DNA from: a virus | Taxonomy: Duplodnaviria; Caudoviricetes | Direction: 5' to 3' (one strand) | Length of the DNA: 64,000 bases | Virus record (IMG/VR): IMGVR_UViG_3300028591_000138 | Span: 1-64,000 of that record | In this document: piece after piece, positions 1 to 64,000 of the stretch | How positions within the stretch are numbered: the stretch's first letter is position 1 | How the letters are laid out: each line of letters starts with the position of its first letter | Notes under the pieces: generated by a model | Told to the model about the DNA's origin: nothing | Database searches by the model: none | The model's input: the letters and a program-made list of their open reading frames with translations, nothing else | Program-made: the position numbers and the translations under genes

Positions 1-126
1 TTCACGCTTGTGGAGAGTCCAACTGTGGACGACCGTCAGGCAGAGCCTGGCCTAAGAAGCAGTGACTCGTTGAAACAAGAAGCGGAAACTTGGGAATCAT
101 AGGATTTCATAAGTTTTCGTGTACGG
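1..126 (+). mobile_element. tnpB: 3' end of a TnpB-encoding element (IS607-like): tnpB C-terminal tail / omegaRNA region and putative right end ...AAGTTTTCGTGTACGG
   Basis: Frame 1 reads FTLVESPTVDDRQAEPGLRSSDSLKQEAETWES* (stop 100-102), resembling the C-terminal tails of phage-borne TnpBs that overlap the omegaRNA; the region ends in GG as IS607-type ends do. Truncated by the window edge. Confidence 0.6.
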
Positions 127-580
127 TTACTATTGTGAGTGGCGTGTCGAGAGCTGCCAGAACGGAAACGTGCTGTACCAGTCGGACAAGCTGGAGGATG
201 TTGTTAATTGGTGCATCAACAATTTTGCACAGTACCAGAAACATCTTGTCGGTCGCCACAGCCAACCTAAGAGATTTGCAAGGTATAATGAAATGGAGAG
301 GATACGGAAAGAGAAACAGGCTGAACTAGCCAAGCAGAGACAGGTGAGCGAGGACACGCTGCGGTCTAATCCGAGAAAACTGTTCTATCCAGACGGCAGG
401 GCTGGCGACATGGAACATGACTGGGATGCCCTGGACTGTGAAAGGGACACGTATAAGGCATATGACGTGCCGAATGAGATTGAGCGGATGGAAGCTGGGA
501 GGAAGATTGAGAGGGAGTGGACTCCCGAGGAACTGGAAGTCGCCAGCAGGTGGGTGGACGATTTCCTGGACGGACAATAG
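119..580 (+). CDS. Hypothetical protein, probably the 3' part of a gene interrupted by the upstream element
   Basis: Open frame; its only start (GTG) lies inside the putative IS end. Confidence 0.55.
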   Translation: MYGYYCEWRVESCQNGNVLYQSDKLEDVVNWCINNFAQYQKHLVGRHSQPKRFARYNEMERIRKEKQAELAKQRQVSEDTLRSNPRKLFYPDGRAGDMEHDWDALDCERDTYKAYDVPNEIERMEAGRKIEREWTPEELEVASRWVDDFLDGQ

Positions 581-627
581 TGAACTACACCGAAACTAAA
601 GATTTCGAGGTTTTCTTGAAAAAATAT
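580..627 (-). mobile_element. 48-bp miniature IS200/IS605 derivative (right and left ends fused through the shared hairpin; PATE-like)
   Basis: 580-607 is identical to 58241-58268 (GTGAACTACACCGAAACTAAAGATTTCG). The following GGTTTTCTTGAAA matches 59623-59635, and ATAAA (TTTAT target on the minus strand) follows at the same spacing. Confidence 0.85.
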
Positions 628-642
628 ATAAACTATGACACA

Positions 643-681
643 TAAAAAAAGCGAGCCTTTGATTATTTTGGTTCGCTTTTT
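643..681. terminator. Bidirectional intrinsic terminator between convergent genes
   Basis: A-run + GCGAGCC...GGTTCGC + T-run. Confidence 0.6.
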
Positions 682-693
682 TGTTTTTTTGTT

Positions 694-1203
694 CTAGTTT
701 TCTTTCTTGATGTAGTATCCGCATTGGTCGTTGTTGAAAAGGAGTTGGAGTCTCGGGTATCTTTCCAGAACATTCTCTGGGGTGAGGTCTGGCTGTTGGT
801 GAATCTCGTAAGTGTTGCCGTAGATAGCGTCCTGTTCGTACATATAGGGGAGAGCCACAACCAGATTGTCGCATCTGTCGTACGCATAGTCCAGAACTTT
901 CTGGGCGTCTTCCACAGCGAGATGCTCCAGTATATCGCCGAATATAATCAGATTATAATGGTTATATGTTAAATCCCTGATATCCGAGAAGAATACTATT
1001 CTGTATTTCTCCCTGAGGTTGTGGTCGGTGATGTTCGGCTCGAAGGCTTCCACCGCATCGATATTCCTGAATTTATCGTGGAGCAGGTTCCAATACGTAC
1101 CGCACCCAGCTCCCACGTCGAGGATGGTGATATCTTTGGCGAAGTTGTCGTAAATCCACTTTTTGATATCTTCCTTGAAATAGTGCATTGAAGTTCCGTG
1201 CAT
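694..1203 (-). CDS. Class I SAM-dependent methyltransferase
   Basis: ILDVGAGCG motif I, DAVEAF motif II, IIFGDILEHL motif. Confidence 0.85.
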   Translation of the reverse strand: MHGTSMHYFKEDIKKWIYDNFAKDITILDVGAGCGTYWNLLHDKFRNIDAVEAFEPNITDHNLREKYRIVFFSDIRDLTYNHYNLIIFGDILEHLAVEDAQKVLDYAYDRCDNLVVALPYMYEQDAIYGNTYEIHQQPDLTPENVLERYPRLQLLFNNDQCGYYIKKEN

Positions 1204-1220
1204 TTTTTTTGAGTTTATGA

Positions 1221-1228
1221 TATTTATA
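1221..1228 (+). promoter_or_regulatory. Putative late promoter TATTTATA (representative copy)
   Basis: The same octamer lies just upstream of plus-strand, mostly virion or tagged, genes at 5554, 7817, 10042, 28469, 35164, 36506, 38943, 42379, 42963, 45048, 47778, 49930, 54408 and 56041. Confidence 0.65.
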
Positions 1229-1260
1229 ATTATATAATATTATAAATATTTGATTTATAA

Positions 1261-1854
1261 ATGCAAAAAAAAATAAGACTGACTGAAAGTGATTTAAGGA
1301 ACCTGGTCGCCGAGGCTATAAGCGAGATGGATTATTCCACGCTGTATCATGCCAAGCGCAAGGGTAATGATACGATTCTTCCAAAACCGCGTAACACCTA
1401 TTCCGATTATGACAAATTATCGTTTTACGACGTTGAGGAGGCGTTAAACGTGGTGCGCGATGCGTTGCAGAGATATAGTGGAGGCGAACCAAGGGTGGAA
1501 GGCACCAGTGGACAGGCTAGAGCGCTTTTACCACTGCTTGACAAGATTGAGGCTTTCTTTGAGAGGAAAAAAACCCAGGGCGGAAACTTGGAACATTTCG
1601 GTAATGAATATGGCGACAGGGCTAGGGAGGAGTTTTTCGCTGCCATGGCTAAGAAATATCCAGGAAAGTTCAAGAGACTCGGTCGCGAAAGCTGGAACGA
1701 CACGGATTTCTACGCCAGCGACGATGACGAGTCGTTCAACACTTATATCGACAACGACTTGGAGGATGTGATGAACTCGTTGTCCCCGCAGGCTAGGAGT
1801 TACTTTGAACATGAAGGTCTTCCGACTGACTACGAGCCACAATATAGAAGATAA
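1261..1854 (+). CDS. LTES-tag protein (putative internal head/cargo protein)
   Basis: N-terminus MQKKIRLTESDLRNLVAEAISE. Confidence 0.75.
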   Translation: MQKKIRLTESDLRNLVAEAISEMDYSTLYHAKRKGNDTILPKPRNTYSDYDKLSFYDVEEALNVVRDALQRYSGGEPRVEGTSGQARALLPLLDKIEAFFERKKTQGGNLEHFGNEYGDRAREEFFAAMAKKYPGKFKRLGRESWNDTDFYASDDDESFNTYIDNDLEDVMNSLSPQARSYFEHEGLPTDYEPQYRR

Positions 1855-1878
1855 TTAAAATTAAATCCAAATATTACT

Positions 1879-2463
1879 ATGAAGAAAGTTATAACACTCA
1901 CCGAAAGTGAACTGAAAGGCATGATAAACGAAGCTATGAACGAGATACTCGGCTTCGGAAACGACCAGATGAACACCTACCGCCCCAGCGACAGATTTGC
2001 AAAGAAAGACGGCGGACTCTCGCAAGGTGCTAGCAGCGCCCCTAACAACTCCAGCATCTTCGACGACATGGCAAAGGGTAAGATGTGGGACAGGTTGAAA
2101 GGCGCGTGGGCTGGATTCAAACAGGGTCGCGACAGTATGGACAGAACCGCTGATGTTGCGCGTCCGTATCAGGATTCAGCTGACAGAGTTCACGCCAAGA
2201 TGAACGCCACCAAGGGAAGTGCCCAGAACATGGTAAAGACTCACGGACTTGCCAGAGACCTTGGCAACACCGTGAAAAACGATGTGAAGAGCTACGAGAT
2301 GAACAACAAGCAGGTCGACCAGGCTGTTGAAATGCTTGGCAATGATATTGAACGACGTCCAGAGGCTTTCGGTCTGCAGCGTCAAGCAGCTCCCGAGGCA
2401 GCACCAGAGTACAGTGCTGTAAGCGAGGCTGTAAACCGCGCAATCCGTAAATATTTAAAATAA
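1879..2463 (+). CDS. LTES-tag protein with C-terminal EAVNRAIRKYLK tag
   Basis: N-terminus MKKVITLTESELKGMINEAMNE; shared C-terminal motif. Confidence 0.75.
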   Translation: MKKVITLTESELKGMINEAMNEILGFGNDQMNTYRPSDRFAKKDGGLSQGASSAPNNSSIFDDMAKGKMWDRLKGAWAGFKQGRDSMDRTADVARPYQDSADRVHAKMNATKGSAQNMVKTHGLARDLGNTVKNDVKSYEMNNKQVDQAVEMLGNDIERRPEAFGLQRQAAPEAAPEYSAVSEAVNRAIRKYLK

Positions 2464-2488
2464 TTGAATAGAAACAATTTTTAGTAAT

Positions 2489-2887
2489 ATGAAACGGATA
2501 ATCAGACTCACGGAAAGCGAAATTAAAAATTTGATTAAAAAGTGTTTATTGGAATCCCAATATATGTCAGATGAGGATATTGCCAACCAATATTCCGATA
2601 TGGAAATAACCCATTTCACATTGAACCCATTAAAACACGATGAGGGATGGAAAGGTACATTTGAATTACAATTCCCAAACGCGGACGATATTGACTATGA
2701 CAGTAGTATGGTTAATGGTTTTATTGTGTATGATAAAGAAGGTGAGAAAATTGCCTGGGATAATTGGATGCCAGATGAGCAAACCCATAAATTAGAAGCA
2801 ATAATCAAGGATGAAATTAAAAAGAGACTGTCAAACAATATTTTAAATGAAGCCATTACCCGCGCAATTCGTAAATTTTTGAAATAA
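2489..2887 (+). CDS. LTES-tag protein with C-terminal EAITRAIRKFLK tag
   Basis: N-terminus MKRIIRLTESEIKNLIKKCLLE; shared C-terminal motif. Confidence 0.75.
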   Translation: MKRIIRLTESEIKNLIKKCLLESQYMSDEDIANQYSDMEITHFTLNPLKHDEGWKGTFELQFPNADDIDYDSSMVNGFIVYDKEGEKIAWDNWMPDEQTHKLEAIIKDEIKKRLSNNILNEAITRAIRKFLK

Positions 2888-2945
2888 GCCATGAACTATA
2901 ATCCAAGTCAAAATAACCAATAAATACATACCAATTCACAAACTA

Positions 2946-2976
2946 GGCGGAGTTGTTTAACGACTCCGCTTTTTTT
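2946..2976 (+). terminator. Intrinsic terminator
   Basis: GCGGAGTTG..CGACTCCGC + T-run. Confidence 0.7.
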
Positions 2977-3045
2977 GTTGTGAGAAAAACGAAAGACTTT
3001 GTATTTATTATTATATAAAATTAATAATCGCGATTTAATAACAAA

Positions 3046-5028
3046 ATGGATAATATGGACAACATCGAGACACAAGGCATCCAGGGGTTGCAGGGAGCCC
3101 AAGGTCTGCAGGGTTTGCAAGGCGTTCAGGGAACCCAGGGTACGCAGGGTGTCCAGGGGTTGCAAGGTGTCCGTGGTAAACAAGGCAAGATAGGCCCGAC
3201 TGGAGCCAAGGGTTCGGACGGTCTGCGCGGTGTACAGGGTGTACAGGGCGACAGAGGTCCTACAGGTATCCAGGGTACGCGTGGTTGTAACGGTCTGCAG
3301 GGTGCCGAGGGTATGCTTGGCGTGCAGGGTGTGCAAGGTAAGAGCGGTAGTGCTGGTCTGCAGGGTACTCGTGGTTGTAACGGTGCCCAGGGCGCCGACG
3401 GTATGACTGGTGTCCAGGGTATACAGGGTCGCAAGGGTCTGCAGGGTTTCAACGGCTTGATGGGTGTACAGGGTGAACCTGGCTCGCAAGGTTCACAGGG
3501 TCTCAGAGGTCCTGCTGGCGCCCGCGGCGAGATGGGTTATCAGGGTGACGACGGTGAGATTGGGATACAGGGACTTGTGGGTGAGGACGGAGCCATTTGG
3601 GAAGATGGTGTTAGGTTGAGCGGATATAACACCCACCTGTTCGAGTTTGATGGCACTGAAGGTAAATTTGTTTCCAAGAACACTTCGACAACTGATTTGC
3701 TGTATATACGAAACGGTGCCAGGATTCAAATCTGGCTTGACCAGGATGCTTATGACTCCATAGAGGAGACTGGAAATATCATAATAGACCGTCTGGAAAG
3801 CGGTACTCTGATTGAAACTTCATATCCTGTGTACTATGCAGGGGACACTCCGTTAATCGGAATGATTGACCCCGAGGCTGATATCGACTCCGTCATAGAG
3901 CTGGTGTACAGGGAAGAGGCGTGGTACTATAACGGCGGTCTGATTGCTTCGGCTTATGCTGGAAGCAATTCCATAGCCATAGACGGCAAGGAGATTTCTG
4001 TCCGTCGTTCTGAAAGTGACGGCAATTCCCTCCAGATACTTGACGACGGTTTATTCGTCAGCACAGCTGAGGGTGTCAAAATCATAAACGTTGAAATCGT
4101 TGACCTGACGGAAGAAAGTGGCACGACCTACTGGGCGGTCAATCCAGAGAACGTGCGTGTGAGGGTTCGTCCAATCAGCACCTGGGGGACTTATGAGGAT
4201 GAAGATGGCAACCAGTACACGGAAGACTATGTCAATGCAATTGAGGGTGGTCACAGATACATTGTAATCACCACGTCTGACAAACACATGCACTGGGTGG
4301 AGAACGACAATACGTCCGACACACATGTCGACAGTTTCAGTGTCGTTGACATTCCAGAGACTCAGGAGGAACCAGCTCATCAGGTTCTGAGAATAACCCT
4401 TAACGACAGTTCCACTTCCCCGACAACCTTTGACGTCAATGTGAACGACATCGCCGTTCATGTAGACAACGCCGAGATACACTACAACGAGGAAGAGGAC
4501 GAACTTGTTGTTACACAGGACGGTATTCTCACACAAGATGTTATTAACACGCTTCTTGGTTATATAGACGGGTACGACTGCGGTCTGTATGAAGACCCTC
4601 CGATTGAGATGAGTCTGGAGATGCCGAGCGGTATGGGATATGGTGATTATCGCTATGACCTGTTCAATGAAGACGACCAGCTGTTGAGGTACACCATTAC
4701 AATGGAAGACCACACTGGAAGTAGTAATAACATGGCTGACCGCCAATATATATTCACCGCTCCAGAGGGTCGTAGGATAAAAGTGACATTGGTCTCGCAA
4801 AACTTCAATCCTGATTATTCACAGACAAACCTACGTTATCAGGCTTTGTATCTGACCAACGAAGAAACCGCAAGTTCCGCAACCTATGACGAAATGTGGG
4901 ATTACAACACCCCAGTCGACCAGGTGTTTATAACTGACGGTAATACCTGTTCGGTAAGGTTTCATGTCGAGTACTTGACAACTTGGACAGACCTTTTCAC
5001 TATAATAGTTGAATGCAAACCGATTTAG
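3046..5028 (+). CDS. Collagen-like fibre/decoration protein with acidic C-terminal region (possibly CUB-like last domain)
   Basis: About 55 G-X-Y triplets (QG-rich) at the N-terminus; internal YDCGLY motif; FTAPEGRRIKVT...SVRFH resembles a CUB-type beta-sandwich. Confidence 0.8.
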   Translation: MDNMDNIETQGIQGLQGAQGLQGLQGVQGTQGTQGVQGLQGVRGKQGKIGPTGAKGSDGLRGVQGVQGDRGPTGIQGTRGCNGLQGAEGMLGVQGVQGKSGSAGLQGTRGCNGAQGADGMTGVQGIQGRKGLQGFNGLMGVQGEPGSQGSQGLRGPAGARGEMGYQGDDGEIGIQGLVGEDGAIWEDGVRLSGYNTHLFEFDGTEGKFVSKNTSTTDLLYIRNGARIQIWLDQDAYDSIEETGNIIIDRLESGTLIETSYPVYYAGDTPLIGMIDPEADIDSVIELVYREEAWYYNGGLIASAYAGSNSIAIDGKEISVRRSESDGNSLQILDDGLFVSTAEGVKIINVEIVDLTEESGTTYWAVNPENVRVRVRPISTWGTYEDEDGNQYTEDYVNAIEGGHRYIVITTSDKHMHWVENDNTSDTHVDSFSVVDIPETQEEPAHQVLRITLNDSSTSPTTFDVNVNDIAVHVDNAEIHYNEEEDELVVTQDGILTQDVINTLLGYIDGYDCGLYEDPPIEMSLEMPSGMGYGDYRYDLFNEDDQLLRYTITMEDHTGSSNNMADRQYIFTAPEGRRIKVTLVSQNFNPDYSQTNLRYQALYLTNEETASSATYDEMWDYNTPVDQVFITDGNTCSVRFHVEYLTTWTDLFTIIVECKPI

Positions 5029-5054
5029 TTTGAAAGTGGCATCTAATTAAAAAC

Positions 5055-5086
5055 AGCGCAGTCGTATTGCTCGGCTGCGTTTTTTG
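5055..5086 (+). terminator. Intrinsic terminator
   Basis: GCGCAGTCG..CGGCTGCGT + T-run. Confidence 0.65.
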
Positions 5087-5170
5087 TTTTACCAAAATCG
5101 CTATAGTTTTTGCTTTTTGACAATATTATATATTATATTGTTTAACATAATAATAGAAATAATTTCAAAT

Positions 5171-5416
5171 ATGAAAAACTCTACTTTGGTTTTATACGGG
5201 CTCCTGATTGGTGCGTGCGCCCTATTGTGGGGTCTCATTGGGTGGAAGGTGTCCCTTTTGTGTTTCGGTCTGTTCCACCTCTGTATGTGGGTGAATGTTA
5301 CAATGACAACCCTCTCCAACGCCCTTGTCGGCAGAACTGTCTCGGAAAACGACGCCTGGTACCGAATCCTCTGCATAATCATAGGGTGTGTCTGTGTGGC
5401 AATTGTAATAATTTAG
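5171..5416 (+). CDS. Small membrane protein (about 3 TM helices)
   Basis: Hydrophobic stretches; ATG at 5171 preferred over the upstream TTG. Confidence 0.65.
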   Translation: MKNSTLVLYGLLIGACALLWGLIGWKVSLLCFGLFHLCMWVNVTMTTLSNALVGRTVSENDAWYRILCIIIGCVCVAIVII

Positions 5417-5496
5417 AAGTTAATTTAATACAATGAGAAGCTTAAAAAAGTTGAAAGGGGATGGTTGGGATAACAACAGAAGATAATAAACCTATT

Positions 5497-7318
5497 CAAA
5501 TGTAGTCAAAAATGTTCAAAAATAACTCGTATAAATATATTATAGTTTAAGACTATTTATATAATGAAACGAAAGTGAGGAGTCGTTTCAAAATAACAAT
5601 AAAGATATACAGAGGTTTTATCCTTGATGGCACTCCTCACATTACTGCCGCAAGTTTAATGCCTCTTTTTTGTTATAATATGGTCATAGACAGCAAATAC
5701 ACAAAAACATTCAAGTCAAACGACTTAACCCGTCAGAAGTATGACGAGCTGCATTCTTTTGCTGTTATGCTGCGTGACCACAAGAACCTTGTTTCCGAAT
5801 ATGTCAACTCTAATCTTGAACACTACCTTGAGTATTCCAAACTTGACTTCTTGAAGGAAATGCGTGCAAGGTACAAGGATGTCATTCCGAGTTCGTTTGA
5901 TGTTCAGTTATACACCCAAGTGTTCAACTGCTATCAGAACAAGTTTGAAGCAATCCGCAAGCATCTTGACTTTGAAGTTGTAAGATTTGTTGGTTTTGAG
6001 TTCTACAAGCGTGACACCAAAAAGAACAAGAAAGGCGACTTGAAAAAGGTTGTGACAGAAAAGTCAAAAACACCTCTAACAATATGTCTAACATACCTTG
6101 CAAGGTACGGAAACGAGAACACGCTTGACTATATCGCAAAGCAGTTGGAGACCTGCGATGAAAAGAAACGTGAGTTTTACAACAACATACTGCGTTGTTG
6201 TGAGAAATTCGGTTTTGAACGTCTGTTTGAACTCGCTTTGCGTAAACGTAACAGAATCATAAAACGGTATTCTGAATATCCGATTGAGTTCAAGTCCTTG
6301 TCATTCGGGGGAAGGTGCAGAAAAACAAGAATCATTGACTACAACAAGAAGTTCGGTTCAGTCATCAACTCCTTTGTTAGTCTGTCTGGAATCGGAAGAA
6401 AGTCGTTTGATATTCCCGTTAAGTTTAACAAGGATTGGCACGGCAGTATGAGAGACTACAGCAAAACAAATCCCGACTATGAGTATGTGCTTACGTTCAA
6501 CGAAAAATACCATCAAGTGAACATCAACTTGTGCAAGGACGGAGAGAGGTATATACCAGAAGCGGGTGACAATGTTGTTGGTATTGACGTTAATTGCAAG
6601 CACAACTTGTTCAGTCTTTCAAACGAGACAACTTATGATTACAATCGACAACTTGTAAACGACTTCTGCAAACTCTCGTTGAAAGTGGACGAACTAAAAA
6701 AGGACAAGAACTACACCATCGGCAAGCGCAAGCAGCAGAAACTTGACACCTTGAAGATGAAGATGCTGAAATCCGAGCAACAACTCATTTCAAGTATGTG
6801 CAAGGAACTGATGATGGATGGTGTGAACCACATCGTTATGGAAGACCTTGACAACGGATTTGGAAGGTGCTACGTCAAAGACAAGGATAATGAGGATATT
6901 AACTACAACAGAAAGGTCAAGTTTCTTGGATTGTCATCCTTGAAGCAGGAGGCTGAACACATTGCAAGAAAATATGGTATTGCATTGTCAACTGTGCAGG
7001 CGAGTTACACAAGCAAAATGTGTCCGATTTGCGGTTGCATTACCGATGAGAACAGACCCAACCAAGAAACCTTTGAATGTGTTGAGTGCGGGCATAAGGA
7101 CAACGCCGACTTCAACGCATCCAAGAACATAATGAACAGAGTGACCGTAACCGTGTTACGTGATTCGCTCTTAAAACGACTTGGCAACGGCGCATACGAA
7201 CCGAGAAAACTGAAAAGGGAGAAGGTGAAGGATGTGCTGCTGTCATTCCGAAGAGACTTGCAGAAAGCAAGTGGTGAATATAGTGAAAATAACAACTTGA
7301 ATACTTTTGACTATGTTT
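5497..7318 (+). mobile_element. Transposase-less TnpB element with imperfect terminal inverted repeats, inserted near the 5' end of a phage gene
   Basis: Left AAATGTAGTCAAAAATGTTCAA versus reverse-complemented right AAACATAGTCAAAAGTATTCAA (18/22). Removing 5497-7318 joins MVGITTEDNKPI (ATG 5461) in frame to SSSETSTVEVFAKE... Confidence 0.65.
5565..5676 (+). ncRNA. Candidate structured 5' leader RNA: two hairpins with complementary loops (kissing loop/pseudoknot)
   Basis: Stem TGAAACGA/TCGTTTCA with loop GTGAGGAG (5575-5582); long stem AGAGGT..CTTG.TGGCA/TGCCG CAAG..GCCTCT with loop CTCCTCAC (5633-5640); starts just after TATTTATA at 5554. Confidence 0.55.
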
Positions 7319-7320
7319 AG
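5680..7320 (+). CDS. tnpB: RNA-guided endonuclease TnpB family, long variant (546 aa)
   Basis: RuvC-I VVGIDVN, RuvC-II IVMEDL, Zn finger CPICG...CVECG, RuvC-III DNADFNASKNI all intact; ATG 5680 preferred. Confidence 0.9.
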   Translation: MVIDSKYTKTFKSNDLTRQKYDELHSFAVMLRDHKNLVSEYVNSNLEHYLEYSKLDFLKEMRARYKDVIPSSFDVQLYTQVFNCYQNKFEAIRKHLDFEVVRFVGFEFYKRDTKKNKKGDLKKVVTEKSKTPLTICLTYLARYGNENTLDYIAKQLETCDEKKREFYNNILRCCEKFGFERLFELALRKRNRIIKRYSEYPIEFKSLSFGGRCRKTRIIDYNKKFGSVINSFVSLSGIGRKSFDIPVKFNKDWHGSMRDYSKTNPDYEYVLTFNEKYHQVNINLCKDGERYIPEAGDNVVGIDVNCKHNLFSLSNETTYDYNRQLVNDFCKLSLKVDELKKDKNYTIGKRKQQKLDTLKMKMLKSEQQLISSMCKELMMDGVNHIVMEDLDNGFGRCYVKDKDNEDINYNRKVKFLGLSSLKQEAEHIARKYGIALSTVQASYTSKMCPICGCITDENRPNQETFECVECGHKDNADFNASKNIMNRVTVTVLRDSLLKRLGNGAYEPRKLKREKVKDVLLSFRRDLQKASGEYSENNNLNTFDYV

Positions 7321-7654
7321 TTCTTCGGAAACCTCAACCGTTGAAGTGTTTGCCAAGGAATATCCTTTCCTTGAGAAATGTATGAAATATTTGAACTGGG
7401 GGGGGGATAAGGTAAGCGTGTTTGTCAAACACAAAGAAGGCGAAACAACATATATGCTGTTGTTGTACACCGAGAAACGCGAATACCAAATTATCGTGAC
7501 CTCGACGTATATGGGCTGCCAAACGGATTGTCGATATCACCGTCCGTTGGAGGATTGGACTCGCGGTCGAGACCTGGCTGATGGCAAATGTAACGAGGAG
7601 ACGTTTAGACGCATACTATGCGATATCATCAGCACGGAACTGGTTGCACTGTAA
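7313..7654 (+). CDS. Hypothetical protein (3' part of the interrupted gene, restarted by an ATG in the element end)
   Basis: ATG TTT in the right inverted repeat is in frame with the downstream ORF. Confidence 0.65.
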   Translation: MFSSSETSTVEVFAKEYPFLEKCMKYLNWGGDKVSVFVKHKEGETTYMLLLYTEKREYQIIVTSTYMGCQTDCRYHRPLEDWTRGRDLADGKCNEETFRRILCDIISTELVAL

Positions 7655-7685
7655 CTTATTAAAAAAAAACTTACATGATATTTAT

Positions 7686-7745
7686 AATAATATTTCGAGA
7701 AAACTCCGAAATCTTTAGTTTCGGAGATGAATTGAACTAACCTTG
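7686..7745 (+). mobile_element. Solo left end of the IS605-type element, with the last tnpA codons
   Basis: Reverse complement matches 59582-59635 (CAAGGTTAG..TCAATTCATC(T/C)CCGAAACT.AAGATTTCGG.GTTTTCT.GAAA); preceded by TTTAT at 7681-7685. Confidence 0.75.
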
Positions 7746-7880
7746 CAATATCAATATAATTGAAAAAAAATCGTCTTCGGAAATATAATTCTTGGGACGG
7801 TTTTCTTTTAAGGCAATATTTATATAATATAAACAAAAAACAAACAAATTAATAATAACAAAATTAATCTAGATTAAGTT

Positions 7881-9518
7881 ATGAGTAAATTAAGAAAAGT
7901 CCAGTTTTTCCGTAACAGCAGCTTGACTGCCTATGCTAACCACGCTGCTGCTGTAAATGCTGCAGAATTGGCTTGGAAGGCTCAAGGCTTTGCCAATATG
8001 GAAGACGGTGAACTGTTATTGTATCGTTATACCATATCAGGTGAAACGGGTACACCAGCACATACCATTGTAGGTGTTGTAAGAAACGATGGTACCAATA
8101 AGTATTTCGAGGTTCTCGCCAACTACGATATGCTGACCAGCCAGTTCGATAGCTTGGATGTTCCTGGCTACGAGCAAGCCTATATAACTATTGGCAACGG
8201 CACTTCTACATTAACAGTCCAAGGTATCCAGGAAACCGACGGTTTGATTAGTGCTGCCGCCACTCAAGGTCTCACTATCAATATTGACGGTGAATACAAA
8301 GATATTGACAACAAGATTGCCACACAGAGCACTGTAACCAACGCTGTTGAAGCTCTGAATGGTTCTGCAACCATTGCAAGTGAATCTAACGGTGTTGTTA
8401 CTTTGAAGGTTGGTGTTCAGGAAGTGCAAGGTATCATCAGCAATGATGCAAACACTGATATTACCCTTGCTAAGGTTGCCAAGACTGGTGCTGCCGCTGA
8501 CGTAAGCATCGCTGACAGCAATAACTTGTTCACTGCAACTAACGTTGAAGATGCACTGGCTGAGGTTCAGGGTAATGTTCAGACGGTTCAAGGTAATCTT
8601 GAGACTGTTGCCGCAAGCATCAAGGATGGTGCTATTACATGGAATGACGGAACCATTGATGTTAACGTTTTCTCAGCTAACACTAACACTAACTTGACAC
8701 TTCGTCAACATGACTTTGTATATGACAGCAATGAACTTGGTGTAAATGTTCAGACCGCAACTTCCGCAACCAACAAGATTGCTACGATGGCTGATATCGC
8801 CAGCTTGACAGGTGCAATGCACTATAAAGGTGGCGTAACAGAATATCCCACTCCAACTGCAGACACCAAAGCTGGTGACACTTATATTGTAACACAGCGT
8901 TTTGAACACCCTGCACAAAGCGGTAATTGGTATGAAGTTGGTGATATGCTTGTTGCCACGGCGGATGGTACTTCTGCAACCTATACCGTTGTTCAATCGA
9001 ATTTAACCCTCGGTATGGGTACAGGCGAGGTTGCCGCTAACCAGACTGCATTGACGGTTAATCAAATTGTTGTTGCTGGCTCTACTGGTGTTCAGACCAC
9101 TGGCTACACGTTCGACGCTGAATCTACGGCTGGTAATACCACAATCGGTTCAGATTCTACCAACGCACAAGTACCTACTTCGAAGAACGTTTACGACGCT
9201 ATCCAAGATTTGGCTGTTAACAGTGTTTCGGAGACTGTTGGCGTAGGTACCGTTACCGACGGTGCGTCAATCACCGACACTCTAACCGTTGACGGAACTG
9301 CAAGCACACAGACCGTAAATATTGTTGCGACACAAGGTGTTAGTGTGACGCCTGACGCAGGTACGCAGACAATAACATTGGCAGCTAAAGTTGCTGACTA
9401 TGCTCATGTGGGGAATACGACTACAGTAACCACCGAGACTGACGCATATAACCTCTTGAAGGTTGATGCTAGCGGTAACTTGTCGGTATCAGACACCTGG
9501 GACTGCGGAACTTATTGA
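7881..9518 (+). CDS. Fibre/decoration-like structural protein
   Basis: T/A/G/N-rich; N-terminus similar to 11108, LAKVAKTG segment similar to 49958, AMHYKGGV repeat-type motif, C-terminal WDCGTY. Confidence 0.7.
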   Translation: MSKLRKVQFFRNSSLTAYANHAAAVNAAELAWKAQGFANMEDGELLLYRYTISGETGTPAHTIVGVVRNDGTNKYFEVLANYDMLTSQFDSLDVPGYEQAYITIGNGTSTLTVQGIQETDGLISAAATQGLTINIDGEYKDIDNKIATQSTVTNAVEALNGSATIASESNGVVTLKVGVQEVQGIISNDANTDITLAKVAKTGAAADVSIADSNNLFTATNVEDALAEVQGNVQTVQGNLETVAASIKDGAITWNDGTIDVNVFSANTNTNLTLRQHDFVYDSNELGVNVQTATSATNKIATMADIASLTGAMHYKGGVTEYPTPTADTKAGDTYIVTQRFEHPAQSGNWYEVGDMLVATADGTSATYTVVQSNLTLGMGTGEVAANQTALTVNQIVVAGSTGVQTTGYTFDAESTAGNTTIGSDSTNAQVPTSKNVYDAIQDLAVNSVSETVGVGTVTDGASITDTLTVDGTASTQTVNIVATQGVSVTPDAGTQTITLAAKVADYAHVGNTTTVTTETDAYNLLKVDASGNLSVSDTWDCGTY

Positions 9519-9614
9519 TTTTCAGCACTTTGAATAAAAGAAATGGGGCTAATTAAGTTTAGTCCCATTTTTATTTTTTGTTGATATTTATTATTATAAA
9601 AATTAATGGGAACT

Positions 9615-9944
9615 ATGAAAAAAACTATAAAATTGACTGAAAGTGACCTCCGCAGAATGGTGATGGAGACAGTGAAAAACACGTTAAACGAAGCTGAGAA
9701 CCATGGGTGGGTCGTTGAGGACGAAGATGCCCAGAAAGCGTACAACTTCGCCTGTCAACAGTTGGGCAAGGAAACTGTTGACGACGCAATCATCAGATGT
9801 CTCGGCAATGAAAGGCTGGCGGCAATCCTGGCATATGTTTTCAGAATGTACGACTTCCGCGAATGGGAAAACTTTTCTGGATATGACGATGACGATGACA
9901 GTTCTGGTGAGGACGTGGATGTGTACAACCTGTACACCCGATAG
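9615..9944 (+). CDS. LTES-tag protein
   Basis: MKKTIKLTESDLRRMVMETVKNTLNE (alternative start 9606). Confidence 0.75.
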   Translation: MKKTIKLTESDLRRMVMETVKNTLNEAENHGWVVEDEDAQKAYNFACQQLGKETVDDAIIRCLGNERLAAILAYVFRMYDFREWENFSGYDDDDDSSGEDVDVYNLYTR

Positions 9945-10109
9945 GCGTCCGACTCATAACCAATGTCAAAAAACTTAGGCGGAACCATTTAATTTGGCTC
10001 CGCTTTCTCTTTTTTTTGGTTTATCCTAATATTTATTATTATATTTATAATAATAGGTTTTTTAACCATTTTTGTAATTTGAAATAACAGTCTAAAGAGG
10101 AACATTTTT

Positions 10110-11060
10110 ATGCCATTGAGACACCTATATCACGTGCGCAGCAATGTTGCGACAGCTCAGGGGTTGGCGAAACTCCCCGATGTTCAGGATATTGGATACG
10201 GCGAAATTGCAATAAACTACGCACAGGGACTTGAAACGATTTCATTGAAAAACTCGAACAATGCAATTGTCCCGTTCACACCGAACACCAATTCATATGT
10301 GGCGAATGTAAATGCTGCGATAACGGAAAACTCACTGGAGAGTATTGTAACTCCAGTCAATGTTTCCAGGTATCAGGATTTCAATATTTCATACTTGGTT
10401 GGCAACACTGACGTTGCTTTCGACCTGTCGGACTTTATCGAATATATTGTTACCACGTTCTATACATCGCCGAGCCTCCATGTTGTACTTCATGTTGCCA
10501 AGGACGACGATGACTACGGCAACAACACCAACTTCATTGTGAACGCGGATTCAATGGCTCTGTTGATGGGTGACGCCAACACCCCGCTGAGCACGGCGTC
10601 CAGGATTATAGGTTTCACCAACTACGGGACATACTTCGTTGCTGGCGACTCTCCCGCAATGAACGGGATTGAAATCGACTGGGATTCGGTCACCAAGGCT
10701 ATAAGTGTCAGGTTCATGTACTCAACGGTTGTTTACGGGCTGGGCGGCACTCCGAACTATGTGTGCTCTGTGATATCGGTTCCGAACGTGACAGTGATGG
10801 ATAGAAGTGTAAATGTGCGCCAGATAATGTGCACAGACCAGATTAGCGTTAACATTAAACTCTATTCTGGGGGTGACCCGTTTGGTCAGACAATGACCTA
10901 CGAATTGCGCAACGCAAACAACCAGTCCATTGCAAACGGTACAATACAAGGTGGCAAGGGGACTATAGACATGGCTCAGTACCAGCCTGGAGAGCATACC
11001 CTATGGATTACCGACGGTAAGGGTGCTCAGAAAGTGATTCGCATAGTTAGAAAAAGTTAA
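10110..11060 (+). CDS. Putative fibre/virion protein
   Basis: N-terminal KLP..I.YGEIAINY...ETISLKN resembles phage fibre attachment domains; Ig-like C-terminus. Confidence 0.6.
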   Translation: MPLRHLYHVRSNVATAQGLAKLPDVQDIGYGEIAINYAQGLETISLKNSNNAIVPFTPNTNSYVANVNAAITENSLESIVTPVNVSRYQDFNISYLVGNTDVAFDLSDFIEYIVTTFYTSPSLHVVLHVAKDDDDYGNNTNFIVNADSMALLMGDANTPLSTASRIIGFTNYGTYFVAGDSPAMNGIEIDWDSVTKAISVRFMYSTVVYGLGGTPNYVCSVISVPNVTVMDRSVNVRQIMCTDQISVNIKLYSGGDPFGQTMTYELRNANNQSIANGTIQGGKGTIDMAQYQPGEHTLWITDGKGAQKVIRIVRKS

Positions 11061-11107
11061 TTAATGAGAAAATTGGATAATAAAATAGAATAATTTTACA
11101 CTATAAT

Positions 11108-13663
11108 ATGCCTTCGAACAATTATTTATACGGACACAAGCACATCCTCCTACGCAACGGCGAGGTCTTCGCGGACAGGGCTGCAGCAGTGCAGGAGATA
11201 AACAGCCTCCACAGCCAGGGGGTTTTCTCGGATGGCGAAATTGTTACCGCCAGATATTTCCACATGGACGGCAATAACACGAAAGTGATTCGTGCGTTGT
11301 TGGCTGAATGTGTAACAGTTGACTATGTGGATTCTACTACAAGCATTGCTGTACATGAGAACAGGATGGAGTTCTTCGACAACACTGATGAAATATTCGA
11401 TAACATTGAGGTTATACAGGGTGTTCAGGGAACCCAAGGTAGCATAGGAGCACAGGGTGCTCAGGGTACGCAGGGTATCAAGGGTGACACTGGAGCACAG
11501 GGTGCTCAGGGTACGCAGGGTATCAAGGGCAACACTGGAGCACAGGGCGCTCAAGGTACGCAAGGTATCAAGGGCGGCACTGGAGCACAGGGTGCTCAGG
11601 GTACGCAAGGTATCAAAGGCGACACTGGAGCACAGGGTAGCGTAGGCGCGCAAGGCGCCAAGGGTACACAAGGTACTGCTGGTACCAATGGAGCCCAAGG
11701 TAGCGTAGGCGCGCAAGGCGCCAAGGGTACGCAAGGTACTGCTGGTACGAACGGTGCACAGGGTAGCGTAGGCGCGCAAGGCGCTACGGGTGCCCAAGGC
11801 GCGAAAGGAGCCCAGGGTAACGTAGGTGCTCAGGGTGCTACGGGTGCCCAAGGTACTGCTGGTACCAATGGAGCACAGGGTAGCGTAGGCGCGCAAGGCG
11901 CCAAGGGTACGCAAGGTACTGCTGGTACGAACGGTGCACAGGGTAGCGTAGGCGCGCAAGGCGCGAAAGGTGCCCAAGGTACTGCTGGTACCAATGGAGC
12001 ACAGGGTAGCGTAGGCGCGCAAGGCGCGAAAGGTGCCCAAGGTACTGCTGGTACCAATGGAGCACAGGGTAGCGTAGGCGCACAAGGCGCGAAAGGTGCC
12101 CAAGGTACTGCTGGTACCAATGGCGCACAGGGTAGCGTAGGCGCACAAGGCGCGAAAGGTGCCCAAGGTACTGCTGGTACCAATGGAGCACAGGGTAGCG
12201 TAGGCGCACAAGGCGCGAAAGGTACACAAGGTACCGCTGGTACGAACGGCGCACAGGGTAGTGTAGGCGCACAAGGCGCCAAGGGTACGCAAGGTACTGC
12301 TGGTACCAATGGAGCACAGGGTAGCGTAGGCGCTCAAGGCGCCAAAGGTGACACTGGCGCACAGGGTGCTCAGGGTACACAAGGTATCAAGGGCGACACT
12401 GGAGCCCAGGGTAGCGTAGGCGCACAAGGCGCCAAAGGTACGCAAGGTACTGCTGGTACCAATGGAGCACAGGGCGCTCAAGGTACGCAGGGTATTATGG
12501 GTGCCAATAATCTTGACCTCGTGTTTCAATTGGGTGTACAAAACAATGAGGTTGTAATTACCAGCGCTAGTCAAACTGTTTCACAGGTGTTGACAGCCAT
12601 TTCTAATGGGCGAAAAGTTACAACAACTATTATAGTCGAAGACAGTTATTATAGTAACTGTGATAGCGTATGGTGTACAGTCAGTGGCGATGAATATTTT
12701 GAAAGTTTTGTTCCTACTTGGGGTGAAATTTTTGAAATCTATGGTGATTTAGTTAATGACTGGGAATTTACCAACAACGAATACAAAACCAAACAAACAT
12801 ATATACCCAGCCCGACGGCTTCTGGAACAGCAACTCAGTTTATAACAACTATTGAGCAAAATGAAAACGGAGAAATTTATGCTACAAAAAGTAACGTTAA
12901 TGTTGTAGACAGAAAAGTTGAACAAACAGGGACAAAACCTCTAGATATAGCCCTTCCAGTAATATTTCAATTTCCAGACCCTGGGACTAAGACTGATGTT
13001 GTTGCAATCGATATAGAGTATGGTTCAAGCCGATTTAGTTATAACCCGAATGCGGGTGTTTTAAGTGCACCTTATTTCAAGGGTGACGGTCGTTTTTTAG
13101 CCAATATTCCTACGGGTTCACATACGCACGGAAACATTCAAAACAGCGGAACGCTACAAACCAACGATGTGACAATAGCCACAGGTGACAAGTTGGTTAT
13201 AACAGATTCCTCCGACAGCGATAAGATTGCAAGGTCATCATTATCATTTAATACAGTGCACCAGGACAAGTTTCTTAGACAAGACGGTACATGGCAAACA
13301 ATAAGAATACCGCAAACAACGTTTAAGTTTGACACACTAACAAACAATCAAACGGCTGTAACTTTTGCCGACACTCCTTGTTACTATGATGTAGCAGTAA
13401 CTGGAGCAACACAAACATTTAATATAAGCATTCCAGCAGCAAACGAATATACCAACTATTTATTGGTAAAAAACACAGGCAGCGCTGAATGTACAATAGC
13501 TTTGGCTAAAGCGAGTGGTATGGGGTGGACTAAATTTGTATTACCGTCAAACACAATAACTGTTGCAAGTGGGAAGGCTATTGAAATATCGTTTGTTTCA
13601 GATTCAACAGGTGCTGTTCTATATATCACAAACTCAGCAGAATTAACAATTCAAACATTATAA
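11108..13663 (+). CDS. Collagen-like tail fibre protein
   Basis: About 120 uninterrupted G-X-Y triplets; HTHGNI and KFLRQDGTW motifs typical of phage fibres. Confidence 0.85.
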   Translation: MPSNNYLYGHKHILLRNGEVFADRAAAVQEINSLHSQGVFSDGEIVTARYFHMDGNNTKVIRALLAECVTVDYVDSTTSIAVHENRMEFFDNTDEIFDNIEVIQGVQGTQGSIGAQGAQGTQGIKGDTGAQGAQGTQGIKGNTGAQGAQGTQGIKGGTGAQGAQGTQGIKGDTGAQGSVGAQGAKGTQGTAGTNGAQGSVGAQGAKGTQGTAGTNGAQGSVGAQGATGAQGAKGAQGNVGAQGATGAQGTAGTNGAQGSVGAQGAKGTQGTAGTNGAQGSVGAQGAKGAQGTAGTNGAQGSVGAQGAKGAQGTAGTNGAQGSVGAQGAKGAQGTAGTNGAQGSVGAQGAKGAQGTAGTNGAQGSVGAQGAKGTQGTAGTNGAQGSVGAQGAKGTQGTAGTNGAQGSVGAQGAKGDTGAQGAQGTQGIKGDTGAQGSVGAQGAKGTQGTAGTNGAQGAQGTQGIMGANNLDLVFQLGVQNNEVVITSASQTVSQVLTAISNGRKVTTTIIVEDSYYSNCDSVWCTVSGDEYFESFVPTWGEIFEIYGDLVNDWEFTNNEYKTKQTYIPSPTASGTATQFITTIEQNENGEIYATKSNVNVVDRKVEQTGTKPLDIALPVIFQFPDPGTKTDVVAIDIEYGSSRFSYNPNAGVLSAPYFKGDGRFLANIPTGSHTHGNIQNSGTLQTNDVTIATGDKLVITDSSDSDKIARSSLSFNTVHQDKFLRQDGTWQTIRIPQTTFKFDTLTNNQTAVTFADTPCYYDVAVTGATQTFNISIPAANEYTNYLLVKNTGSAECTIALAKASGMGWTKFVLPSNTITVASGKAIEISFVSDSTGAVLYITNSAELTIQTL
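11417..12505 (+). repeat. Collagen tandem repeats, 63-bp unit (GTAGTNGAQGSVGAQGAKG[AT]Q, about 11 copies) plus 45-bp GAQGAQGTQGIKGDT units
   Basis: Near-identical nucleotide repeats directly visible. Confidence 0.95.
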
Positions 13664-13665
13664 TA

Positions 13666-14178
13666 ATGACTTATTATGTAGTAAATAACAGAAAAATTGT
13701 AGGGTTTGCTTTGCCAATCAATTTGGCGATGAATGTTGGTTTTGTCCCTCTTACCGAGGAGCAAACTGCGTTCTATGAGGAGCACCCAACAGCAAGTGTC
13801 GGAGAGGTGTTGAAGGGTGAATTGATTCAAACGTACACACCGCCAGAAGAATCTATATTAAGCCATGCTGAAAGTGTTGTATCCGACCTAAAAGCAGCAT
13901 GTTATGGGAGTGTTACTATTTCATCGCTAGAGTATTCGGTTGCTGTTGCTTGTGTAAATGGCACGTCGTTGCTTTTTACTGGTGACAGATACTATTCGGT
14001 TATTGAAGCCAAAAATATCATCAAACAGTTTATGAATGAGAGTAACAGAGCACTTACCATATACAACACATACAAAACACAGATAGAGTCGGCAAAAACA
14101 AAGGAAGAAATTAATAATTTATATTCACAAGCAATGGAGGCGTTAAATGGTGAGGACAATTCCAATCAAACGAAATAG
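13666..14178 (+). CDS. Putative tail fibre assembly chaperone
   Basis: Directly follows the fibre gene; C-terminal IESAKTKEEIN resembles DUF4376/Tfa-type tails. Confidence 0.55.
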   Translation: MTYYVVNNRKIVGFALPINLAMNVGFVPLTEEQTAFYEEHPTASVGEVLKGELIQTYTPPEESILSHAESVVSDLKAACYGSVTISSLEYSVAVACVNGTSLLFTGDRYYSVIEAKNIIKQFMNESNRALTIYNTYKTQIESAKTKEEINNLYSQAMEALNGEDNSNQTK

Positions 14179-14347
14179 AACAAACATATTAACAATATTA
14201 TCGTTAATAATACTTCTGTATGTGAGCTTAATGACTACTTGGTATACAAGTACGGGCGAACGCGTCACAAATTATGACGATATTATTACAGACCAAGCCT
14301 TATTATGGACTACTGATACTACATGGATAGGAGGATGGAATGAGTAA
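14147..14347 (+). CDS. Small hydrophobic protein
   Basis: 66 aa with one TM-like segment; fills the gap and overlaps both neighbours. Confidence 0.4.
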   Translation: MVRTIPIKRNRTNILTILSLIILLYVSLMTTWYTSTGERVTNYDDIITDQALLWTTDTTWIGGWNE

Positions 14348-15143
14348 AAGGCACACTGACATAAAAATATTTGATAAAAATCGCTTTACTGTTAATAGTA
14401 ACGGTGGTTGTGTTGCATTTGCCCCAGGGAATTTGCAATACCGCGCCTCAGATGGCAAATGGAGGTTCGCTGAACACCAATATGATGTGTTACGTAGTGG
14501 CGGTGGCAATGCAACCACAATGCCAGCAAGACAAACACAGACAGCATGGATAGACATCTTTAATTATGGTGCTACTGGCTATAATAATGGTCAAGCAGCA
14601 TACTTGCCATATACTATAGATACTACTTCAACACATTTTTATGTTGGCAATACAGCAGGAACATCGGCAGACTTTTCTTATCCTTACAATCAACAAGAAG
14701 GCACAGCATTTAGAAACCTTACTAACAACGAATACGAGTATGTCTTATTTACTAGAACAGGTGAAAGATTCGCAAAAGCTACTGTAGCAGGCGTAGAAGG
14801 TCTAATACTAATACCGAATGATACAATTAGTGGCCTAAATTCTGTAAATGTGGCGAGTGCTTCATTTGCAGCAAATATAATATCTGCTATAGATTGGTCT
14901 AACTATGAAAATGAAGGCTTCATTTTCTTGCCAGCAGGTGGCTATAGAAGAGGCACATCAGTAGACCAAATTGCAAGCGACCTATTGGCTGGATTTTATC
15001 AATGCTCAACTGATAGAGCAAGTTCAGGACAAAGCGAACGTGACTACTTTATACAGTTTAAGTGTGGGTCACAGAATATTGTTGATATGGGCTATTCAGC
15101 AAAACGCGATGGCAAATCAATACGATTAATACTAGATTTATGA
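14340..15143 (+). CDS. MSKRH-array protein 1: Bacteroidales-type C-type-lectin-like domain
   Basis: VAFAPGNLQY...WRFAEHQYD...WIDIF...GLILIP...FLPAGGYR...SIRL pattern. Confidence 0.75.
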   Translation: MSKRHTDIKIFDKNRFTVNSNGGCVAFAPGNLQYRASDGKWRFAEHQYDVLRSGGGNATTMPARQTQTAWIDIFNYGATGYNNGQAAYLPYTIDTTSTHFYVGNTAGTSADFSYPYNQQEGTAFRNLTNNEYEYVLFTRTGERFAKATVAGVEGLILIPNDTISGLNSVNVASASFAANIISAIDWSNYENEGFIFLPAGGYRRGTSVDQIASDLLAGFYQCSTDRASSGQSERDYFIQFKCGSQNIVDMGYSAKRDGKSIRLILDL

Positions 15144-15895
15144 GCAAACGTCATACAATATTAGGAGGCTCACAGCCAATACCACCAGTACCGTCAAGTG
15201 TATTGTGGTCAGAAGACTTAGTTTTCTATGCACCATTGAATCAGGGTGAACTGTTTGACTACATCAGCGGTGAAGTAGGCACAACATCAGAATATGCTTG
15301 GGCAACATGGGATGCCAACGAGCAAATGTACCAGCTTGGTTACGAACATCCAACACTGACATTCACAGGATGTTCAGCGTTGTTGTTCAACAGTCAAGCT
15401 TGCATGTCAAACTTAAATAGAGGTGTGCTTAGCAAAGCATTTACCATCATGATTCGCTATAAAGATGTAGCCTTTGAAGGAAATTCTTGGCGTATGGCTC
15501 GAGCTTTTACAATGAACAGGCATTCAGAAGTGTATTATAACAACACTTACAACAGTGGTCAAGGCATTAATATGTGGATTGACGGCTATCGTCAAGGCAT
15601 GACACAAACAACTATGCCAAGTGCAGCTATGACATTTAGAACTGTTATTTCGACATACACAGCAACAAACTGGACAACTTATGTCAACGCGACACAGAAA
15701 GGTTCATACAGTATTGGCTCCGAACAATGGTATATGCCGACATCACTGGCTTTGTGTGATAAGAGTGGCATTCCTAACCAACAGTCATCACAGTATAATA
15801 CAAAGAAGCATATCATAAACATTAAAGATGTCCGTGTGTATGCAAAGACATGCACGGCAGCTGAGGTGATGCAATTAACAAACAATGTGATATGA
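15140..15895 (+). CDS. MSKRH-array protein 2: LamG/ConA-like domain
   Basis: LVFYAPL...; C-terminal IKDVRVYAKTCTAAEV is typical of LamG-like folds. Confidence 0.7.
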   Translation: MSKRHTILGGSQPIPPVPSSVLWSEDLVFYAPLNQGELFDYISGEVGTTSEYAWATWDANEQMYQLGYEHPTLTFTGCSALLFNSQACMSNLNRGVLSKAFTIMIRYKDVAFEGNSWRMARAFTMNRHSEVYYNNTYNSGQGINMWIDGYRQGMTQTTMPSAAMTFRTVISTYTATNWTTYVNATQKGSYSIGSEQWYMPTSLALCDKSGIPNQQSSQYNTKKHIINIKDVRVYAKTCTAAEVMQLTNNVI

Positions 15896-16728
15896 GCAAG
15901 AGACACGCAATAGATGGTTTGTTGAACGGACATCATTATAGATGTTTGACAAAAGACGAAATGTATTATCTTGTTTGGCAGCGTCCTACATCCACAGTAA
16001 ACGGAGTACAAAATGCACGATGGTGTAATGCTTATGTCAATTCTGTTCGTGGATTTTTATTGCTGCCCGACAACTTCTCACTGCCAAACGGTATCTCGAT
16101 GACAAATATCAATGTAAACAAAATGTCATCGCCCACAAACAATTATACTATATCTCAATGGGAGACTTTGCAAGATGCTGGGTGTAGATTTTTTGCAGCC
16201 GCTGGTGTTGTTTATCCCACATCAAACCATCAATATACAATGGGTAACGAAATGGTATGTGTATGGCTGTCTACAATAAGTCAATCTCCGAGTGTGGATG
16301 TATTCATGTGTCGACCTAATAGGTTTGAAATATTAGGTTATGGTGACAGAATGAATAGATTACCTGTAAGACTTTTTGACACTGACGGCTTTGGGTTCTC
16401 AATATCACCAACGCAACAAGTTGATATAACTCGCGGGCACTTACAGTATTATCCTGCTGATAATCTTTGGCGCATTGCTCCAAATGCATATGACTACATA
16501 GGGAGTACAAATAGGAATTACATAGATGCCCAGTATGCTGGGTGGTTGGATTTGTTTAGCTATGCAAGTTCAGGATGGTCTGGTGGAATTATAAATTATG
16601 CTCCTGCAGGCGTTTGGTCAAGTCAAAATTCGGACTACTATATTGGAGGAGATGCAAGTCAACCGATGCTTGACAATTATGCAAGGTGTGACTGGGGTAT
16701 CTTCAATAACGAAATAATATCTCAATAG
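15892..16728 (+). CDS. MSKRH-array protein 3: circularly permuted paralogue of protein 1
   Basis: Same motifs as 14340 with the halves swapped. Confidence 0.75.
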   Translation: MSKRHAIDGLLNGHHYRCLTKDEMYYLVWQRPTSTVNGVQNARWCNAYVNSVRGFLLLPDNFSLPNGISMTNINVNKMSSPTNNYTISQWETLQDAGCRFFAAAGVVYPTSNHQYTMGNEMVCVWLSTISQSPSVDVFMCRPNRFEILGYGDRMNRLPVRLFDTDGFGFSISPTQQVDITRGHLQYYPADNLWRIAPNAYDYIGSTNRNYIDAQYAGWLDLFSYASSGWSGGIINYAPAGVWSSQNSDYYIGGDASQPMLDNYARCDWGIFNNEIISQ

Positions 16729-16732
16729 CATT

Positions 16733-17440
16733 ATGAGTAAGAGACACTATAATATAGAACAAGGCGGTTGGAACCCACTGACAGACCCGACTTTAATATT
16801 CTATGCTCCAATGAGTAACGGAGACCTCACAGACCACATAAGCGGTAACAGTCTTAATATGGTCAATCCGAGCAGGGTAACGTGGGAGAACAGTGTCGGA
16901 ATGTACAAGGTAATAAAGGAGACACAAGCCAATGAGATGTATTGGAATGTCAATCTGAGATATGACGCAATGACCAATCCCTATGGAATACAGGCAGTTA
17001 ATACGCAGGACTATACTCTCTATTGCTATTGTCAGAGGTTGAGTGAGACTTATTATTCATATCCGCCATTTTTTATACTAGGCTCATACGTTAGTAGTAC
17101 TTCATGGAACCCGTCATTGCAATCTAATAGATTCGACGAAACAGGTTCTCGAGAGTTCCTGCTAGGTCGATGTTGTGTAAAGCAAGGCGGCTATTACGAC
17201 ACCTACAGTTATTATAACAACGAGTTGTGTTTAATAGAGAATGAAGCAATAAGCAACACATCGCTACAGTATTGTAGTAATTGGGTAAATGACAACTTTG
17301 TAAGAGTTGCTGTAAATCCCAAGCGTGGCAGCCAAGACCCGAATATAAACATATACATAAGTAATTTAATGATATTTAGTCGAGCATTGACTGATGACGA
17401 GATAATATTTTTATCAAATAACTTTACAGATTGGCTATGA
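16733..17440 (+). CDS. MSKRH-array protein 4: LamG/ConA-like, paralogue of protein 2
   Basis: LIFYAPMSNGDLTDHISG versus LVFYAPLNQGELFDYISG; C-terminal ISNLMIFSRALTDDEI. Confidence 0.7.
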   Translation: MSKRHYNIEQGGWNPLTDPTLIFYAPMSNGDLTDHISGNSLNMVNPSRVTWENSVGMYKVIKETQANEMYWNVNLRYDAMTNPYGIQAVNTQDYTLYCYCQRLSETYYSYPPFFILGSYVSSTSWNPSLQSNRFDETGSREFLLGRCCVKQGGYYDTYSYYNNELCLIENEAISNTSLQYCSNWVNDNFVRVAVNPKRGSQDPNINIYISNLMIFSRALTDDEIIFLSNNFTDWL

Positions 17441-18054
17441 GTAGGAGACATGGAGACATACGTAAGCTAATACCATCAGATTATAGTGTTGTCGATTGCA
17501 TTATATCTTCTGGACAGCAATGGATTGATACAGGCATAGCTTGCACAGAATCTACAGGTGGCATGGTTGACATGAATTTACTGTCGAATGCCAGCAAGCC
17601 ATATATGCTAGCATGCTACAAAAATGGTGTGCGTGGCTATCTTATTGGCTGCGAAACACCGAACTATGCATATGGCTATGGCAACGTTAGATTTGTCAAT
17701 ACTAGTATTAACTTTCCGACTAACGAACGACATGAATTTAAGACAATGTTTGCTAATGGTCATCAATATGCAGCAATCGATGACCATGTCATTTATCAGA
17801 CAGCATTATCAGGCAGTTTTACTACTGATAATATAGCATTATCTTTGTTTGCTTTGCAAAATTCTTATGCAGGCAGTATGCAACAGTATTGCAAAGCTAA
17901 ACTATATGCTGCAACATTATGGCAAAATGACATTGCTGTGAGAGATTTTGTGCCAGTCATTAGACTGCAAGATAATAAGCCAGGCCTATATGATATCATA
18001 GGACAGGCTTTCTATGTCAATCAAGGAACTGACAACGACTTTAGTTATGAGTAA
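17437..18054 (+). CDS. MSRRH-array protein 5: phage beta-sandwich domain
   Basis: SSGQQWIDTG...VRDFVPV...PGLYDII...FYVNQGT pattern common in phage tail-associated proteins. Confidence 0.7.
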   Translation: MSRRHGDIRKLIPSDYSVVDCIISSGQQWIDTGIACTESTGGMVDMNLLSNASKPYMLACYKNGVRGYLIGCETPNYAYGYGNVRFVNTSINFPTNERHEFKTMFANGHQYAAIDDHVIYQTALSGSFTTDNIALSLFALQNSYAGSMQQYCKAKLYAATLWQNDIAVRDFVPVIRLQDNKPGLYDIIGQAFYVNQGTDNDFSYE

Positions 18055-18191
18055 ACGACACGCTGACATTATCAATGAGGAACCATATTAGGTCGGACAC
18101 ATCAAGTAATACGCAAGCAACTAATTGTTGGGTCAAAAATATCAAGATTTTTAACACCGAATTAACTGAAAGACAAGTTTTAGCTCTATGA
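18047..18191 (+). pseudogene. Internally deleted sixth MSKRH cassette
   Basis: MSKRHADIINEEPY* followed out of frame by ...NCWVKNIKIFNTELTERQVLAL*, a LamG-type C-terminus. Confidence 0.7.
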
Positions 18192-18271
18192 GGCATACAA
18201 CTAAGTTATTGGAATTTGTTTTTAACACACACTACTATTATATTGTATTATATTAGAACACAATAAAAAAC

Positions 18272-19870
18272 ATGTACAACAATTTTGCGAAATACTGTCT
18301 GACACACGGAGCATACATCAATTGGCTTGAAGTGTCGGGCGAGCAATGCAGTCATCTTGGACTGTGCAACCCGTCCGTGTTCATCGACGGCGACGACATT
18401 AGGGTAATCCTTAGGAATGTCAACTATATGCTGTGGTCGTCATTGAACGAATACAAATTCACAGGCCCGTATGGTCCGTTATATTATGTCACGCCAGACA
18501 ACGACCAACATTTACGAACCAGAAACTTTCTTGGTGTTATAAAAGACGACAGCGCAGAGTATAAGCTCATTGACACTTCGGCGTGTGATTGGGAGGCTCA
18601 GTGGGAGTTTGTCGGGCACGAGGACATGAGGCTGGTTCGCTGGAACGGCAAGCTGTACGGCACAGGAGTTCAGCGCGACTGGAACACAACGGGCATCGGA
18701 AGAATGCATCTGTCCGAAATAGACCCTGAGACTGGCAAGGAGCTCAGCAGAGTCAGACTGGCTGCACCTGGCGCGAACGATGGGTATTGTGAGAAAAACT
18801 GGATGCCAGTCCTCGACATGCCGTACCACTATGTAAGGTGGTGCAACCCGCTGGAGCTTGTGAAAGTCGACCCCGAGACGGGTGTCGGTGAGACGGTTAA
18901 GGTTGTTGAATACCCGCAGGATACTGTTGGGTTAAGTATTGACGGTATGGCTATGCGCGGCAGCTCGCAGGTTGTAACATGGGGTGACTACAGGATTGCG
19001 ATTGTACATTTCTGCCATCTGGACATGAACGAGAAGAAAGAGAAAACCAACCCCATATACACAGAGCGGTTTATTGTCTGGGACAAGGACTGGAATATTG
19101 TGAACGCCACGGCGCCGTTTAAATTCGCCAACTTCAACATAGAGTTCACGAACGGTCTTGCTTTCAAGGACGGCATATTCTATATTCCGTTCGCTCTTCA
19201 GGATAACATGGCTTTCATGCTCCGTGTGAACGAGGATGTTGTACGTAAGTTTATTTTCGACAAGGAATTGTCATATGGAAATTATAACCTGACCAACAAT
19301 ATTTATCTGGAATTTTTCAATAATTCAACCGACAGTGCCACGCTTGTGCGTATGGGCGACCAGTATTTCGCGAAAGGCTTGCTGGCTGCAAGCTGTGTCT
19401 GCTACGAGCGTGCGTGCGACTACAACACGTTTGCCAACAGGTATGATTTGTACAACGCCGTGTTCATGACTGGACAATGCATTGCCAAGCTTGGGCGTCG
19501 CGATGCGATGGAAAAGCACATATGGCTTCGATTGATTGATATGTGTCCCGAACGTTCTGAAGGCTACATGATGATGGCTCGCTACTATCTGTGGCGGAAT
19601 TGTCGTAGCGAGGCTTATGCTTTCGCGAAAATGGCATACGAGAAAAACAACTTCAGGCAGATTGGGGCTTATTCTGGTATTGAGAATGAAAACGACGCGT
19701 TTGTTGAATATATGGTAGCCAAATACTGGACGGAACAGTATATGGAATGTGAAAAGGACATCGCTGAGTTTACCAAGACCCATAAATGCACACCTAATCA
19801 GTTTGTCAAGCTTCATAACATTCAGAACATGATTAACACCAATAAACCCAACAGAAAGAGGATTCTCTAA
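18272..19870 (+). CDS. Five-bladed beta-propeller glycosidase-like (GH130-like) + TPR protein
   Basis: CNPSV, GHEDMRLVRWNG, CEKNWMP and IEFTNGL motifs; TPR-like C-terminus (CPERSEGY). Confidence 0.65.
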   Translation: MYNNFAKYCLTHGAYINWLEVSGEQCSHLGLCNPSVFIDGDDIRVILRNVNYMLWSSLNEYKFTGPYGPLYYVTPDNDQHLRTRNFLGVIKDDSAEYKLIDTSACDWEAQWEFVGHEDMRLVRWNGKLYGTGVQRDWNTTGIGRMHLSEIDPETGKELSRVRLAAPGANDGYCEKNWMPVLDMPYHYVRWCNPLELVKVDPETGVGETVKVVEYPQDTVGLSIDGMAMRGSSQVVTWGDYRIAIVHFCHLDMNEKKEKTNPIYTERFIVWDKDWNIVNATAPFKFANFNIEFTNGLAFKDGIFYIPFALQDNMAFMLRVNEDVVRKFIFDKELSYGNYNLTNNIYLEFFNNSTDSATLVRMGDQYFAKGLLAASCVCYERACDYNTFANRYDLYNAVFMTGQCIAKLGRRDAMEKHIWLRLIDMCPERSEGYMMMARYYLWRNCRSEAYAFAKMAYEKNNFRQIGAYSGIENENDAFVEYMVAKYWTEQYMECEKDIAEFTKTHKCTPNQFVKLHNIQNMINTNKPNRKRIL

Positions 19871-21231
19871 TGGTTACCAACAATTTATTGAAATACGCTT
19901 TGGAAAACGGGGGACGGCACTATGTGATAGACATTCCCAGAAAATTGCGGCGCGGGCATATTCCAGCCAATCCAACCTGTTCGGTTTTCAACAACAAAAT
20001 TGTTGTTAACACACGTATGCTGACATATGTTAAATGTATCCTGGTTCAGGATTATCTAACAACACGGTTCAACGTAAACCCAGGTTATTTCTATCACCCC
20101 AACGGATACAACAGCAGGAATGTAATCGGGGAATTGGGGGAGGAAGGTTTAACTGGCGCTAGAACATTGGGCGAACGTCAGGGCGTATTAAACACATACT
20201 TTAACGGTCTGGAAGATGTCAGACTGGTTTCCTGGAACGGAAAACTATACGCCTACGGCACCCGTCTGGATGTTGCCGAGGGCAGGGTGGCAATTTGTTT
20301 ACATGAACTTGATGAAGATTATCAGGTTGTTAACGAGGTTATTTTGGACAGTCCTACAAACAGTCCCATGGAAAAGAACTGGGCAGCGGTTGAAGACCGT
20401 CCGTTTACTTTCGTTTATTATACCAATCCACAAACAGTCATCGAAGTTAATCCAACCGACGGGTCAGTCAAGATATTAAGTGAACACAAGGAGTTTTCAA
20501 CAGCCCCTCACGGTTTGCGCGGTAATACCAACGTGGTGAGACTGGATGGTGAGCGTTATATTGAAATGGTGCATGAAACGAAATTCACCGACACTAGCGA
20601 TGGAACGCAGGATATTTCATACAATATGGCTTTTGTTGTTTATGACAACGATTTGAACATTATACATTCGACGAAATTCTTTAGTTTCGGACAATTTCTT
20701 TCCCAGTTTGGATGCGGGCTTTGCATTCTCGGCGACGATGCATATATTGCATACAGTGAGATGGATGCACAGGCGAATATTCTCAAACTGCCGAAAGAGA
20801 AACTCATTGAATATATCTATAGTGACATTGTAGACGAACCAGAGCCTTTGGATGCAGACCGTTACAAAAATATGATTGAAACTATGCTGGAAGCGGGATA
20901 TATTGACCAAGCCTATCCATTCATCAACTATTGTCTCGACAACGGTGTATATGACGGCGAAGAAAAATACGAGAAACTTATATTGACACTAGGCTTTATT
21001 TGCCAGGAAATATACAGAATACCAGACGGTAACTACAATACATTGGAACAGACTCTGGATAAGATAATGTCGGAAGGGTTTAAAGTGAAAGAATGTCTTT
21101 ATTTGAAATCAATTATATACCGTGCTCGCGGTGACATTGGTCAATCTAAAATGTACCGTCAGATGGCTGACGAAACCGAGGGAGTGTGTTCGCTTGGGTT
21201 TTTAAGTTTAATTAATCCGCACTATTTGTGA
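19870..21231 (+). CDS. Paralogous GH130-like propeller + helical repeat protein
   Basis: ANPT, GLEDVRLVSWNG, MEKNWAA motifs; translationally coupled to the previous gene. Confidence 0.65.
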   Translation: MVTNNLLKYALENGGRHYVIDIPRKLRRGHIPANPTCSVFNNKIVVNTRMLTYVKCILVQDYLTTRFNVNPGYFYHPNGYNSRNVIGELGEEGLTGARTLGERQGVLNTYFNGLEDVRLVSWNGKLYAYGTRLDVAEGRVAICLHELDEDYQVVNEVILDSPTNSPMEKNWAAVEDRPFTFVYYTNPQTVIEVNPTDGSVKILSEHKEFSTAPHGLRGNTNVVRLDGERYIEMVHETKFTDTSDGTQDISYNMAFVVYDNDLNIIHSTKFFSFGQFLSQFGCGLCILGDDAYIAYSEMDAQANILKLPKEKLIEYIYSDIVDEPEPLDADRYKNMIETMLEAGYIDQAYPFINYCLDNGVYDGEEKYEKLILTLGFICQEIYRIPDGNYNTLEQTLDKIMSEGFKVKECLYLKSIIYRARGDIGQSKMYRQMADETEGVCSLGFLSLINPHYL

Positions 21232-21291
21232 TTTTTTTCTAATTAGTTACTATTTATTAATATAATAATAGAACAAAAAATTTTTCTAACT

Positions 21292-21939
21292 ATGAAACTT
21301 GATACAAGAAATCCGTTCGCTGCTTGGGGATTCGAGCAGGAGGTTTATGCTGTTAACGTTAATGAGGCGACCACCAAAGAAACTGGCATCAATAATTTTG
21401 ATGAAGAAAAGGATAAAGGTTTCCAGCCAGCCGCTAATGTAGGCGTTGAGGAAAACTATGTTAACGGTGGTCAAGATTTGGCGATAGCTGATGCGGATTG
21501 GACTGAACAGAATCCAATTGACGCTTCGAATTTCGACACCAACGACGAAAAAATGAAGCCTGTGTATTACAACACCAAACGTGTTGTTCCTGGTGAGGAC
21601 TTGCTGAAACGTCCTGTATCCGAGGATGGCAAAAAAGATGAGGATGACCGTGATTACAAATACAACAACGTCGAGTTGAACTATTATGGCATCCAGTCTG
21701 CAGATTTGAACATCAATCCTGAACCAGCTGAAAGCACTGAAGAGGGTGGTGAATCTGATGAGCCTACAACAGAGCCAACCGAACCTACAACAGAGCCAAC
21801 CGAACCTACAACGGAGCCAACCGAACCTACAACGGAGCCAACCAACACTGAGGAGCCTGGTGACGGTGAGCCTACTGCTGAAGCTGGCGCTGGCGCTGGT
21901 GAAGTTGATGGTGGCGGTGCTGACCTTGACGGTGAATAA
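21292..21939 (+). CDS. Acidic protein with PTTE/PTE repeats
   Basis: Own TATTTATT promoter-like site and terminator; low-complexity C-terminus. Confidence 0.7.
   Translation: MKLDTRNPFAAWGFEQEVYAVNVNEATTKETGINNFDEEKDKGFQPAANVGVEENYVNGGQDLAIADADWTEQNPIDASNFDTNDEKMKPVYYNTKRVVPGEDLLKRPVSEDGKKDEDDRDYKYNNVELNYYGIQSADLNINPEPAESTEEGGESDEPTTEPTEPTTEPTEPTTEPTEPTTEPTNTEEPGDGEPTAEAGAGAGEVDGGGADLDGE
21760..21843 (+). repeat. 21-bp tandem repeat x4 (EPTTEPT)
   Basis: GA(A/G)CCTACAAC(A/G)GAGCCAACC repeated. Confidence 0.9.
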
Positions 21940-21998
21940 ACCTGATTATTGGCACACACAAAATAAAAGAGAGTCTATCGAAGGCTCTCTTTTTTTTG

Positions 21999-23798
21999 TT
22001 ATTTGAGTAGTTTGGATAACAAGTCGTTCCTGTTAGTTTTGTTATTGGGGGACGGCTGTTGAATAATTTTCACGTTATCGTTCTTGTGAAGTGAATCCAA
22101 TTGCGTTGAGTTTTTCAGTCTAAATTTAGCCAACTCGACGTTATTGATAGGTTGGAATGGCTGTTTGTTGTATAATTGACAAACCTTGGACTCGATGTAA
22201 TTAAACTCCACAACCTCGTCACCTTCATGTGAAATGTTTCTAGTTGGCGGAAACTCCTGTTCGGATACGTAGCAGAGTTTATGTTTTGCTCTTGTTATTG
22301 CAACATAAATCAAGTTTCGTTCCTGTTGCAATTCGGATGGTGTCTTGGCTGATTTCTGAGGCATGCTCGACCGACACAGAATATGCACATTGTCGGCTTC
22401 CAGTCCTTTGGCTTTGTGTATTGTGGAGAGGCATACACCTACTTTGTCGCTGTTATAGATGTTTTCTATTTTGTTTATAAGACATGATACCGAATCACAA
22501 TCATCTGCAATGGTTAAGAGCGATGCTATTCTGTCGTATTTGGCTTGTACCGACTGTGAATTGATAGCACCTGGAATATCCAGCCCGTTTTCAACCAGAC
22601 GGTTGCGTTCGTTGACCATGTCTTCATATAGGCGCGGAAATAAGCCATCCTTATCAAGTGACTTGCCTAATTCCTCACCAACACTGAAGTGACGGATGAC
22701 GGATAACATTGTATTTTTATCATCGTCTTTACCTTTAATGTAACAGGGTGTGTTGTTCTTAATCAGTTTTGCGTAGATTTTAAACAACGGTGCATTGGTT
22801 CGACATAATACCATATCGTTATCCTTTATTTCGGATAGTGATGATTTGTGTTTAATCAACCCTAACCCAGCGTCGGGACGCGCAAAGATATCGGACACAA
22901 ACTGGTTTGCCTCCTGAATGATTTTTACATCGCATCTATAGGAAATTGGCAAATCAAACACTTGGGTGTTGGGGTAGTTGCACATTTCCTGGAAGGCGGT
23001 TTCGGAGGCACCAGCAAATTGGTTGATTGATTGAAATTCGTCCCCGCAGGAAACAAATCTAGTTCCACGCTTGAAACATTTGATGAACAGTTTAACGTAA
23101 GCGACAGAATAATCCTGAGCTTCGTCATTGAAAATCCAGTCATATTTATTAGACTTGGGGTTCATAAACAGTTCATTGGGAAGCCATACCATATCAGTAT
23201 AGTCGATTGTATCGGTATTGTTTTTACCCCAGTCCATCAGTGACATGACAACGTTTGTTTCGTCATAGTTAACTGGAATACTGTAGGTGTCGGCTATTTT
23301 GTTTATTTCCCTGGCTGACTGGGCAAGATTCAGTCGAGCAAACTCCAGCAATTGTATAACATTGTCACAATACTCCGCCAGTGCGTTGACTCTATGCGGA
23401 GGCAACTGTGCGGTACTGAGCTTGGATAGGTTTTTGTTCAAATATGCCCTGTATTTGTTGTCGTCAACCTCGGGTTGTTTACCTAGATTCTGGGAAATGA
23501 TGGAAACGCCCAAGCCATGTACTGTCTTTACAGTGCAATTTTCATTGTTTGCCAGCTTTTTGCTAATCTCATCTTTAACCGATTTATTGAATGCCAGGAA
23601 CAGGCAGTTTTTCCTGGTTGGAATCAATTTCATTGCGGCAATGAGTGTTGCTGTCTTGCCGCTACCAGCGCGCGCCTTGATAACAGCGTTGCCCGTCTGG
23701 TGTATGACGAAATTGAATATCTTGTTCTGGTATTCGGACGGCTGAAACCCTAAGGCTTCCTTAAAGCGTTCTATGTCTTGGGCTTTGATACTTTCCAT
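21999..23798 (-). CDS. UvrD/Rep superfamily 1 helicase
   Basis: ARAGSGKT, DEAQD, GDEFQSI, SYRC, STIHKAKGLE, YVAITRAK. Confidence 0.92.
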   Translation of the reverse strand: MESIKAQDIERFKEALGFQPSEYQNKIFNFVIHQTGNAVIKARAGSGKTATLIAAMKLIPTRKNCLFLAFNKSVKDEISKKLANNENCTVKTVHGLGVSIISQNLGKQPEVDDNKYRAYLNKNLSKLSTAQLPPHRVNALAEYCDNVIQLLEFARLNLAQSAREINKIADTYSIPVNYDETNVVMSLMDWGKNNTDTIDYTDMVWLPNELFMNPKSNKYDWIFNDEAQDYSVAYVKLFIKCFKRGTRFVSCGDEFQSINQFAGASETAFQEMCNYPNTQVFDLPISYRCDVKIIQEANQFVSDIFARPDAGLGLIKHKSSLSEIKDNDMVLCRTNAPLFKIYAKLIKNNTPCYIKGKDDDKNTMLSVIRHFSVGEELGKSLDKDGLFPRLYEDMVNERNRLVENGLDIPGAINSQSVQAKYDRIASLLTIADDCDSVSCLINKIENIYNSDKVGVCLSTIHKAKGLEADNVHILCRSSMPQKSAKTPSELQQERNLIYVAITRAKHKLCYVSEQEFPPTRNISHEGDEVVEFNYIESKVCQLYNKQPFQPINNVELAKFRLKNSTQLDSLHKNDNVKIIQQPSPNNKTNRNDLLSKLLK

Positions 23799-23804
23799 TT
23801 TAAA

Positions 23805-24515
23805 TTAGTTTCCCAAAAGTGTTTGCAGGAACTTGTCAACCCTCTCTTTATCGAAGGGGAAGTTGATTTTTTGTGTTTTACCGTCAGCCCAGAGACAACC
23901 GTTGACCTGACCTTCATCGTTCTCGTCTTTGGTGATGTTAAGTTTGCAGCCCCGTGACCAGTTTTCGGGATGGAATGGTGTTCCAAGCTCACCGTCGGGG
24001 TCTTCTTTAGCTTCTTTTTCAACAACTTTTTCCTTGCAATCTTTTTTGTCGTCGCCAGTTGTCATGTTGTCGATAACAATTTCATTGATAGCTTTTTCTA
24101 ATGACTTAATGTCATTGTCGGAAAGTGTACGAATTACATCAAAAATACTGTTGATGGTTTTGGTGCGGTTATACAGTTCTTCAGGCTCACTGGTCTGCGT
24201 CAGATAGTCTCCGATTGCGTTGCGTATTCTAGATGTGTCGATTTCGGACAAGTCGCAGCCTGGCATCGGGAATACGCCGAAGGTTATAACAAAAAGACGG
24301 CAAAGAGTGTTGGTTGAAATAAATCCATCCCATTCATCATTAAGTATTTGATTTATTTTTTCTTCACTTATCGCTAAGAGAAATGATGCTTGTTTGATGG
24401 TGGTATTTCCTTCTTCAATTAAGGTTTTCAAACATTCGCGTACAATACTCGTTAACTGTTTGTGAGTGTACTTGGTGTAGTTTTTAAGCAGTTCTTGAAT
24501 TTTGTCTAATTCCAT
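23805..24515 (-). CDS. Hypothetical protein, possible N-terminal HTH
   Basis: IKQASFLLAISEEKINQIL resembles an XRE-type HTH. Confidence 0.55.
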   Translation of the reverse strand: MELDKIQELLKNYTKYTHKQLTSIVRECLKTLIEEGNTTIKQASFLLAISEEKINQILNDEWDGFISTNTLCRLFVITFGVFPMPGCDLSEIDTSRIRNAIGDYLTQTSEPEELYNRTKTINSIFDVIRTLSDNDIKSLEKAINEIVIDNMTTGDDKKDCKEKVVEKEAKEDPDGELGTPFHPENWSRGCKLNITKDENDEGQVNGCLWADGKTQKINFPFDKERVDKFLQTLLGN

Positions 24516-24540
24516 TGTTTATTTATGTTTATAATTTTAA

Positions 24541-25428
24541 TTATCTATTTTTTGGATAAGGGAATGTTTTGTTCAGGGTCTCGAATTGTTTGCGGAGACA
24601 TTTGGTCTCGCGTTTATCTCTGCCGAGCACGAAGGCATATTTATGCTTCGACGGGAAACTGATTTTCTCGGCTTTGGCATACATTTCCTTGGAGTATGCT
24701 CGTAGTTGTTCTTCCACGTCGGTCGGTACATTCTCCCAGAGCATTTTCTGGTCGTTGTTCCAGTTGGGTTGCCATTCAATGCCAAGGTCTTTGGCGTATT
24801 TCTTGTAGAAACTCCTAGCTCTGAATGCACGGTCGCTAATGAGTTTGGTTGGGTTGTATGGGTTGATACATCTTGTGTTTGTGCCGCTACCTTGACCAAG
24901 GTAATAAAAGTTGAGACCTTGATAGATGGAGCCCAGTTCCTTAGCTTGAGGGTCGCTATAACATGTGAAAAGGCGATAATCGGTGTTGTCAACCATCCAG
25001 CGGATAGCCCACATAAGAAACTTGCTTCCGAGATTCATTGGCGTCCATGAAGCGGACGCACCACGAGCGATTAACCTCTCTTTCTTTTCCGTACCCTCGC
25101 CTAGTAGTTTGGAAAACGCGTTGGGCATACCCATTATGATAACGCCACCCAGGATGCCTCTATACCTGGCAACAAACCAATGTGTAGGAAATGAACCGAC
25201 GGTACCGAGCCATTCATACCTTTTGATAAAGTCGGTGGCTTCCTTTTTATCCTCCTTGGATTCTATATAGGAAAATTCAAATTCATCGAGATTAATGTTC
25301 TTGATGAATTCATCATCCCAACCCAACGAACGCTTATCCTCAGCAAGGGTGTCGACGCGTCGCTGATATTGGTAACAATGGTCTTCGGTGTAGTTATTGA
25401 TTTTGTTTAAAAGTTCCAGGCTGCTCAT
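24541..25428 (-). CDS. Mom-like GNAT acetyltransferase (putative DNA base modification)
   Basis: FIKRYEWLG...LGGVIIMG.P...LIARG...N.GSKFL...TCYSDP...GSIYQGLNFYYLG matches the Mom-family pattern. Confidence 0.7.
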   Translation of the reverse strand: MSSLELLNKINNYTEDHCYQYQRRVDTLAEDKRSLGWDDEFIKNINLDEFEFSYIESKEDKKEATDFIKRYEWLGTVGSFPTHWFVARYRGILGGVIIMGMPNAFSKLLGEGTEKKERLIARGASASWTPMNLGSKFLMWAIRWMVDNTDYRLFTCYSDPQAKELGSIYQGLNFYYLGQGSGTNTRCINPYNPTKLISDRAFRARSFYKKYAKDLGIEWQPNWNNDQKMLWENVPTDVEEQLRAYSKEMYAKAEKISFPSKHKYAFVLGRDKRETKCLRKQFETLNKTFPYPKNR

Positions 25429-25949
25429 TAATCACAAATTTTTCTAGTTAAGAAATCCTCGGACGTTGAGTTGTGTTCGTCAGTCTCCTCCATGGTGAAC
25501 TGCAGACTCATGGCTTTCATGAAGTTGATTATGGATATCTGTCCCTCAACTCCCTCAAATCTGGGTTCCCCGTTAACATATACCTTAACCTCACCAGTCT
25601 CGTTGTTGTATTTCATGTGAATGCTGTATTCGCCCTCGAACTCTTCTGATTTGGTTAATTTTTGTTTAAGAGTCTCCAATTTAGCTAAATCGGTGTCGTC
25701 AAGTTTTTCACATTCATACTTCTTGATTGTGGTGGCAAATGCCTGTCCGTTGGACTGCGCGTCGCGGAAATACACATAGTCGAGAGGCTCTACCTCTCTG
25801 TACAAATAGGTTCTGCCACCCTTGAAAACGATTTTCACAGCGCGTTTGCTATTGTCCTGCGTGTCGAAACATTCGCTGTAGATGATGTTGGTGCTGTCGT
25901 ACCATGTGTGGTCGACGCTGTTTCTGTAAAAGTTTGCTGTCTTGCTCAT
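25428..25949 (-). CDS. KTSC-domain protein
   Basis: DSTNI...IVFKGGRTYLYREV...Y..F..AQSNGQAF...IK. Confidence 0.7.
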   Translation of the reverse strand: MSKTANFYRNSVDHTWYDSTNIIYSECFDTQDNSKRAVKIVFKGGRTYLYREVEPLDYVYFRDAQSNGQAFATTIKKYECEKLDDTDLAKLETLKQKLTKSEEFEGEYSIHMKYNNETGEVKVYVNGEPRFEGVEGQISIINFMKAMSLQFTMEETDEHNSTSEDFLTRKICD

Positions 25950-25954
25950 ACTAT

Positions 25955-25963
25955 TAATATACG
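25955..25963 (-). promoter_or_regulatory. Putative early/middle promoter CGTATATTA (representative copy)
   Basis: Also at 33744-33752 (-), 35155-35163 (+) and 47219-47227 (+), always just upstream of a start codon. Confidence 0.5.
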
Positions 25964-26024
25964 ATTTTTTTGAATATAAGGAAAGAAAAAGTTATATTAA
26001 TGTAAAGAAAAAACGACACGATAC

Positions 26025-28481
26025 ATGGCTGAGCCTATATTATCATATGAATTGAAATCACTACTTACCAAAATCAAGACTGATTTCGTACTCGAGTTTC
26101 CTATACAGACAATCTCACTAAACTATCTAGTGTTGGCTATACTGGAAAACAAATACTGCGACGGACACGATGTTTTCTCCAAGTTGATGATGGATTCCAC
26201 GGTACAGGAGTTCAAGACGTATGTCACCGAGCGTATTTTAATAGATTCCGCCAACAGTGTGAAGGTTACCGAAAATTCACAGTTTTCTGATGATTATGAA
26301 AAGATTGCCCAGGAGATAGCCGACAGCGGGGCGCAGGTTGTGACCAGTTCTCTGATGCTGGCATCCATAATCATGCGAGACAAGGACATGATGCGCGTCC
26401 TTACTCGTATGGGTGTCACCAACGAACAACTGCTTGACGTTGTAACCACTCAGATGGCAGCTGTCGGGGCGGACGAGGCTACACCTAAACCACAGCGTAA
26501 AACCCACAGGCGTGGAGCCACAAAAGCCAAAACTAAAAAAGATTCGGATGTTGAAGTGAAACTTGCGGAAACCAAGAACGGAAAGGTGACCAGAGTAATC
26601 CCCGATGAGAACAATGTTGTGGAGACTAACTGCACAAACATGGTGCGAGAGGCATTCTCTGGCAAATATGACAATATCATCGGGTTTGACAAAGAAATTG
26701 AAACTATATTTAACGTTTTGGGTAAATGCGACAGAAATACTGTCGCCGTTGTTGGCGGTCGCGGGGTGGGGAAAACCAGTCTAATTAAACGGCTGGCAAA
26801 ACGCCTGTACGACCAGGATTGCCCCAAAGCGTTTAAAGATAAGTACGTCATGTTGTTCGGAGACACCATTGCCTCTACGGTGATTAAGGACATGTCGCGG
26901 CAAGGAAAATATATTGCAGTCATCGATGACCTGGAAAGACTGTTCGTCAACAAGGAAACTGAAATGAACAATGTGTATGTATTAATGGAGTTGTTCAGGT
27001 CGCCGAATATATCGACTATCGTTGTGATGAACGACAGCGCGTATTCCAAATGCGTTGAATCAAAACCAGAGCTTTCGAGGTATTTGAATAAAATCATTAT
27101 AAATGAGCCAACTGGCACCACACTAGTTGACATAGTTCAGCATGCTGCCAAACAATACGAAGAATATCATGGAGTTACATTCAGTCAGGAAAACATCAAC
27201 GATGCCATACACTTAGCCAAGCGGTTTGTTACAATCGAACAAAATCCACAAGCGGCAGTGAACATTCTTGATTCTGCGGCTTCATACGTGAGAATTAAGG
27301 AAACTGAATCTGATGAAGTGATAAAGTTGAAGGCACAACTGGCTGAGGTGGAAGCTAAGATTGCTGCAATACCAAGCACAGCGTCGGCTAGTGAGTTTGA
27401 TGTTAAGGATGAACTTACCCGAAAACAAATTGCATTAGGAAAAGAAATTGCTCAGGCGGAAAAGAAAAACGAAGATATTCATCTCACCATCACATCCAAT
27501 GATATTAAGACTGTGGTGTCGGAAATGACCAATGTTCCTGTAAATGAGATGGATGAAGATGAGAAGAAGAAATTAAAAGACCTTGAAAACAACTTGAGAA
27601 CGGTCGTTGTTGGGCAAAATGAAGCCATTAGCGACCTGGTTCGTGCGGTTAAACGACAGCGGGTCGGTCTGGCTAACCCTAATCGTCCAGTCGTCATGAT
27701 GATGGTTGGAACCACGGGAACTGGTAAATCGTTTTTAGCTAAAAGGTTGGCTTACGAGATGTTCGGTGACGAGAAAAATATGGTGCGCTTGGATATGTCT
27801 GAATACGCCGACAAGACCAGTATCAATAAAATGTACGGCAGTTCGCCTGGATATGTTGGGTATGAAGAGGGTGGCGTACTGACTGAAGCTATAAAGAAAA
27901 ACAACAGATGCGTACTTCTCCTGGATGAAATCGAAAAGGCACACGAGGATGTTTTCGATGTGCTGTTGCAGGTTTTTGATGAGGGGCGTTTGACAGATAA
28001 CAAGGGTACGCTTGTGGACTTCAAGAACGTCATAATCATCATGACGTCTAATGTCGGCGCCAAGGATGTTACAGACAAGGTTGCAAAAATTGGTTTTGGG
28101 AGTCATAACGAAAACCTGGAGAATAAAGAGATTATATTGAAAGCAATCAAGAAGTCTTTCAAACCCGAGTTTATCAATCGTATAGACAATATCTGTTATT
28201 TCAACAAACTAACCGACGATAATCTCAAGACAATTATATCGAACGAAATCAAGAAAATAGCATCACAGGTTGAAACAATCGGGTATAAACTTGATGAAAC
28301 AATAACCGACGGCAAATTAATTGACAGTATATTCGAAAAGGTTAAGAAAGAGGCTGAATACGGTGCCAGACCTATATTGAGGGAGGTTCAGTTCCAATTG
28401 GTTGACAAGCTGACTGATTTTATTATAGACAATCAGACTGAACCTGGCTATGTTTTCAAATATTCAGATATTTATAACTAA
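26025..28481 (+). CDS. ClpA/ClpC-like AAA+ chaperone (two ATPase domains)
   Basis: Clp N-domain-like start, GGRGVGKT, coiled-coil middle region, GTTGTGKS, RLDMSEY, GSSPGYVGYEEGG, LLLDEIEKAH, KIGFG loop, GARP. Confidence 0.9.
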   Translation: MAEPILSYELKSLLTKIKTDFVLEFPIQTISLNYLVLAILENKYCDGHDVFSKLMMDSTVQEFKTYVTERILIDSANSVKVTENSQFSDDYEKIAQEIADSGAQVVTSSLMLASIIMRDKDMMRVLTRMGVTNEQLLDVVTTQMAAVGADEATPKPQRKTHRRGATKAKTKKDSDVEVKLAETKNGKVTRVIPDENNVVETNCTNMVREAFSGKYDNIIGFDKEIETIFNVLGKCDRNTVAVVGGRGVGKTSLIKRLAKRLYDQDCPKAFKDKYVMLFGDTIASTVIKDMSRQGKYIAVIDDLERLFVNKETEMNNVYVLMELFRSPNISTIVVMNDSAYSKCVESKPELSRYLNKIIINEPTGTTLVDIVQHAAKQYEEYHGVTFSQENINDAIHLAKRFVTIEQNPQAAVNILDSAASYVRIKETESDEVIKLKAQLAEVEAKIAAIPSTASASEFDVKDELTRKQIALGKEIAQAEKKNEDIHLTITSNDIKTVVSEMTNVPVNEMDEDEKKKLKDLENNLRTVVVGQNEAISDLVRAVKRQRVGLANPNRPVVMMMVGTTGTGKSFLAKRLAYEMFGDEKNMVRLDMSEYADKTSINKMYGSSPGYVGYEEGGVLTEAIKKNNRCVLLLDEIEKAHEDVFDVLLQVFDEGRLTDNKGTLVDFKNVIIIMTSNVGAKDVTDKVAKIGFGSHNENLENKEIILKAIKKSFKPEFINRIDNICYFNKLTDDNLKTIISNEIKKIASQVETIGYKLDETITDGKLIDSIFEKVKKEAEYGARPILREVQFQLVDKLTDFIIDNQTEPGYVFKYSDIYN

Positions 28482-28496
28482 ATATAACATTCGAAT

Positions 28497-28931
28497 ATGA
28501 AACATAAAGTTACACTTACCGAGGCTGATATACACAGGATGATTGACGAGGCGGTCGATGAGTACTGCTTCAGCATTCTTAACGAAGCCACCGAAAACCC
28601 AGAGCAACTTAATGAAATGGAACCCGCAATTGCAGCTGCGGTTCGTACATTGGCACGTCCCGCTGGCAAATGGATTGGCAAAGCTGTCGGTAAAGGATTT
28701 ACCAAAGGTGTTGCAAAGGCTGGTACAACCCAACTTGGCAAAACTATTGGTAAAAATCTGACGAAAAGGGATTTGGCTAAATTGAGACGTTTGGCAATGG
28801 ACGGTGCTGAAATATTTGCAACAAACAAAATTTTGGATAAAACTCTGGATAACGGAAACAATAAAAACGGAACACCTAACCCTAAAACGGGTGGACGCCG
28901 TGGAACGAGGCGTTCGGATATTCGTTTCTAG
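28497..28931 (+). CDS. LTE-tag protein with cationic amphipathic core
   Basis: MKHKVTLTEADIHRMIDEAVDE. Confidence 0.7.
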   Translation: MKHKVTLTEADIHRMIDEAVDEYCFSILNEATENPEQLNEMEPAIAAAVRTLARPAGKWIGKAVGKGFTKGVAKAGTTQLGKTIGKNLTKRDLAKLRRLAMDGAEIFATNKILDKTLDNGNNKNGTPNPKTGGRRGTRRSDIRF

Positions 28932-28951
28932 TCAATTCAAATCTGTCATCA

Positions 28952-29245
28952 ATGCGGAAAGTGATACATATAAATGAACAAGAACTGAGGGAACTTGTCA
29001 GTGAGGCTGTTAAACAAGCTGTTGATGAAGGTATCTTTAGGAACGCCTGGTATACCGCTAGAAAAAATTTAGCCAATACAGCTTCCCATCATGGCGCGGT
29101 AACACCAGAGACGCGTCGCGCATTTGAGTTCCTTGGTTTGACTGACCATCGTAATGACGATTGGGAAGAAATCAAAAGGATATTGCGACGTAACCAGAAA
29201 CCCAATTCCAATTCAAAGAACAATAAGAACAACCCAACACCATGA
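28952..29245 (+). CDS. LTE-like tag protein
   Basis: MRKVIHINEQELRELVSEAVKQAVDE. Confidence 0.65.
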   Translation: MRKVIHINEQELRELVSEAVKQAVDEGIFRNAWYTARKNLANTASHHGAVTPETRRAFEFLGLTDHRNDDWEEIKRILRRNQKPNSNSKNNKNNPTP

Positions 29246-29727
29246 GCAGAACGGTATATATAACAGAAGCGCAGGAACAAGCAATTGTCGACAGATATTT
29301 GACCGAGGCTTTAGTTGTGAACTCAAGTCAGGTGACTGACATTGTTGACTACCTTAACAAATTCTACCAAGCTTCGGTGGATTACGCGGGCGATATAGGT
29401 CGCGATGGGTTGCCGTGCCAAACACTAGGCATCAAATATGTAGTAAACGGTCAGCCTTTGCAGACATTGAAACGCGAGGAACTGTTGGATGTTCTTAACG
29501 ATAAGTTTAGACAGTTCATTAAGGACGACGCATCGCGATTGGCTTATTATAACCAAATTTTAACCGACTGGTTGAACAAAAAGGTTAAACTGACTGGGCA
29601 ATTGAGTGTCAACACCATCAGTGATGAAGATATCGCGAAATTCAAAAACCACAAGCCAGCCAAGAAACAGGAGCCAACAGACGACAAAAGTGAAAAAGAT
29701 GATAAAAAGAAAAAGGACTCGAAATAA
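29242..29727 (+). CDS. LTE-like tag protein
   Basis: MSRTVYITEAQEQAIVDRYLTE; ATGA-coupled to the previous gene. Confidence 0.7.
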   Translation: MSRTVYITEAQEQAIVDRYLTEALVVNSSQVTDIVDYLNKFYQASVDYAGDIGRDGLPCQTLGIKYVVNGQPLQTLKREELLDVLNDKFRQFIKDDASRLAYYNQILTDWLNKKVKLTGQLSVNTISDEDIAKFKNHKPAKKQEPTDDKSEKDDKKKKDSK

Positions 29728-29743
29728 CGAGTCCTTTCTTTTT

Positions 29744-30610
29744 TCAGTCAAGCGCTGGGAAGACGTGAACTTCTGCCAGCTCATTCGGAATGTCATAGTC
29801 ACTTACCCGCCAGTCTTTGTAGGAATCTGTTATAAACACCTTGTCATATGTCGACACCAGTCGAATGAATCCTACTTCGTTTACCGCGTGGGTACACACG
29901 AAAACAATCTGTTTGGCACCGTTCTGTCGAAGTTGTTCGGCTATACCTATTGCAGTGGCGCCGCCATCAACCAGGTCGTCAATTACAACAACGTTCCTAT
30001 CCTTGACAACTTCAATGGTATCACATTTTAAGCCAATGATTTTTCCTGTCGACAGTTCTCTCACTTTGTCAAAGTGGATTGTATCAAACACGTGTGAGCT
30101 AAATTCATCCGAATATCTTTGGAGTGCCCCCTTGTCGGGATAACAAATGACTGGGTATACGGAAACCCCATCGACCGCTAAACGTACGGCTTTCCCATAC
30201 CAATCACCTCTAATTGCGGTGGCACCGATTAGCTCGGTGGTAACGGCTGAGTGCGGCTCAACAATCTCAATCCGCTTGGCACCAAGTCCCTTGATAATGT
30301 CGGCTACGATTTTCAGTGAAAACGGTCTGTTGTCATCCATTACCCTGTCCATGCGCATGGTCATTAGATAACTTATCTGCAATGACCATTTGATATTGTT
30401 TCTGTTGAGGATTTCCGCCGTCTGCATGAGAATGAACAAATCATCGGCGCTGGTTATCCTAGTCTTGACAACATACTGAGTCGTCACCGATAGGGGTTCC
30501 AGAAATTCAATCTGTTTTTCCCCGTCAGGGAATGCAAAGACCTTGTATTCGGTCTCTGCACTGCTCTGACATGGAGTGTTCTGTTTTCTTAGGTCGATAA
30601 TCTTAAACAT
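29744..30610 (-). CDS. prs: Ribose-phosphate pyrophosphokinase-like (likely Adps of NARP1)
   Basis: FPDGE, YLMTMRMDR, EPHS, PDKGA, VVVIDDLVDGGAT PRPP-binding motif. Confidence 0.85.
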   Translation of the reverse strand: MFKIIDLRKQNTPCQSSAETEYKVFAFPDGEKQIEFLEPLSVTTQYVVKTRITSADDLFILMQTAEILNRNNIKWSLQISYLMTMRMDRVMDDNRPFSLKIVADIIKGLGAKRIEIVEPHSAVTTELIGATAIRGDWYGKAVRLAVDGVSVYPVICYPDKGALQRYSDEFSSHVFDTIHFDKVRELSTGKIIGLKCDTIEVVKDRNVVVIDDLVDGGATAIGIAEQLRQNGAKQIVFVCTHAVNEVGFIRLVSTYDKVFITDSYKDWRVSDYDIPNELAEVHVFPALD

Positions 30611-30622
30611 ATTACCTTGAAA

Positions 30623-32248
30623 TTAAAGTGTATTGTCTACGTTAGTTCTAATTTCCTCGAGGCTAATCTCACGAACGAGTTTGCCATCCTCGAATACGGT
30701 GACGAGTTCTCCACCCTTTTCATCTTCCTCGGATACGCGGTCTGTTACATAGAACTTTCCGTTTTCGTCCTTGTCTACACGGAGAAGCCCTTTCAATGAT
30801 TTCTTAATACCGCGGTCGGTCTTGGGGCTCTTGAATACCTCAATGAGCTCACCATTAATTCGGACGGCAGTGGTCTTAACCGCAAATCCAAGGGAGTCGC
30901 GGCTCTTCAGTTGGTATGAATAACTACCGACACCGAGCACGATATTGGTTGCTGCAATACCTTTGTTCTCAAGGATACGGTAGATTTCCTTCTGTTTCCA
31001 GAGTGTGATACTGTCGCCGTAGATAAGGCCCACGTGGGTGTCAAGGACTTTGTAACCTTTCTCGTTCACTGTATAGCCGAAAGTATCCAGCAACAATTCA
31101 TAAGCGCCCTTAATCTCAGCGTCGCTGACCTCGTAATTGTCAATCGTACCGTCGTGGATATGGTAGTGCATGGCGCGCTCGTAGTCACTGTACAGTGATG
31201 AACTTCCACTCCATCTAGCGGCACTATCGTAGTACTTCTTGCCGTTGTAATTGTAGATGAAATCGGGTTCGATACCGCAGATGATGTCAATAGGCTCACC
31301 GCTATCGGGACGAACAACGAAACGACCGTCACGCTGCATAATAACATCTTTCAGAGATGGAATTGTCTCAGTCATGACTTTCCAGAAATCCCAGGTGTCA
31401 GAAACAATGCTTACAAAACCTTCGGGATAAACCTGGGTCAACAGACGTTTGTAAGTGTCATATTCCGTCTCTTTTCCACCAGCCTCCATCACAGAGTGTT
31501 CTGTAGCGGGAACTGTACCAGCGATAAGTTCCTTCTCGGCGTCGGCGTTGTAGTATTCCTCAACAGCTGCTATGGCAGGAAGGGTCTCACTGCCACAGAA
31601 CGAAGTCATATGTCCCATGCCGCTCATGACCGCACTCTCAACACCGCCCATACCGCGCATGCTGAAATCGTGGATGTTGAAACCAGTGATAATGCCTTTG
31701 GTACCAGTTTTCTCTGCGTGGCGCATCAATTCCTTTTTGAAGAGGCGAGCGGTTGTTGCCGAGGTGCACGGGAGCCATAGTTCAGTACTGATGAGAGTCT
31801 CGAGATAGTTGGTCAACCAGAAAAAGTCTGGATGGGTGTTCTGAATGGTCAGCATCGGGACGCGCATCGGGCACAGGCTACCCTCGGGCAGAGCTTTAAT
31901 TCTGATTGGGAGATAACCGAGGTCGTGGAGTTCCTCAATGTGCTTGGTACCAACACCGTTCTTGCCGAGGAATGTATTGACTCGACGGGCGAACTCATTG
32001 ACAACCTCATCCTTGGGACGGTTGAAAAAGTCCTCGTTAAAACGTTTGGTGAGATACTCTTTGATGAGATACTGCAGTCCAAAGACAACAGCACCATCCT
32101 CAGCTTCAGGATACCAGTTGCACGAACGTGGAGTCATGTTTGCATAAACCATTTCTGTACCCTCGGGGTACTGGCGACGATGGTCGAGTTTATAACCATC
32201 AGTGAAAAGAATTACTTCCTTGCGGTAGCTGTGTGAATTTTTTTTCAT
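30623..32248 (-). CDS. nadV: Nicotinamide phosphoribosyltransferase-like (likely Namat of NARP1)
   Basis: TDGYKLDH..QYP, HDFSMRG, VPATEHSVM, SIVSDTWD, VVRPDSG, GLIYGDSIT, KKSLKG. Confidence 0.9.
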   Translation of the reverse strand: MKKNSHSYRKEVILFTDGYKLDHRRQYPEGTEMVYANMTPRSCNWYPEAEDGAVVFGLQYLIKEYLTKRFNEDFFNRPKDEVVNEFARRVNTFLGKNGVGTKHIEELHDLGYLPIRIKALPEGSLCPMRVPMLTIQNTHPDFFWLTNYLETLISTELWLPCTSATTARLFKKELMRHAEKTGTKGIITGFNIHDFSMRGMGGVESAVMSGMGHMTSFCGSETLPAIAAVEEYYNADAEKELIAGTVPATEHSVMEAGGKETEYDTYKRLLTQVYPEGFVSIVSDTWDFWKVMTETIPSLKDVIMQRDGRFVVRPDSGEPIDIICGIEPDFIYNYNGKKYYDSAARWSGSSSLYSDYERAMHYHIHDGTIDNYEVSDAEIKGAYELLLDTFGYTVNEKGYKVLDTHVGLIYGDSITLWKQKEIYRILENKGIAATNIVLGVGSYSYQLKSRDSLGFAVKTTAVRINGELIEVFKSPKTDRGIKKSLKGLLRVDKDENGKFYVTDRVSEEDEKGGELVTVFEDGKLVREISLEEIRTNVDNTL

Positions 32249-32353
32249 TTTTTTTCAAATTATAATATGATATTTTTTAACTGAATTAACTATTGATAAT
32301 TAAATTGATTTCAATTTCTTGACGTCGTTGTCTTGGTCTTTTATTACGCTATC

Positions 32354-33328
32354 TCATTTTAGCCAAAGTTTCAGATTTTCTATTATGTAGGGGTTCCAAA
32401 CAGTGAACGTATGGTATCCGTTCTCAAGGGGTTGTGGATGTTTGTATAACGCCTTATTAACATCCATTGCAACCCCCATATCGGTGGTGTGGAACGTAAA
32501 CGACCCGTCAGTCTGTAGGTTGGGCAAGACGAATATGCGGATGATACGTTCTTGGGCGGGCGATATTTTGCCGAACAGCCCAAAACGGGGATTCTCCTTG
32601 CCGAACTGGTAGGCACCCGACATCAATATTGGATTGGAACCACCAAACACAAACTCGCTTCGGAAATAATCATCAAAACCACATAGAAGGTGGTCTTCAT
32701 CCAGATAGTTGATTAGCACTCGGTTAGGTTCAAAATCCGACCAGCCCAGACTTGTTTCACTGGAATGGTTGGAAATGTCAATCGACAGGTCGGGTCTGAT
32801 AATATAGAACACTATTCCACCGAGTTTTTCAATAGCCTCCTTTTCATTTGGGAATCTTACGTCGTCAATGCAGACAATGTTGGTTTTCGCTTTGTTGACA
32901 GCCTCGACCGTTTTCTCAATGTGCCAGTTTGGGCTTATCTCCCTTATAACATCGGTTCCAATGAACTGCAACATGTCGCGCACTGTAAATGTACGCAGTT
33001 GGTCACCGAACTTAGCCACGCGTTCCTTGACAGCGGCGAACTTGCGGTTTTTCTCGTCTTCACTGTCGTCGTTCTTAATAAGGGCGTCGGCAATCAAGGT
33101 TGTCCATCTTGGTTGGTCGTTGTCGGGACTGTATTTGAAGGCGGTGTTAAAATCCTTGTGTTGGTTAAGTCCTTCAATAGAAGGAACACCCAATATCGTA
33201 CAACACAAGTCTTTTAGGGCGTTGGCGATTGTTACGGTTGTTGCGCCGTACTCCTCGTTAAGAAACTGGCATAGGCACCCTTTGCCCGCTCTCTTTCTGC
33301 CAGCAAATCCAATTATTTTCTTTTCCAT
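32354..33328 (-). CDS. Deoxynucleoside monophosphate kinase with C-terminal extension
   Basis: IIGFAGRKRAGK, RDMLQFIGTD, IDDVRFPNE, HSSE. Confidence 0.85.
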   Translation of the reverse strand: MEKKIIGFAGRKRAGKGCLCQFLNEEYGATTVTIANALKDLCCTILGVPSIEGLNQHKDFNTAFKYSPDNDQPRWTTLIADALIKNDDSEDEKNRKFAAVKERVAKFGDQLRTFTVRDMLQFIGTDVIREISPNWHIEKTVEAVNKAKTNIVCIDDVRFPNEKEAIEKLGGIVFYIIRPDLSIDISNHSSETSLGWSDFEPNRVLINYLDEDHLLCGFDDYFRSEFVFGGSNPILMSGAYQFGKENPRFGLFGKISPAQERIIRIFVLPNLQTDGSFTFHTTDMGVAMDVNKALYKHPQPLENGYHTFTVWNPYIIENLKLWLK

Positions 33329-33711
33329 CAGATTTCAGGGTATTCGGGCATTACAATGTTTTCGGGGTCGTACTCGCTTTTCTTAGCGGGCTGGTCGTTG
33401 TCAAAATTGTCATTGATATCTGGGTAGCAGATTTCATCCAGGATTTCGTCCATGGATTTTTTGTCTTTCTTGTATTTCTTGTTGCTGGGTTTGACTGGGT
33501 CTTTGTCAACAATAACGTTCTCAACCCTGTGGCTATGCGCCGTGCGGGTTATATGGGCGGCAGCCAGTACTTCATCGTCAAAATTATAGTGATACTTTTT
33601 GATTAGTTCGAAAATAATTTTCGGATTACCATCGAAAGCCTCGCGAACGGTTGTGGGGTTCTGTTTGAATTTGCCTTCATCGAGGACACTGTCAAAGTTT
33701 AATTTTTCCAT
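33328..33711 (-). CDS. Hypothetical protein
   Basis: Co-oriented and coupled ORF with an upstream CGTATATTA motif. Confidence 0.65.
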   Translation of the reverse strand: MEKLNFDSVLDEGKFKQNPTTVREAFDGNPKIIFELIKKYHYNFDDEVLAAAHITRTAHSHRVENVIVDKDPVKPSNKKYKKDKKSMDEILDEICYPDINDNFDNDQPAKKSEYDPENIVMPEYPEI

Positions 33712-33880
33712 AGAATTTTGAAATTAAGTTTTGCATTTGATATTAATATACGAAATTTGTTTGAACTGTTGTTGATTTTTTCTGAAAATATGGTAACTTT
33801 TGATTTTTGAAATGTATTTAATAATAGGATAGCTTAATGAATTGCGTGGGAGTGTCCTGTTTTGAGACCACACCGTTCGA

Positions 33881-35050
33881 TTAGGCTATCTTTTTGTTTG
33901 TGGACTCTTTTTTCTTAGATTTCAGTATGTTGGACAGCACTGATGCTGCAAAATCTTCATCAATAACAAGCGTTTTCTTTTTGCTATCGGCAGCTTCAAA
34001 CATAAAGTCGTTCAGTATTGTCTCCATGATGCCTCTTATGCCTCGGGCGCCAGTTTCGGAGATGATGGCGGCTTCAGCTATAGTCTCAATCGCCTTGTCG
34101 GTGAAGGTCAGCGTCTTGCCATCAATGTAAGCAAGCTTCTGATACTGCTTCATGATTGCATTCTTAGGTTCCTGGATGATTCGTACCAAATCTTCCTTGG
34201 TGAGCGGGTTGGTGTGGGTAATGACAGGAAAACGCCCAATGAGCTCGGGGATGAATCCGAACTTTTTCAAGTCGGTGGGGGTTACATTGTCAAGAATATT
34301 CTCTGACGCTGCGCAGGTGTCATCCTCCTGACGGGCGAAACCTATAACGCTTTTCTGGGCGGTTCTCTGCTCGACTATTTTGTCCAGTCCACAGAATGCT
34401 CCCATTCCAATGAACAGGATGTTTGTTGTATCAACCTGAATGAGCGGCTGCTCAGGATGTTTTCTACCACCCTGCGGCATAACGCCGACAACTGAACCTT
34501 CGACGATTTTTAGAAGGCTTTGCTGTACACCCTCTCCGCTGACATCACGGGTAATTGACACGTTTTCACTTTTCTTGGCTATCTTGTCAATTTCGTCAAG
34601 GCAGACAATGCCAACCTGTGCTCTCTCCACATCATAGTCTGCAGCCTGGAGCAAACCCGTCAGAATGTTTTCAACGTCTTCGCCGACGTATCCAGATTCG
34701 GTAAGTTTGGTGCAGTCGTGTATGTGGCACGGTACACCCAACATTTTGGCAATATTCTGAATTAGAAAAGTTTTACCAGTACCAGTAGGACCAAGCATCA
34801 GAATGTTGGACTTGTCGATTGTCACATCCTTGAATACACTGTCGTCACCCAGGTCGGTGAGGTTTGATATGGTTCTCTTATAGTGGTTGTATACGGCGAC
34901 AGCCAGTCTTTTCTTGGCTGATTCCTGACCGATTACACATTCGTCCAGATAAGCCATTATTTGTTTGGGTGTCGGGATTGTGCTGTTGTTCAACAGTCTA
35001 GCCAAAGTAGTTTCCGCTGAGGTTCGGGTGTTTGTTCCTTGTCTTACCAT
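33881..35050 (-). CDS. clpX: ClpX ATP-binding subunit lacking the N-terminal zinc-binding domain
   Basis: [55 protein letters not shown] loop, GARG. Confidence 0.95.
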
Positions 35051-35193
35051 ATTAACTGTTTATTTTAATTTTGTTTATTCGCTTATATAACGCAAAGAAA
35101 CCCTTTTTTTGTACAGAATAGAGAAACTTTTTTTTGACAAATGACGATTTTAATCGTATATTATATTTATAATATAATGAATTGCAAATAATA

Positions 35194-36480
35194 ATGGAAC
35201 GAATAAACGAAGTTAGTGCCAACGAGATAAACCTGAAACCCTTCAAGCCGAAGCAGGAACTCCATCCCGACTTTTTCGACAAGGACGGGGGACTGGATTC
35301 TAAAATCCGAATGAAACTGCTTGACATCTCGGATGATTTCATAGATACATTAGAAGTGAAGTGGGTTAAACCGTTGGACATTGTACTTACAGGTTCACTT
35401 GCCAACTATAACTGGTCTAAATACTCTGACGTCGATATACATATCATATATAAGTTCGACGAAATTTATTCCAAGACGGATTTTGTTAAAGACTACTTTG
35501 ATTCCAAGAAAGAACAATGGAACCAGACACACGACAACTTAACCATCAAGGGGTTCCCTGTTGAGTTCAGTGTTGAGGATAAGTCAAGCCCAGCCCAGGC
35601 GACGGGCGTGTATTCCCTGAACAAAAACACATGGGTTAAAGAACCTCAGAATCTCAACGACTCCAATCTCAACAAGGAGTATATCAAGGATTTCTGCGCA
35701 AAACAGATGACTAAACTTGATGATTTGTTTGACAAGATGGACAGTGAGACGGACTTAAAGAAACTGGAGACAATGTCAAATAGGATTGAGACCATATACA
35801 GGAAACTGAAAAACATGCGAAAAGAGGGTCTCGCAACCAAAGAAAAGGAGATGTCGACTGGCAACATTATATGGAAGGTCGTGAAACACGCTGGTTATAT
35901 CAAAAAGATATGGGACTACATATCCAAAACGTATGACAAAAGCAACACAATCAATGAACACAAATCAGTATATCTAAGCGAGGCACAATATAAAGAAATT
36001 GAAACTATGATGAACAGACCAACAGCATACCTTATGGTTGGTATCCCAGGTTCAGGTAAATCAACATGGGTGAAACAAAATCTTCCAAGCGACGTGGAGA
36101 TTATATCGAGAGACATCCTCAGAGCAAAGCTGGGATACACAAAAGACGCTGACGATAAGGCGGTTCTTGATAAAAAGGCTGAGGATACCGTAACAAAATG
36201 CCAGCAGGAGTTGATACGCAAATGCGGACTGGAGGGCCGCGATATTGTAATCGACGACATGAACACAGGCAAATATAGAAAAGGTATGATACAAACGCTT
36301 CGCGACAATGGCTTCAGAGTGGTTGGTGTGAAAATGAACACTCCGCTGGAGACTTGTATCGAAAGACGCAAGGGTCAAATCTCACCTGAAATCATGCGCA
36401 ACATAAGCAAGAAAGTAATCGCCCTTTCACCTGAAGAAGTTGACATGTTGGTTGACGTTGAGGACAATACTGGCAAATAA
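35194..36480 (+). CDS. Nucleotidyltransferase fused to a P-loop polynucleotide-kinase-like (AAA_33) domain
   Basis: LTGSLANYNWSKYSDVDIH (Pol-beta GS..DxD); GIPGSGKST, ISRD, VIDDMN. Confidence 0.8.
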   Translation: MERINEVSANEINLKPFKPKQELHPDFFDKDGGLDSKIRMKLLDISDDFIDTLEVKWVKPLDIVLTGSLANYNWSKYSDVDIHIIYKFDEIYSKTDFVKDYFDSKKEQWNQTHDNLTIKGFPVEFSVEDKSSPAQATGVYSLNKNTWVKEPQNLNDSNLNKEYIKDFCAKQMTKLDDLFDKMDSETDLKKLETMSNRIETIYRKLKNMRKEGLATKEKEMSTGNIIWKVVKHAGYIKKIWDYISKTYDKSNTINEHKSVYLSEAQYKEIETMMNRPTAYLMVGIPGSGKSTWVKQNLPSDVEIISRDILRAKLGYTKDADDKAVLDKKAEDTVTKCQQELIRKCGLEGRDIVIDDMNTGKYRKGMIQTLRDNGFRVVGVKMNTPLETCIERRKGQISPEIMRNISKKVIALSPEEVDMLVDVEDNTGK

Positions 36481-36559
36481 GTTTGAGATTTTTTGAAAAT
36501 CACACTATTTATATTTAAAATAACAATCCGATAATAAGTATACTTAATAATTTTTCGCA

Positions 36560-38842
36560 ATGAGCAAAGATTTGAAAAACGAACTCAATGAAATGTATCG
36601 CCTGATAAACTATGGTATGGACGAGAACAAGAAAGCCGTTGATACCAAGGCTGTATTAGAGTACAGTCAAAAAGGCGCTGACGGAAAGACATATGGCATT
36701 TTGAAAGAGGGAACCAAATATTATGTAAAGGTTGCCCCTCAGAAAGATACCAACGTTCTGACCGAAGATTTCGACTATATCGGCGGTTTCAACAACCGTA
36801 AATCCTACGATTCCTATACCAAGGCTTCTAATGCTTTGAACATGCAGCTTATCTCTGTCAACGAGGCTTGCAATTCAAAGAAAAACGTGTCTCAGTTCAA
36901 ACTTAACGAAAGTGCCGAGTGGCAGACACCTATGACCAAGGAAGCTCGCGCTGAACTCAACAGATTCTACCAGCTGTGCGAGAACGTGGACAAACTTCTT
37001 GACAAAAACATACATTATATTAAAGAAAACAAGGATAACCCTTTCACCGACAAGCCTTCCACTAAGGATGGTGGCGGTTACAACACCACTCCAGGTACGG
37101 CGGTTAACCCGAAGATTTCCAACACCGATTTCGTTGAGGGCGGTGAGAAGAACGTTGAGAAAATGCGTTCACAATATCAGGATGGTAAAGGTGAATTCAG
37201 TAACAAGAACTACGGCTTCGGTGACAGCAATGTTGACGAGGACGGTGGTGTTGCTTATCAGGAAAAACCTCACACCCCCGACATGAAGGAAGGTCGTGTT
37301 CGCCGCAGTGTTAAACTGTCAGAGGAACAAGCTAAACAGGTTTTAGCTTGGAGAAACGACCGCGCTTTTGTTCACCAATCAAGTGACTCCGAACTCGACC
37401 GCTCGCACGGTACCGAGATTGGAGATACCGCGCCTTACACGGACAATGTAAACGAGAATTTCGATACCACCGAGTGGGATGATGGTCTTCCCAACAATGC
37501 TGGCGTGGGCGATGCTAAGGATTACAAAGAGCCCTTCAAGAATCAGGAAGGTGTGCACCAGCCAATGACTGAACAGTATATCTTCGAGGTTGAAATGGAT
37601 GATAACAGCCCAATGATGGACGGTGAGTTCAATAACCGCGGTCGTATGAGCGCTGAAATGTTCGGTGATGACCAGGATATAGCCGACTCAGCGAACCGTG
37701 TTATGGACGCTGGTATGAGTGGCAATGATGATGAATTCGATGACGCCATTTATAGTCATCTCGGCAAATATGGCGAGGGTTCTGACGCTCTTGGTGTTAA
37801 CCTTGAAAACGACCCGACTCTGGAAGATATTCCTACTGACGAGGACGGTGCACTGAACGAAGGTACTGTGTTGAACGACTTCGGTAAACACCCCGCATAC
37901 CGTAAACGCCCCATGACTCTGCCTCCTAACGCAGATGGTTCTAAATGGGGTGAGGACTGGAATGATGAGTCGGCTAAGGGTGAAGAACCTTATGGCAAGC
38001 AGATTGGACACAGCGGCGACCCTTTCACTGAAAAGGTGGATGCTATCACTAACGCTGTTGTTACCGCACTGTCTAAAAAAAAAAGACTGAATGAAAATAC
38101 TTTCCTAAGTTTAGGAAATAATACTCCCGCACCACAGCCTATGGATAACATGGGCGGTGGTGCTCCTGTTATGGGTAGTGACCCTAATATGATGGGTGGC
38201 GCTCCTATGGGTAACGACCCCAATATGATGGGTGGTGACCCAAATGCCATGGGTGGGGCTCCTATGGGCGACGACCCTAACATGATGGGCGGCGACCCGA
38301 TGGCTGCTGGCAACGAAGGTTTTGATATGGGAATTGGTATGACTCCCGAGGAAGACCCAAGAAAATGGATTGAGGGCGCTGCCGCTAAACTAGCAAGTGA
38401 ACTTAGAAAATATCAATCTGAACAACCTGCACCAGACATGAGCCTGAATAAAACGGCTGTGAACACTGTTGCGGCGGCAACGAGAGATAATCTGCAGGGT
38501 GGTCAGCGTGATGAACTTATGAAGAGTTATGCAGACACAATGCGAAACGGCGACGAAAACGGTGAAGGCGGTGATAACGCTATGGCTGATAACGGTGGCG
38601 ATGCTGGCGCTGATATGGGCGGCGACCCTAACGCCATGGGTAATGACCCGAATGCCATGGGCGGCGACCCTAACGCCATGGGTGGAGAACCTGCGTTAAC
38701 CGAGGCGCGGGTAAATGCTCTGGTGAATGAGCTGGTGGGTGATTTGATTAAAACCAGAAAAAAGTCAAAACCAGCTGCAGAAGTTAAGCATCAAGATGAC
38801 TCTACTTATGTTATGAAGCCTTATACTCGCAAGAACAAATAG
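36560..38842 (+). CDS. Large acidic prohead core/scaffold-like protein with M/G/D/P/N repeats
   Basis: Many (L/V/I)xE sites; shares QPMTE...IFEVE(M/L)D with scaffold 54446; MGGDPN repeats. Confidence 0.65.
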   Translation: MSKDLKNELNEMYRLINYGMDENKKAVDTKAVLEYSQKGADGKTYGILKEGTKYYVKVAPQKDTNVLTEDFDYIGGFNNRKSYDSYTKASNALNMQLISVNEACNSKKNVSQFKLNESAEWQTPMTKEARAELNRFYQLCENVDKLLDKNIHYIKENKDNPFTDKPSTKDGGGYNTTPGTAVNPKISNTDFVEGGEKNVEKMRSQYQDGKGEFSNKNYGFGDSNVDEDGGVAYQEKPHTPDMKEGRVRRSVKLSEEQAKQVLAWRNDRAFVHQSSDSELDRSHGTEIGDTAPYTDNVNENFDTTEWDDGLPNNAGVGDAKDYKEPFKNQEGVHQPMTEQYIFEVEMDDNSPMMDGEFNNRGRMSAEMFGDDQDIADSANRVMDAGMSGNDDEFDDAIYSHLGKYGEGSDALGVNLENDPTLEDIPTDEDGALNEGTVLNDFGKHPAYRKRPMTLPPNADGSKWGEDWNDESAKGEEPYGKQIGHSGDPFTEKVDAITNAVVTALSKKKRLNENTFLSLGNNTPAPQPMDNMGGGAPVMGSDPNMMGGAPMGNDPNMMGGDPNAMGGAPMGDDPNMMGGDPMAAGNEGFDMGIGMTPEEDPRKWIEGAAAKLASELRKYQSEQPAPDMSLNKTAVNTVAAATRDNLQGGQRDELMKSYADTMRNGDENGEGGDNAMADNGGDAGADMGGDPNAMGNDPNAMGGDPNAMGGEPALTEARVNALVNELVGDLIKTRKKSKPAAEVKHQDDSTYVMKPYTRKNK

Positions 38843-38967
38843 CTGAGAGTTAACATCTAAAAATAAGCGAAGCTTAAACCAAAGGCTTCGCTTATTTGGT
38901 TTTTGAAACTTAACTAGTTAGGTTATTTTTACAATTAATTGATATTTATATAAAAATACATACAACA

Positions 38968-39351
38968 ATGAGACGTGTTAAATTAAGTGAAAGCCAAAGG
39001 GACGAGATAGTAAAACGCATCCAGGAGATGATGAGTGAAAATCTCAACCCCAATAACAATATCACAATCAAAAAGACTGTCGAAACCGAGTCTGATAAAA
39101 ACAATCCAATAAATACCCTGGCAAGCGTTGAACGCACAGCACGCGGGCTTGGTATCAACACCAACAATCCTGATATCAAGACCTCTGTGGTAGCAAAGAT
39201 TGGCGGTCAGGACAAGGAGCTGACAGCATCATCGGATTCGAACAGTATCAGTGAGTCGGTTCTTATCACCAAACAGCAACTTATGGAAATGAAACTTAGA
39301 AACTTGAAAAAAGGTTCCAAAGTTATAAAAGTAAAAAACATCGTGAAATAA
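38968..39351 (+). CDS. LSES-tag protein
   Basis: MRRVKLSESQRDEIVKRIQEMMSE. Confidence 0.7.
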   Translation: MRRVKLSESQRDEIVKRIQEMMSENLNPNNNITIKKTVETESDKNNPINTLASVERTARGLGINTNNPDIKTSVVAKIGGQDKELTASSDSNSISESVLITKQQLMEMKLRNLKKGSKVIKVKNIVK

Positions 39352-40472
39352 TGCAACTTCCCGATTTCATACAAAAAGCGATAGCCAACAACACAACGTC
39401 ACTTGGGAATCATCCAGCCTTCCCACCTGACGAAGAGGAATCTTTCATTTCATCTGTAATTAAACGTAGTTACTCTGAAGTGATGGAGAATCTTGGTGAC
39501 TGTGCCGTTAATGAAGTCGGTGATAAGCTGTCCCAATTGGTGAAACAGTGTATGGAGATGGAGGAACCGTCCAGACAGGCTCTCGAAAAGCTTTGTATGG
39601 ATGTGTGCACGGAGATTTTCGATATTCCTGACGACACTGTGTCTATCAATCTACATTTGGTGAATGCCTGTGATATGTCGGCATATCGTATGGTTCCCTC
39701 CCCAACCAAGGATTTAACTTTCGACGATATTGAAGATATGCGGAATCTTTCGGACTGTATATACCAGCGCCGTATGGTCGATGCCTTGATAAGCGGGGCG
39801 GCGTTGTCTTTTGCCACTAATCTTGAATATTACATCAAACAGGTTTATTCAATCAACCCGAAACTGATACCTTTGTATGAAGAAATCATAAAATACAACA
39901 ACATTCTCCTTTTTAACCAAAGGGATAGTATCAGGGGTATGGAAAAGAACAATAGTGGCAAGGTGGATGTCAATGTACCGCCAAGCGGAAACCGTATCAG
40001 CATTAACGCTGAGGGTATCATATTCCCTGTATTGTTAGAGTACACCATTCGAGGAATCCTTGAAATGGCTAGCCTCAGAGGTCTGCCAGCTGACACCAAG
40101 CGCGCTGAATATATCATGTCAAAGGCTGATTACCGTTTAGCGGAAAACTGGGATATGCGGTTAGGATTGCCTTTGTGGAGATTGTTGGAAGAGAATTTTC
40201 AAGCGGCAGGCTACGATATACAGAATGTCGGAGTCAATTTCATCATAATGGAAATCGCTTCATTGAAGCCTGACATATTTAACGTTTATCTCCAAAACTG
40301 TTTCAAAAAAACTAAAAAAGGGGTTGAGATGTCGAATGAACTTTGCAGTGTCATCGAGTACAACAAAGAACAGGACTCGTTCGACAATTTCATCAAGACA
40401 CAGAACTCCAAAGCCCCAATCAACGACAACGCGGTATATACATCCGAAGAGTTGTTGTCTGAGGTTGAATAA
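39351..40472 (+). CDS. Hypothetical protein upstream of terminase
   Basis: Long ORF coupled to the previous gene. Confidence 0.75.
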   Translation: MQLPDFIQKAIANNTTSLGNHPAFPPDEEESFISSVIKRSYSEVMENLGDCAVNEVGDKLSQLVKQCMEMEEPSRQALEKLCMDVCTEIFDIPDDTVSINLHLVNACDMSAYRMVPSPTKDLTFDDIEDMRNLSDCIYQRRMVDALISGAALSFATNLEYYIKQVYSINPKLIPLYEEIIKYNNILLFNQRDSIRGMEKNNSGKVDVNVPPSGNRISINAEGIIFPVLLEYTIRGILEMASLRGLPADTKRAEYIMSKADYRLAENWDMRLGLPLWRLLEENFQAAGYDIQNVGVNFIIMEIASLKPDIFNVYLQNCFKKTKKGVEMSNELCSVIEYNKEQDSFDNFIKTQNSKAPINDNAVYTSEELLSEVE

Positions 40473-40489
40473 TCCATCAATTCTATTTT

Positions 40490-42373
40490 ATGGCAATAAA
40501 TTTAGCTGAAGAATACAAGAAATGCTATCTAGACAAGACGAGAAAATACTTTATAGAAAACTACCTTTCAACATTTAACGCCGATATTGGAAGGGAGGTA
40601 CCGTTTAAGGTATTCCCACGCCAATATGAATTCCTTAAGAGTTTATGTATCAACGATAACACCATTGCAATCAAACACCGTCAGGCTGGTATAACAACCA
40701 TTTCGGCGGCTTGGGCAACTGGGCAGTGTGTATTCGCTAAAAAAGACGCACCCGAAACGATTCTGTGTATCGGCAACAAACTCGATATATCCGAACAGTT
40801 GCTTGAAAAGCTGGGGTATTTCATAGCCCAGGTTCCAAGATGGATGTGGGGCAGCGAGTTCTGGTCACCAGACCCGAACAGCGAGAAAAACACCAAAAGT
40901 ATTTTCAAGTCACGTAACAAGGATAAAATCGAACTGTTTAACGGGTGTAAGATATATGCCCGTTCATCGGGACCGAATGCCGCTCGTGGTATCTCGGCTG
41001 TATCTATACTTATTTTCGACGAGGCTGCATTCATTGAGAACGGTCCCGCCGTTTATTCACAGGCTGTAGCTGCTACGGCATCGGTAAAGAACGCCAAAAT
41101 TATAATGGTTTCAACACCGAACGGTAAAGACCAACTGTACTATACAACTTACGCCCAGGCTCTCAGCGGTGATAACAACTATCATCCAGTGGAGTTCAAA
41201 TGGTTCCAGGATTTACGTTACCAACGCAACCTTAAATGGAGTAGGAAGAATGAACAGACGGGTGAGATTGAGTGGGATATTGACCCAGTTATAAACGCGG
41301 AGGGAGATATTATCTATAACGAGGAACGCTGGCGCCGTCTTGAAAGGGAAGGGTGGAAGCCTGAAAGCCCGTGGTATATCAAGATGTGCAAGTCGTTCAA
41401 TAATGACGAGCAGAAAATTGCACAGGAGTTGGATGTGTCGTTTCTCGGGTCGGCGGATAACGTTATACCAGTGGATGTCATTGAGGCTCATTTGAAACAG
41501 AACGTTATAGATGTAACAGCTGACGATAAATGGGATTTGTGGGACCCGCTCGTCAAGGAGACTTGGATATGGCAAGACCCGATTCCTGGTCACAGGTATG
41601 TGTGCGCCGTGGACGCTTCATCTGGTGCCGCTGATGATAGAACTGCGATTGAAATTATCGACGTTGACGCTATTGACGAGTATGGTAAACCTTATTTCAA
41701 TCAGGTTTTGGAATATTACGGCAAGCGTACTGGTGACGATATTGGCGAGATTGTTTACCACTACGCCACGGCATATAACAATGCCCTTGTGGTTGTAGAG
41801 TGTATCGGCGGCTATGGCGACGCTGTAATCCTGACGTTGATGGCTAAGAAATATAAGAATATCTACTACGACGAACCAGGTCTTAAAACTTACACTGTAC
41901 AGAAAGCATATTCCAAGTTCAACCTTAAGGACGGCGACCAGCTTCCTGGTTTCAGAACCAACGCTGTTCGTGTTCAGATGATTGGTAATTTTGTAACCAT
42001 GTTGAAAGAAAACGGTTTCCGTGTGAGAAGTAAACGTGTTATCAAGGAAATGGATACATGGATTTGGAAGAACGGTCGCCCAGACCATATGGACGGCTGT
42101 CACGATGACTCACTAACATGTCTGGCTATGGCGTTGTTTATTATTCAGTTCTATGTTATTAAGAATGACAAGGATAAGTCAATGGCTAAAACAATGCTTG
42201 TTTCGTTTAGGGTTAATAATATGGGCAGAAACAACACCCAACAGAACTATGAATACAACAAACCCGTATCATCTGGAAGACCAATGCCTTTCTACACTAA
42301 CAACAGTCAGGAAAGACAAAGACAGAAAGAAATGAAAGCCCTTCTGATGCTGGCGGGCTTCGGAAAAAAATAG
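40490..42373 (+). CDS. terL: Terminase large subunit (T4 gp17-like)
   Basis: KHRQAGITT Walker A, LIFDEAAF Walker B, VSTPNG, QELDVSFLGS, nuclease AVDASSG and HDDSL. Confidence 0.95.
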   Translation: MAINLAEEYKKCYLDKTRKYFIENYLSTFNADIGREVPFKVFPRQYEFLKSLCINDNTIAIKHRQAGITTISAAWATGQCVFAKKDAPETILCIGNKLDISEQLLEKLGYFIAQVPRWMWGSEFWSPDPNSEKNTKSIFKSRNKDKIELFNGCKIYARSSGPNAARGISAVSILIFDEAAFIENGPAVYSQAVAATASVKNAKIIMVSTPNGKDQLYYTTYAQALSGDNNYHPVEFKWFQDLRYQRNLKWSRKNEQTGEIEWDIDPVINAEGDIIYNEERWRRLEREGWKPESPWYIKMCKSFNNDEQKIAQELDVSFLGSADNVIPVDVIEAHLKQNVIDVTADDKWDLWDPLVKETWIWQDPIPGHRYVCAVDASSGAADDRTAIEIIDVDAIDEYGKPYFNQVLEYYGKRTGDDIGEIVYHYATAYNNALVVVECIGGYGDAVILTLMAKKYKNIYYDEPGLKTYTVQKAYSKFNLKDGDQLPGFRTNAVRVQMIGNFVTMLKENGFRVRSKRVIKEMDTWIWKNGRPDHMDGCHDDSLTCLAMALFIIQFYVIKNDKDKSMAKTMLVSFRVNNMGRNNTQQNYEYNKPVSSGRPMPFYTNNSQERQRQKEMKALLMLAGFGKK

Positions 42374-42416
42374 GCGACTATTTATATAAAATAACAAACA
42401 AATCCTCTTTTGAAAA

Positions 42417-42878
42417 ATGAAGAAAACTATAAGACTCACGGAAAGTGAGCTGAAACAGTTGATTGTGAATGTTATCAACGAAACATATCAAACACCTAAA
42501 AGACGTGTCAATGAAGGTCTGACCTATCATAAACTCGGTCAACTCTTGACTACTGGCAGTGACGAACATGACCTTGATGAAGGCGTTGAGGCTGTAGCTG
42601 GAGACGTGGCTAACAAGGTGGCGAGCGACGCCACTGGAAATGCATCTGGTAATTTCCTTGGTAGTGTGAGCGGTGACGTTATGCAGGGTGTCCAGTCTGG
42701 CGACATAAACATGGAAACAGCAAAGAAATTCATGAAATATATGAAGAACTACAATTTTATGAATCCCCTCGCCAATATCAAAAACTATGTGGAGTTTTTC
42801 AAGAGCTTGAACCCAACCGAGAGAAAATGTCTTATTGAGATTGCTCTTAAGTACGGTTTGAAGCTCCCTATCAAATAG
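42417..42878 (+). CDS. LTES-tag protein
   Basis: MKKTIRLTESELKQLIVNVINE. Confidence 0.75.
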   Translation: MKKTIRLTESELKQLIVNVINETYQTPKRRVNEGLTYHKLGQLLTTGSDEHDLDEGVEAVAGDVANKVASDATGNASGNFLGSVSGDVMQGVQSGDINMETAKKFMKYMKNYNFMNPLANIKNYVEFFKSLNPTERKCLIEIALKYGLKLPIK

Positions 42879-42991
42879 TAACGGAGTTAATTGATTATAT
42901 TTGAATTGAAAGCAAAGACGTTGATTCTTTGCTTTTTTTGTTTTTTAATCCGTTGTTAATTATATTTATATTAAATATATATTGCAATACC

Positions 42992-45043
42992 ATGCCAACA
43001 ATTTTTCAAAGATTAAACAAGACTTTCAGCGGCGGTGTCAGCGGGGCTACATCGGCAAGTTACACTCGCAATGTACACAATTACGCTGGATTAGGTCCTA
43101 ACGACGTTATATACACCACTAGCAGTAAGGAAGAATACGAACAGAAGCTAACACAGCTGAAGCAACAGCGCATGCTGGCTAAACAATGGAAGCGTGCGAA
43201 TTACGAAGTTCAGAATAACGCTCTCGCCAACATGACCGAGGTACAGATGATGTACCGAGAGGCTGACATGATGGACTTGTTTCCCGAAATCGGCGCAGCA
43301 CTAGACACCTATATGGAAGAAGCAACTTACTGTAAAACAGATAGTAAGATGATACAAGTCACTTCAAAATCAGAACGTATTAAGTCGATTTTGGAGGATT
43401 TGATTTATAACAGACTCTCGTGCAACGTAGTATTTCCTATGGTAACGAGAAGTACTGTAAAATACGGCAACACCTATATGCTCCTTAACATCACAGGTGA
43501 CAACGGTATCACTGGCTGGAAACAACTGCCAGTGTATGAGATGCAGAGGTTTGAGAATGGCATGGAGAATCCTTATAGCGCTGGATTTGCCAATGTAAGC
43601 AATATCGATGTTGATAAGGAGGATTCAACTAAGTTTGTATGGGTTGGAAAGAACGAATATATCCCCTATAGAAACTGGCAGATTGCCCACTTCCGCCTGC
43701 TGTATGATTCATTATATTTGCCATATGGTGTGTCAGCCCTTAACAAAGCGCGCCGTCACTGGAGAATGCTTTCCATGATGGAAGACATGATGTTGATGTA
43801 TCGACTGGAACGTTCGGTTGAGAGACGTGTATTCAAGGTTAATGTTGGTAATATCGATGAACAGGATGTACCTGCTTACATGGATGAGATAGCCAATAAT
43901 TTCAAGAGAACCCCAGTGGTTGACCCGCTGACTGGTCAGTTGGATTTGAGGCGCGGCATCATGTCGCAGATGGACGATTTCTTCATCCCTGTCCGCGACC
44001 CAAGTGACCCTAACCCTATCGAGACTCTGCAGGCTGGTGACAATATCAAGGCTTTGGACGATATTAAATTTGTCCAGAATAAACTTTGCACCGCGCTTCG
44101 TGTTCCGAAGTCGTTCCTTAACTTCGAGGAAGCCGCTGGTGACGGCAAGAATCTTTCAATGCTCGATGTGCGTTTTGCTAGAACTGTGAACAGGGTTCAA
44201 CAGATGATGTTGATGGAGTTGAATAAAGTGTGTATCATTCACCTTTATTTACTTGGGTTCAGCGATGAACTCACTAATTTCCAACTGTCAATGAACAATG
44301 CTTCATCCCAAGCTGAAATGCTTGAGCTTGACAACTTGTCCAAAAAGATTGAGATGGCGAAGAGTGCTGTTGCCGACCCAGGCGGCGGACTGCCAATCAT
44401 GTCTGTCACTAGAGCATGTAAACAAATTCTGGGGTGGAGCAACAAGGAAATCAGCGACAATCTGGAGGAACTCAGACTTGAAAAAGCTCTGGCAACGGAA
44501 CTTGAACAGACGGCTGCCATTATTAAGAAAACAGGTTTGTTTGATAAAGTAGACAACCTCTACGGCGAGCCTGGTGCTGACTACGGTAACAATGCTGGTG
44601 GGCAGGGTCAAGAGGGTGGCGATGCTGGTGGAGCACCTGGTGGTGGAGCACCTCCCATGGGTGACGATATGGAGGGCGGTGATATGAGTGGTGCCGATGG
44701 AAGCATGGATATGGGCGATGTGGCTGCTATGGAAGGCGGTGACGCTGGCGGTGACGCTGGCGGTGACGCGGCGCCTTTAGCCGAGGCTTTGTTCAGAAAC
44801 CGCTTATTTAAGAAAACGTTGACTGAACAACGTAAATACGCACAGGCACTTGCTGAGCATAACAAACGTGAAACTTTGGAGACTGAACATACAGTACCTA
44901 TCTATGAGAAGAATTTTCTGGTCAACGAGGAACTGAACTCCATCTCGAACCAACTCCAGAGTATTATCGACAGTGGCGCTGAGGAAATTGGAAAACCTCG
45001 GAAGATTGCCTTGACTGAAATGACCGAGCCAAAAAACGAGTAA
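42992..45043 (+). CDS. Portal protein (T4 gp20-like) with low-complexity C-terminal extension
   Basis: PYG.S.L..ARR.W..L.MMED...YRL.R..ERRVFKVNVGN, DFFIPVR, IETL, ALRVPKSFL, DVRFARTVNRVQ. Confidence 0.92.
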   Translation: MPTIFQRLNKTFSGGVSGATSASYTRNVHNYAGLGPNDVIYTTSSKEEYEQKLTQLKQQRMLAKQWKRANYEVQNNALANMTEVQMMYREADMMDLFPEIGAALDTYMEEATYCKTDSKMIQVTSKSERIKSILEDLIYNRLSCNVVFPMVTRSTVKYGNTYMLLNITGDNGITGWKQLPVYEMQRFENGMENPYSAGFANVSNIDVDKEDSTKFVWVGKNEYIPYRNWQIAHFRLLYDSLYLPYGVSALNKARRHWRMLSMMEDMMLMYRLERSVERRVFKVNVGNIDEQDVPAYMDEIANNFKRTPVVDPLTGQLDLRRGIMSQMDDFFIPVRDPSDPNPIETLQAGDNIKALDDIKFVQNKLCTALRVPKSFLNFEEAAGDGKNLSMLDVRFARTVNRVQQMMLMELNKVCIIHLYLLGFSDELTNFQLSMNNASSQAEMLELDNLSKKIEMAKSAVADPGGGLPIMSVTRACKQILGWSNKEISDNLEELRLEKALATELEQTAAIIKKTGLFDKVDNLYGEPGADYGNNAGGQGQEGGDAGGAPGGGAPPMGDDMEGGDMSGADGSMDMGDVAAMEGGDAGGDAGGDAAPLAEALFRNRLFKKTLTEQRKYAQALAEHNKRETLETEHTVPIYEKNFLVNEELNSISNQLQSIIDSGAEEIGKPRKIALTEMTEPKNE

Positions 45044-45074
45044 CAACTATTTATAATTAAAATACATATATGTC

Positions 45075-46010
45075 ATGAACAATAAGATAAACCAAAACAT
45101 AGACAAGGGTGTCGAGCTGCTGAACGAAGCTCTGAACCAATACGAGGCAGGAAATAACACCACAGCGTACAAAATATACCAAGAAGCTGGCAAATACCTG
45201 ACAGAAGCCGACACAAAACTCAACAGCGAGGATGGTAAAGTTTCCATGCTCTACGGGGATAACCGTAACTTCGGTGTTGCTTATAAAGTTTTCGAGTCAA
45301 ACACCAAGAGCCTGTTGAAAAACAAGGAAGGTCAGGCGAGGTTAAAGACAATCATGAAACTCATTAAAGAGAATGCTGTTTTGAAAAGTGAGTTCGATAT
45401 TTACAACGTCTTCACCAACCCAGTGAACGTGGCAAACGTCCAGGAATATGTAAACGAAGCCGTGGCTCTCATCAAGCAAATTCCCGCTAAGGAACTGCGC
45501 GAAAATAATGAAAAACTGGTAAATCTTTTCAAAGAGTGCGAACTTAATGAGAATATTACCATGACCGAGGATGAGACCGTACTCTATGAGGCGATTGAGT
45601 ATATGATTCTTAATAAAAAGAATTTTCAGAACATTAACAAATACAACAAGATACAAAAACAACTTTGTGAATATGTATCTGAAAACAATAGTCTTGTCAC
45701 AGAAGGGGTTAACCTTGACACCATATACAAGGAAAAGGTCGATGAGATGGTTGATAAACATAGCAAGGAACTGAACGAAGATGAAGTGAAACTCATACGC
45801 GATATGAGCGACCCCCAGAAAGCTAAGAAACTTTTCCACGAATATAAAACCAGTGTCACAGCTCTAGTGAAGGAACAAATTGAAAAGGGTGCCGACACCG
45901 AGGCTTGGAACTCCATACTGGAAAAAATAAACAACAAAGTGTACGAGGAAAAGACAGCCCTTACCGATATAGCCGAACTTATCGAGATTAAAAACGAGAT
46001 AGAAGATTAA
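45075..46010 (+). CDS. Hypothetical helical protein (probable head assembly)
   Basis: Follows the portal, has its own TATTTATA. Confidence 0.7.
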   Translation: MNNKINQNIDKGVELLNEALNQYEAGNNTTAYKIYQEAGKYLTEADTKLNSEDGKVSMLYGDNRNFGVAYKVFESNTKSLLKNKEGQARLKTIMKLIKENAVLKSEFDIYNVFTNPVNVANVQEYVNEAVALIKQIPAKELRENNEKLVNLFKECELNENITMTEDETVLYEAIEYMILNKKNFQNINKYNKIQKQLCEYVSENNSLVTEGVNLDTIYKEKVDEMVDKHSKELNEDEVKLIRDMSDPQKAKKLFHEYKTSVTALVKEQIEKGADTEAWNSILEKINNKVYEEKTALTDIAELIEIKNEIED

Positions 46011-46110
46011 TGCTATTAGAATTCCAAGCGGAAAACATTGGAAACTAGTCAGGTTTCCAGTGTTTTTCTTTTTTCAATATATTTATTATTGTAAAAACAT
46101 TTTTTGGTGT

Positions 46111-47133
46111 ATGAAAAAACAAGTAACATTAACTGAATCGGAATTACAATCGATTATATTGGAGGCTATACAGGAGAACTGGTGGCAGCGTAATATGCGT
46201 GGCACGGTGGGTAGAACCAACGCACAAATACAGGATGCTTTGAAACGTCTGCAGCAATCTGACCAACTCATCATGCAGTTCAGACAGGAAATGCAGCAAG
46301 CCCAGTCTCAGCCAAACGCAATAGAACAACATAACCAAGGTGTCGCTCAGAGACAACAGCAGATGTTCGGACAGCAACAGGGGCAACAGCAAGGTCAACA
46401 GGGACAACCTCAGACTCAACAGCCACAGCAGATATACCAGCAACCTCAACCACAACAGCAAACTTACAAACAGGGTATGAATGAGGATGCTAACACCACT
46501 GCCAGGACATTGGGCGGCGCAGCGATTGGCACCGCGATATTACCTGGCGTGGGTACGGCTATTGGTGCTGGCATTGGCGCTGGTAGCGCTCTAATAAAGA
46601 ATTGTCTTATGATGAAGGGTCCTTTTGCTACCTTGTCGAAAGCTTTTCAATTAAGAGCCCAGGCTTATAATTTCTTGGCACGCGCGGCTTCCAACGGTCA
46701 GGATGTTTCAGCTGTCAAAGATACGCTTCTAAACTTTGATGCACAGAAAGCTGTGGGACAGCGGCAAAACCAAAATGGGCAGCAGCAAGGACAACAACAG
46801 GGTCAACAGCAAGGTCAGCAAGGGAACAACAGTCAAGCGACGGCAACCAACTGGAAGCAGGCTGAGGCTGAGATAAACCAGGTTGTTAAGGGCAACTTTG
46901 CCAACTGGCCTCAGAAATGTAAACAGGCTGGCTGGTCAGACCAAAAAATAGCAGCTTACAGACAAATGGCAAATAACCCCCAGCAAAATGCCGCTGGCGT
47001 GAACTCGATGAAAAACTATCGTCAACAGCAGGGTCAAAAACAACAAACCCAAGCTCAGCCGCAGCAGGGACAGCCACAACAGCAACAGGTACAGGAATCC
47101 TTCAGTCGCATCCTTAAGAAGCTGACAAACTAA
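46111..47133 (+). CDS. LTES-tag, Q-rich protein with a glycine-zipper hydrophobic segment
   Basis: MKKQVTLTESELQSIILEAIQE; LGGAAIGTAILPGVGTAIGAGIGAG; C-terminal VQESFSRILKKLTN. Confidence 0.75.
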   Translation: MKKQVTLTESELQSIILEAIQENWWQRNMRGTVGRTNAQIQDALKRLQQSDQLIMQFRQEMQQAQSQPNAIEQHNQGVAQRQQQMFGQQQGQQQGQQGQPQTQQPQQIYQQPQPQQQTYKQGMNEDANTTARTLGGAAIGTAILPGVGTAIGAGIGAGSALIKNCLMMKGPFATLSKAFQLRAQAYNFLARAASNGQDVSAVKDTLLNFDAQKAVGQRQNQNGQQQGQQQGQQQGQQGNNSQATATNWKQAEAEINQVVKGNFANWPQKCKQAGWSDQKIAAYRQMANNPQQNAAGVNSMKNYRQQQGQKQQTQAQPQQGQPQQQQVQESFSRILKKLTN

Positions 47134-47272
47134 ATAAACTGACTTTACGCAATCCAAGCGAATCTGAAAAAATTTTTTCAGGTTCGCTTATTTTTTGAAT
47201 ATAACATAACAAAATTTTCGTATATTAATAGTGTGCGCGTGCACGTGAATAATATATTATACACCATGATTT

Positions 47273-47710
47273 GTGAACAGCAAGGTATTAACCAACGAAT
47301 ACAGTACCACTTTGGGTGACGGTACTGTAATGTACTACGGCACCCCCAATGAGACAAAGAGCGATGTAATAACCATCACAGTTAAAGGTAAATTCCAACC
47401 AACACAGGAAAAGACGGATTATCAAAAGGATATAGGCGGAGTGAAGTCTGCATTTATGAAATATGGGACGGATGTGCTCGACAAGGTCGACTGGGTGAGC
47501 GACTATTATATATTGACCAGTGATTTTACCGAACGTGGAATATCTTCCACCAAGGCATGTAAGATGAAATACCAGATGTATATTTCACCTAAACAGACTG
47601 GACGTTTCAGTGGCTTTAAGAGTAAGGTTATCCGTCTCGGCAAGGCTATGAACCATTTACTGAAAAGATGTCTGTCCGATAAAGGATTCAAAATGGTGAA
47701 CAAAGCTTAA
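47273..47710 (+). CDS. Hypothetical protein
   Basis: ORF between terminators, preceded by CGTATATTA. Confidence 0.6.
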   Translation: MNSKVLTNEYSTTLGDGTVMYYGTPNETKSDVITITVKGKFQPTQEKTDYQKDIGGVKSAFMKYGTDVLDKVDWVSDYYILTSDFTERGISSTKACKMKYQMYISPKQTGRFSGFKSKVIRLGKAMNHLLKRCLSDKGFKMVNKA

Positions 47711-47816
47711 ACCGTAAAACTCGAGTAACAATTCACGCGAACTTTCTAAGGAATGTTCGCTTTTTCGCTGTTGCTACTATTTATATATAAATTATATAGA
47801 TAGAAATTTGAATACC

Positions 47817-48563
47817 ATGTATATTGGACAAGATTTACTGAAACATAACATACACACTGGTTCCCAGCTGACAGAAGTCAAGAAAGGTGAAACTGGTACT
47901 GGTCTACTTATCGAACGCGACGGTCACATTGCTGGCAACCGCGACATGGTGCAGCAGATTAAAGAGGATATCGCCCATCACGACCAGTTTGTCATCCCCG
48001 ACAAGTTTATTGTCAACGCCGTCTTCCAGAAGTTCGGTATCAAAAACGCGAACGGGAGAATCTATCCAGAGAAAGTATTGAAACGCGAGGTTGAAAAATA
48101 TATCAACGAACGTGTTAATACACGCAGTGCTGTCGGAGCTTTGGACCATCCTGAGTCTAGCACTCTGTCTGGTCACGATGTCAGCCACATCATCACAAAC
48201 CTCCAGTGGCAGGGTCGCACACTTATCGGTGAGATGGAATTGCAACTCACACCTGGTTATAGACGCTACGGCATCCCAGGGACAAGCGGTGACTTGGTGG
48301 CAAACCTGATTCTAAATGATATTCTTGTCGGAGTTTCTTCCAGAGCGGTCGGTTCTGTTGAGGAAGGACTTGGTGGAATTCTGATGGTAGGTGATGATTT
48401 AGATTTAATTGGTTGGGACGTGGTCCTCGAAAATTCTACCCCAGGTGCTAAAATTGCTAGAAATATGGCTGAACTACAACAATATATCGAATCCGATGAA
48501 CGACGTAAAAATGAAGACTTGGTTAATGAAAAAATTCAGCGTATAAACAGTATTTTAATTTAA
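47817..48563 (+). CDS. Prohead core protease (T4 gp21-like)
   Basis: KNANGRIYP, GALDHP (catalytic His), GVSSRAVGS (catalytic Ser), WDVV...STPGA. Confidence 0.92.
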   Translation: MYIGQDLLKHNIHTGSQLTEVKKGETGTGLLIERDGHIAGNRDMVQQIKEDIAHHDQFVIPDKFIVNAVFQKFGIKNANGRIYPEKVLKREVEKYINERVNTRSAVGALDHPESSTLSGHDVSHIITNLQWQGRTLIGEMELQLTPGYRRYGIPGTSGDLVANLILNDILVGVSSRAVGSVEEGLGGILMVGDDLDLIGWDVVLENSTPGAKIARNMAELQQYIESDERRKNEDLVNEKIQRINSILI

Positions 48564-48678
48564 AAGAAATAATTTTGGATGTATCTTTTAAATATCCCGA
48601 CTATTTAATAATAGGTTGGGATATTTTTTATTTGTGCTTGTGATGGAAAAACGTTATATTATTATAAAGTGTTAATTT

Positions 48679-49857
48679 ATGACAAAAGAAGAATTTATTG
48701 AAAAAGCTAATGCTGTTCACGGAGACACCTATGACTATTCATTAGTTGAATACAAAAACAACAAAACTAAGGTGGCGATTAAATGCAAGGAATGTGGAAC
48801 CATATTCTATCAGAAGCCTAACAATCATTTGCAAGGTTCTGGGTGTCCAAATTGTGCAAGAAAAAAAAGGTCGGAACGTTTGAGTGACACCAGGGAAGAT
48901 TTTATAAGGAAAGCCATAGAAAAACACGGTGACAAATATGACTACTCGTTGGTTGAGTATGTTAGCAGTCGAGAAAAAGTGAAAATCAGATGCAAAAAAT
49001 GCGGCAGTATTTTCGAACAGGCGCCAGCCATGCACTTGACAGGCAACGGTTGTTCAGTATGTAATCCCCCACATCAAAAGCTTACCCATGAAGAGTTTGT
49101 TGAACGACTAGCTCAAACTCACCCAAATCTGGAGGTTCTCAGTGAATATCAGGGAAAAGACCGCAAAATAACTGTTAGATGCAAAATACATGATTATACT
49201 TATCAAACGACGCCACACCGTCTAGTGCAAGGGGCAAATTGTAAATATTGCTATTATGAAAGAGAAAAGAAAAACAAAACTAATAAATTGGATAAGGTTT
49301 TATCTGAAATTAAACGGATACACGGTGATAAATACGAATACCCTAATATTGAGTCTGAATATGTGACATCTAAGTCCAAACTCACAATCATTTGTCCGAT
49401 ACACGGTGAGTTTCACCAATCCTACAATAAACACGTTAGTCATCACCACGGTTGTCCTCTTTGCGATGAAAGTTATTATGAAAAGCAAACAGCTCAAACA
49501 TTAGATGACTTGAATATTAAATATGAACGCGAGAAACAGTTTAACTGGCTTGGTTTGCAGACACTGGATTTTTATTTACCTGAACACAAAATGGCTCTCG
49601 AAATCCAAGGAGAATTTCATTTCCAAAGTTTTACTATCAAAAACACAGTGGTCAACCATATGAACCAAGTAAGGCGTGACGAAAGAAAACACAAGCTGTG
49701 TGAGGAAAATGGTGTTAAACTAATATACATAATACCACACAAACTGATGAAAATGTCCAAAGTAAGTGATATTTATTCCAAAAGCAGTGTGGTTGAGATT
49801 GATAAAAACGGTGAATTGGTCGGCACTGCTATCAAGGAGTTAATCGAGAATTGCTAA
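48679..49857 (+). CDS. Free-standing homing endonuclease (DUF723-type Zn repeats + Vsr/PD-(D/E)XK-like nuclease)
   Basis: Repeated EEFI.KA..HGD.YDYS.VEY...KV.I.C..CG; C-terminal LDFYLP....LEIQGEFHF...RDERKHKLC. Confidence 0.8.
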   Translation: MTKEEFIEKANAVHGDTYDYSLVEYKNNKTKVAIKCKECGTIFYQKPNNHLQGSGCPNCARKKRSERLSDTREDFIRKAIEKHGDKYDYSLVEYVSSREKVKIRCKKCGSIFEQAPAMHLTGNGCSVCNPPHQKLTHEEFVERLAQTHPNLEVLSEYQGKDRKITVRCKIHDYTYQTTPHRLVQGANCKYCYYEREKKNKTNKLDKVLSEIKRIHGDKYEYPNIESEYVTSKSKLTIICPIHGEFHQSYNKHVSHHHGCPLCDESYYEKQTAQTLDDLNIKYEREKQFNWLGLQTLDFYLPEHKMALEIQGEFHFQSFTIKNTVVNHMNQVRRDERKHKLCEENGVKLIYIIPHKLMKMSKVSDIYSKSSVVEIDKNGELVGTAIKELIENC

Positions 49858-49957
49858 ATATCTAACAAAAACCCGATAATTTAAGATTATCGAGTTTTTT
49901 CTTTTTGGTTCCGATTGTTAGAAATGTTATATTTATAATATATTAAACAATTGGTAA

Positions 49958-51118
49958 ATGTCAACTTCAATACAACTACAATTACGAAAAAAAGATTATA
50001 ATTCAAATACGGATACTGGAAACGGTGTTGTTGTTTTCGACAACATAACCAATGAGATTTACGTCGGAGGGCAGAGTTTTAGTTCCAAAGTCAAAAACGG
50101 TGTCTGGGATGCAACAAATAAAGTGCTGACATTAACAAAAACTGACGGCACTATTATCACAATTAACTTGAAAGATGCAACATCTTCACAGCAGCCCACC
50201 AGTTTGCTTGGCAGCTTGCGTGATGATGTTGAGGCTAACAAGACGGCTTTGTCTACTTTGAACGGAAGCGGTAGCGGGTCTGTAAACCAGAAAATAAGTA
50301 CAGCGGTTTCCAATCTCAGTGGTGGTATTTCCATTGCTGATAAAACCAATGACATTGTCACCATATATACAGACGTTGATGAAACTGACGGCGTTATTGA
50401 TAACACTGGCAGCGCAACGATTGTTTTAGCTAAAGTTGCTTCGACTGGTAGTTCGTCTGATGTAAGCGTTACATATAACAGTTCGACCAGTGACATGCAG
50501 ACCGCCATCAACGATATAGATTCCCGTATAGTCTCTTTGTCGTCGAATCAACTGCAGTATATAATCCCCTCAAGCAATGCGACAACACCAAATGGATACT
50601 ATCACTATTATAACGGAAACAACCGTTATACTGGTACTTTGACAGCATCTGCCTCGACAATGAACCAGATATATGTATGCCGTACAACCAGAGACGGGGA
50701 TTATCACCAGATTATGACTGTTAAGAGCGCGACTGGAAGTACATATTCCTGGATTGACCTCAGTACACAATCCATTGACTTGAGCGGATATATCAAAAGT
50801 GTAACGGTAAACGGTCAAACATATACAACCACTTCTTCAGGCACTGACGTCACTTTGGGTGATGTTATCACAGCAATAAACGGCGAGACCAACATCGCCA
50901 GCGGTAATTCGGACTATGTCAGTGTCGTTGCCACAACTGACACGGCTTCTAGTGGCAGTAAAACGACCACATTGTCTTCTAAATTGAAAACGCAAGCGGT
51001 TTCCACGGCAACCGCATCAGCGGATGGTGTGGCATTGGCTAAGGATGTAAAAGATTATGTCAACGACAATTTAACCACAATCAGAACGTGGACTGATAGT
51101 GATATTCCTAACAGTTAA
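49958..51118 (+). CDS. Fibre/structural protein, S/T-rich
   Basis: Shares the LAKVA.TG...DVS segment with 7881. Confidence 0.65.
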   Translation: MSTSIQLQLRKKDYNSNTDTGNGVVVFDNITNEIYVGGQSFSSKVKNGVWDATNKVLTLTKTDGTIITINLKDATSSQQPTSLLGSLRDDVEANKTALSTLNGSGSGSVNQKISTAVSNLSGGISIADKTNDIVTIYTDVDETDGVIDNTGSATIVLAKVASTGSSSDVSVTYNSSTSDMQTAINDIDSRIVSLSSNQLQYIIPSSNATTPNGYYHYYNGNNRYTGTLTASASTMNQIYVCRTTRDGDYHQIMTVKSATGSTYSWIDLSTQSIDLSGYIKSVTVNGQTYTTTSSGTDVTLGDVITAINGETNIASGNSDYVSVVATTDTASSGSKTTTLSSKLKTQAVSTATASADGVALAKDVKDYVNDNLTTIRTWTDSDIPNS

Positions 51119-51129
51119 AATTTTGAGTT

Positions 51130-51444
51130 ATGAGTTTATATTTGGGAAATACAAAAATCAAACAGGTAAACGTTGTCTTCAATGACGGTGTTGATACCAA
51201 TGTTACGGAACAGAATATCAAAACTGGCATCCGAATTCTCGGTGTTGACGGTACGTTTACTGAGGACGGTACCCAGACTACTGGATATAGTTTGGCTGGG
51301 GCTGGCGATATTGTAGATGGGAAGTCTGCTTGGGCTGACGGCGTTGAGGTTTTAGGTACGCTGGTTGTTAACCACTACTACACAGGCACGACAGCACCAG
51401 CCAGTTCACTTGGAATAAACGGAGATATTTACTTACAGCGATAA
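51130..51444 (+). CDS. Small tail-associated protein
   Basis: NIKTGIRILGVDGTF and GTTAPASSLGINGDIYLQ fibre-type motifs. Confidence 0.65.
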   Translation: MSLYLGNTKIKQVNVVFNDGVDTNVTEQNIKTGIRILGVDGTFTEDGTQTTGYSLAGAGDIVDGKSAWADGVEVLGTLVVNHYYTGTTAPASSLGINGDIYLQR

Positions 51445-51447
51445 GTT

Positions 51448-52170
51448 ATGGAAAAGAATATTGAATTAGCAATACAGAAAGAGGAGGAATATATACAGCA
51501 TAAAGTGATTGAGGGGGACAATAGTAAAACCCTGCTTGACTATCTAGCCGAGGCGGGTTATTTTGATTTGGAGGATTTTAAACAAGATAGGTTTTTTTAT
51601 GTAATGAAAACCGCTGGCATTATTCCTGTTTCGGATTCGGCGACCGTTCTACAACCTCTTGCTTACGAACATTATCAACAGGGTGCTCCCTTTTGTTATT
51701 TTGTGGAGTATAATAAATATTTTGCTTTGGTTCCGCTATCCTTTTCTCCTGAAGATGAACAACGGTTTAATGAATATGGTTTCGATTGTTTTAAGTGTGG
51801 ATATAACAATGGTGGTATAATTTTAACCGACCCGTTGGATTTCAGGATGTGTATTGCAATTCCAAATGAAAGCTTTAATCGCATTAAACCTTACATACTT
51901 AATAAATTACATAATTTCTTGTTAAGGTATTATCCAGATATTATAATTGATAACAACGATTTTATGTATAACGGTAAAAAGGTGGCTGGTAGTGTTGATT
52001 TCGGTACTTCCCAACTATATATTTTTGCCATAAGTGTATCGTTTGTTGATATGTATGAGTATGCGGAAGAATTAGGCATTATCAAGGATAAAATTCCTGG
52101 CTGTTTACCTGATTCTGGAAATCTAAAAGATTTATTAAAAACTGAGGTTACACAATGGCTAAGACAGTAA
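51448..52170 (+). CDS. Lipoate-protein-ligase-like (BPL/LplA fold) protein
   Basis: GGIILTD...; NDFMYNGKKVAGS matches the ND....GKK..G ligase motif. Confidence 0.55.
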   Translation: MEKNIELAIQKEEEYIQHKVIEGDNSKTLLDYLAEAGYFDLEDFKQDRFFYVMKTAGIIPVSDSATVLQPLAYEHYQQGAPFCYFVEYNKYFALVPLSFSPEDEQRFNEYGFDCFKCGYNNGGIILTDPLDFRMCIAIPNESFNRIKPYILNKLHNFLLRYYPDIIIDNNDFMYNGKKVAGSVDFGTSQLYIFAISVSFVDMYEYAEELGIIKDKIPGCLPDSGNLKDLLKTEVTQWLRQ

Positions 52171-53330
52171 TATTATATCCATCGGCGGATGTCAGTCTGC
52201 AGCACTCCTTATACCCAACCAGCGCAAGTGTCGGGTATTCGCTTATTAATGATGTATCGCCTGACGATGATACCAGTTATATTTCCCAAGAAGTTACCAA
52301 TACGGGTAGTCAGAGTGTAACATCCACATTTCGATGTGATACTGAAACACAAGGTAAAATCTATATCACTGGTGTTGCAACTACACTGCGGAGCGGTGTT
52401 TCTAGCGGTCGTCATTCTAGTGGTGTAACTAAAACAACCATCCCAATCACATCGTCTTTCAGGTTGGGTGTTGCTATTCATGCAGGCGGCACAACATATG
52501 GAACCGCCCATTCCATGACAAGTTCTAGTTCTAGCTATAACTCTTTTACTTGGGATAATTTTAATGATACTATAACAGGTGTAGCTGGATTAAATACTAT
52601 ATACCAATCTTTTACTGACGCAGATATCATATTATCAGTTAATCAAACTTCCCAAATCCAAGATACCGCTAATAATGAGACTGCAATAGCAGCCGTTACA
52701 CAAGCCAATGTTACAATTACATACCTGGACGTCTTTGATTGTGCGGCAGCATACGTCCCTGGCTCAGGTATCGCTAGTGTCACTTGTTCGGATGCCGAGG
52801 TGGTTGATGGTAATACCTGTACTTTTACAGCAAACTTGGAAAGTGGAGCTGGGTTCCAGGGGTGGTATAGTGATGCCGCTTGCACCAACAGGGTGTCGAC
52901 AAGTCGTGTCTATACAGCAACCATAACCGACAATACAACCTTGTATGCTAAGGGCGATATTCTATATAATATTAACGTCTACGCCGACAGCAACTGTACG
53001 GTTGCAACGTCTAAACAGCAGGCAACGGCTGGTGAGAGTGTGACTGTGACAGCAACCCCGTCCAGCGCCCGTTATTCGATTGTTGGTTGGTATTCGAATC
53101 CAGAACGCACAACATTGGTTACAACGGACAATCCATATACGTTTACAGTTTCAGGCAACACGAACTTGTACGCGAAGTCGAAACTGAATGAAGTTATGTA
53201 TGTCAAAATCAACGGTAGCTGGGTGACGTGCTCACACATCTATAAAAAGATTGACGGTGCATGGGTTGAACAGGATGTGTTGGATGGATTGTTCGATACG
53301 ACAAAAAATTATAAAATAAATGAAATATAA
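52155..53330 (+). CDS. Virion-surface protein with InlB/bacterial B-type repeats
   Basis: Two F/I.GWYS...T.V.T...Y.(F/A)T...NT.LYAK repeats; C-terminal YVKINGSW...YKKIDGAW. Confidence 0.65.
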   Translation: MAKTVILYPSADVSLQHSLYPTSASVGYSLINDVSPDDDTSYISQEVTNTGSQSVTSTFRCDTETQGKIYITGVATTLRSGVSSGRHSSGVTKTTIPITSSFRLGVAIHAGGTTYGTAHSMTSSSSSYNSFTWDNFNDTITGVAGLNTIYQSFTDADIILSVNQTSQIQDTANNETAIAAVTQANVTITYLDVFDCAAAYVPGSGIASVTCSDAEVVDGNTCTFTANLESGAGFQGWYSDAACTNRVSTSRVYTATITDNTTLYAKGDILYNINVYADSNCTVATSKQQATAGESVTVTATPSSARYSIVGWYSNPERTTLVTTDNPYTFTVSGNTNLYAKSKLNEVMYVKINGSWVTCSHIYKKIDGAWVEQDVLDGLFDTTKNYKINEI

Positions 53331-53342
53331 AGATAATATATA

Positions 53343-54347
53343 ATGGATGAAGTTAAAGTACCTTTGGTTATAAACAAACTGCAAAGCAAGGATATATACG
53401 ACTATCTCGCTTCGCAAGGTCGAATTGGTTTAAATGAATTGTATGTAATTCAAAACGATAACGACACCACTGTCAGCTCTATTACTTATGATGATAGTGT
53501 GAAGAAGTTCTACTACACAGACTCGGATGGCAATAACCATGACATCGTCACATTAGCTGTGTTGAAAACCAATATGAATTTAAGCGCTGTTGCCACGAAT
53601 GGCTCTTATAACTCGTTGGATAACCAGCCTAAGATAAACAATGTCACCCTGACAGGTAACAAAACTACCAGCGAATTGAACATTAGTTATAACGACTTGA
53701 CCAATCAACCGTCAATACCGCAGCTGACACAACAATACAACGCTACCGATACTTCAATGGCGATGACAGGTAAGGCTACGGCGACAGCATTGACCAGTTA
53801 TACTCTAAATACCAGAAGTATTACAGGAACAGGTGCACTGAGCGGGGGCGGTAACCTTACCCAGGATAGAACTATCACCCATAATTCCGCACCGACAGGC
53901 TTAACCACGGCTGCGGTGAAGGTTGGCGTCGATTCTTATGGACATACCCAGGTTGGCGCGCCAATTACGGCGGTTGATGTCGATGCGGTGCCTATTACAT
54001 ATAACGTTATAACTTCATGCCAAAACATCAACGCAGCCGACTACGGTACGATTATGATTTTGGGCACCCAAAACGAAACGGTATCCTTTACAACGGTACC
54101 GCCTTTTGGCAGACGTCTGCGTCTATATTATGTGAACGTTACCAGCAATAACATAACAATAACAATAGACCCAGCGAATTTCAGCCACATGGACTATTTC
54201 TTTTTCAACGGGTCGGTATTGACCAGCGCCACTACGTACACAGTGCCAGCAAACAGTAATTTAACAATGATTATCACGCTGATGCAAGGAACTGTTGAGG
54301 GTCAGACTAGGGTATTCTGTTTCGCGGATGTGCAGCAGACCCCTTAA
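53343..54347 (+). CDS. Tail fibre-like protein
   Basis: LSAVATNGSYNSL..P.IN, GTGALSGGGNLTQDRTITH and VDSYGH fibre motifs. Confidence 0.7.
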   Translation: MDEVKVPLVINKLQSKDIYDYLASQGRIGLNELYVIQNDNDTTVSSITYDDSVKKFYYTDSDGNNHDIVTLAVLKTNMNLSAVATNGSYNSLDNQPKINNVTLTGNKTTSELNISYNDLTNQPSIPQLTQQYNATDTSMAMTGKATATALTSYTLNTRSITGTGALSGGGNLTQDRTITHNSAPTGLTTAAVKVGVDSYGHTQVGAPITAVDVDAVPITYNVITSCQNINAADYGTIMILGTQNETVSFTTVPPFGRRLRLYYVNVTSNNITITIDPANFSHMDYFFFNGSVLTSATTYTVPANSNLTMIITLMQGTVEGQTRVFCFADVQQTP

Positions 54348-54445
54348 TTTTCTGCATATACTTTAATAAAAATCACGTTTTTTTTGGAATAATTTCAAAA
54401 TATCAAGTATTTATAATTAAATAATGATTTTATAGTTTAATCAAA

Positions 54446-56011
54446 ATGGCTAAAAAACAGATTAGAACTAAGTATATTAAATCTTTGATGGAAGACAAAG
54501 CCAATTTAGCAAACACTTTGGAGGAATCTACCAAGGAGACTTTGAGCGCTATGCTTGACGAATCCGTCAACAAGAGCCTCAGACAGATGCTTGCTGAATC
54601 TGACGACGATTCTTACGAAGAAGAGGTTGACCCAACCGAGACTCAGTTCAACAACGAACCAGAAGACGACAATACGGAAGACACCGTAGATGTCGACCTT
54701 GAAAGCGGTGACGCCAATGTCTGCAAGGACGGTGAATGCAGCACCGAGGGTGACGATGTCTGGACGGGACTTGAAGACTGCAGGGACGAGGATGGTGAAT
54801 ACGACCTGAGAGGAAAAGATATCGACACAGTTCTCGAAATCCTCAACACAATGGAACCCGACGAGGATATCCGCATTATCAAGAATGACGATGATACCGC
54901 AACGGTTGTGCCAAGTGGCGACGAAAACGAGTTTGTTATCGATATAAACGACGGCGACGAGACTGAACCCAACAAGTTTGAAGCCGACGGTTTCGAGGGA
55001 GCTAAGGGTGACCTTGGAAACGGAGACGACAACGAAGGGGGTGACGACCTGGGCGACGCCGAGAACAACGGCACCGACGATGAAGATGAGACTGAGTTCG
55101 AGTTGACAATCGACGATGACGACAATGATGAAGAAAACAACGACACAGACATGTTAAGCGAAGGTAACGTGAACTTAGGTTACACGGACAACTACCAGAA
55201 CAAGACAGCCATGACCATGCCTAGTGACAAGGGCGAGGGTGAGGGCGACAGCAGATTCGACGGCGGCGCACCTAAGGGTGGCAAGAACAACGTTAAACGT
55301 TGGGTCGGCACTGACGGAGCTAACGGCGGCAACCCATACAGCCAAAAAACTAAACAACCAATGACCGAGGAATTCGAGGACGGTGGCGACGGTCAACAGG
55401 CTATCTTCGAGGTTGAGCTTGACGGCGAGGCTGGTGCTGACATGGACAACATGCCAGTCGACGAGACTCACACCAGAGGTATGGCTCGCAAACACAACAG
55501 CGTCGGCAGAACTGAGGTTCCCGACACCAATGTGCAGGCTGATGAGGAAGACACAAGAAACGTCTACGTCAACGCTGACCAGCGCAGAAACTGCTCGCGT
55601 GCAACCAATGAGAGTATCGAGGCTAAACTCAACGCTATCATGAACGAAAATGCACAGCTCCGCAGTATCATGGCTCAGTTCAAGGAAAAACTTGACGAAG
55701 CGGTCGTTATCAACAGCTGTCTTGCAAAGGCAACGAAACTCTTCACCGAAAATTCCACTACCAGGGAGGAAAAAATCAACATCCTGAACCGCTTCAACAA
55801 GGTTCACACAATCAACGAGAGCAAGGCTCTCTACAACCAGATTTCTGGTGAACTCAAAAACGCTCACAGCGTAAATAACAACTTGCTTAACAATCAGTTG
55901 ACTGAGGCTAAAGGTAGTAACAAGAATATGATTGTCGAGACTAACATGCTCGGTGCTTCCGAGGAGTTGAGACGCATTCTTGACCTCCAAGACCGTATGG
56001 CAAATAAATAA
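54446..56011 (+). CDS. Prohead core scaffolding protein
   Basis: Very acidic, coiled-coil C-terminus, many LxE sites, directly upstream of the MCP. Confidence 0.8.
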   Translation: MAKKQIRTKYIKSLMEDKANLANTLEESTKETLSAMLDESVNKSLRQMLAESDDDSYEEEVDPTETQFNNEPEDDNTEDTVDVDLESGDANVCKDGECSTEGDDVWTGLEDCRDEDGEYDLRGKDIDTVLEILNTMEPDEDIRIIKNDDDTATVVPSGDENEFVIDINDGDETEPNKFEADGFEGAKGDLGNGDDNEGGDDLGDAENNGTDDEDETEFELTIDDDDNDEENNDTDMLSEGNVNLGYTDNYQNKTAMTMPSDKGEGEGDSRFDGGAPKGGKNNVKRWVGTDGANGGNPYSQKTKQPMTEEFEDGGDGQQAIFEVELDGEAGADMDNMPVDETHTRGMARKHNSVGRTEVPDTNVQADEEDTRNVYVNADQRRNCSRATNESIEAKLNAIMNENAQLRSIMAQFKEKLDEAVVINSCLAKATKLFTENSTTREEKINILNRFNKVHTINESKALYNQISGELKNAHSVNNNLLNNQLTEAKGSNKNMIVETNMLGASEELRRILDLQDRMANK

Positions 56012-56078
56012 GTTTTCGGTAACTTTTTGATTTAGCGAGATATTTATAATTAATAACAAAAATTAAAACAAAAATAAA

Positions 56079-58100
56079 ATGGCAGCTATAAGAGAATTAC
56101 TCACAAGCGGTGCGGTAGGTAATGTTGAACTTAACGCACAGAAGAAAATCCGCCAGGATATTCAAGAACGTTGGGAACGCCTCGGTCTCGTTAAGGGTCT
56201 TGAGGGTAACGTTAAGGATACCGTAGCCACTCTTTATGAGAACCAGGCTAAACACCTTCTGAAAGAAGCTACGGCAGCCGACAACAGCGGTGCTTTTGAA
56301 ACCGTTGTGTTCCCGCTCATCCGTCGTGTATTCAGCAAGCTCCTTGCTAACGACATCGTTTCGGTTCAAGCTATGAACCTCCCTATCGGAAAACTGTTCT
56401 TCATCAAGCCCGTCACCAGCGAGCGCGAATGGACTCTTGATGCAAACGTTTACGATGCACAGGGTAACCAAGTTAACCTTGGTGGTGTGAACACTGGTCG
56501 TCACCGTGGTCTCATGGGCTATCAGCGCACTGATATGCACAACAACGGTTATGAAGGCGGTGCTCAGAACAACCGTTACTACCTCCCCGATGAGAGCGTA
56601 ACCGTTCAGGGTGCTCCTATCACCAAAGTTGAGCAGTTTGTTGACGAAGCTGGTGTTAAGTACTACAATGACGGTACTAACAACGTTAAGGTTAATGACG
56701 CAAGTCATACTGCTTATACCCCTGTTGGAACCTCAACTTCCATTGGTTATGGCGTTGTTGAACCTATCGTTACCCAATACATGAAGAAAACTTTGTACGA
56801 CCTGTTCTACAATGACTTCCTGTATGACAACTCGAAGGGTAAAATCACCATCAACACTGGTAGTGCCACTCCTGTTCAGATTGCAGCTGACGGTTCTTAT
56901 GTGCCTCTGACAGTTCTTCCTGTTAACGCTCAGGATGGTTCTGTACGTAGCGTACTTATCGAGCTCACTGGTTTCCACAGCTACAACGCTGGTCACCTGA
57001 CTGGTCCTGACGGTAACGAGATGGACACTGAGACCTTCCTGGCTTCATTGAAGGTTATTGCTAAGCAAGCTATTGCTGGTACCAACACTTTCACTGGTTT
57101 TGCAACTAACGAAAATATCCAATTCCGCGTTGTGACTCAGAAATACGGTGACCAGATGGTTAACTACAAGAATGACGTCGCTGACGGTCAGGGTCGTATG
57201 TATATCGAACTCGACCTTACCAAACCTTGCAAGATGCAGGGCTTGACCACTGATGGTTATATTGGTGTTGACCCAAATGCTATTAACCCAGCTCAAATTA
57301 ACAACTACTTCCAGATTGCTTGGTGTTCTTATGACAGCCTCGAACTGGAGACTGAGATGGGTGAGGTTAGCTTCCAGCTTACTGCTGTTGACGTTGCAGT
57401 TACCGAGCGTAAACTTCGTGCTACCTGGTCTCCAGAGCTTGCACAGGACGTCAGCGCTTTCCACAACATCGACGCTGAGGCAGAATTGACTGCAATCCTC
57501 GCTGAGCAGATTGCCGCTGAAATCGACCGCGAAATCCTCCGTGACATCCGTAAGGCTGCTCCTTGGACTGAGCGTTGGGACTACAACGGCTGGCAGAGAC
57601 TTGGTACCACTTCAACTGTGTACACACAGAAAGACTGGAACCAGACTCTTATGACCAAAATCAACCAAATCAGCGCACAGATTCAGAAGGCTACCCTCCG
57701 TGGCGGTGCTAACTGGATTATCGTGTCGGCTGAAATCAGCGCTGTGCTGAACGACCTCGAATACTTCCACGTAACTGACGCTTCTGCAGAAAGCGACACT
57801 TACAACATGGGTATCGAGAAGGTTGGTGCTCTCCAAGGACGTTACAACGTCACCGTTGACCCATACGCACCTCACTGGTCGCTCATTATGGGACACCACG
57901 GTACGAGCTTGCTCGACACTGGTTACATCTACGCACCTTATGTGCCGATGGCATTAACCCCAACAATGTACAACCCATTCAACTTCGCACCTATCAAGGG
58001 TATCTGCACCAGGTACGCTAAGAAACTGGTTAACAACCGTTACTTCGGTTCAATCAAGTGTGATGGTCTGATGCACTGGGATATCAACGAGATGAGATAG
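56079..58100 (+). CDS. Major capsid protein (T4 gp23-like) with insertions
   Basis: LYENQA, FPLIRRVF..L.ANDIVSVQAM, RKLRATWSPELAQD....H.IDAEAEL, AEIDREIL, YAPYVP, TRYA. Confidence 0.95.
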   Translation: MAAIRELLTSGAVGNVELNAQKKIRQDIQERWERLGLVKGLEGNVKDTVATLYENQAKHLLKEATAADNSGAFETVVFPLIRRVFSKLLANDIVSVQAMNLPIGKLFFIKPVTSEREWTLDANVYDAQGNQVNLGGVNTGRHRGLMGYQRTDMHNNGYEGGAQNNRYYLPDESVTVQGAPITKVEQFVDEAGVKYYNDGTNNVKVNDASHTAYTPVGTSTSIGYGVVEPIVTQYMKKTLYDLFYNDFLYDNSKGKITINTGSATPVQIAADGSYVPLTVLPVNAQDGSVRSVLIELTGFHSYNAGHLTGPDGNEMDTETFLASLKVIAKQAIAGTNTFTGFATNENIQFRVVTQKYGDQMVNYKNDVADGQGRMYIELDLTKPCKMQGLTTDGYIGVDPNAINPAQINNYFQIAWCSYDSLELETEMGEVSFQLTAVDVAVTERKLRATWSPELAQDVSAFHNIDAEAELTAILAEQIAAEIDREILRDIRKAAPWTERWDYNGWQRLGTTSTVYTQKDWNQTLMTKINQISAQIQKATLRGGANWIIVSAEISAVLNDLEYFHVTDASAESDTYNMGIEKVGALQGRYNVTVDPYAPHWSLIMGHHGTSLLDTGYIYAPYVPMALTPTMYNPFNFAPIKGICTRYAKKLVNNRYFGSIKCDGLMHWDINEMR

Positions 58101-58123
58101 TTCAAGCTCAATCGTTTGAGAAG

Positions 58124-58153
58124 AAAAGCGTGGCTTCGGTCACGCTTTTTTTT
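58124..58153 (+). terminator. Intrinsic terminator after the MCP
   Basis: AAAAGCGTGGC TTCG GTCACGCTTTT + T-run. Confidence 0.85.
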
Positions 58154-58280
58154 GTTATTTACACAATCCATTCAATTTTGTTCTTTGTAAAGGTTTTTTT
58201 TGAAACTATAATAGAATTTTTGTATATTAGTAATATGGAAGTGAACTACACCGAAACTAAAGATTTCGGTGCTTCTGACT

Positions 58281-59446
58281 TCACTGACAACCGCATTCCG
58301 AAAAATGTCTTACGTCGTCTCCATCAGTGTAATCGACAGTCCCTGCCGATATGTTTCCCAATCCTTCCTTGAGGATGTTCTTCGCGGCGTTGATGTCCCT
58401 GTCGTGGTCTGCGCCGCAATTCGGGCATCGCCACTCCCTCACGGACAAATCCTTGACACCGCTATATACGTAACCGCATTCGCTACACGTCTGACTTGAG
58501 GGATAGAATCTCCCTATCCTTACGACCCGCTTGTCGTTCATGTCCGCCTTGTATTGGAGATACGAAACGAACGTCCCCCACGCGCGCAGTCCTGTATATG
58601 CTTGGCGAGAGTATGGTTGCGTATCATCCCCTTGACGTTCAAGTCCTCCAAGCATATTATGTCATACTTTCGGATTAAGTCGAGCGATACTTTATGTAAA
58701 TTATCATTACGGCTGTTCGCAATCTTTTCTTGAATCTTGGCAACCTTGAGTCTTTGTCTTTCGTACCCGTTGCTGCCATGTTGTTTCCTTGAAAGATGCC
58801 TTTGCGCAATCGCCAACTTCCGTTGGTATTTCCTTGTGTATCTGTTGTTTTTGTATAGTTTACCATCTGATGTAATGACAAAATCCTTGATACCCAAGTC
58901 AATGCCTGCATTCTTGCCGCTCTTCGCCATTGGCTCGTACATTTGTTCGGTCAGCAGACTGACATAATACTTGCCTGTGGTCGTCAGCGATATTGTCGCC
59001 GAATTGATTTTGCCGAGCAATTCCCTGTGCTGCCTCACCTTGATGCCTTCCTTGAATTTCGGGAAGTACACTTTTCCGTCTTTCAGTTCCACGAACTGCG
59101 GAACGCTGAAACTGTTCCTCGCTTTCTTTGACTTGAAATTCGGGAACTTCGCGTTGCCCCTGAAAAAGTTCACATAAGCGGTTTCCAAATGACGCAAGGC
59201 GTGCTGGAGCGTCTGACTGTTTATTTCCTTCAGCCAAAGATGCTCGCCGTCCTTTTTGAGTTCGGTCAGTTTCCTTGCCTGTTCGTAATAATTTTCCGAC
59301 TTGCGGGTTTCGTCATATTGGCGCTTGCGCTCGGAGAGGAAATGGTTGTACACAAAACGCACCGAGCCGAAATGCTTGGCAAGTAAAACTCTCTGCTCGG
59401 TGTTCGGTTCAAGTCTGAATTTGTATGTTTTGTATATGACCTTCAT
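58281..59446 (-). pseudogene. tnpB: tnpB split by a frameshift near 58582
   Basis: HTH YKFRLEPN, GIDLG and CLEDL in one frame; WGTFVSYLQYK, PSSQTCSECG and DRDINAAKNI in another; an extra CG in TGCGCGCGTGG explains the shift. Confidence 0.85.
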
Positions 59447-59524
59447 ATATGATAAGTATCACTAATTTACAAAAAATTGCAAGTTTTTGTAAATATTTTT
59501 TACTAACTATTGCAAATATACAAA

Positions 59525-59590
59525 TTTGCTTGTTCTATTGGGGAAGCATCGCCAGAAACAATCAGAAACTACATCGAAAACCAAGGTTAG
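59525..59590 (+). pseudogene. tnpA: C-terminal remnant of IS200 Y1 transposase
   Basis: FACSIGEASPETIRNYIENQG* includes the catalytic Y..Q helix; the HUH-containing N-terminus is absent. Confidence 0.8.
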
Positions 59591-59643
59591 TTTCAATTCA
59601 TCCCCGAAACTGAAGATTTCGGGGTTTTCTTGAAACCTTTTAT

Positions 59644-59856
59644 AAAATCGAACCACCCGACTACCGTTACTACAACAGTAAGGTTGACCGTTACAAGAGG
59701 TTCCATAAATTCAACTTTCGCAAACAGCTCTTACATAAAAGATACGGTCTGCCGCTATCTATGACGGAACTTGAGATGGCAAGAGAACTTGGTTATGACA
59801 GGATATGGGATTGCGGGCTTGTAAAATATGTATACAAAAATCCGAATAATTGTTGA
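59644..59856 (+). pseudogene. C-terminal remnant of a Hef-like homing endonuclease
   Basis: PDYRYY...RFHKFNFRK...MTELEMARELGYDRIWDCGLVKYVY; no start, abuts the IS end. Confidence 0.7.
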
Positions 59857-59887
59857 TTGGCAACTATTTATTGTATATTAAATATTG

Positions 59888-60334
59888 ATGTTTATGGATA
59901 AAAAGAAAATAGCTGACGTGGTAATGAAACTGTTCCTTTATGGAGATGTGTGCAAGATGATACATTATTCCACTCCGAAGATGCACTGCCACAAGCTGTG
60001 CGACGAAGTGAGGGATAGTATCACGACATTTGCTGACGATTTGGCTGAAAAGGGGTTTGGTATCACTGGCAAACCTGAGTTCGGCGATTTCTCGCTGAAA
60101 CTTAACATCACAGTTTCCAATGATATTGCAGTGGTTTGTCAGAATGTTGTTCATCTTGTCGATGAGTTGAGAAAGGACATTGCGGATGATGATAACTGGA
60201 GCGGTATTGTTTCAATTATAGACGATTTCAAGGCGGAAATGTCCCAGAAGATTTATCTGGCAAACTTTGACGACGTGTCAACCAAAAGACTGGAGGAGGT
60301 TATAAGACGTGTAATAAAGAAGGTTTTAAAATAA
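59888..60334 (+). CDS. Ferritin/Dps-like four-helix protein (DUF5856-like) with C-terminal EEVIRRVIKKVLK tag
   Basis: MIHY....HCHKLCDE...D.LAEKGFG pattern. Confidence 0.55.
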   Translation: MFMDKKKIADVVMKLFLYGDVCKMIHYSTPKMHCHKLCDEVRDSITTFADDLAEKGFGITGKPEFGDFSLKLNITVSNDIAVVCQNVVHLVDELRKDIADDDNWSGIVSIIDDFKAEMSQKIYLANFDDVSTKRLEEVIRRVIKKVLK

Positions 60335-60343
60335 GCTAATATT

Positions 60344-60410
60344 ATGAAAAGAGTTCTAAAACTCACTGAGAGTGATGTCAGAACCCGCTGGCGAATAATA
60401 TCTGAAATAG
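60344..60410 (+). pseudogene. Empty LTES cassette (tags without cargo)
   Basis: MKRVLKLTESDVR joined almost directly, out of frame, to TAT CTG AAA TAG (YLK*). Confidence 0.55.
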
Positions 60411-60419
60411 AACGTTATT

Positions 60420-60896
60420 ATGGACAAGAAAAAGAAACATTTTGACTATACACCATATCTCAAAAGTCTGGCTGAATATTTCAACAAGGAATACAAAGTC
60501 AAACCGTTCCCAAAGGTGAAACTGTCCAACCGCAACCAAGGGGATGACAAGGTTCTTATACGTACTGGCTACTATGACCCCAGCCAGAAGCTCATTATGT
60601 TGTTTATTAGAAATAGGGCAGTCAAAGATGTGTTACGCAGTTTTGCTCACGAGCTTGTGCACCATTATCAAAACCTGGAAGGACGTCTGAGTCCTGGTAT
60701 GTATTCTGGTGAAAAAATCATCGAGGATGACCGACTCATGAAACTAGAGGAAGAAGCTTATTTGAAAGGCAATATCATATTCAGGAGCTGGACTGAGAAG
60801 ATTGAGAAAGAACTTGAAAGTGAGCCTACCGAACACATGCACAAATTGATAAAACTGAACGAAGAACAGGTTGCTCAGATAATTAAATTGAAATAG
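60420..60896 (+). CDS. Zincin-like metallopeptidase with C-terminal LNE tag
   Basis: SFAHELVHHYQ (HExxH) ... EEEAY; ends KLIKLNEEQVAQIIKLK. Confidence 0.7.
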   Translation: MDKKKKHFDYTPYLKSLAEYFNKEYKVKPFPKVKLSNRNQGDDKVLIRTGYYDPSQKLIMLFIRNRAVKDVLRSFAHELVHHYQNLEGRLSPGMYSGEKIIEDDRLMKLEEEAYLKGNIIFRSWTEKIEKELESEPTEHMHKLIKLNEEQVAQIIKLK

Positions 60897-60964
60897 AAAA
60901 GTGATTATGAACGGAAATTAAAAAAAGCGAACAATCAACGGTTCGCTTTTTTTGCGATATCCTA

Positions 60965-62347
60965 TTAAACTTCCAAGTTTTTTGGTTTGTCTAATATATT
61001 GAAATCGCACAGTTCCTTGTGCACTGTCTGTTCCATATTACGGGTGAGACGGATGTCAATGTAATACCTGCCTGGCACTAGTTCGCTTGTATTCAAAAGG
61101 AAGTAATTTTCGTTATATCCGCGTTCGACTGGTTGCCACTTGATGATGTCAATCTCAGTGTTGCCCGCTTTTGTATACAGTCTGTATTCAAGACCGTCAA
61201 CATGCACTTCCTGGCGTGATGTGTAAGCAACCTTACAGCTAACGTTGACTTTGCGAATGTCACCCTGTTCTAGCTGTTGTTTATTGTTGATGCCGAAAAT
61301 AGCTGGTATAAACTGTTCCTGTTTTTGTGTTTCATACGGTAATCCAAATACAAAATAACCATCAGGGTCTTTCGTTGTGAAATAAAGTTCCTGTTTAGGT
61401 AAGCGGCGCCCGCGATATACCAGGTTATCCCAAACATCATAGAACATCGTCTCAGGCTTAGTGTTTTCACTTGACATCATAATGTCGATATAATACACAC
61501 CCTTGGTAGCTTGTTTTACCTCCTTTTCCTGCCCGTTTATACTACATGTGGGTATTCTGTCCAGGTTTACCATTTGACCACCCACAGAGGCATAAAAATA
61601 CAGTTTATTCTCTTTGTCTAGGAAGAAATTCGTCCTATCGTCCTGTATGGTATCGTTGTAGGTTGTTTCAAGATATGGGTGGAAGAATGTATGTGTGTGG
61701 TCAGTGAAAAAGCCGACATATCTCAAATTCTCGAGCGATGTAGCTTCCAGCTCTGGCGCAAATGCTATGCCTATACCGTAATTTTCGAGTCTTCCCATTA
61801 TCATGTCGTTGACTACATCGGTTAAATCAACTTCAATAGATTCGTTTCCAACGTCGAAATGCTGGGTTGCAATCACGTGTGGTAATATGTCATCCGCCGA
61901 ATACACACCATTGTTATCCCAAGCTTCAGTGTTGGTTGCCATATACCAGTTGGAGCCTTGTGTTGAATAAATCCTGTTGATGATGTCATACCCATCCATA
62001 AGATAGTCAAAACCGCGACCCATATCCCAGTCTTTGTTGATGAGGAAGAATATCAAATCAAAAGACGATGCGCGCTCGGCGTTGTTGTAGCGGTTGTATA
62101 TCGTTTGGTAGTTAGTTCTTAATCCAGCAACGTTCTGCATTTTCAATACGTGGTGCATTTTCTTAATGTCAGGGTATGTACGGTCGGTCAAGAGATTTCT
62201 AAGTTTAGTGACATCAAAATGTATCAAACCTCTCGTGACGGGCATGCCGTAATAGAGTTCCAGTATTGGATTAAGTCCGATGTTGACACTGTCACCTTCA
62301 ATGATAGTGTTTGATTTATCGAGAAAGGTATGGGTTACAATAGCCAT
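60965..62347 (-). CDS. Putative structural (baseplate/tail-associated) protein
   Basis: Long beta-rich ORF with TATTTAT on the minus strand just upstream; lies next to the gp5-like gene. Confidence 0.6.
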   Translation of the reverse strand: MAIVTHTFLDKSNTIIEGDSVNIGLNPILELYYGMPVTRGLIHFDVTKLRNLLTDRTYPDIKKMHHVLKMQNVAGLRTNYQTIYNRYNNAERASSFDLIFFLINKDWDMGRGFDYLMDGYDIINRIYSTQGSNWYMATNTEAWDNNGVYSADDILPHVIATQHFDVGNESIEVDLTDVVNDMIMGRLENYGIGIAFAPELEATSLENLRYVGFFTDHTHTFFHPYLETTYNDTIQDDRTNFFLDKENKLYFYASVGGQMVNLDRIPTCSINGQEKEVKQATKGVYYIDIMMSSENTKPETMFYDVWDNLVYRGRRLPKQELYFTTKDPDGYFVFGLPYETQKQEQFIPAIFGINNKQQLEQGDIRKVNVSCKVAYTSRQEVHVDGLEYRLYTKAGNTEIDIIKWQPVERGYNENYFLLNTSELVPGRYYIDIRLTRNMEQTVHKELCDFNILDKPKNLEV

Positions 62348-62389
62348 AATTAAATAACATTAGATATATAATAAATATCTTAATGTTAA

Positions 62390-63277
62390 TTAATTGACAT
62401 GAATAGCTTTCGACAACATTTCATCCAGGTTTGTATCCAGGAGATTGTTGTCCTGTTCGCTTAAATCGGGCGGCTCGTAAGCAAATGCGTGGTCATGTGT
62501 CCTGAACAGTTCGATGAACTTTTTCAAGAAGTTAACCAATTCATCACCATAGATAACTGGGTGGGCGCTGGACAAGATTTTTATCAGTTCTTGTTCAGCT
62601 CCGCTATTATCACCGTCTTTCTTGTCAGCCAGGAGTTTATCATAAAGATTGTAAACCTCTTTAGAATCACGGGACAGGAGGTTTATTCTGTCCGCAACAA
62701 TATTGATGACGGAGTTTAATTCCTTACCGTCATTATCCTTCATCTTCTGGTATTTCAACTGTATGTAAGCTGGGTCAACGCTGTTAAAATGGAGACATTG
62801 GCTTTTGGCACCGTCAGGGTTTTGTTTTATACCACATCTAATATCTAACTCATGGTCTTTCAGAATTATATCCGAGTTGCTACGTCCTAATATAGCAATA
62901 TCTTTTTGTTCAGGTAGCGTCCCTTCGTTCTCGGGGTCGGTGTCTGGTTTTGGAAAAGGTTTAGACAAGCGGTCTTTGAACATGTTTGACGCACTGATGT
63001 CCATTGAGTCTTTGCTGAGTAAATTGAACTGGGATATAATAGGACCGATATAGAAGCGGTTGGACTTGGCAGCTCCTTTTTGTTGGAGTACAATCAGAAC
63101 CATTTCTCCAACTTGTGGATAAACATGCACCAGTTTGGGAAGTAATGGAAAACAGTACGGCAGCTCTTCGTCTGGTATATTACCGTCCAGTCCGTTGAGA
63201 CGTACCTTTATCCTACGTCCTTCGTTTTCGTCAATTGTGCTTATAACTCTCCCCTCTTTGAGTGTAAATTCATCCAT
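62390..63277 (-). CDS. Baseplate hub/spike protein, gp5/gpV-like N-terminal OB fold
   Basis: GRV....D....RRIKVRL...CFPLLP....YPQVGEMVLI; C-terminal HDH. Confidence 0.65.
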   Translation of the reverse strand: MDEFTLKEGRVISTIDENEGRRIKVRLNGLDGNIPDEELPYCFPLLPKLVHVYPQVGEMVLIVLQQKGAAKSNRFYIGPIISQFNLLSKDSMDISASNMFKDRLSKPFPKPDTDPENEGTLPEQKDIAILGRSNSDIILKDHELDIRCGIKQNPDGAKSQCLHFNSVDPAYIQLKYQKMKDNDGKELNSVINIVADRINLLSRDSKEVYNLYDKLLADKKDGDNSGAEQELIKILSSAHPVIYGDELVNFLKKFIELFRTHDHAFAYEPPDLSEQDNNLLDTNLDEMLSKAIHVN

Positions 63278-63443
63278 TGTTGCGTTTGTCCAGTATTTTC
63301 TTTATTTTGTCATATTCTTCCCCGAGAGATATCATATTCGTAAGAGCCTCGTTGTAAATTTTCTGATATTCCAGAAATTGAATGTTCAGTGCATTCATTT
63401 TCTGTTCAAGTTGTTCGTTTGTCAAATTCTCATAATTTTCCAT
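63270..63443 (-). CDS. Small coiled-coil protein (57 aa, absent from the ORF track)
   Basis: MENYENLTNEQLEQKM...KILDKRNNG*; fills the gap in the operon. Confidence 0.6.
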   Translation of the reverse strand: MENYENLTNEQLEQKMNALNIQFLEYQKIYNEALTNMISLGEEYDKIKKILDKRNNG

Positions 63444-63449
63444 ATACCA

Positions 63450-63896
63450 CTATCGTATAAGTCCATTTATTTCTGGCATGTTAATATTCTGTCCTGTAAT
63501 TACAACAGGACCACCCGCATTGCCGCCCTGACCTGTTATGGTTATCTGCCCTATGTCAATAGAACCTTGGACGACCGCGTTGTCGTGGATTTCCTTAATC
63601 AATTCCTCGCTTACAATCTTAACAAACTGGTTTACCATGTTTTCTTTACCGTCCTTACCAGTGCCTGTATAAATGCCAGCTTCAGGCAATCGGGCTATAA
63701 TAGCAGAAGTTAACGAGATTGCTGATAAGCCTGGGCGGTTCATGATTTCACAAAGAAGCAGGATTGACGGTATCTTGTTAAGTTTTGACAGAGGTTGACG
63801 AACCTTTTCCATGACACCGTTTATTGTGTCGGCGATTTTACTTATCCAAGTACTTGAACCACCTTGCATGTTATTTTCTATTTCACTGAAATCCAT
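63450..63896 (-). CDS. Hypothetical protein in the baseplate operon
   Basis: Co-oriented ORF; C-terminal GGNAGGPV. Confidence 0.7.
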   Translation of the reverse strand: MDFSEIENNMQGGSSTWISKIADTINGVMEKVRQPLSKLNKIPSILLLCEIMNRPGLSAISLTSAIIARLPEAGIYTGTGKDGKENMVNQFVKIVSEELIKEIHDNAVVQGSIDIGQITITGQGGNAGGPVVITGQNINMPEINGLIR

Positions 63897-63902
63897 ATTC
63901 GT

Positions 63903-64000
63903 TTAACATTCTTGGTTTATTGCTTCGCTAGCTTCCGTTATATCAGCATAAGTAACGTCATCCTGTTTCCAGTCACGCTCGTTGCGGCGTAGTTTGATAC
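63903..64000 (-). CDS. C-terminus of an upstream gene (partial)
   Basis: ...IKLRRNERDWKQDDVTYADITEASEAINQEC*. Confidence 0.5.
   Translation of the reverse strand, partial: IKLRRNERDWKQDDVTYADITEASEAINQEC

Follow-up and report, generated by a model that had tools for sequence, protein, structure and literature searches.

A near-invariant peptide on unrelated proteins of uncultured giant phages, a candidate capsid-targeting propeptide

Ten small proteins of unrelated sequence, encoded by an uncultured giant rumen phage, share an N-terminal peptide of 20–26 residues, here called the tag. They were found in a window of 64,000 nucleotides, which belongs to a 100.7-kb contig (a 29%-complete fragment). 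The consensus of all ten N-termini is M(K/R)(K/R)x(I/V)x(L/I)(T/S/N)E(S/A/Q)(E/D/Q), followed by an amphipathic helix ending in φ-x-E. All ten tags listed in an earlier note on this DNA are present, and each ends with [LIVM]-x-E, at residue 22 in seven genes, at residue 26 in genes 9615 and 28952, and at residue 20 in 38968. The tag-bearing genes of the window are listed below, with scores (bits) against a tag profile.

1261..1854, plus strand: tagged gene, 197 aa; tag at residues 1-22 (nt 1261-1326), ending AISE; 42.4 bits
1879..2463, plus strand: tagged gene, 194 aa; tag at residues 1-22, ending AMNE; 41.8 bits
2489..2887, plus strand: tagged gene, 132 aa; tag at residues 1-22, ending CLLE; 39.1 bits
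9615..9944, plus strand: tagged gene, 109 aa; long tag at residues 1-26, ending TLNE; 42.0 bits
28497..28931, plus strand: tagged gene, 144 aa; tag at residues 1-22, ending AVDE; 38.1 bits
28952..29245, plus strand: tagged gene, 97 aa; long tag at residues 1-26, ending AVDE; 35.6 bits
29242..29727, plus strand: tagged gene, 161 aa; diverged tag (MSRTVYITEAQEQAIVDRYLTE) at residues 1-22; 31.7 bits
38968..39351, plus strand: tagged gene, 127 aa; shortened, diverged tag (MRRVKLSESQRDEIVKRIQE) at residues 1-20
42417..42878, plus strand: tagged gene, 153 aa; tag at residues 1-22, ending VINE; 40.4 bits
46111..47133, plus strand: tagged gene, 340 aa; tag at residues 1-22, ending AIQE; 39.4 bits
60344..60445, plus strand: tag-bearing mini-ORF, 33 aa; 37.2 bits with another profile, A1

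Gene 1261 opens a tandem array of three tagged genes (1261/1879/2489), and ATATTTATA is located 40 nt upstream of it. The parts of the proteins that follow the tag, hereafter the cargos, are mutually unrelated according to BLASTP, as the earlier note had claimed, except for a 16-residue match between the C-terminal ends of 1879 (VSE-AVNRAIRKYLK) and 2489 (LNE-AITRAIRKFLK). In homologues of 2489 from elsewhere, the tag has its 26-residue form; the AlphaFold2 model of this family was too poor for use (pLDDT 48). An alternative ATG at 9606, three codons upstream, may be the true start of gene 9615. The first of a second trio of tagged genes (28497/28952/29242), located directly downstream of a ClpB-like ATPase gene, encodes a basic cargo (pI 10.4). 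The tag of 38968 is the weakest of the set, with 36.5 bits when scored with profile A1, which includes 38968, and 1.0 bit with the profile used for the other nine genes, which is independent of it. Gene 42417 sits between the large terminase and portal genes, and a protein-atlas search with its product gave scores below any useful threshold. The 46111 protein is Gln-rich and basic (pI 10.2), and its gene lies between those for portal and protease, which is the T4 position of the prohead-core genes 67 and 68. The 60344 mini-ORF overlaps, one base out of frame, the start of the gene for an HExxH protein (60420-60896), for which no homologue was found in five relatives.

Crude gene calling over the whole contig gave 100 proteins. 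In their first 8 residues, the motif described in the earlier note was found 12 times, versus 0.006 expected from composition-preserving shuffles (n=1000; maximum 1 per shuffle). With the tag profile, nine N-termini of the window and that of 91970 score 32-42 bits, and no other protein of the contig exceeds 2.2 bits. Tags outside the initial list were found at 60344 (plus strand), 75996 and 91970 (both minus strand), bringing the contig to 12-13. Internal matches to a loose regular expression number 4 versus 0.32 expected in the contig. They include the internal or C-terminal copies proposed in the earlier note for 35194, 36560 and 60420; these did not hold up, with at most 0.9 bits or no score against the tag profile, and the copies in 35194 and 36560 were rejected as tags for this reason. 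The codons of the tag vary synonymously (CTG, CTC, TTG and TTA for Leu; ACT, ACC and ACG for Thr; AGT, AGC and TCG for Ser), which indicates that selection acts on the peptide and not on the DNA.

A Sec, Tat or lipoprotein signal peptide is ruled out, the tag having no hydrophobic core of ~10-20 residues after its basic N-terminus. It is charged and amphipathic, and a transmembrane-like segment was seen in just 3 of 128 tagged proteins. A ribbon-helix-helix domain is likewise ruled out by the single conserved helix and by the end of conservation at residue 22-26; neither this nor another common Pfam family was found among the 162 tagged proteins scanned (10 from the window, 115 from viral contigs and 37 long ones). 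Nothing credible was obtained with Pfam and PHROGs for the tagged window proteins, and no Pfam or PHROG family was found for the tag itself. The few Pfam matches of metagenomic cargos comprise one each of PG_binding_1, LysM, OmpA, DUF6576, Fusello_VP2_Capsid and DUF4316, with a second PG_binding_1 in the set of 37. These are mostly peptidoglycan-binding domains, and known anti-defence folds are absent from the matches among the 162 cargos. Neither the injection of the cargos nor an anti-defence role, both considered in the earlier note, gained support.

The window also encodes the following head and packaging proteins.

40490..42373, plus strand: large terminase subunit (PF03237 and PHROG 2)
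42992..45043, plus strand: portal protein, T4 gp20 family (PF07230, 9e-75)
45075..46010, plus strand: candidate prohead-core protein, helical, 311 aa, with the highest [LIVM]-x-E density of the proteome
47817..48563 (alternative start 47808), plus strand: prohead protease, family S77 (T4 gp21-like; PF03420, 1.3e-22; PHROG 207)
54446..56011, plus strand: likely scaffold (gp22 analogue), 521 aa, net charge -76, directly upstream of the capsid gene
56079..58100, plus strand: major capsid protein, gp23 family (PF07068, 9.5e-68; T4 gp23 structures, 8e-26)

The gp21-like protease announced in the earlier note is thus confirmed. It matches the T4 gp21 structure 5JBL (1.2e-13) and keeps the catalytic residues, His and Ser, at the two positions where the 5JBL chain has Ala. 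The LxE sites that had been pointed out in the capsid protein and the scaffold are also there. The predicted propeptide of the capsid protein (residues 1-63, nt 56079-56267) ends in HLLKE-ATA, which contains the expected LLKE-A site. The motif (H/F)L(L/I)xE-A(T/S) is present in the capsid proteins of the window and of 8 relatives (9/9), and lies 11 residues before the first block aligning to mature T4 gp23. T4 gp23 itself loses 65 residues, as deduced from deposited mature chains of 456 aa versus 521 aa at full length. As for the likely scaffold 54446, 14 [LIVM]-x-E sites were counted, and acidic equivalents are encoded upstream of the capsid gene in relatives too. The density of [LIVM]-x-E reaches 6.4 per 100 aa in 45075 versus a proteome mean of 1.9. 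Four genes (terminase, 47273, 53343 and capsid) are matched exactly by metatranscriptomic contigs of one library. Such contigs cannot show transcription, its timing or its ends and thus say nothing about the tag, and a lack of cover elsewhere is uninformative.

Six genes (portal, 45075, protease, 49958, scaffold-like and capsid) have the element ATATTTAT(A/T) at 20-55 nt upstream. The element also stands ahead of eight tagged genes: 1261, 9615 (motif at 9585), 28497 (28469), 38968 (38943), 42417 (42379), 46111 (46080), 75996 and 91970. Over the contig it precedes 30 of 100 genes in sense, versus 4.3 in shuffles and 9 in antisense, and non-structural genes such as 35194 are among these. That most of the ten tagged genes follow this motif, as first noticed, is correct in the strict sense for six; the other four are located downstream within the same tandem arrays.

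The extent of the tag was determined with 124 unique tags from viral contigs, in which positions 13-22 were unconstrained by the search pattern. These positions retain 1-3.3 bits each. From position 24 onwards the information is <0.7 bits, and from position 31 it is down to ~0.1-0.2 bits. The fuller consensus is M-K-K-x-I-(R/K)-L-T-E-S-(D/E)-L-x-x-(I/L)-(V/I)-x-x-φ-φ-x-E. Glu is at position 22 in 112 of these tags and at position 26 in 11, and [LIVM]-x-E ends at residue 21-27 in all 124. The conservation boundary at the terminal Glu is sharp. It should be kept in mind that a motif as short as [LIVM]-x-E recurs 1.9 times per 100 aa in this proteome and that a conserved Glu at a module boundary is no proof of cleavage.

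Real internal tags exist in relatives. Two or three tags, C-terminal copies included, are present in 89 of the 149 best metagenomic matches. Within the 12 residues upstream of internal tags of relatives, [LIVM]-x-E was found in 52% of cases (n=93) versus a background of 11.6%, a 4.5-fold excess. Excision thus looks feasible on either side of a tag. Internal and C-terminal tags are more than a simple N-terminal propeptide requires, and T4 Alt constitutes a partial precedent for them. The predicted fold of the tag is a short β-strand and then an amphipathic, basic helix. For a two-tag protein of 77 aa, an AlphaFold2 model from the single sequence has strand 4-8 and helix 9-22 in the first tag, and strand 54-58 and helix 59-75 in the second, with low confidence (pLDDT ~70 on the tags, pTM 0.42). 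Since the model contains no other strands, the two tag strands presumably pair.

The tag is virus-specific and widespread. It was detected in >119 IMG/VR loci versus 6 in 596 Gb of prokaryote genomes, and the wider profile search that the earlier note had proposed gave matches in 10,902 protein clusters of metagenomes (50% identity). One near-invariant peptide is carried by >10,000 protein clusters in uncultured giant phages from rumen, gut and other metagenomes, and the window stretch itself is found in ruminant gut metagenomes of several studies. Eight tag-bearing genomes are complete (257-412 kb), with 6-16 detectable cargo genes each, and tandem arrays of tagged genes occur in relatives too. 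Of 30 tag-bearing viral records, 20 encode the S77 protease, with 8/8 for those at least 90% complete. All complete tag-bearing genomes form one clade (capsid proteins 57-65% identical), and for this reason the co-occurrence of tag and protease may reflect shared ancestry and not function. Among cultured phages, a Megablast search with 20 kb gave no match, and tblastn with the consensus tag gave none either, a 23-residue query being able to catch near-exact copies only. The closest cultured relative by its capsid protein, Microcystis phage Mel-JY01 (38.5% identical), lacks the tag. A full-text literature search returned no relevant paper on the tag sequence.

A tag under selection as a peptide is thus found on thousands of unrelated viral proteins, where it co-occurs with an S77 protease and ends in a motif of the type cut by such proteases. 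Its most likely role, judging from these sequence features, is to signal capsid loading and then to be removed. By analogy with T4, we estimate at roughly 60% the probability that the tag is a portable propeptide for capsid targeting, of the T4 kind but longer. Tagged proteins would be made together with the products of the head genes. The tag would dock the protein that follows it onto the assembling prohead core, probably onto the very acidic scaffold. The S77 prohead protease would then cut after the terminal Glu, at residue 22, or at residue 26 in the form one helical turn longer; the same enzyme would trim the capsid protein after HL(L/I)xE and degrade the scaffold. Once released, the cargo would remain beside the DNA in the head, from where it may be ejected into the host. 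Core docking, cleavage, retention in the virion and ejection are steps that we infer. The idea of a portable tag removed by a gp21-like protease, put forward in the earlier note, has gained the boundary at Glu, the presence of S77 in 8/8 nearly complete records, the motif at the capsid site and an upstream element common with head genes.

The multi-tag proteins suggest a possible, if tentative, further role: the tag may act as a strand-helix connector that pairs with itself, can be excised on either side and builds a modular core or 'inner body' from dozens of unrelated cargos. A unit could be encoded on its own, bear a tag at each end, or form part of a tag-cargo-tag-cargo polyprotein that the head protease cuts in the capsid. 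If true, this would represent polyprotein-style head loading, with no described counterpart in tailed phages.

It is unlikely, in our view, that the tag is a docking or self-pairing module kept on the mature proteins, with the terminal Glu just marking the module end. Strand and helix would here pair with other tags or with a hub outside the prohead, such as DNA, a factory for replication or assembly, or a host structure, gathering small proteins into one complex. The two or three tags of the 89 proteins, the presumed pairing of the only two strands of the model, and the basic and amphipathic character of the tag (by inspection), as of many interaction helices, are all consistent with this. 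However, the model is of low confidence and self-pairing fits core targeting too, no Pfam family including ribbon-helix-helix was matched, and retention would leave unexplained the φ-φ-x-E end of both length classes, the same motif at the capsid propeptide boundary and the 4.5-fold φ-x-E excess upstream of internal tags.

The ATPase gene directly upstream of 28497, 28952 and 29242 encodes a ClpB/ClpC-like AAA+ unfoldase (26025-28481) that is kept in 5/5 complete relatives, and 2/4 complete relatives encode ClpP too. The tag could be a signal for this unfoldase, either a degron for timed removal or a handle for unfolding and threading. We consider this very improbable: two complete tag-bearing genomes are without ClpP, the adjacency concerns one of at least four tagged loci in the window, and the terminal φ-x-E and the capsid-site match would have no explanation. 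A near-invariant peptide of 22 residues does not resemble the known Clp recognition signals, which are short and conserved only loosely. Finally, a functionless common N-terminus, either a duplication remnant or a nucleotide-level start-codon element (translation initiation or recombination), would suit the frequent tandem arrays, in the window as in relatives, and the AAA-rich second and third codons common in AT-rich phage genes, but is close to refuted by a peptide conserved despite synonymous codon variation, over 22-26 residues with an abrupt stop, in 10,902 clusters whose downstream sequences all differ, and with internal and C-terminal copies that cannot be start-codon elements.

If the capsid-targeting propeptide is confirmed, it would be the largest known family of capsid-loading signals in tailed phages, and proteins carried in the head, and probably delivered to the cell, would become recognisable from their sequence alone. 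The cargos would then constitute a catalogue of unannotated proteins to mine for host-takeover or counter-defence functions. Confirmation would also carry capsid targeting of the T4 kind over to a distant branch, whose tag is different and longer, and provide a second, orthogonal tag for loading foreign proteins into phage heads. What is surprising is the scale, the two-ended or repeated architecture and the absence of description, not the principle, since the concept is known from T4.

In T4, internal proteins that are otherwise unrelated (IPI, IPII, IPIII and the Alt propeptides; Mullaney & Black 1996) share a capsid-targeting sequence of 10 residues, which is cut after L/I-x-E, and Alt is processed at both ends (reviewed in PMC9026906, PMC3012670). 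The common features are one short N-terminal peptide on otherwise unrelated small proteins of a single phage, an (L/I)-x-E end of the type that gp21-family serine proteases cut, a head module arranged as in T4 (portal, core genes, protease, scaffold, capsid protein), clustered and diverse cargo genes, and the trimming of Alt at both ends, comparable to the two-ended tags of this clade. By inspection, however, there is no similarity to MKTYQEFIAE beyond the initial MK and the final φ-x-E. For this reason, and because of its 20-26 residues versus 10, the tag should be regarded as an analogue and not a homologue of the T4 sequence. It differs also by its predicted strand-plus-helix shape, by 6-16 cargo genes per complete genome (12-13 in our 29%-complete fragment) versus a handful in T4, and by multi-tag polyprotein-like forms and C-terminal copies, all known so far from sequence.

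The giant phages phiKZ, 201phi2-1 and SPN3US have a cleavage motif described as S/A/G-x-E, and to our knowledge their propeptides have no conserved tag sequence in common. Their head or inner-body propeptides are removed by gp21-like proteases (PMC9026906, PMC5694885, PMC10052503). They too are giant phages, and a diverged gp21 homologue cuts many of their head proteins after Glu, with redundant propeptide sites, comparable to what is proposed for the tag clade. The latter differs by its capsid protein, which is T4-like (gp23), and by its single near-invariant tag. Encapsulin cargo-loading peptides, short conserved terminal peptides at either end of the cargo, also bring diverse cargo into an HK97-fold shell. 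They act in bacterial nanocompartments by direct shell binding and are not removed by a protease, in contrast to the proteolysis proposed for the tag in a virus head. We know of no S77-type tag removal in phage P1. In this phage, the anti-restriction Dar proteins are loaded into the head via N-terminal determinants (DarB signal) and ejected with the DNA (PMC9024508, PMC12810830). Loading follows a hierarchical protein-protein pathway in P1, whereas in the tag clade one peptide is common to many cargos.

Ten small proteins of the window, otherwise unrelated, begin with a common peptide of 20–26 residues (the tag), the remainder of each being termed cargo. The genes, named by start coordinate, are 1261, 1879, 2489, 9615, 28497, 28952, 29242, 38968, 42417 and 46111. 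All ten N-termini read as the earlier note gave them and match the motif it proposed. Each tag is closed by [LIVM]-x-E, a putative prohead-protease cutting motif. Seven genes have this end at residue 22, 9615 and 28952 at residue 26, and 38968 at residue 20. Applied to 100 proteins called crudely from the whole contig, the regular expression of that note gives 12 matches inside the first eight residues, versus 0.006 after shuffling each protein. A tag profile built from the first 26 tag columns gave 32–42 bits for ten contig N-termini, nine in the window plus 91970, and at most 2.2 bits for all others. Beyond the N-terminal list of the note, three extra tags were found, at 60344, 75996 (minus strand) and 91970 (minus strand). 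Internal or C-terminal copies had also been reported in 35194, 36560 and 60420. They do fit the loose regular expression, which has four internal matches in contig proteins (the fourth in 13666) against 0.32 expected, but they fail the tag profile and are not counted here as tags. The sequences following the tags were said to be unrelated, and BLASTP agrees. The cargo parts of the ten window proteins are hydrophilic, acidic and basic ones being mixed, with a pI above 8.5 in six.

Two loci deserve mention. The first is a 33-aa ORF at 60344 that bears a good tag (MKRVLKLTESDV...RIISE). Shifted by one base in frame, it runs across the ATG (60420) of the gene for a 158-aa protein (60420–60896), in which an HExxH metallopeptidase motif and a C-terminus resembling a tag (HKLIKLNEEQVAQIIKLK) are present. 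Decay of a tag, a +1 shift or an assembly indel could each account for this out-of-frame tag. Five relatives yielded no homologue of the 158-aa protein. The 1879 and 2489 proteins both end in φ-x-E|A(V/I)xRAIRK(Y/F)LK (window 2420–2463 and 2840–2887; the bar marks the proposed cut). This ending is also present on a third, unrelated metagenomic cargo family (P0037, P0054, P0117), and possibly represents another removable basic helix, here at the C-terminus.

The anatomy of the tag was derived from 124 unique tags of viral contigs, retrieved with a pattern that left positions 13–22 free. These positions are nevertheless conserved (R14, I/L15, V/I16, K17, R18, V/I19, I/L20), and position 22 is Glu in 112 tags. 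Another 11 tags have a helix extended by one turn, closing with φ-L-x-E at 26. Information per position, 3.3 bits at residue 22, is less than 0.7 bits from residue 24 onwards and about 0.1–0.2 bits from residue 31. When 5.8 billion proteins were searched with a profile, about 75 were recovered that share this N-terminus and are diverse beyond it, and HMMER, run exhaustively against 1.84 billion cluster representatives, gave 10,902 of them at E ≤0.001. Among the matches listed, more than 119 IMG/VR loci, on contigs of 5–412 kb, fit a degenerate DNA pattern for MKKxIxLTE(S)(D/E)L. In prokaryote genomes (596 Gb), the same pattern found six contigs only, and four of them (L129, L131, L132, L134) are MAG contigs of 113–408 kb labelled uncultured Bacteroidales, Prevotella or Bacteroidota. 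They are probably giant-phage contigs mis-binned with their hosts, and their labels give hints on host range, rumen Prevotella or other Bacteroidales being the probable hosts. The tag was not found in any cultured phage record searched, nor in Microcystis phage Mel-JY01, the closest capsid relative among cultured phages. Searches of the tagged proteins showed no Pfam or PHROG family covering the tag, nor was its motif found in the searched literature.

Of the best 149 among the 10,902 representatives, 89 have a second or even a third tag, internal or C-terminal, besides the N-terminal one. Since [LIVM]-x-E occurs within 12 residues upstream of 48 of 93 internal tags, versus a background of 11.6% in the same proteins, internal tags look bracketed by cleavage-type sites. 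The cargo family of 2489 is seen with a 22-residue tag, with a 26-residue tag, and fused to more tagged units. The natural metagenomic proteins P0116, P0120, P0117 and P0132 are tagged at both ends or arranged as tag-cargo-tag-cargo.

The window covers the initial 64 kb of a single 100,721-bp viral contig, 29% complete according to CheckV, and its DNA is found in ruminant gut metagenomes from several studies. Its head module is of T4 type, with genes in T4 order:

40490–42373, large terminase
42992–45043, portal (PF07230, 9e-75)
between portal and protease, two small genes
47817–48563, S77 prohead protease (PF03420, 1.3e-22)
48679–49857, HNH or homing endonuclease (PHROG 559, 4.5e-77), an insertion separating the protease gene from the remaining head module
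between the endonuclease and the next gene, several Ig- or lectin-like genes
54446–56011, very acidic 521-aa scaffold-like protein (net charge −76)
56079–58100, major capsid protein of the gp23 family (PF07068, 9.5e-68)

In two related ruminant metagenome runs, contigs span this module except for 50144–54000 (the Ig-/lectin-like genes) and 46340–46973 (the Gln-rich middle of 46111), which may reflect strain variation, missing cover in contigs proving nothing. The gp21-like nature of the protease, already proposed, is corroborated by its alignment to the T4 gp21 structure 5JBL, with His and Ser at two positions where the 5JBL chain has Ala; the latter we take to be the inactivating H85A and S140A substitutions. 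The S77 protease is encoded by all eight tag-bearing viral genomes at least 90% complete (257–412 kb; 6–16 detectable tags each), which form one clade as their capsid proteins are 57–65% identical to that of the window. It is present in 20 of 30 tag-bearing viral records, the remainder being fragments. LxE sites had likewise been noticed in the capsid and scaffold proteins of the window, and were located: (H/F)L(L/I)xE|A(T/S) closes the N-terminal region in nine of nine capsid proteins, 11 residues before the first block aligning with mature T4 gp23, and the scaffold-like protein has 14 [LIVM]-x-E sites. From T4 gp23, 65 residues are removed (deposited chains of 456 aa versus 521 aa). Equally acidic and [LIVM]-x-E-rich proteins are encoded upstream of the capsid gene in relatives. 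The sites that close the tags (VINE, VIKE, AIQE and similar) are of the kind seen in the capsid proteins. Between the portal and the tagged 46111, gene 45075–46010 encodes a 311-aa helical protein with 20 [LIVM]-x-E sites and a weak MIT-domain match. Its site density is the maximum of the proteome (6.4 per 100 residues versus a mean of 1.9), and we regard it as a candidate for the prohead core, one that would be cleaved into fragments.

As the earlier note had indicated, most tagged genes follow a common element. ATATTTAT(A/T) is located upstream of 1261, 9615, 28497, 38968, 42417 and 46111 in the window, and also of the tagged 75996 and 91970; the remaining four tagged genes each come after another tagged gene of the same orientation. 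The element also stands 20–55 nt upstream of the portal, 45075, protease, 49958, scaffold-like, capsid and collagen fibre genes. Of 100 genes, 30 have it in sense orientation within 70 nt upstream; shuffling the upstream regions gives 4.3, and 9 have it antisense. Tagged genes and head genes thus share an upstream element and probably its regulation. Because the element also precedes some non-structural genes, a "late" timing of the tagged genes is something we only infer.

We favour, with a probability of roughly 0.6, the reading of the tag as a putative capsid-targeting propeptide that the S77 protease would remove from the tagged proteins. Alternatively, the tag could stay on the protein as a docking or self-pairing module, which we regard as possible, if doubtful. 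In a single-sequence AlphaFold2 model of the two-tag protein P0116 (moderate-to-low confidence), each tag forms a strand (4–8) and a helix (9–22), and the two tag strands presumably pair with each other, as the model has only those two. Recognition by the ClpB/ClpC-like ATPase of the phage is improbable: this 818-aa double AAA+ protein is encoded directly upstream of three tagged genes (26025–28481) and kept in five complete relatives (33–37% identity), but ClpP is found in just two of four complete relatives. That the shared N-terminus is a non-functional remnant or a start-codon element is largely excluded by the evidence, including the synonymous variation of tag codons between genes, which points to selection on the peptide.

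Cargo injection and anti-defence roles are speculation. Recognisable domains are almost absent from the cargo proteins; the few present are mainly peptidoglycan-binding (PG_binding_1, LysM, OmpA) and would fit proteins acting in the cell envelope after ejection. Capsid targeting of this type is a concept already known from T4, where gp21 cleaves after L/I-x-E, otherwise unrelated internal proteins carry a 10-residue propeptide as capsid-targeting sequence, and Alt is cut back from both termini (PMC9026906, PMC3012670). Compared with this T4 sequence, the tag would be an enlarged analogue and not a homologue.

Follow-up and report, generated by a model that had tools for sequence, protein, structure and literature searches.

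Organization of the locus

The window analyzed is a stretch of 64,000 nt (positions 1 to 64,000) of the Caudoviricetes record IMGVR_UViG_3300028591_000138. It contains a tnpB gene which, together with flanking non-coding sequence, separates two pieces of a phage gene. The coordinates of all features are given in Table 1.

Table 1. Features of the element and of the interrupted phage gene; positions refer to the window.
Feature	Position	Strand	Description
5' gene piece	5433..5469	+	12 codons, MRSLKKLKGDGW, and base 1 of codon 13
Target and transposon-adjacent motif (TAM)	5466..5469	+	TGGG with GG core dinucleotide; matching GG at 7327-7328
Whole element	5470..7328	+	1,859 bp; non-autonomous IS607-family insertion sequence
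Left end	5470..5565	+	Kept in independent copies and in autonomous copies
Promoter-like stretch	5528-5540; 5558-5565	+	CGTATAAATATAT; TATATAAT; putative promoter
Structured leader RNA	5566..5671	+	Two hairpins and a kissing helix, then a U-run
Leader hairpin 1	5566-5572/5583-5589	+	First of the two hairpins
Leader kissing (loop-loop) helix	5575-5582 to 5633-5640	+	8 bp; covariation
Leader long hairpin, closing helix	5611-5615/5662-5666	+	Followed by the U-run
tnpB	5680..7320	+	546 aa; RuvC D303/E388/D477; zinc ribbon C448/C451/C467/C470
omegaRNA scaffold	7138..7328	+	Overlaps the last ~60 tnpB codons; ends at the right junction
Right repeat arm	7297..7318	+	Two inverted TCAAAA-type units inside the right end
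In-frame ATG	7313..7315	+	Inside the right end; overlaps the tnpB stop (ATGTTTAG); in frame with the downstream piece
Predicted guide segment	7329..7348	+	Flank directly 3' of the scaffold; target beside TGGG in the empty allele
3' gene piece	7329..7654	+	108 codons; homologues P0001-P0005

Element boundaries and target site

About 95 related copies were compared to set the element ends. In their alignment, the stretch conserved among independent insertions reaches from 5466/5470 to 7328/7329, and BLAST against other phage records gave an exact match over window positions 5465/5467-7329 and none in the flanks. These data and the product of the empty allele (see below) place the ends at 5470 and 7328 instead of 5497 and 7318 as in the original prediction; 27 nt to the left and 10 nt to the right of the latter positions are conserved element sequence. 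The junctions of the window copy (marked by a slash) read TGGG/ATAAC... on the left and ...TTCTTCGG/A on the right. TGGG was found at the left junction of 12/16 readable copies and CGGG, AGGG or GGGG in the remainder, and GG is also present at the right junction of copies. Hence, insertion follows the IS607 type, i.e. it occurs at GG with a preference for TGGG, leaves GG at both junctions and produces no long target duplication. For the IS607 element CboIStron, 5'-TGGG-3' with a strict GG was determined experimentally as TAM and target (doi 10.1101/2023.11.20.567912). The target in the window is identical to it.

The 22-nt imperfect inverted repeat, which had been taken to mark the termini, is present (82%, 5498-5519 and 7297-7318) and subterminal. 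Its arms are inset by 28 nt on the left and 10 nt on the right, and on its own it is no stronger than regional chance repeats (42 pairs). The left arm is included in a series of three TCAAA(A/T) repeats with 11-bp spacing (~5494-5522). The core TTTTGACTA of the right arm is almost invariant in 60 right ends, and this arm doubles as part of the 3' stem of the omegaRNA. Imperfect palindromes were absent from the termini, where iterated TCAAAA-type repeats only were seen. The inverted repeat is composed of subterminal TCAAAA-type motifs, spaced by 11 bp, which are not termini and probably represent TnpA sites.

Interrupted phage gene

In the occupied allele, the frame of the 5' gene piece continues into the left end, where it is closed by TAA 5484-5486. 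Joining 5433-5469 to 7329-7654 yields a protein of 120 aa, MRSLKKLKGDGW/ETSTVEVF..., which starts at ATG 5433. It is identical to the uninterrupted homologue P0001 in 110/120 positions, has the same length and matches exactly at the junction; thus, the predicted interruption of a host gene by the element is real. The N-terminus MVGITTEDNKPI-SSSETS, proposed earlier for the restored protein, belongs to a small ORF located mostly within the left end and is missing from P0001, the true start being ATG 5433. The 3' gene piece had no Pfam or PHROG matches. On the DNA level, the empty site is expected to read ...GGTTGGG followed by AAACCTCAACC. Neither the exact predicted 21-mer of this site nor the target gene was found in viral contigs, and P0001 was not found in metagenome contigs. 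Five or six genomes of related phages had no DNA-level conservation of the flanks of the window and of the related locus L002, hence, no empty site is present there. The empty allele is documented at the protein level only (P0001), not at the DNA level.

The right repeat had also been suggested to supply an ATG for restarting the interrupted gene. ATG 7313 is indeed in frame in the window copy and, from the reading frame, restart at this codon is possible there. Across copies, however, the ATG is neither conserved nor clearly enriched: the position is ATA, GTG or ACG in 18/67 copies, with loss just as frequent in in-frame copies, and the in-frame class comprises 22/32 insertions, whereas TGGGA sites of these phages give an expectation of 51% (p = 0.03). 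A designed role of the ATG was therefore rejected. A 6/6 count of same-phase, sense insertions is mostly accounted for by TGG-GAx codon composition.

Relatives, spread and transposase

As originally predicted, the element encodes no transposase, and none is present elsewhere in the 100-kb record. TnpA is missing from this record (29% complete) and from three complete genomes with tnpB-only copies; thus, current transposition is unproven. Autonomous relatives (L009, L018, L074, L078, L079, L083, L086, L126, L143 and others) have a full tnpA directly upstream; autonomous homologous copies comprise L009 and at least 10 others. In autonomous copies, the left-end stretch is located upstream of a small ORF and tnpA. 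The TnpA of the relatives matches NF033518 ‘IS607 family transposase’ with 189.7 bits (cut-off 110) and is composed of an N-terminal MerR-like HTH (MerR/HTH_17) and a Resolvase domain. Because the relatives encode this serine recombinase, the element family is IS607 and the window copy is a non-autonomous derivative.

The insertion sites or right flanks counted were distinct in at least 67 cases and include genes and a tRNA array; a single phage genome has up to two copies. Megablast of positions 4500-8500 against GenBank phages gave no match. The genome collection contained one match, on a contig of 360 kb assigned to a ‘Bacilli’ MAG, which is probably a mis-binned phage.

TnpB protein and its resemblance to Cas-lambda

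The predicted 546-aa TnpB with intact RuvC was corroborated, as its catalytic triad and the CxxC...CxxC zinc ribbon, both features of IS607-type TnpB, are invariant in an alignment of 57 family sequences. Its gene does run to the element edge, where only 8 nt separate the stop from the right end. The protein matches Pfam Cas12f1-like_TNB (PF07282) with 60 bits and NCBIfam guided_TnpB with 88 bits, which is under the cut-off of 100. At E<1e-30, the lineage comprises 144 cluster representatives. In being part of this diverse lineage of long proteins, the TnpB goes beyond an ordinary IS607 element. Accordingly, the claim of a distinct phage TnpB lineage with new ends and guide stands insofar as the lineage is distinct, long and phage-borne, but its end architecture and guide arrangement are ordinary.

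An AlphaFold model of TnpB (pLDDT 92.5) was compared with known structures. The best match of the whole model was Cas-lambda (PDB 8dc2, 9izm-9izr) with Z 20.8, 462-473 aligned residues and 16-17% identity; Cas12f followed with Z 16 and TnpB (ISDra2 and relatives) with Z 14, a lead of about 5 Z units. For the N-terminal lobe alone, Cas-lambda was again on top (Z 14.4), with 252/295 residues aligned collinearly to residues 9-327, compared to 164-174 residues for TnpB and Cas12f. The model thus has the Cas-lambda-type fold of WED/REC lobe and RuvC, heading the list by 3-5 Z units for both whole model and N-lobe. A common fold with Cas-lambda, as modeled, is no proof of descent. A sequence profile searched against PDB ranked, in the RuvC part, Cas12f and TnpB (102 bits) above Cas-lambda2 (40 bits), hence, the link to Cas-lambda is one of structure only. 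A CRISPR array, as adjoins a type V effector of the Cas-lambda kind, was not found in window positions 1-14000, and the record holds no second Cas-lambda-like gene.

omegaRNA and guide

The original prediction saw no room for an omegaRNA. A scaffold of ~190 nt overlaps the tnpB coding sequence and adjoins the right end, which is the standard layout. Folding of 60 right ends gave a consensus of 49 pairs, of which 18 carry compensatory changes; in hairpin A, 25-27 double changes were counted per pair. The 194 nt of the window itself adopt the same fold (z = -4.2). Synonymous identity is 0.65-0.77 over the overlap compared to ~0.55 mid-gene, and the excess of synonymous conservation covers tnpB codons 461-546. 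Conservation among copies ends at 7328/7329, where the putative guide segment begins. By analogy with the established TnpB mechanism (PMC8612924), the flank from 7329 would act as the guide. Expression and guide use of this IS607-type arrangement are predictions; from the sequence, the guide layout appears standard.

Leader RNA

In 12 distinct leader sequences, 94.8% of the cells were paired. The kissing helix was paired to 100%, with compensatory changes in 6/8 pairs, and the covariation score was reached by 0/500 shuffles. Rfam contained no match to the leader. The leader occupies the place of the small ORF and tnpA of autonomous copies, and in these phages the same module is located ahead of two different types of TnpB; its second domain is missing in one copy (L075). 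The U-run at its end is 8 nt upstream of the tnpB start; the 3' end leads into tnpB and not into variable flank, so that no guide-like variable segment is present. A scan for σ70 promoters and terminators gave nothing convincing for the leader, and a ‘late promoter’ motif was not enriched in the window. A kissing-loop leader in place of tnpA is beyond an ordinary IS607 element. Concerning its function, our guess is that it most likely is a cis-acting attenuator or insulator of tnpB expression.

Interpretation and alternative explanations

With a probability of roughly 85%, positions 5470-7328 represent a non-autonomous IS607-family member circulating in giant rumen and gut phages, which uses an omegaRNA with a guide from the flank, spreads by homing and depends on TnpA in trans. 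This reading builds on the observed boundaries, target motif, empty-allele product, TnpA of the relatives, both RNA structures, catalytic residues and multi-copy spread. The element would have entered a TGGG site with its GG core in codon 13 of the 120-aa phage gene and would have lost the serine-recombinase gene tnpA, while left end, tnpB and right end were kept. The last ~190 nt would be transcribed as omegaRNA scaffold, with the flank from 7329 as guide. During co-infection, TnpB and omegaRNA may cut phage genomes with the empty allele (TGGG, then the sequence from 7329), and repair from the occupied allele may copy the element in, i.e. RNA-guided homing. To insert at new GG sites, the element would require TnpA supplied in trans by autonomous relatives; the 22-nt repeats are predicted to be iterated subterminal motifs bound by this recombinase. 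The leader, which has replaced tnpA, is presumably transcribed from the putative promoter of the left end as far as the U-run.

The alternative contained in the original prediction, a new kind of TnpB element with 22-bp terminal inverted repeats (5497-7318), no 3' omegaRNA, a guide located elsewhere, e.g. in the leader, and a right repeat built for restart, is largely refuted and only a marginal chance is left to it. The inverted repeat exists, a structured RNA does lie upstream of tnpB, and ATG 7313 is in frame with the said slight excess of in-frame insertions. However, conserved element sequence continues beyond the claimed ends, the proposed restored N-terminus is missing from the uninterrupted homologue, a co-varying scaffold adjoins the right junction, the leader meets the tnpB start without a guide-like segment, and the ATG is lost in in-frame copies as often as in others. 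Relatives of IS607 type, a standard 3' omegaRNA and differing ends had been listed by the prediction itself as speaking against it and were largely what was found. An element resembling the group I intron-bearing IS607/IS605 IStrons, in which a left-end ribozyme splices the transcript from the host mRNA and restores the gene at RNA level, is very unlikely, even though IS607 IStrons with a TGGG target and splice sites at the transposon ends are known (doi 10.1101/2023.11.20.567912), group I introns of ~200 nt are numerous in related giant gut phages (PMC12880540), and the non-coding left part of 210 nt contains a co-varying pseudoknotted RNA. Permissive Rfam searches of the window region (E<=10), including the left end, and of seven related loci (E<=1) gave noise and tRNAs only; introns (of group I or any other type), ribozymes and TnpB-RNA families were not matched. 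The order of hairpin, long hairpin and loop-loop helix does not appear to be the P3-P7 pseudoknot topology and seems to have no P4-P6 or P8 equivalents, autonomous copies leave only ~100 nt before the first ORF, and L075 misses half of the leader. Sense-strand insertions in genes are not enriched, and non-coding or gene-end sites are more frequent than expected (34/66 compared to 31%).

Domestication of an immobile TnpB which serves the phage in competitor exclusion or regulation, with the leader as dedicated regulator or partner, is unlikely as well. It would agree with complete genomes holding tnpB-only copies without a close TnpA, with one leader module ahead of two TnpB types, and with the Cas-lambda-like architecture, which suggests a route towards functions of a host-like kind. 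Against it stand the many insertion sites, genes and a tRNA array among them, the several copies per genome, the left and right ends still intact beside GG, and a guide segment given, as in mobile elements, by whatever flanks the insertion; a fixed locus common across phages was not seen.

As a transposon, the IS607 derivative is ordinary, and the claims of new ends, of a new guide position and of a gene restart built into the element are not borne out. IS607-type RNA-guided homing elements would be active colonizers of giant phage genomes, able to split phage genes. The leader, an unclassified RNA with strong covariation, is tied to two TnpB types, and its role is directly testable. Cas-lambda has been inferred to originate from TnpB, but this descent has not been traced; phage effectors are said to have ‘evolved from TnpB independently’ in a structural paper (PMC12141684). 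A transposon-borne nuclease in the same kind of phage and with the same N-lobe architecture opens this origin to phylogeny and biochemistry, and the lineage also supplies a compact nuclease whose TAM is G-rich. Tentatively, and with the odds somewhat against it, the TnpB lineage of ~510-600 aa might be the transposon-borne sister or source of Cas-lambda, in which the REC lobe was enlarged before a CRISPR array was acquired, and tnpA-less derivatives might have evolved the kissing-loop leader as a new RNA-level control module common to two TnpB types.

Comparison with known systems

Among the closest known systems are IS607 elements with TnpB, i.e. IS607 of H. pylori, CboIStron (doi 10.1101/2023.11.20.567912) and ISFba1-type elements (PMC11061315). 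Shared features are a serine-recombinase TnpA with MerR-type HTH (in the relatives), insertion at GG within TGGG without long duplication or terminal hairpins, and a RuvC-intact tnpB followed by an omegaRNA scaffold adjoining the right end; transposase-less IS607 derivatives are known. The window copy differs by having no tnpA and no group I intron, by the kissing-loop leader in the place of tnpA, by residing in giant phages instead of bacterial chromosomes and by a TnpB under the NCBIfam TnpB cut-offs. The latter has 546 aa, compared to an average of 390 aa which PMC11061315 gives for RAGATH-18-linked IS607 TnpBs.

With IS200/IS605 elements (ISDra2 and relatives), the element shares an RNA-guided TnpB, an omegaRNA over the 3' end of tnpB, a predicted homing role and the core fold (Z 14). 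It is not a member, as its relatives have a serine recombinase and a GG target and lack the Y1 HUH TnpA, subterminal DNA hairpins and TTGAT-type TAM or target of that family. Neither does it belong to TIR-bounded TnpB elements of DDE type (e.g. IS630-linked), since the repeats are subterminal and the transposase of autonomous copies is a serine recombinase. In function, the element presumably resembles the homing endonucleases, free-standing or intron-borne, of large phages (T4 seg/mob), being a selfish nuclease gene in or between phage genes, with an expected spread to the empty allele in co-infection; there, the protein reads the target, whereas a flank-derived RNA would do so here. Cas-lambda (Cas12l, named Cas12n in PMC12141684), a CRISPR effector of huge phages, shares with the element its occurrence in large phages of the animal gut; Cas-lambda2 originates from a Bos taurus sample. 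Cas-lambda is accompanied by a CRISPR array, whereas the TnpB, ~200 aa shorter, would take its guide from the transposon end.

Element ends, target site and family

A protein-guided scan of IMG/VR contigs of 85-353 kb gave 17 related loci, with two copies in some genomes, and 78 additional loci were obtained from rumen and human-gut metagenomes. In the right flank alignment, all copies are conserved as far as ...TTCTTCGG and diverge beyond; on the left side, the subgroup of the window copy is conserved leftwards to GGGATAACAACAG. When 7-kb stretches were compared to other phage genomes using BLAST, window 5465/5467-7329 was matched and its flanks were not. The limits of conservation and the BLAST extent therefore place the element at 5470-7328 instead of the originally predicted 5497-7318. 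It is bounded by TGGG on the left and GG on the right, and TGGG forms the left junction in 12 of the 16 copies in which this junction is readable. The 22-nt inverted repeat formerly taken for the termini (5498-5519/7297-7318, 82% complementary) exists, but is just one of 42 comparable repeat pairs within 2.5 kb and, hence, cannot define the ends alone. It comprises two neighbouring copies of a TCAAA(A/T) motif; the left end has three such copies at 11-bp spacing, and the right end has two that are inverted. Iterated subterminal sites are expected for IS607 recombinase binding.

In L009, L018, L074, L078, L079, L083, L086, L126, L143 and other related loci, a 205-aa gene lies between a left end and a TnpB that are the same as in the window copy. 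Its product has MerR-type HTH and Resolvase domains and scores 189.7 bits against the NCBIfam model "IS607 family transposase" (cut-off 110). Only the HTH part of this gene is retained in L008 and L014, and only a small 77-aa ORF in L010. The junctions are the same as those of the IS607 IStron of C. botulinum, for which insertion at GG within 5'-TGGG-3' was shown experimentally and whose TnpB has the TAM TGGG (doi 10.1101/2023.11.20.567912). A distinct end architecture, as proposed before, is not supported by these relatives and junctions.

Autonomous copies also contain a conserved ORF of ~75 aa between left end and tnpA (about 15 loci), which had no match in Pfam and PHROG searches and survives alone in some tnpA-less copies, e.g. 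L010. L143 has an extra small ORF between tnpA and tnpB.

Features of the window and of related loci (L handles, viral or metagenome contigs).
Feature	Position	Strand	Remark
Element	window 5470-7328		1,859 bp; conservation among copies and BLAST extent
Leader RNA	window 5566-5671		~105 nt, structured
tnpB ORF	window 5680-7320	+	546-aa product
Tail of another TnpB	window 1-129	+	C-terminal; one internal TAG
Second TnpB, canonical short type	window 58317-59425	-	two pieces, 58586-59425 and 58317-58571, apparently owing to a frameshift
Collagen-like Gly-X-Y repeat proteins	window 3046-5028 and 11400-12500		flank the region; probably fibre proteins
Intergenic hairpin	window 7677-7724		48 nt; terminator-like on minus strand
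Promoter-like stretch and kissing-loop leader	L027:1489-2996		related left end (GGGTACATAACAG...)
Promoter-like stretch and kissing-loop leader	L036:1100-1338	-	related left end
Promoter-like stretch and kissing-loop leader	L051:560-785	-	related left end
Leader variant	L075:3066-3200		hairpin 1 present; whole second hairpin and U-run missing; tnpB starts 21 nt past hairpin 1
~75-aa ORF	L009:2148-2378		between left end and tnpA
Copy in tRNA gene array	L003:1493-5540		tRNAs lie 75 nt before and 34 nt after the element
Repeat beside element copy	L002:4651-4723		~70 nt to the right of the copy

Two other phage genomes, with otherwise unalignable flanks, contain the intergenic hairpin at 98% identity; in both, a TnpB element lies about 4.3 kb away. 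Another phage genome, G001, has five occurrences of the repeat beside the L002 copy; this element therefore adjoins a dispersed phage repeat.

Interrupted gene and restart codon

Joining 5433-5469 to 7329-7654 yields a 120-aa ORF starting with MRSLKKLKGDGW-ETSTVEVF. When the downstream piece alone served as query, a database search found P0001, an uninterrupted 120-aa homologue starting with MRSLNKLKGDGWETSTVEVF, which is identical to the rejoined ORF at 110 of 120 positions over the full length without gaps. This independently confirms both the interruption, as predicted, and the element boundaries. The formerly proposed N-terminus MVGITTEDNKPI-SSSETS... derives from a 14-codon ORF mostly within the left end and has no match in P0001. 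No empty allele was found as DNA by a pattern scan of viral contigs for the predicted site or a P0001 protein scan of metagenome contigs.

The ATG at 7313 overlaps the tnpB stop codon (ATGTTTAG) and, as had been noted, shares the reading frame of the downstream gene piece; a protein lacking 12 residues could start there in the window copy. In the set of 66 distinct insertions, the open frame (at least 40 codons) is that of the ATG in 22 cases and one of the other two sense frames in 10. For 353 control TGGGA sites in the same phages, the frame equivalent to the ATG accounts for 51%, because the target is most often read as TGG-GAx (Trp-Asp/Glu), and the enrichment of in-frame insertions over this control is weak (p = 0.03). 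Of 67 copies, 18 have ATA, GTG or ACG in place of the ATG, and 6 of these 18 belong to the 22 in-frame insertions. Real insertions are commoner in non-coding DNA or gene ends (34/66) than motif sites are (31%; p = 5e-4), and one lies inside a tRNA array. A restart may thus take place in the window copy through a chance match of phase; judged from these comparisons, it is no conserved device.

omegaRNA scaffold and predicted guide

The original prediction left no room for an omegaRNA, and this does not hold. For the last ~190 nt of 60 diverse right ends, the consensus structure has 49 pairs, of which 18 are maintained by changes on both sides; in one hairpin, the pairs have 25-27 double changes each. 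In the terminal stem, the final TTCTTCGG pairs with a segment ~90 nt upstream. The 194-nt right end of the window copy folds into this structure (z = -4.2). Synonymous-codon identity of tnpB is about 0.55 mid-gene but reaches 0.65-0.77 in codons 461-546, as would be expected of a coding region doubling as structured RNA. The scaffold thus covers the last ~60 codons of tnpB and extends no further than the junction, an arrangement usual for TnpB. By analogy to the known TnpB mechanism (PMC8612924), the flank from 7329 is the predicted guide.

Leader RNA

In the subgroup of the window copy, tnpA is replaced by the leader, which follows a promoter-like stretch also present in autonomous copies. 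It folds into a 7-bp hairpin and a long composite one, and the loops of the two hairpins pair with each other via 8 bp; a U-run follows the base of the long hairpin, and tnpB starts 8 nt further on. In the kissing helix, every cell is paired and 6 of 8 pairs have compensatory changes (12 distinct sequences). The whole structure beats 500/500 shuffles and all slid controls. In L027, L036 and L051, the same leader stands ahead of another TnpB, a canonical one of 431 aa; the leader is therefore a module common to two TnpB families in these phages. This shorter TnpB has HTH_OrfB_IS605, OrfB_IS605 and TNB domains, and the right end differs.

An IStron reading of the element is unlikely, because no Rfam match to the leader was obtained for the window region and seven related loci and because the helix order differs from a group I intron. 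Our best guess, weakly held, is that the leader attenuates or insulates tnpB expression in cis. The first 40 codons of tnpB (window 5680-5800) likewise show elevated synonymous-site conservation (0.72-0.75 versus about 0.55), which hints at further nucleotide-level constraint beside the leader.

Mobility

The element has no transposase gene, as predicted. No TnpA was found in the 29%-complete record that contains the window, and three complete genomes carrying tnpB-only copies likewise gave none; a helper is therefore required for new transpositions. The element's persistence and spread would best be explained by RNA-guided homing into empty alleles in co-infection, a process shown for IS605 and IS607 elements in bacteria (PMC11061315, doi 10.1101/2023.11.20.567912).

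TnpB lineage and similarity to Cas-lambda

Overall, the original prediction is confirmed in part as an observation, but mostly not in its interpretation; the features deserving attention are the leader RNA and the long, Cas-lambda-like TnpB. The 546-aa protein matches Pfam Cas12f1-like_TNB (60 bits), OrfB_IS605 weakly, and NCBIfam guided_TnpB just under the cut-off (88 versus 100 bits). The RuvC triad noticed earlier is intact (D303, E388, D477) and, like the four zinc-ribbon cysteines, varies little or not at all among the 57 members of a family alignment. An exhaustive HMMER search (E<1e-30) gave 144 cluster representatives (50% identity), most of 510-600 aa with end-to-end alignment. In 185,579 species genomes, the sole match was a 360-kb contig, probably a phage.

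Using the AlphaFold model (pLDDT 92.5), the best structural matches were Cas-lambda and Cas-lambda2, at Z 20.8 over 462-473 aligned residues, followed by Cas12f (Z 16) and ISDra2 TnpB (Z 14). For the N-terminal 295 residues modelled alone (pLDDT 95.4), Cas-lambda was top (Z 14.4), with 252 residues collinear with its residues 9-327, versus only 164-174 residues aligning to TnpB and Cas12f. The extra ~90 residues of the predicted extended N-terminal lobe therefore have a counterpart in Cas-lambda. There is no CRISPR array in window 1-14000 and no Cas-lambda gene in the record. Although Cas-lambda is the best structural match, it is farther away than Cas12f/TnpB in the sequence profile of the RuvC half (102 bits for Cas12f/TnpB, 40 bits for Cas-lambda2); kinship with Cas-lambda is, rather than demonstrated descent, a lead suggested by the modelled structure.

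Follow-up and report, generated by a model that had tools for sequence, protein, structure and literature searches.

A covarying two-hairpin RNA leader with complementary loops precedes tnpB in transposons of rumen jumbo phages

The element, its tnpB gene and the promoter motif

The window analysed here, a stretch of 64,000 nucleotides of tailed-phage DNA (Caudoviricetes), carries at 5467-7329 on the + strand an IS607-like, TnpB-only mobile element of ~1.86 kb (left end GGGATAACAACAG, right end ...ATGTTTAGTTCTTCGGA). Its ends are delimited by similarity to 17 loci in other jumbo-phage contigs, which spans 5465-5467 to 7329-7331 and leaves the flanks unrelated; an empty insertion site for the window element was not found in IMG/VR. 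The tnpB gene (5680-7320, +) encodes 546 residues with an intact zinc-finger TNB domain (Pfam Cas12f1-like_TNB, 2.3e-16) and the RuvC residues D303, E388 and D477, invariant in 13 homologues. The protein is nevertheless divergent, as its match to NCBIfam guided_TnpB (6e-25) reaches 88 bits where the cut-off is 100. No tnpA accompanies the window copy, relatives have an IS607-family transposase in the place taken here by the leader described below, and the gene upstream at one locus, L011, is an IS607 family transposase (189.7 bits, cut-off 110). With its RuvC triad and zinc finger, IS607-linked relatives and defined ends, the element, judged from sequence, fits the IS607-family TnpB elements. 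An IStron or group I intron was considered and rejected, with no hit at E <= 1 and joined flanks that do not make one ORF. The non-coding left part of the element is AT-rich and only ~215 nt long.

At the other end an omega-RNA-like region (7129-7329, +) overlaps the 3' end of tnpB and stops exactly at the right end of the element. A consensus fold computed from 53 distinct right ends joins the terminal UUCUUCGGA to UCCGAAGA (7247-7254) and has a further hairpin at 7147-7159; the hairpin just before the right end covaries, and Rfam holds no match near any gathering score for this 3' region. A mini-element, found in a contig from a rumen RNA library, joins 5536 to 7129, keeping the first 71 nt of the left end and the right end, with the leader absent.

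Upstream of the leader, at 5528-5565 (+), lies a putative promoter composed of CGTATAAATATATTATAG (5528-5545) and the motif ACTATTTATATAAT (5552-5565), the latter ~85 nt inside the left end of the element, which would place the transcript start ~100 nt inside. The motif occurs five times in the window against 0.69 expected, and other copies precede the gene beside that for the portal protein and the gene for the head maturation protease. Because it is both enriched and positioned before head-module genes we read it as a probable phage late-type promoter, in agreement with the original prediction.

Fold, loop pairing and covariation of the leader

The leader (5565-5676, +; predicted transcript ~105-110 nt) consists of two hairpins with mutually complementary loops, as seen in both the sequence and its minimum free energy (MFE) fold, which has an energy of -29.7 kcal/mol (z = -2.37; of 200 shuffled sequences, 6 fold equally well). 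Hairpin 1 (H1, 5565-5590), directly 3' of the promoter motif, has an 8-bp stem (5565-5572/5583-5590) closed by the 10-nt loop AAGUGAGGAG. There follows an A-rich, single-stranded linker (5591-5609) with an AUAA(A)GAUAUA core conserved in the leader alignments. Hairpin 2 (H2, 5593-5676) is long and irregular; in the MFE fold it comprises an outer A/U closure, AUAACAA/UUGUUAU (5593-5599/5670-5676), a lower GAGG/CCUC stem (5610-5615/5662-5667), middle helices, and an apical stem (5628-5632/5646-5650) bearing a 13-nt loop. No helix enclosing both hairpins is present in the leader folds.

The loop 1 segment GUGAGGAG (5575-5582) is perfectly complementary to CUCCUCAC (5633-5640) in loop 2 (duplex energy -16 kcal/mol). 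For loops of 10 and 13 nt, the calculated chance of a perfect 8-nt match is ~18/65536 (3e-4). A helix of 8-9 bp within the 10-nt loop 1 leaves only the 5' AA unpaired. We propose from the modelled fold that a kissing helix of 8-11 bp between the two apical loops locks the leader in one compact structure. The two hairpins, the 8-bp H1 stem, the perfectly complementary 8-nt loop segments and an H2 closure 3 nt before the ATG had all been described in the original prediction, and each is found in the sequence and the MFE fold.

Alignment of 20 distinct homologous leaders (14 sequences in an earlier version of the set) gives the decisive support for this structure. Across the set 92% of the alignment cells are paired, and 29 of the 31 modelled pairs show changes on both sides: compensatory changes occur in 7/7 modelled pairs of the H1 stem, double changes in 5/5 pairs of the H2 apical stem, and helices 3-5 of H2 all covary. 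The loop-loop helix behaves in the same way, with 93% of its cells paired and 7/8 pairs covarying, the first G-C pair being conserved. None of 500 shuffled controls reaches the observed values, and slid controls are ~43% paired. H1 of L013, L144, L108 and L133 was assigned by eye. The least conserved part is the outer AUAACA/UGUUAU closure, in which A/U tracts pair in a register that varies from one homologue to another. The alignment contains 26 G-U pairs against 11 A-C cells, a strand signal.

The loop-loop helix occurs in 13 sequence versions, each perfectly complementary over 8-11 nt, whereas non-cognate loop partners match over a mean of 4.0 nt. That pairing is kept through so many versions argues that the RNA is real, and the 13 natural compensatory versions serve in effect as a mutational test of that pairing. 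Stems that form independently and loop complementarity that compensatory change maintains are both expected of a kissing loop, and both are seen in the aligned leaders; that the two stems and the loop helix coexist in space is a prediction. Two other roles for the loops were rejected. A Shine-Dalgarno/anti-Shine-Dalgarno role of GGAG/CUCC is at odds with the versions GUGGCACG, GUCAGACG, GUAGAAUC, GUGGAAGU and GUGCAGA, in which a GGAG- or GAGG-type core is lacking, and action of loop 1 as an anti-terminator against the GAGG strand is feasible only in purine-rich loop versions and is not conserved. A search within the elements for a third site complementary to the loops found no matching 8-mer, nor any 6- or 7-mers at consistent positions.

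Spread of the cassette and its possible functions

Promoter, H1 and H2 with its U-tract together form a cassette that is also found upstream of a second TnpB lineage in the same phages, the promoter part 5528-5565 included. The two lineages show 33% identity over a 42-residue stretch only, and the cassette contexts are of both IS607 type (serine recombinase) and IS605 type (Y1 transposase). Its presence is patchy on the TnpB tree: intact relatives of both lineages are without it, the leader is absent from many intact TnpB homologues at 68-77% identity, and in leaderless relatives a promoter-like motif abuts the ATG. In five phage genomes (1.35 Mb) all cassette copies (8/8) lie upstream of tnpB. 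A 25-base gapped pattern found no match to the cassette in bacterial and archaeal species genomes, an exact 16-mer scan of IMG/VR returned already known leaders and chance hits only, and public phage records gave no megablast match to window positions 4500-8500. That two barely related lineages share the cassette points to a broad role in expression, not to an RNA partner specific to one nuclease.

The 3' end of the leader suggests what that function may be. A U6 tract (5666-5671, +) directly follows the GC-rich base of H2, and a U/T run of 5-11 lies directly 3' of H2 on the + strand in 20/20 leaders, the GAGG/CCUC-type base with 5-11 U being present also in the distant L013, L048, L108, L133 and L153. 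Such a GC-rich-based hairpin with its U-tract, set between promoter motif and ORF, has the anatomy expected of an intrinsic terminator. A simple terminator scan did not call H2, whose loop and internal loops exceed the limits of the scan; hairpin-plus-T-run terminators are found elsewhere in the phage (e.g. 5055-5081).

The tnpB ATG lies at 5680 rather than 5681, 3 nt past the outer closure of H2 and 9 nt past the GAGG/CCUC stem with its U6, and is taken as the true start because the N-terminus (MxI.SKYTK) is conserved in all homologues. A leader peptide or N-terminal extension from the GTG at 5575 was rejected, as neither frame nor start is conserved. The distance from U-tract to ATG is 2-9 nt in 18/20 versions; in L148 and L179 the ATG lies ~30 nt downstream, so not every version would occlude its start codon. 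Between U-tract and ATG there is no Shine-Dalgarno sequence, and the pre-AUG region is U/A-rich.

We give about an even chance to the reading that the leader is a portable, cis-acting attenuator, in which a terminator locked by the kissing loops limits TnpB synthesis. Positions 5552-5676 would then be an expression cassette that rumen jumbo phages harbour within their TnpB transposons: from a strong late promoter most transcripts would stop at the U-tract after H2, and in those that read through the base of H2, 2-9 nt from the AUG in most versions, would hinder initiation. TnpB would then be made only in small, gated quantity, alongside the mRNA that would be the source of the 3' omega RNA. 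Against this, a weaker promoter alone would lower expression without any RNA, and if the phage's own RNA polymerase is used at this promoter, intrinsic termination may be inapplicable. We know of no rule that explains why a terminator should need a kissing partner, and for the leader we identified no conserved anti-terminator pairing or alternative anti-terminator fold, and no ligand or protein input. Four rumen metatranscriptome runs, sampled as contigs in small shares, leave 5596-5669 uncovered and have no bearing either way. Of the two roles originally offered for this RNA, guide scaffold or control element for the nuclease, it is control of tnpB expression that fits the anatomy. Should the attenuator reading hold, a phage-borne transposon restrains its DNA-cutting enzyme and times the synthesis of that enzyme to late infection.

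The same anatomy of promoter, 5' hairpin, terminator hairpin and U-tract is that of a discrete, nuclease-protected small RNA, and the terminated leader could itself be the stable product, loop 1 of one molecule pairing in trans with loop 2 of another, nascent leader of the same element type in a form of copy-number or immunity-type control comparable to that exerted by the P4 CI and P1/P7 c4 RNAs. This possibility we hold to be unlikely. Variation is concentrated in the kissing module, as between the window and L004, whose leaders are nearly identical apart from 4/8 loop pairs and the stems next to them; these loop changes, however, are all transitions, as in compensatory drift through G-U intermediates. 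One genome holds three co-resident elements with the loop pairs GCGAGGAG, GUGGCACG and GUGGAGAG, which cross-match over <=4 nt, but the two copies of another genome differ at one loop position and cross-match over 6/8 nt, and the two copies of a third have identical loops. Orthogonality of the loops is therefore inconsistent. Intramolecular pairing, moreover, should win over pairing in trans, and the elements offer no third complementary site. A stronger form, in which the loops are a programmable self-recognition code and the 8-11-nt address of each element lets its abundant, terminated leader RNA silence nascent transcripts of same-type copies in trans while sparing other TnpB elements of that jumbo-phage genome, we regard as improbable. 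Specificity would in that case evolve by paired loop changes while the cassette moves between unrelated TnpB lineages, and a true trans address would constitute a new, easily reprogrammed RNA-RNA control module.

It is likewise doubtful that the leader is a 5' UTR module through which the polymerase simply reads, its protective 5' hairpin and compact fold stabilising the tnpB/omega-RNA precursor, or its U-rich pre-AUG tract aiding translation in a Shine-Dalgarno-poor host. The position of H1 directly after the promoter motif, which would make it the 5' end of the RNA, is in keeping with such a module, as are the U/A-rich pre-AUG region devoid of a Shine-Dalgarno sequence and the constant presence of tnpB downstream of the cassette. 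Stabilisation, on the other hand, has no need of a terminator signature, and the GC-rich base with 5-11 U is there in every leader of the set; a stable hairpin so close to the AUG (2-9 nt) as a rule impedes initiation, and the leaderless relatives, with a promoter-like motif abutting the ATG, cope.

The other half of the original prediction, in which the leader would serve the TnpB ribonucleoprotein as an upstream guide-RNA scaffold or a tracrRNA-like partner, now appears very improbable, although a conserved structured RNA beside the gene for an RNA-guided nuclease, and only there in the searched phage genomes, invites it. Against it, the 3' part of the element (7129-7329) itself holds a conserved omega-RNA-like structure, and this ends at the right end, where the guide would come from flanking DNA; the mini-element retains that 3' region and not the leader. 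The leader adjoins no transposon end, and the promoter ~85 nt inside the left end would give a leader transcript without flanking sequence. Nor does it co-occur obligatorily with one nuclease lineage, being missing from many intact close homologues and standing in a single type before two TnpB lineages of almost no sequence similarity. Complementarity to the loops is lacking within the elements, and the best Rfam match to the leader, tracrRNA, is at chance level (13.5 bits, E = 6.8, where the gathering score is 70). Finally, IS200/IS605 ends use DNA hairpins and the leader sits in the left part of the element, but a role of its hairpins as single-strand DNA structures or recombinase sites in transposition can hardly be upheld given a mini-element that keeps both ends and no leader, a cassette in both IS607-type and IS605-type contexts, the excess of G-U over A-C, and a U-tract and promoter orientation that point to + strand RNA.

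Comparison with known RNAs

The leader is an undescribed RNA, as the original prediction had suggested it could be. Rfam, including its tracrRNA, HEARO and IS605-orfB families, gave nothing near gathering score for it, and we found in the literature no paper that connects TnpB to kissing loops or reports a comparable 5' leader. It covaries strongly and is, whichever function holds, a clear-cut candidate new family of RNAs. Cas12 descends from the TnpB nucleases, which are themselves being developed into compact genome-editing tools. What is known of their RNA biology concerns the 3' omega RNA only, and here a second, strongly covarying RNA lies on the 5' side. The TnpB omega RNA (reRNA), the IscB omega RNA (HEARO) and the Cas12f tracrRNA are, like the leader, conserved structured RNAs beside a TnpB-family gene. 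They adjoin the transposon end or a repeat and carry the guide, however, whereas the leader is internal, upstream, guide-less, optional and lineage-independent.

Watson-Crick pairing between two loops is shared with the L2-L3 contact of the purine riboswitch, the HIV-1 DIS loop and ColE1 RNA I/RNA II, and the unpaired purines 5' of the pairing stretch (AA-G...) recall the DIS loop in particular. Compared with known kissing loops, a helix of 8-11 bp is of unusual length given loops of 10 and 13 nt, and H2 is terminator-like. A purine-type riboswitch was rejected, there being no P1 helix that encloses both hairpins, no three-way junction or ligand pocket and no Rfam riboswitch match. The AUAAGAUAU linker is conserved.

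The P4 CI RNA and the P1/P7 c4 RNA are same-strand antisense immunity RNAs that are processed out and act on separate sites in trans; their pairing goes together with early termination or a block to translation, and covarying bases set specificity among relatives. The leader resembles them in being a short leader-derived RNA with complementary sites on the same strand of one transcript, and in that related elements differ by covarying bases. It departs from them in that both partners are apical loops of adjacent hairpins within ~60 nt, which makes the pairing most simply intramolecular.

The attenuator reading has a parallel in intrinsic-terminator leaders upstream of transposase genes, such as that of IS200, whose left end, as Beuzon and colleagues are said to have described in 1999, carries a terminator hairpin and a hairpin that occludes the start site. 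In both cases two hairpins, one of terminator type and one adjacent to the start codon, are placed in the left end, between transcription that comes in or starts there and the first ORF, with the presumed purpose of keeping expression of the transposon protein low. Unlike in IS200, the hairpins of the phage leader are tied by a covarying loop-loop helix of 8-11 bp and have what is probably their own phage late-type promoter, and the gene they precede is tnpB rather than tnpA, the whole cassette being common to unrelated TnpB lineages.

A kissing-loop leader upstream of tnpB

On the + strand, a promoter-like motif, ACTATTTATATAAT (5552-5565), precedes hairpin 1 (stem 5565-5572/5583-5590, loop AAGUGAGGAG), which an A-rich linker joins to the long, irregular hairpin 2 (5593-5676), its GC-rich base (GAGG/CCUC) followed directly by U6 (5666-5671). 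The ATG of the 546-residue tnpB ORF lies at 5680, one nucleotide before the position originally assigned (5681). Both hairpins correspond exactly to the minimum-energy fold (-29.7 kcal/mol), an energy that by itself is only mildly unusual, since 6 of 200 shuffled sequences fold just as stably (z = -2.37). Loop 1 GUGAGGAG (5575-5582) and loop 2 CUCCUCAC (5633-5640) are perfect complements over 8 nt (duplex -16 kcal/mol), so sequence, fold and duplex energy bear out the original prediction of two hairpins with complementary 8-nt loops. The promoter motif occurs five times in the window against 0.69 expected, and two other copies stand before the portal gene's neighbour and before the head maturation protease gene; from this enrichment, and the copies before head-module genes, we reasonably infer a late-type promoter.

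Seven of the first loci had homologous leaders, and scanning viral and metagenome contigs with a protein profile added more; a covariance model built from ten leaders then extended the set. About a dozen phage contigs, together with metagenomes from rumen or gut, supplied all of them, and 20 versions are distinct. In the 20-sequence alignment, which followed a 14-sequence version of the same covariation test, 92% of cells hold standard pairs, 29 of 31 pairs change on both sides, and none of 500 shuffles equals the alignment on any of five measures; with the 3' partners shifted by 1-3 columns, pairing falls to ~42-46%. The helix between the loops follows the pattern of the stems, with seven of its eight pairs covarying and 93% of cells paired, the exceptions being mostly two rows set one column out of register by the alignment. 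Thirteen loop versions (loop 1/loop 2) can be read directly from the sequences: the window's GUGAGGAG/CUCCUCAC, GCGAGGAG/CUCCUCGC, GCAGAGAG/CUCUCUGC, GGAGAGAG/CUCUCUCC, GUGGCACG/CGUGCCAC, GCAGCAAGA/UCUUGCUGC, GUCAGACG/CGUCUGAC, GUAGAAUC/GAUUCUAC, GUGGAAGU/ACUUCCAC, GUGGAGAG/CUCUCCAC, GUGGACAG/CUGUCCAC, GUAGGAAGU/ACUUCCUAC and GUGCAGA/UCUGCAC. Matches between cognate loops are 8-11 nt long (mean 8.7), those between non-cognate loops 4.0 nt on average. Loop 1 nearly always starts AA-G, and the first loop-loop pair is an almost invariant G-C. G-U pairs outnumber A-C cells (26 to 11), which together with the U-tract indicates an RNA read from the + strand. The strong covariation of the loop-loop pairing, which the original prediction had proposed as its check, identifies the leader as a conserved structured RNA with a predicted loop-loop helix of 8-9 bp in a 10-nt loop.

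The element and the distribution of the cassette

Judged from its sequence the 546-residue ORF is a divergent TnpB. It matches Pfam Cas12f1-like_TNB (2.3e-16), OrfB_IS605 weakly, and PHROG transposase families, and scores 88 bits (6e-25) against NCBIfam guided_TnpB, under the cut-off of 100; its closest solved structures are Cas12f and TnpB chains (~1e-9), and 13 homologues all keep D303, E388, D477 and the cysteines of the zinc finger. The record holding the window (100.7 kb, estimated 29% complete in IMG/VR) indicates a jumbo phage, and collagen-like fibre, portal and head-protease genes are present in the window. Across 17 loci in other large phage contigs, similarity starts at 5465-5467 and stops at 7329-7331 between unrelated flanks, delimiting a 1.86-kb mobile element that begins GGGATAAC and ends ...ATGTTTAGTTCTTCGGA. 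Relatives (68-77% protein identity) carry, immediately 5' of tnpB and in place of the leader, an IS607-family serine-recombinase gene (189.7 bits, cut-off 110), so the window copy derives from an IS607-type element and has kept TnpB alone.

Large collagen triple-helix proteins, probably fibre proteins, are encoded on either side of the insertion (3046-5028, Pfam Collagen 2.6e-28; 11108-13663, 3.6e-56). A small downstream ORF (7382-7654, 90 aa) without a family match includes a nine-G run (7399-7407), perhaps prone to slippage or else a weak point of the assembly. Copies of a 45-65-nt repeat, 86-88% identical and including the hairpin CTCCGAAAC...GTTTCGGAG, occur at 7681-7745, 59582-59646 (-) and 590-632 (-), one of them 350 nt beyond the TnpB element on its downstream side. 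An HNH/homing-endonuclease gene (48679-49857; PHROG 559, 4.5e-77), another selfish element within the head module, immediately follows that of the head maturation protease.

In five related phage genomes (1.35 Mb) the covariance model picked out eight copies of the leader, all immediately 5' of tnpB genes. One (L142, G002:C1:68964-72094) precedes a different nuclease, a 433-residue canonical IS605-type TnpB with HTH_OrfB_IS605, OrfB_IS605 and TNB domains, whose 33% identity to the window's TnpB is confined to a 42-residue zinc-finger stretch. This second lineage (L142, L146-L187) occurs in many copies in the same jumbo phages of the rumen, as many as four per contig, only some bearing the cassette; other members have the leader with new loop versions, and in the close relatives L157-L160 (ATG at 1001) a promoter-like ATATAAATAATATG abuts the ATG and the leader is missing altogether; if this motif is a promoter, their mRNA would be leaderless or nearly so. 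Across the TnpB family to which the window's copy belongs, the leader is patchy, being present in the main clade, L048 and the L108/L133 branch and absent elsewhere. The block common to cassettes runs from ~5526 (CGTATAAATATATTATAG...) to the U-tract, and the cassette thus described is, on comparative grounds, portable. A decaying copy (L069, 937-1090) keeps hairpin 1, with loop GGAGAUGG; a clean deletion of hairpin 2 and the U-tract has left the linker abutting the ATG. Its promoter motif is altered, and its tnpB carries a frameshift after residue 483. In species-representative bacterial genomes a gapped 25-base pattern matched no copy of the cassette.

Possible functions of the leader

In all 20 versions, including very divergent ones, hairpin 1 comes straight after the promoter motif, the two loops pair, and 5-11 U follow a GC-rich hairpin base. 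The U-tract lies 2-9 nt from the ATG in 18 of them and ~30 nt away in L148 and L179, a spacing which argues that the constant element is a terminator-like hairpin rather than occlusion of the start codon. We give about an even chance to the cassette being a cis-acting attenuator. The late promoter would fire and the majority of transcripts would end at the U-tract; those remaining would carry a stable hairpin adjoining the start site, the fold being locked by the kissing helix. These promoter, termination and translational effects are deduced from anatomy. Such an attenuator would account for the cassette being optional, independent of nuclease lineage, and found only before a potentially harmful nuclease gene, but not for how attenuation is relieved or why the terminator needs a kissing partner.

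It is distinctly less probable, though conceivable, that the leader works in trans as a stable sRNA of ~105 nt whose loops serve as its address. It is in the kissing module that variation concentrates, and in one genome three elements residing together have loops that do not match one another, as this would suggest; in two other genomes, however, the loops are identical or nearly so, and pairing within the molecule would be expected to dominate. Somewhat more doubtful again is a 5' stabiliser or translation module acting without termination.

The final ~200 nt of the element (7129-7329) are conserved with a consensus fold, in which the terminal UUCUUCGGA pairs with UCCGAAGA ~75 nt upstream, enclosing hairpins, and the hairpin just before the right end covaries (AAAGUAG/CUACUUU, AAAGUGG/CCACUUU, AAAGCCG/CGGCUUU). 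In all four rumen RNA runs, whose contigs give no coverage of the leader, the highest contig depth falls on the 3' 160-200 nt of the element. The layout is the usual one for TnpB, with a scaffold that overlaps the gene's 3' end and a guide taken from the right flank. In one run (X1, a sheep-rumen metatranscriptome) a 914-nt contig of depth 22 fuses 5536 directly to 7129, a MITE-like mini-element (5466-5536 + 7129-7329) of a 71-nt left end and the 201-nt right-end/omega-RNA block, lacking both leader and tnpB. A 3' scaffold, and a mini-element that retains it without the leader, make the leader very improbable as a guide or tracr-like RNP partner, a reading we reject. The same mini-element makes a DNA-level transposition site in the leader the least probable reading of all.

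Of the two functions originally proposed, guide scaffold and translational control, the former finds no support and expression control, as the putative attenuator, is the best current reading. The suggestion of an undescribed RNA motif holds: a search of Rfam returned no family for the leader, and a literature search found no paper linking TnpB with one of this kind. What TnpB elements of jumbo phages carry here as a cassette is a new RNA motif, a kissing-loop leader with a terminator-like hairpin. Were it instead to act in trans as an sRNA, its likeness would be to the P4 CI and P1 c4 RNAs.

Follow-up and report, generated by a model that had tools for sequence, protein, structure and literature searches.

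A conserved MS(K/R)RH start peptide in a fibre-linked array of lectin-like phage genes: a candidate docking label for exchangeable fibre heads

Five consecutive genes for lectin-like proteins, together with a decayed sixth copy, start with the peptide MS(K/R)RH in the window (the whole 64,000-nt stretch of DNA that was analysed), which comes from a giant rumen-type phage of the rumen Bacteroidales host group. Comparison with related loci showed that this peptide, here called the tag, is under selection at the amino-acid level, that it can head unrelated domains and that it is confined to a fibre-linked gene module. We infer the presence of the tagged proteins in the virion, their docking and the identity of the socket, and the chance that the tag is a portable N-terminal docking label for exchangeable fibre heads was judged to be about even.

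The tagged starts were located at 14340 (gene A, MSKRHT), 15140 (B, MSKRHT), 15892 (C, MSKRHA), 16733 (D, MSKRHY), 17437 (E, MSRRHG) and 18047, spanning 3.7 kb. These are the six consecutive starts that a preliminary description had reported, and a six-frame search of the whole 100,721-bp record for M[ST][KR][KR]H recovered all of them and no other place (0.07 expected from composition). Overlap with the previous stop, described as the usual arrangement, was found at five of the six: as ATGA at 15140, 15892 and 17437, and over 8 nt (ATGAGTAA) at 14340 and 18047, while 16733 follows a 4-nt gap. The description of six lectin-like genes holds for five full genes but not for the copy at 18047 (18047..18191, plus strand), which reads MSKRHADIINEEPY and then stops. 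Because it stops after 14 codons and another frame, running to 18191, encodes a LamG-type C-terminal tail (..WVKNIKIFNTELTERQVLAL), this copy is, judged by its reading frames, a deleted and frameshifted remnant of a LamG-type cassette. Stop-codon recoding was ruled out for the stub, which contains TAG, TAA and TGA.

The five genes, all on the plus strand, were assigned to three sequence families in two predicted fold classes; the preliminary description had counted at least three folds, which is true of the families and not of the fold classes. Genes A (14340..15143, 267 aa) and C (15892..16728, 278 aa) encode the same pair of domains, probably DUF8237/Lcl_C/Fib_succ_major-like, in the order X-Y in A and Y-X in C; by BLASTP, residues 8-106 of A match 159-255 of C, and residues 121-263 of A match 13-161 of C. 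The homologues of A found with phmmer (E 1e-30 to 1e-12) are Bacteroidales-type lipoproteins, which give only weak PF09603/PF07603 matches, with PF26707 recorded for some, and the structural neighbours of A in the Atlas agree with Bacteroidota surface-protein domains. Where the tag sits in A, the bacterial homologues carry signal peptides or lipoboxes, and the module appears to show the capture by a phage of a Bacteroidota cell-surface domain, with the tag replacing the signal peptide. Gene B (15140..15895, 251 aa) is predicted to consist of one LamG/ConA-like jelly roll preceded by a free N-terminal tail, and D (16733..17440, 235 aa) is its LamG-like paralogue (35% identity over the first 66 residues). 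Their matches to Pfam PF13385 (Laminin_G_3), 22.2 bits for B and 13.4 bits for D, are both under the cut-off of 27.6. In the AF2 model of B (pLDDT 83.8; residues 1-4 below 50), a low-confidence free N-terminus is followed by a Pro-rich linker and the jelly roll, and Foldseek comparison with PDB and BFVD returned ConA-like lectin/jelly-roll folds (E about 1e-8, TM about 0.5). Gene E (17437..18054, 205 aa) holds a single copy of a domain of ~190 aa of the LPxGYxxLEYIESxGTQYIDTG type, a family that differs from that of B and D and has viral and ConA-like structural neighbours in the Atlas. This domain was found in 8771 proteins at E<=0.001, mostly with 3-10 tandem repeats; in 145 of the 149 E-type matches inspected, mostly multi-repeat proteins, no [KR]R[EH]-type motif occurs anywhere. 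PDB sequence searches for A, B and E gave chance-level rows only. A Tat or Sec signal was rejected for the tag, as no hydrophobic segment follows the basic residues, and so was an ATCUN-type metal site, for which the His is wrongly placed.

Upstream of the array, on the plus strand, lie a collagen-like tail fibre of 851 aa (11108..13663; Pfam Collagen E 3.6e-56, tail-fibre PHROGs) and a helper-like protein of 170 aa (13666..14178), termed chaperone-like in the preliminary description. That description had put the array directly downstream of these two genes; they do form one block with it, but a gene for a 66-aa single-pass membrane protein (14147..14347, plus strand), recognised from its open reading frame and sequence, lies between and overlaps both of its neighbours. 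That the array closes the tail-fibre block was counted as a point for the virion link. The fibre terminates in a domain of ~70-110 residues (about 13424-13651) that matches the fibre ends of loci L009, L010, L012 and L013. The AF2 model of the helper-like protein (pLDDT 84.5) consists of a small N-terminal beta/alpha part and a three-helix bundle; it has no specific PDB match, and fold searches yielded generic helical bundles only. Its homologues show 25-44% identity in 6 metagenome/IMG-VR loci, and a genome scan added 10 matches with 26-43% identity over the best matched segment. The membrane protein ends in a Trp-rich C-terminus (..LLWTTDTTWIGGWNE); its copies in L012 and L014 match each other by BLAST, and for those of the window and 7 MAG loci the only links are position, size and the Trp-rich C-terminal motif. 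Searches of Pfam, PHROGs and PDB sequences with the genes at 7881, 10110, 11108 and 13666 gave no match to a T4gp10-like branching domain or a known adaptor, and PDB sequence searches for the C-terminal half of the fibre, 10110 and 7881 returned chance-level rows only. A promoter and terminator scan was uninformative; sigma-70 rules do not fit this host group.

The same module was found in 13 further loci from IMG/VR contigs, metagenome contigs and rumen Bacteroidales MAGs, where the arrays vary and carry a related tag; the preliminary description had proposed searching relatives for MSKRH-initial frames and array variability. Each module comprises a fibre with the conserved C-terminal domain, the helper-like protein between fibre and array, and one to six lectin-like genes, with a small single-pass membrane protein (56-77 aa) in most loci, placed inside the array in L023 and L026. 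Only the fibre C-terminal domain and the helper-like protein are common to all modules, the array genes being highly variable. In total, 34 genuine array genes of at least 150 aa are tagged across the 14 loci (a 35th frame counted in the array zones was a spanin-like false positive), and outside the array zones only 3 tag matches, loose and of KK type, were seen. All nine B orthologues start with MSKRH, down to 40% identity; among 11 phage orthologues of A, seven start with MSKRH, three with MSRREY, MARREY or MRREY, and one without the tag (MRVQN). Across lineages the motif is broader than MS(K/R)RH, with M(x)[KR]R[EH]-like starts in the related arrays, and it stands ahead of the X domain in A, the Y domain in C, the LamG domains of B and D, the E-type domain and one more family (L014 1471, L012 5453). 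A LamG domain that forms the fused C-terminal part of a phage adhesin of 1002 aa is untagged, and neither helper-like gene, fibre C-terminal domain nor membrane protein is present at that locus. One array gene of L026 exceeds the Pfam LamG_3 cut-off with 61.9 bits and also matches PHROGs named baseplate wedge or virion structural protein. Genes that we take to be baseplate J/I-like lie upstream of the array in L013 and L022, and an endolysin lies downstream of it in L014 and L027. Orthologues of A and B type sit on relatives of 290 kb and 10 kb, and a 94%-identical A gene may stand beside a 41%-identical B gene on one contig of 2,522 bp (P0010 and P0011). No DNA or protein match was found among GenBank phages, nor any match in IMG/VR scans with B or the B alignment; the sole find of the scan with the A alignment, an unrelated temperate phage with a lipoprotein moron, was discarded.

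If the tag is a docking label, the array would encode interchangeable lectin-like distal modules of the tail-fibre apparatus. The tag, short, flexible and basic (MS[KR]RH here, M(x)[KR]R[EH]-like in the related phages), would dock each head without a covalent bond, and the socket, a conserved element encoded in this module, would be either the C-terminal domain of the fibre or the adjoining 170-aa protein. A single fibre scaffold could then bear glycan-binding heads of several kinds, and cassettes could come, go or be exchanged while the scaffold stays the same. Counted against docking were the conserved core ([KR]R[EH]x), which at two to four residues is very small for an interface that has to be specific, the negative sequence searches for a T4gp10-like branching domain or known adaptor, and the membrane protein within several arrays, for which docking to the virion alone offers no explanation. 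The tag variants MSRRH, MRRQ and MRRH coexist in one array (L026), which would fit either a tolerant socket or a more generic role of the tag.

Conservation of the start could also reflect a signal in the nucleic acid. The preliminary description had set the conserved peptide against differing codons, and the window copies bear this out: Ser is encoded by AGT/AGC, Lys by AAA/AAG, Arg by AGG/CGT/AGA/CGA and His by CAC/CAT. Among the 12 non-ATG bases of the tag, 6 positions vary, of which 5 are all five sites that permit a synonymous change and the sixth is a conservative K-to-R change. Since the variation inside the motif is almost all synonymous, MS(K/R)RH is, on codon evidence, conserved and selected as a peptide. 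Identity among the B orthologues is 100% over positions 1-5 and 24-49% over positions 8-10. An additional constraint at the RNA level may contribute, because the tag Arg codons lean to AGR and 33 of 38 tagged starts read ATGA: over the 38 tags, the invariant Arg is AGR in 27 and CGN in 10, an AGR share of 27/37 compared with about 41% in nine other genes of the window. That the start is mainly an RNA or DNA signal (for re-initiation, as the operator of a translational regulator, or as a micro-homology junction for cassette exchange) was considered quite improbable. Re-initiation would rely on a purine-rich stretch after the ATGA stop-start overlap, in the Shine-Dalgarno-poor translation of Bacteroidales; codons 2-4 are indeed purine-rich (AGA AGA GAA, AGT AAA AGG), both other frames of ATGAGTAA contain stops, and the ATG is the exact start of DNA similarity. 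However, CGN stands at 10 of the 37 invariant Arg codons, variation at the His/Glu and the positions after it is confined, within lineages, to synonymous changes, and the helper-like, membrane-protein and ~780-aa genes, also translationally coupled in the same operons, lack the motif. Moreover, the [KR]R[EH] core persists in five 'MP..' starts without ATGA, in one case (MPIREH) as I-R-E-H. Least probable of all is a motif with no function of its own, left over from common descent or from repeated recombination at gene starts. Neighbouring genes, some of them paralogous (A/C, B/D), would suit such an origin, yet the motif is kept on unrelated domains at 14 loci in very different phages while the adjacent residues drift freely.

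Two further explanations, both judged unlikely, accept a functional peptide and give it another role. The tag may be a handle for an assembly factor, the helper-like protein, which would fold, hold or deliver the lectin-like proteins, rather than a structural plug; the globular domains of the heads could then anchor them at another site on the virion, such as the baseplate or the collagen shaft. The helper-like gene always directly adjoins the array, and the modelled small N-terminal domain with a helical bundle is a general shape among fibre assembly proteins (Tfa-type chaperones). The long L015 form, and that form solely, has a weak DUF4376 match (E 0.0027). Against this role, the protein resembles no known chaperone in Pfam, PHROGs, PDB sequence or fold searches, and monomeric jelly rolls rarely need dedicated chaperones. 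With similarly low probability, the tagged proteins and the small membrane protein are not virion parts and act on the infected cell or its surroundings, for example by masking receptors, excluding superinfecting phages, binding glycans once the cell has lysed or playing some lysis-linked part, the basic tag mediating association with a membrane or a partner. The frequency of the membrane protein in the modules and its place inside two arrays speak for this, as does its position in L014 directly before a GH108 endolysin and a spanin-like lipoprotein; exclusion genes often adjoin receptor-binding genes (T5 llp, cor). However, neither a signal peptide nor a hydrophobic segment is present in the tagged proteins, large phage structural proteins contain the same domains in fused form, and every gene is closely coupled with the fibre gene within a single strand block.

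As a docking label, the tag may be compared with several known systems. In T2/T6/S16-type phages, the gp37 long tail fibre is capped by gp38, a variable adhesin with a gene of its own immediately downstream of the fibre gene. The window shares the variable adhesin gene just downstream of the fibre gene and the proposed mounting on a conserved fibre tip; it differs in having no sequence or family match to gp38 and in that modules hold one to six tagged heads, whereas T-even phages have one gp38. Secondary receptor-binding proteins with N-terminal docking peptides of 7-11 residues are established, in some Klebsiella and E. coli phages among others, and Latka et al. 2019 (PMC6872550) and PMC13352976 describe such conserved-peptide branched systems in K1-5/K1E/SP6 (hepta- and undecapeptides) and in the Klebsiella KP32, KP34, Menlow and PhiK64-1 groups. 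In those systems, the peptide differs between phage groups and a jumbo phage has up to 11 such proteins. There as here, receptor-binding-type genes are adjacent in the tail module (five and a remnant in the window), and a very short N-terminal peptide is all that the secondary proteins have in common, the specificity domains behind it being unrelated. In contrast to those systems, the heads here are small (200-280 aa) and of lectin-type beta-sandwich rather than trimeric beta-helix depolymerase form, the tag is basic while the Klebsiella peptides lack positive charge (PMC6872550), no T4gp10-like branching domain or adaptor was found by sequence, the hosts are rumen Bacteroidales, and docking is predicted. 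With odds close to level, a docking role would place the array among the known "conserved peptide" branched receptor-binding systems as a differing form. The chain-like 'rope-and-bead' fibres of the podophages GP4, VP1 and A1002, the last with two different bead proteins (PMC13730344), likewise use small beta-sandwich subunits encoded as separate genes, which bind an extended docking polypeptide non-covalently. However, their docking segments are on the rope and the beads dimerise around it, whereas here the peptide is on the heads and no repeat-bearing rope was found. Tentaclins and other phage C-type-lectin adhesins (PMC10743442) are, like the array products, lectin-type phage proteins proposed to bind bacterial or host glycans; they are diversified by retroelements, and the diversity here is that of a multi-gene array. 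The preliminary description had proposed a repertoire without a DGR or invertase, and none was seen in the 100 kb searched (about 29% of the genome): neither RVT_1 nor Resolvase was found there, no template/variable repeat pair was present, and the long repeats in 11-18.4 kb are collagen repeats only.

A wider proposal, which we regard as doubtful, treats four parts (the [KR]R[EH] tag, the conserved end of the fibre, the 170-aa helper-like protein and the Trp-rich membrane protein) as a 'plug standard' that has not been described so far. Common to widely differing Bacteroidales phages, which range from P2-like myoviruses to a jumbo phage, it would let lectin domains be mounted by acquiring a tag with a three-residue core and let cassettes be traded between unrelated virion types. 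If so, lectin domains captured from host surface proteins or from other phages could be mounted on the fibre. If the tag is a docking label, it would be among the shortest known, and common to unrelated binding domains and to phages with very different particles. It would explain how multi-specific adhesion sets arise without retroelements or invertases in phages of a poorly studied host group, the rumen Bacteroidales, and would allow accessory receptor-binding proteins to be recognised in metagenomes by a simple sequence rule.

The whole 100,721-bp record was searched in six frames for M[ST][KR][KR]H, and the motif was found only at 14340, 15140, 15892, 16733, 17437 and 18047, six occurrences against a chance expectation of 0.07; all six starts named in the preliminary description are present, with no further one in the record. 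Five copies begin ORFs of 205–278 aa (genes A to E, in this order). The sixth, which had been counted as a gene, is a decayed cassette (18047–18191) that meets a stop after 14 codons, with a LamG-type C-terminal tail surviving in another frame to 18191; this remnant indicates that the array turns over. As had been described, the starts mostly overlap the preceding stop (ATGA in three cases, ATGAGTAA in two), and one start follows a 4-nt gap. All genes from 11108 to 18054, that is, the collagen-like tail fibre (11108), a helper-like protein (13666), a small membrane protein and the array, lie on the same strand and are closely packed or overlapping. The collagen-like region of the fibre (11411–12610) contains a regular 63-nt (21-residue) higher-order repeat in about a dozen copies. 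Between fibre genes, a 581-aa ORF (5575–7320) matches transposase PHROGs, and immediately 3' of the array two neighbouring paralogues of 532 and 453 aa (18272–21231), 27% identical over ~330 residues, had no match in Pfam, PHROG or NCBIfam. The window is the first 64 kb of this IMG/VR virus record, which, being rated 29% complete by CheckV, represents part of a jumbo phage genome. Several fibre genes, collagen-like and other, are encoded alongside a terminase and a portal.

The tagged proteins fall into three sequence families (A/C, B/D and E) but two fold classes, so that the diversity noted earlier holds at the level of families and not as "at least three different folds". The two domains of A (14340) recur in C (15892) with their order reversed (A 8–106 matches C 159–255, and A 121–263 matches C 13–161), a swap or circular permutation that has arisen naturally between adjoining paralogues (14340–16728); in consequence, the domain that follows the tag is not the same in A and C. 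Non-phage relatives of A are Bacteroidales-type lipoproteins or secreted proteins with weak Fib_succ_major/Lcl_C similarity, and they have a signal peptide where A has the tag; the Atlas neighbours are DUF8237. B (15140) and D (16733) are LamG-like, with Pfam scores below threshold. The AF2 model of B (pLDDT 83.8) was recognized by Foldseek, against PDB and BFVD, as a ConA-like jelly roll, its PDB matches being lectin-like jelly-roll subdomains from various proteins that have the fold alone in common. Residues 1–4 of this model (pLDDT <50) are followed by a Pro-rich linker, and the tag of B is predicted to be a free tail. E (17437–18054) is a single domain of ~190 aa of the LPxGYxxLEYIESxGTQYIDTG...FYTNAGTGEFxY type. 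This domain was found in 8771 proteins (E<=0.001), mostly as 3–10 tandem repeats each, and the motif was absent anywhere in 145 of the 149 best matches inspected from these 8771. The Atlas neighbours of E are viral and ConA-like, and the E-type domain (including proteins P0055–P0203) had no curated family in Pfam as searched. All array families are plausibly carbohydrate- or surface-binding.

When relatives were checked for MSKRH starts, the tag was kept in 9/9 orthologues of B, at identities down to 40%; positions 1–5 were invariant, with positions 8–10 being 24–49% identical. Among 11 phage orthologues of A, seven start with MSKRH and three with the related MSRREY, MARREY or MRREY, and one (P0021, start MRVQN) is without the tag. 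P0010 and P0011, an orthologue of A with 94% identity to the window gene and a B-type protein with only 41%, are each from a Logan contig of 2,522 bp; the two may lie on one contig, which would indicate cassette mosaicism. A 1002-aa phage protein at 1393–4401 of another locus, L007 (also in L008), combines BspA-type leucine-rich repeats and CHB_HEX_C Ig-like domains with a C-terminal LamG domain related to B, and represents a fused form of the B-type head. This fused form is without the tag, and none of the helper-like gene, fibre C-terminal domain and membrane protein is present at the L007 locus.

Using the helper-like gene as probe, 13 further informative loci were found: two metagenome contigs (L009, L010), three IMG/VR contigs (L012, L013, L014) and eight MAG contigs, seven of which are labelled Bacteroidales and most of which come from the rumen or fore-stomach of yak, sheep and goat. 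Bacteroidales are the probable hosts. The module consists of a fibre gene whose last ~70–120 residues are conserved (..DGAFITSRxDL.. in most, the window copy being more divergent), a helper-like protein of 160–175 aa, and one to six lectin-like genes, all with M(S/P)?[KR]R[EHQD]-like starts, including MRREH, MKREH, MPKREH, MRRQH, MSRRH and MSRREY. In total, 34 genuine tagged array genes with a length of 150 aa or more were counted over 14 loci; a 35th ORF (L014 5632, MKRG...) was rejected as a spanin-like false positive. Outside the array zones, tag-like matches were limited to three loose KK-type ones. The tagged genes of the other loci again encode LamG, E-type and further families. In L026, where several tag variants stand side by side, one array gene scores 61.9 bits against Pfam LamG_3, above the threshold, and its PHROG matches carry the names baseplate wedge or virion structural protein. 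The module lies at the end of tail-fibre blocks, and the genes upstream of it in L013 and L022, named from their N-terminal sequences, are presumably baseplate J/I-like. L022 may be a prophage, judging from an ORF list in which apparently ordinary bacterial genes come after the module.

Most modules also encode a single-pass membrane protein of 56–77 aa with a Trp-rich C-terminus (W-x-[SAT]-D-[ST]-x-W-x-G-G-W), located at 14147–14347 in the window and at L012 4597–4800, L014 4724–4909, L023 11421–11603 and L026 10187–10357, among others. At some loci its gene is within the array, and in L014 it is immediately 5' of a GH108 endolysin and a spanin-like lipoprotein; a GH108 endolysin is found downstream of the array in both L014 and L027. 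Possible roles for the protein are those of a holin, of an exclusion factor or of a partner in assembly within the system. In five MAG loci the array is followed by a conserved protein of ~780–830 aa (MIRxFANGxxLxLYR..; L023 12389–14722, L025 7977–10367, L026 12946–15282, L029 12828–15155 and L031 2456–4960), which had no family match and could be another structural partner.

Regarding the level at which the motif is conserved, six of the 12 bases after the ATG vary among the window copies; five of these positions are exactly the five sites open to synonymous change, and the other gives K-to-R. DNA similarity among the copies sets in at the ATG and fades after ~23 nt. The conserved entity is the peptide, in agreement with the proposal that selection acts on it and not on a DNA site. 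The purine-rich start context may add a constraint at the RNA level, given that the invariant Arg is encoded by AGR in 27 of 37 cases, compared with a share of ~41% among the Arg codons of nine further window genes, and that ATGA is present at 33 of 38 tag starts. However, a purely RNA-based explanation is difficult to reconcile with other coupled genes in the same operons being without the motif, with the use of CGN codons at the invariant Arg, and with the [KR]R[EH] core being kept in "MP.." starts without ATGA (one as I-R-E-H).

The module and tag were not found in cultured phages by DNA and protein comparison with GenBank phages, and no published description was found in the literature searched. 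The concept of peptide-docked receptor-binding proteins is already known: secondary receptor-binding proteins dock by conserved peptides, of which 7–11 residues are enough, in K1-5, K1E and SP6 and in the KP32, KP34, Menlow and PhiK64-1 groups (PMC6872550), and experimental validation is reported in a further source (PMC13352976). The array shares with these systems a short common N-terminal peptide on secondary heads, its docking being putative; it differs in that its tag is basic and has a two- to four-residue core, in its small lectin-type heads in Bacteroidales phages, and in the link of the tag to a helper-like protein and a conserved fibre end of a distinct kind. Sequence searches detected no T4gp10-like branching domain in 7881, 10110, 11108 or 13666. 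The 13666 model comprises a small N-terminal domain and a three-helix bundle, for which fold searches found no specific structural relative.

Taken from sequence comparison, the peptide appears to be a portable N-terminal label on unrelated binding domains encoded as separate genes in this fibre module, and it is absent where the same domains are bacterially exported or fused into larger phage proteins. Constancy is limited to the helper-like protein and the C-terminal domain of the fibre, whereas the heads vary widely; exchangeable plugs on a conserved socket would be expected to give this pattern. By analogy, there is about an even chance that the tag is a docking peptide for heads of the secondary-receptor-binding type; unrelated binding domains would acquire it when separately encoded in the fibre module, and the conserved socket would carry exchangeable tagged heads.
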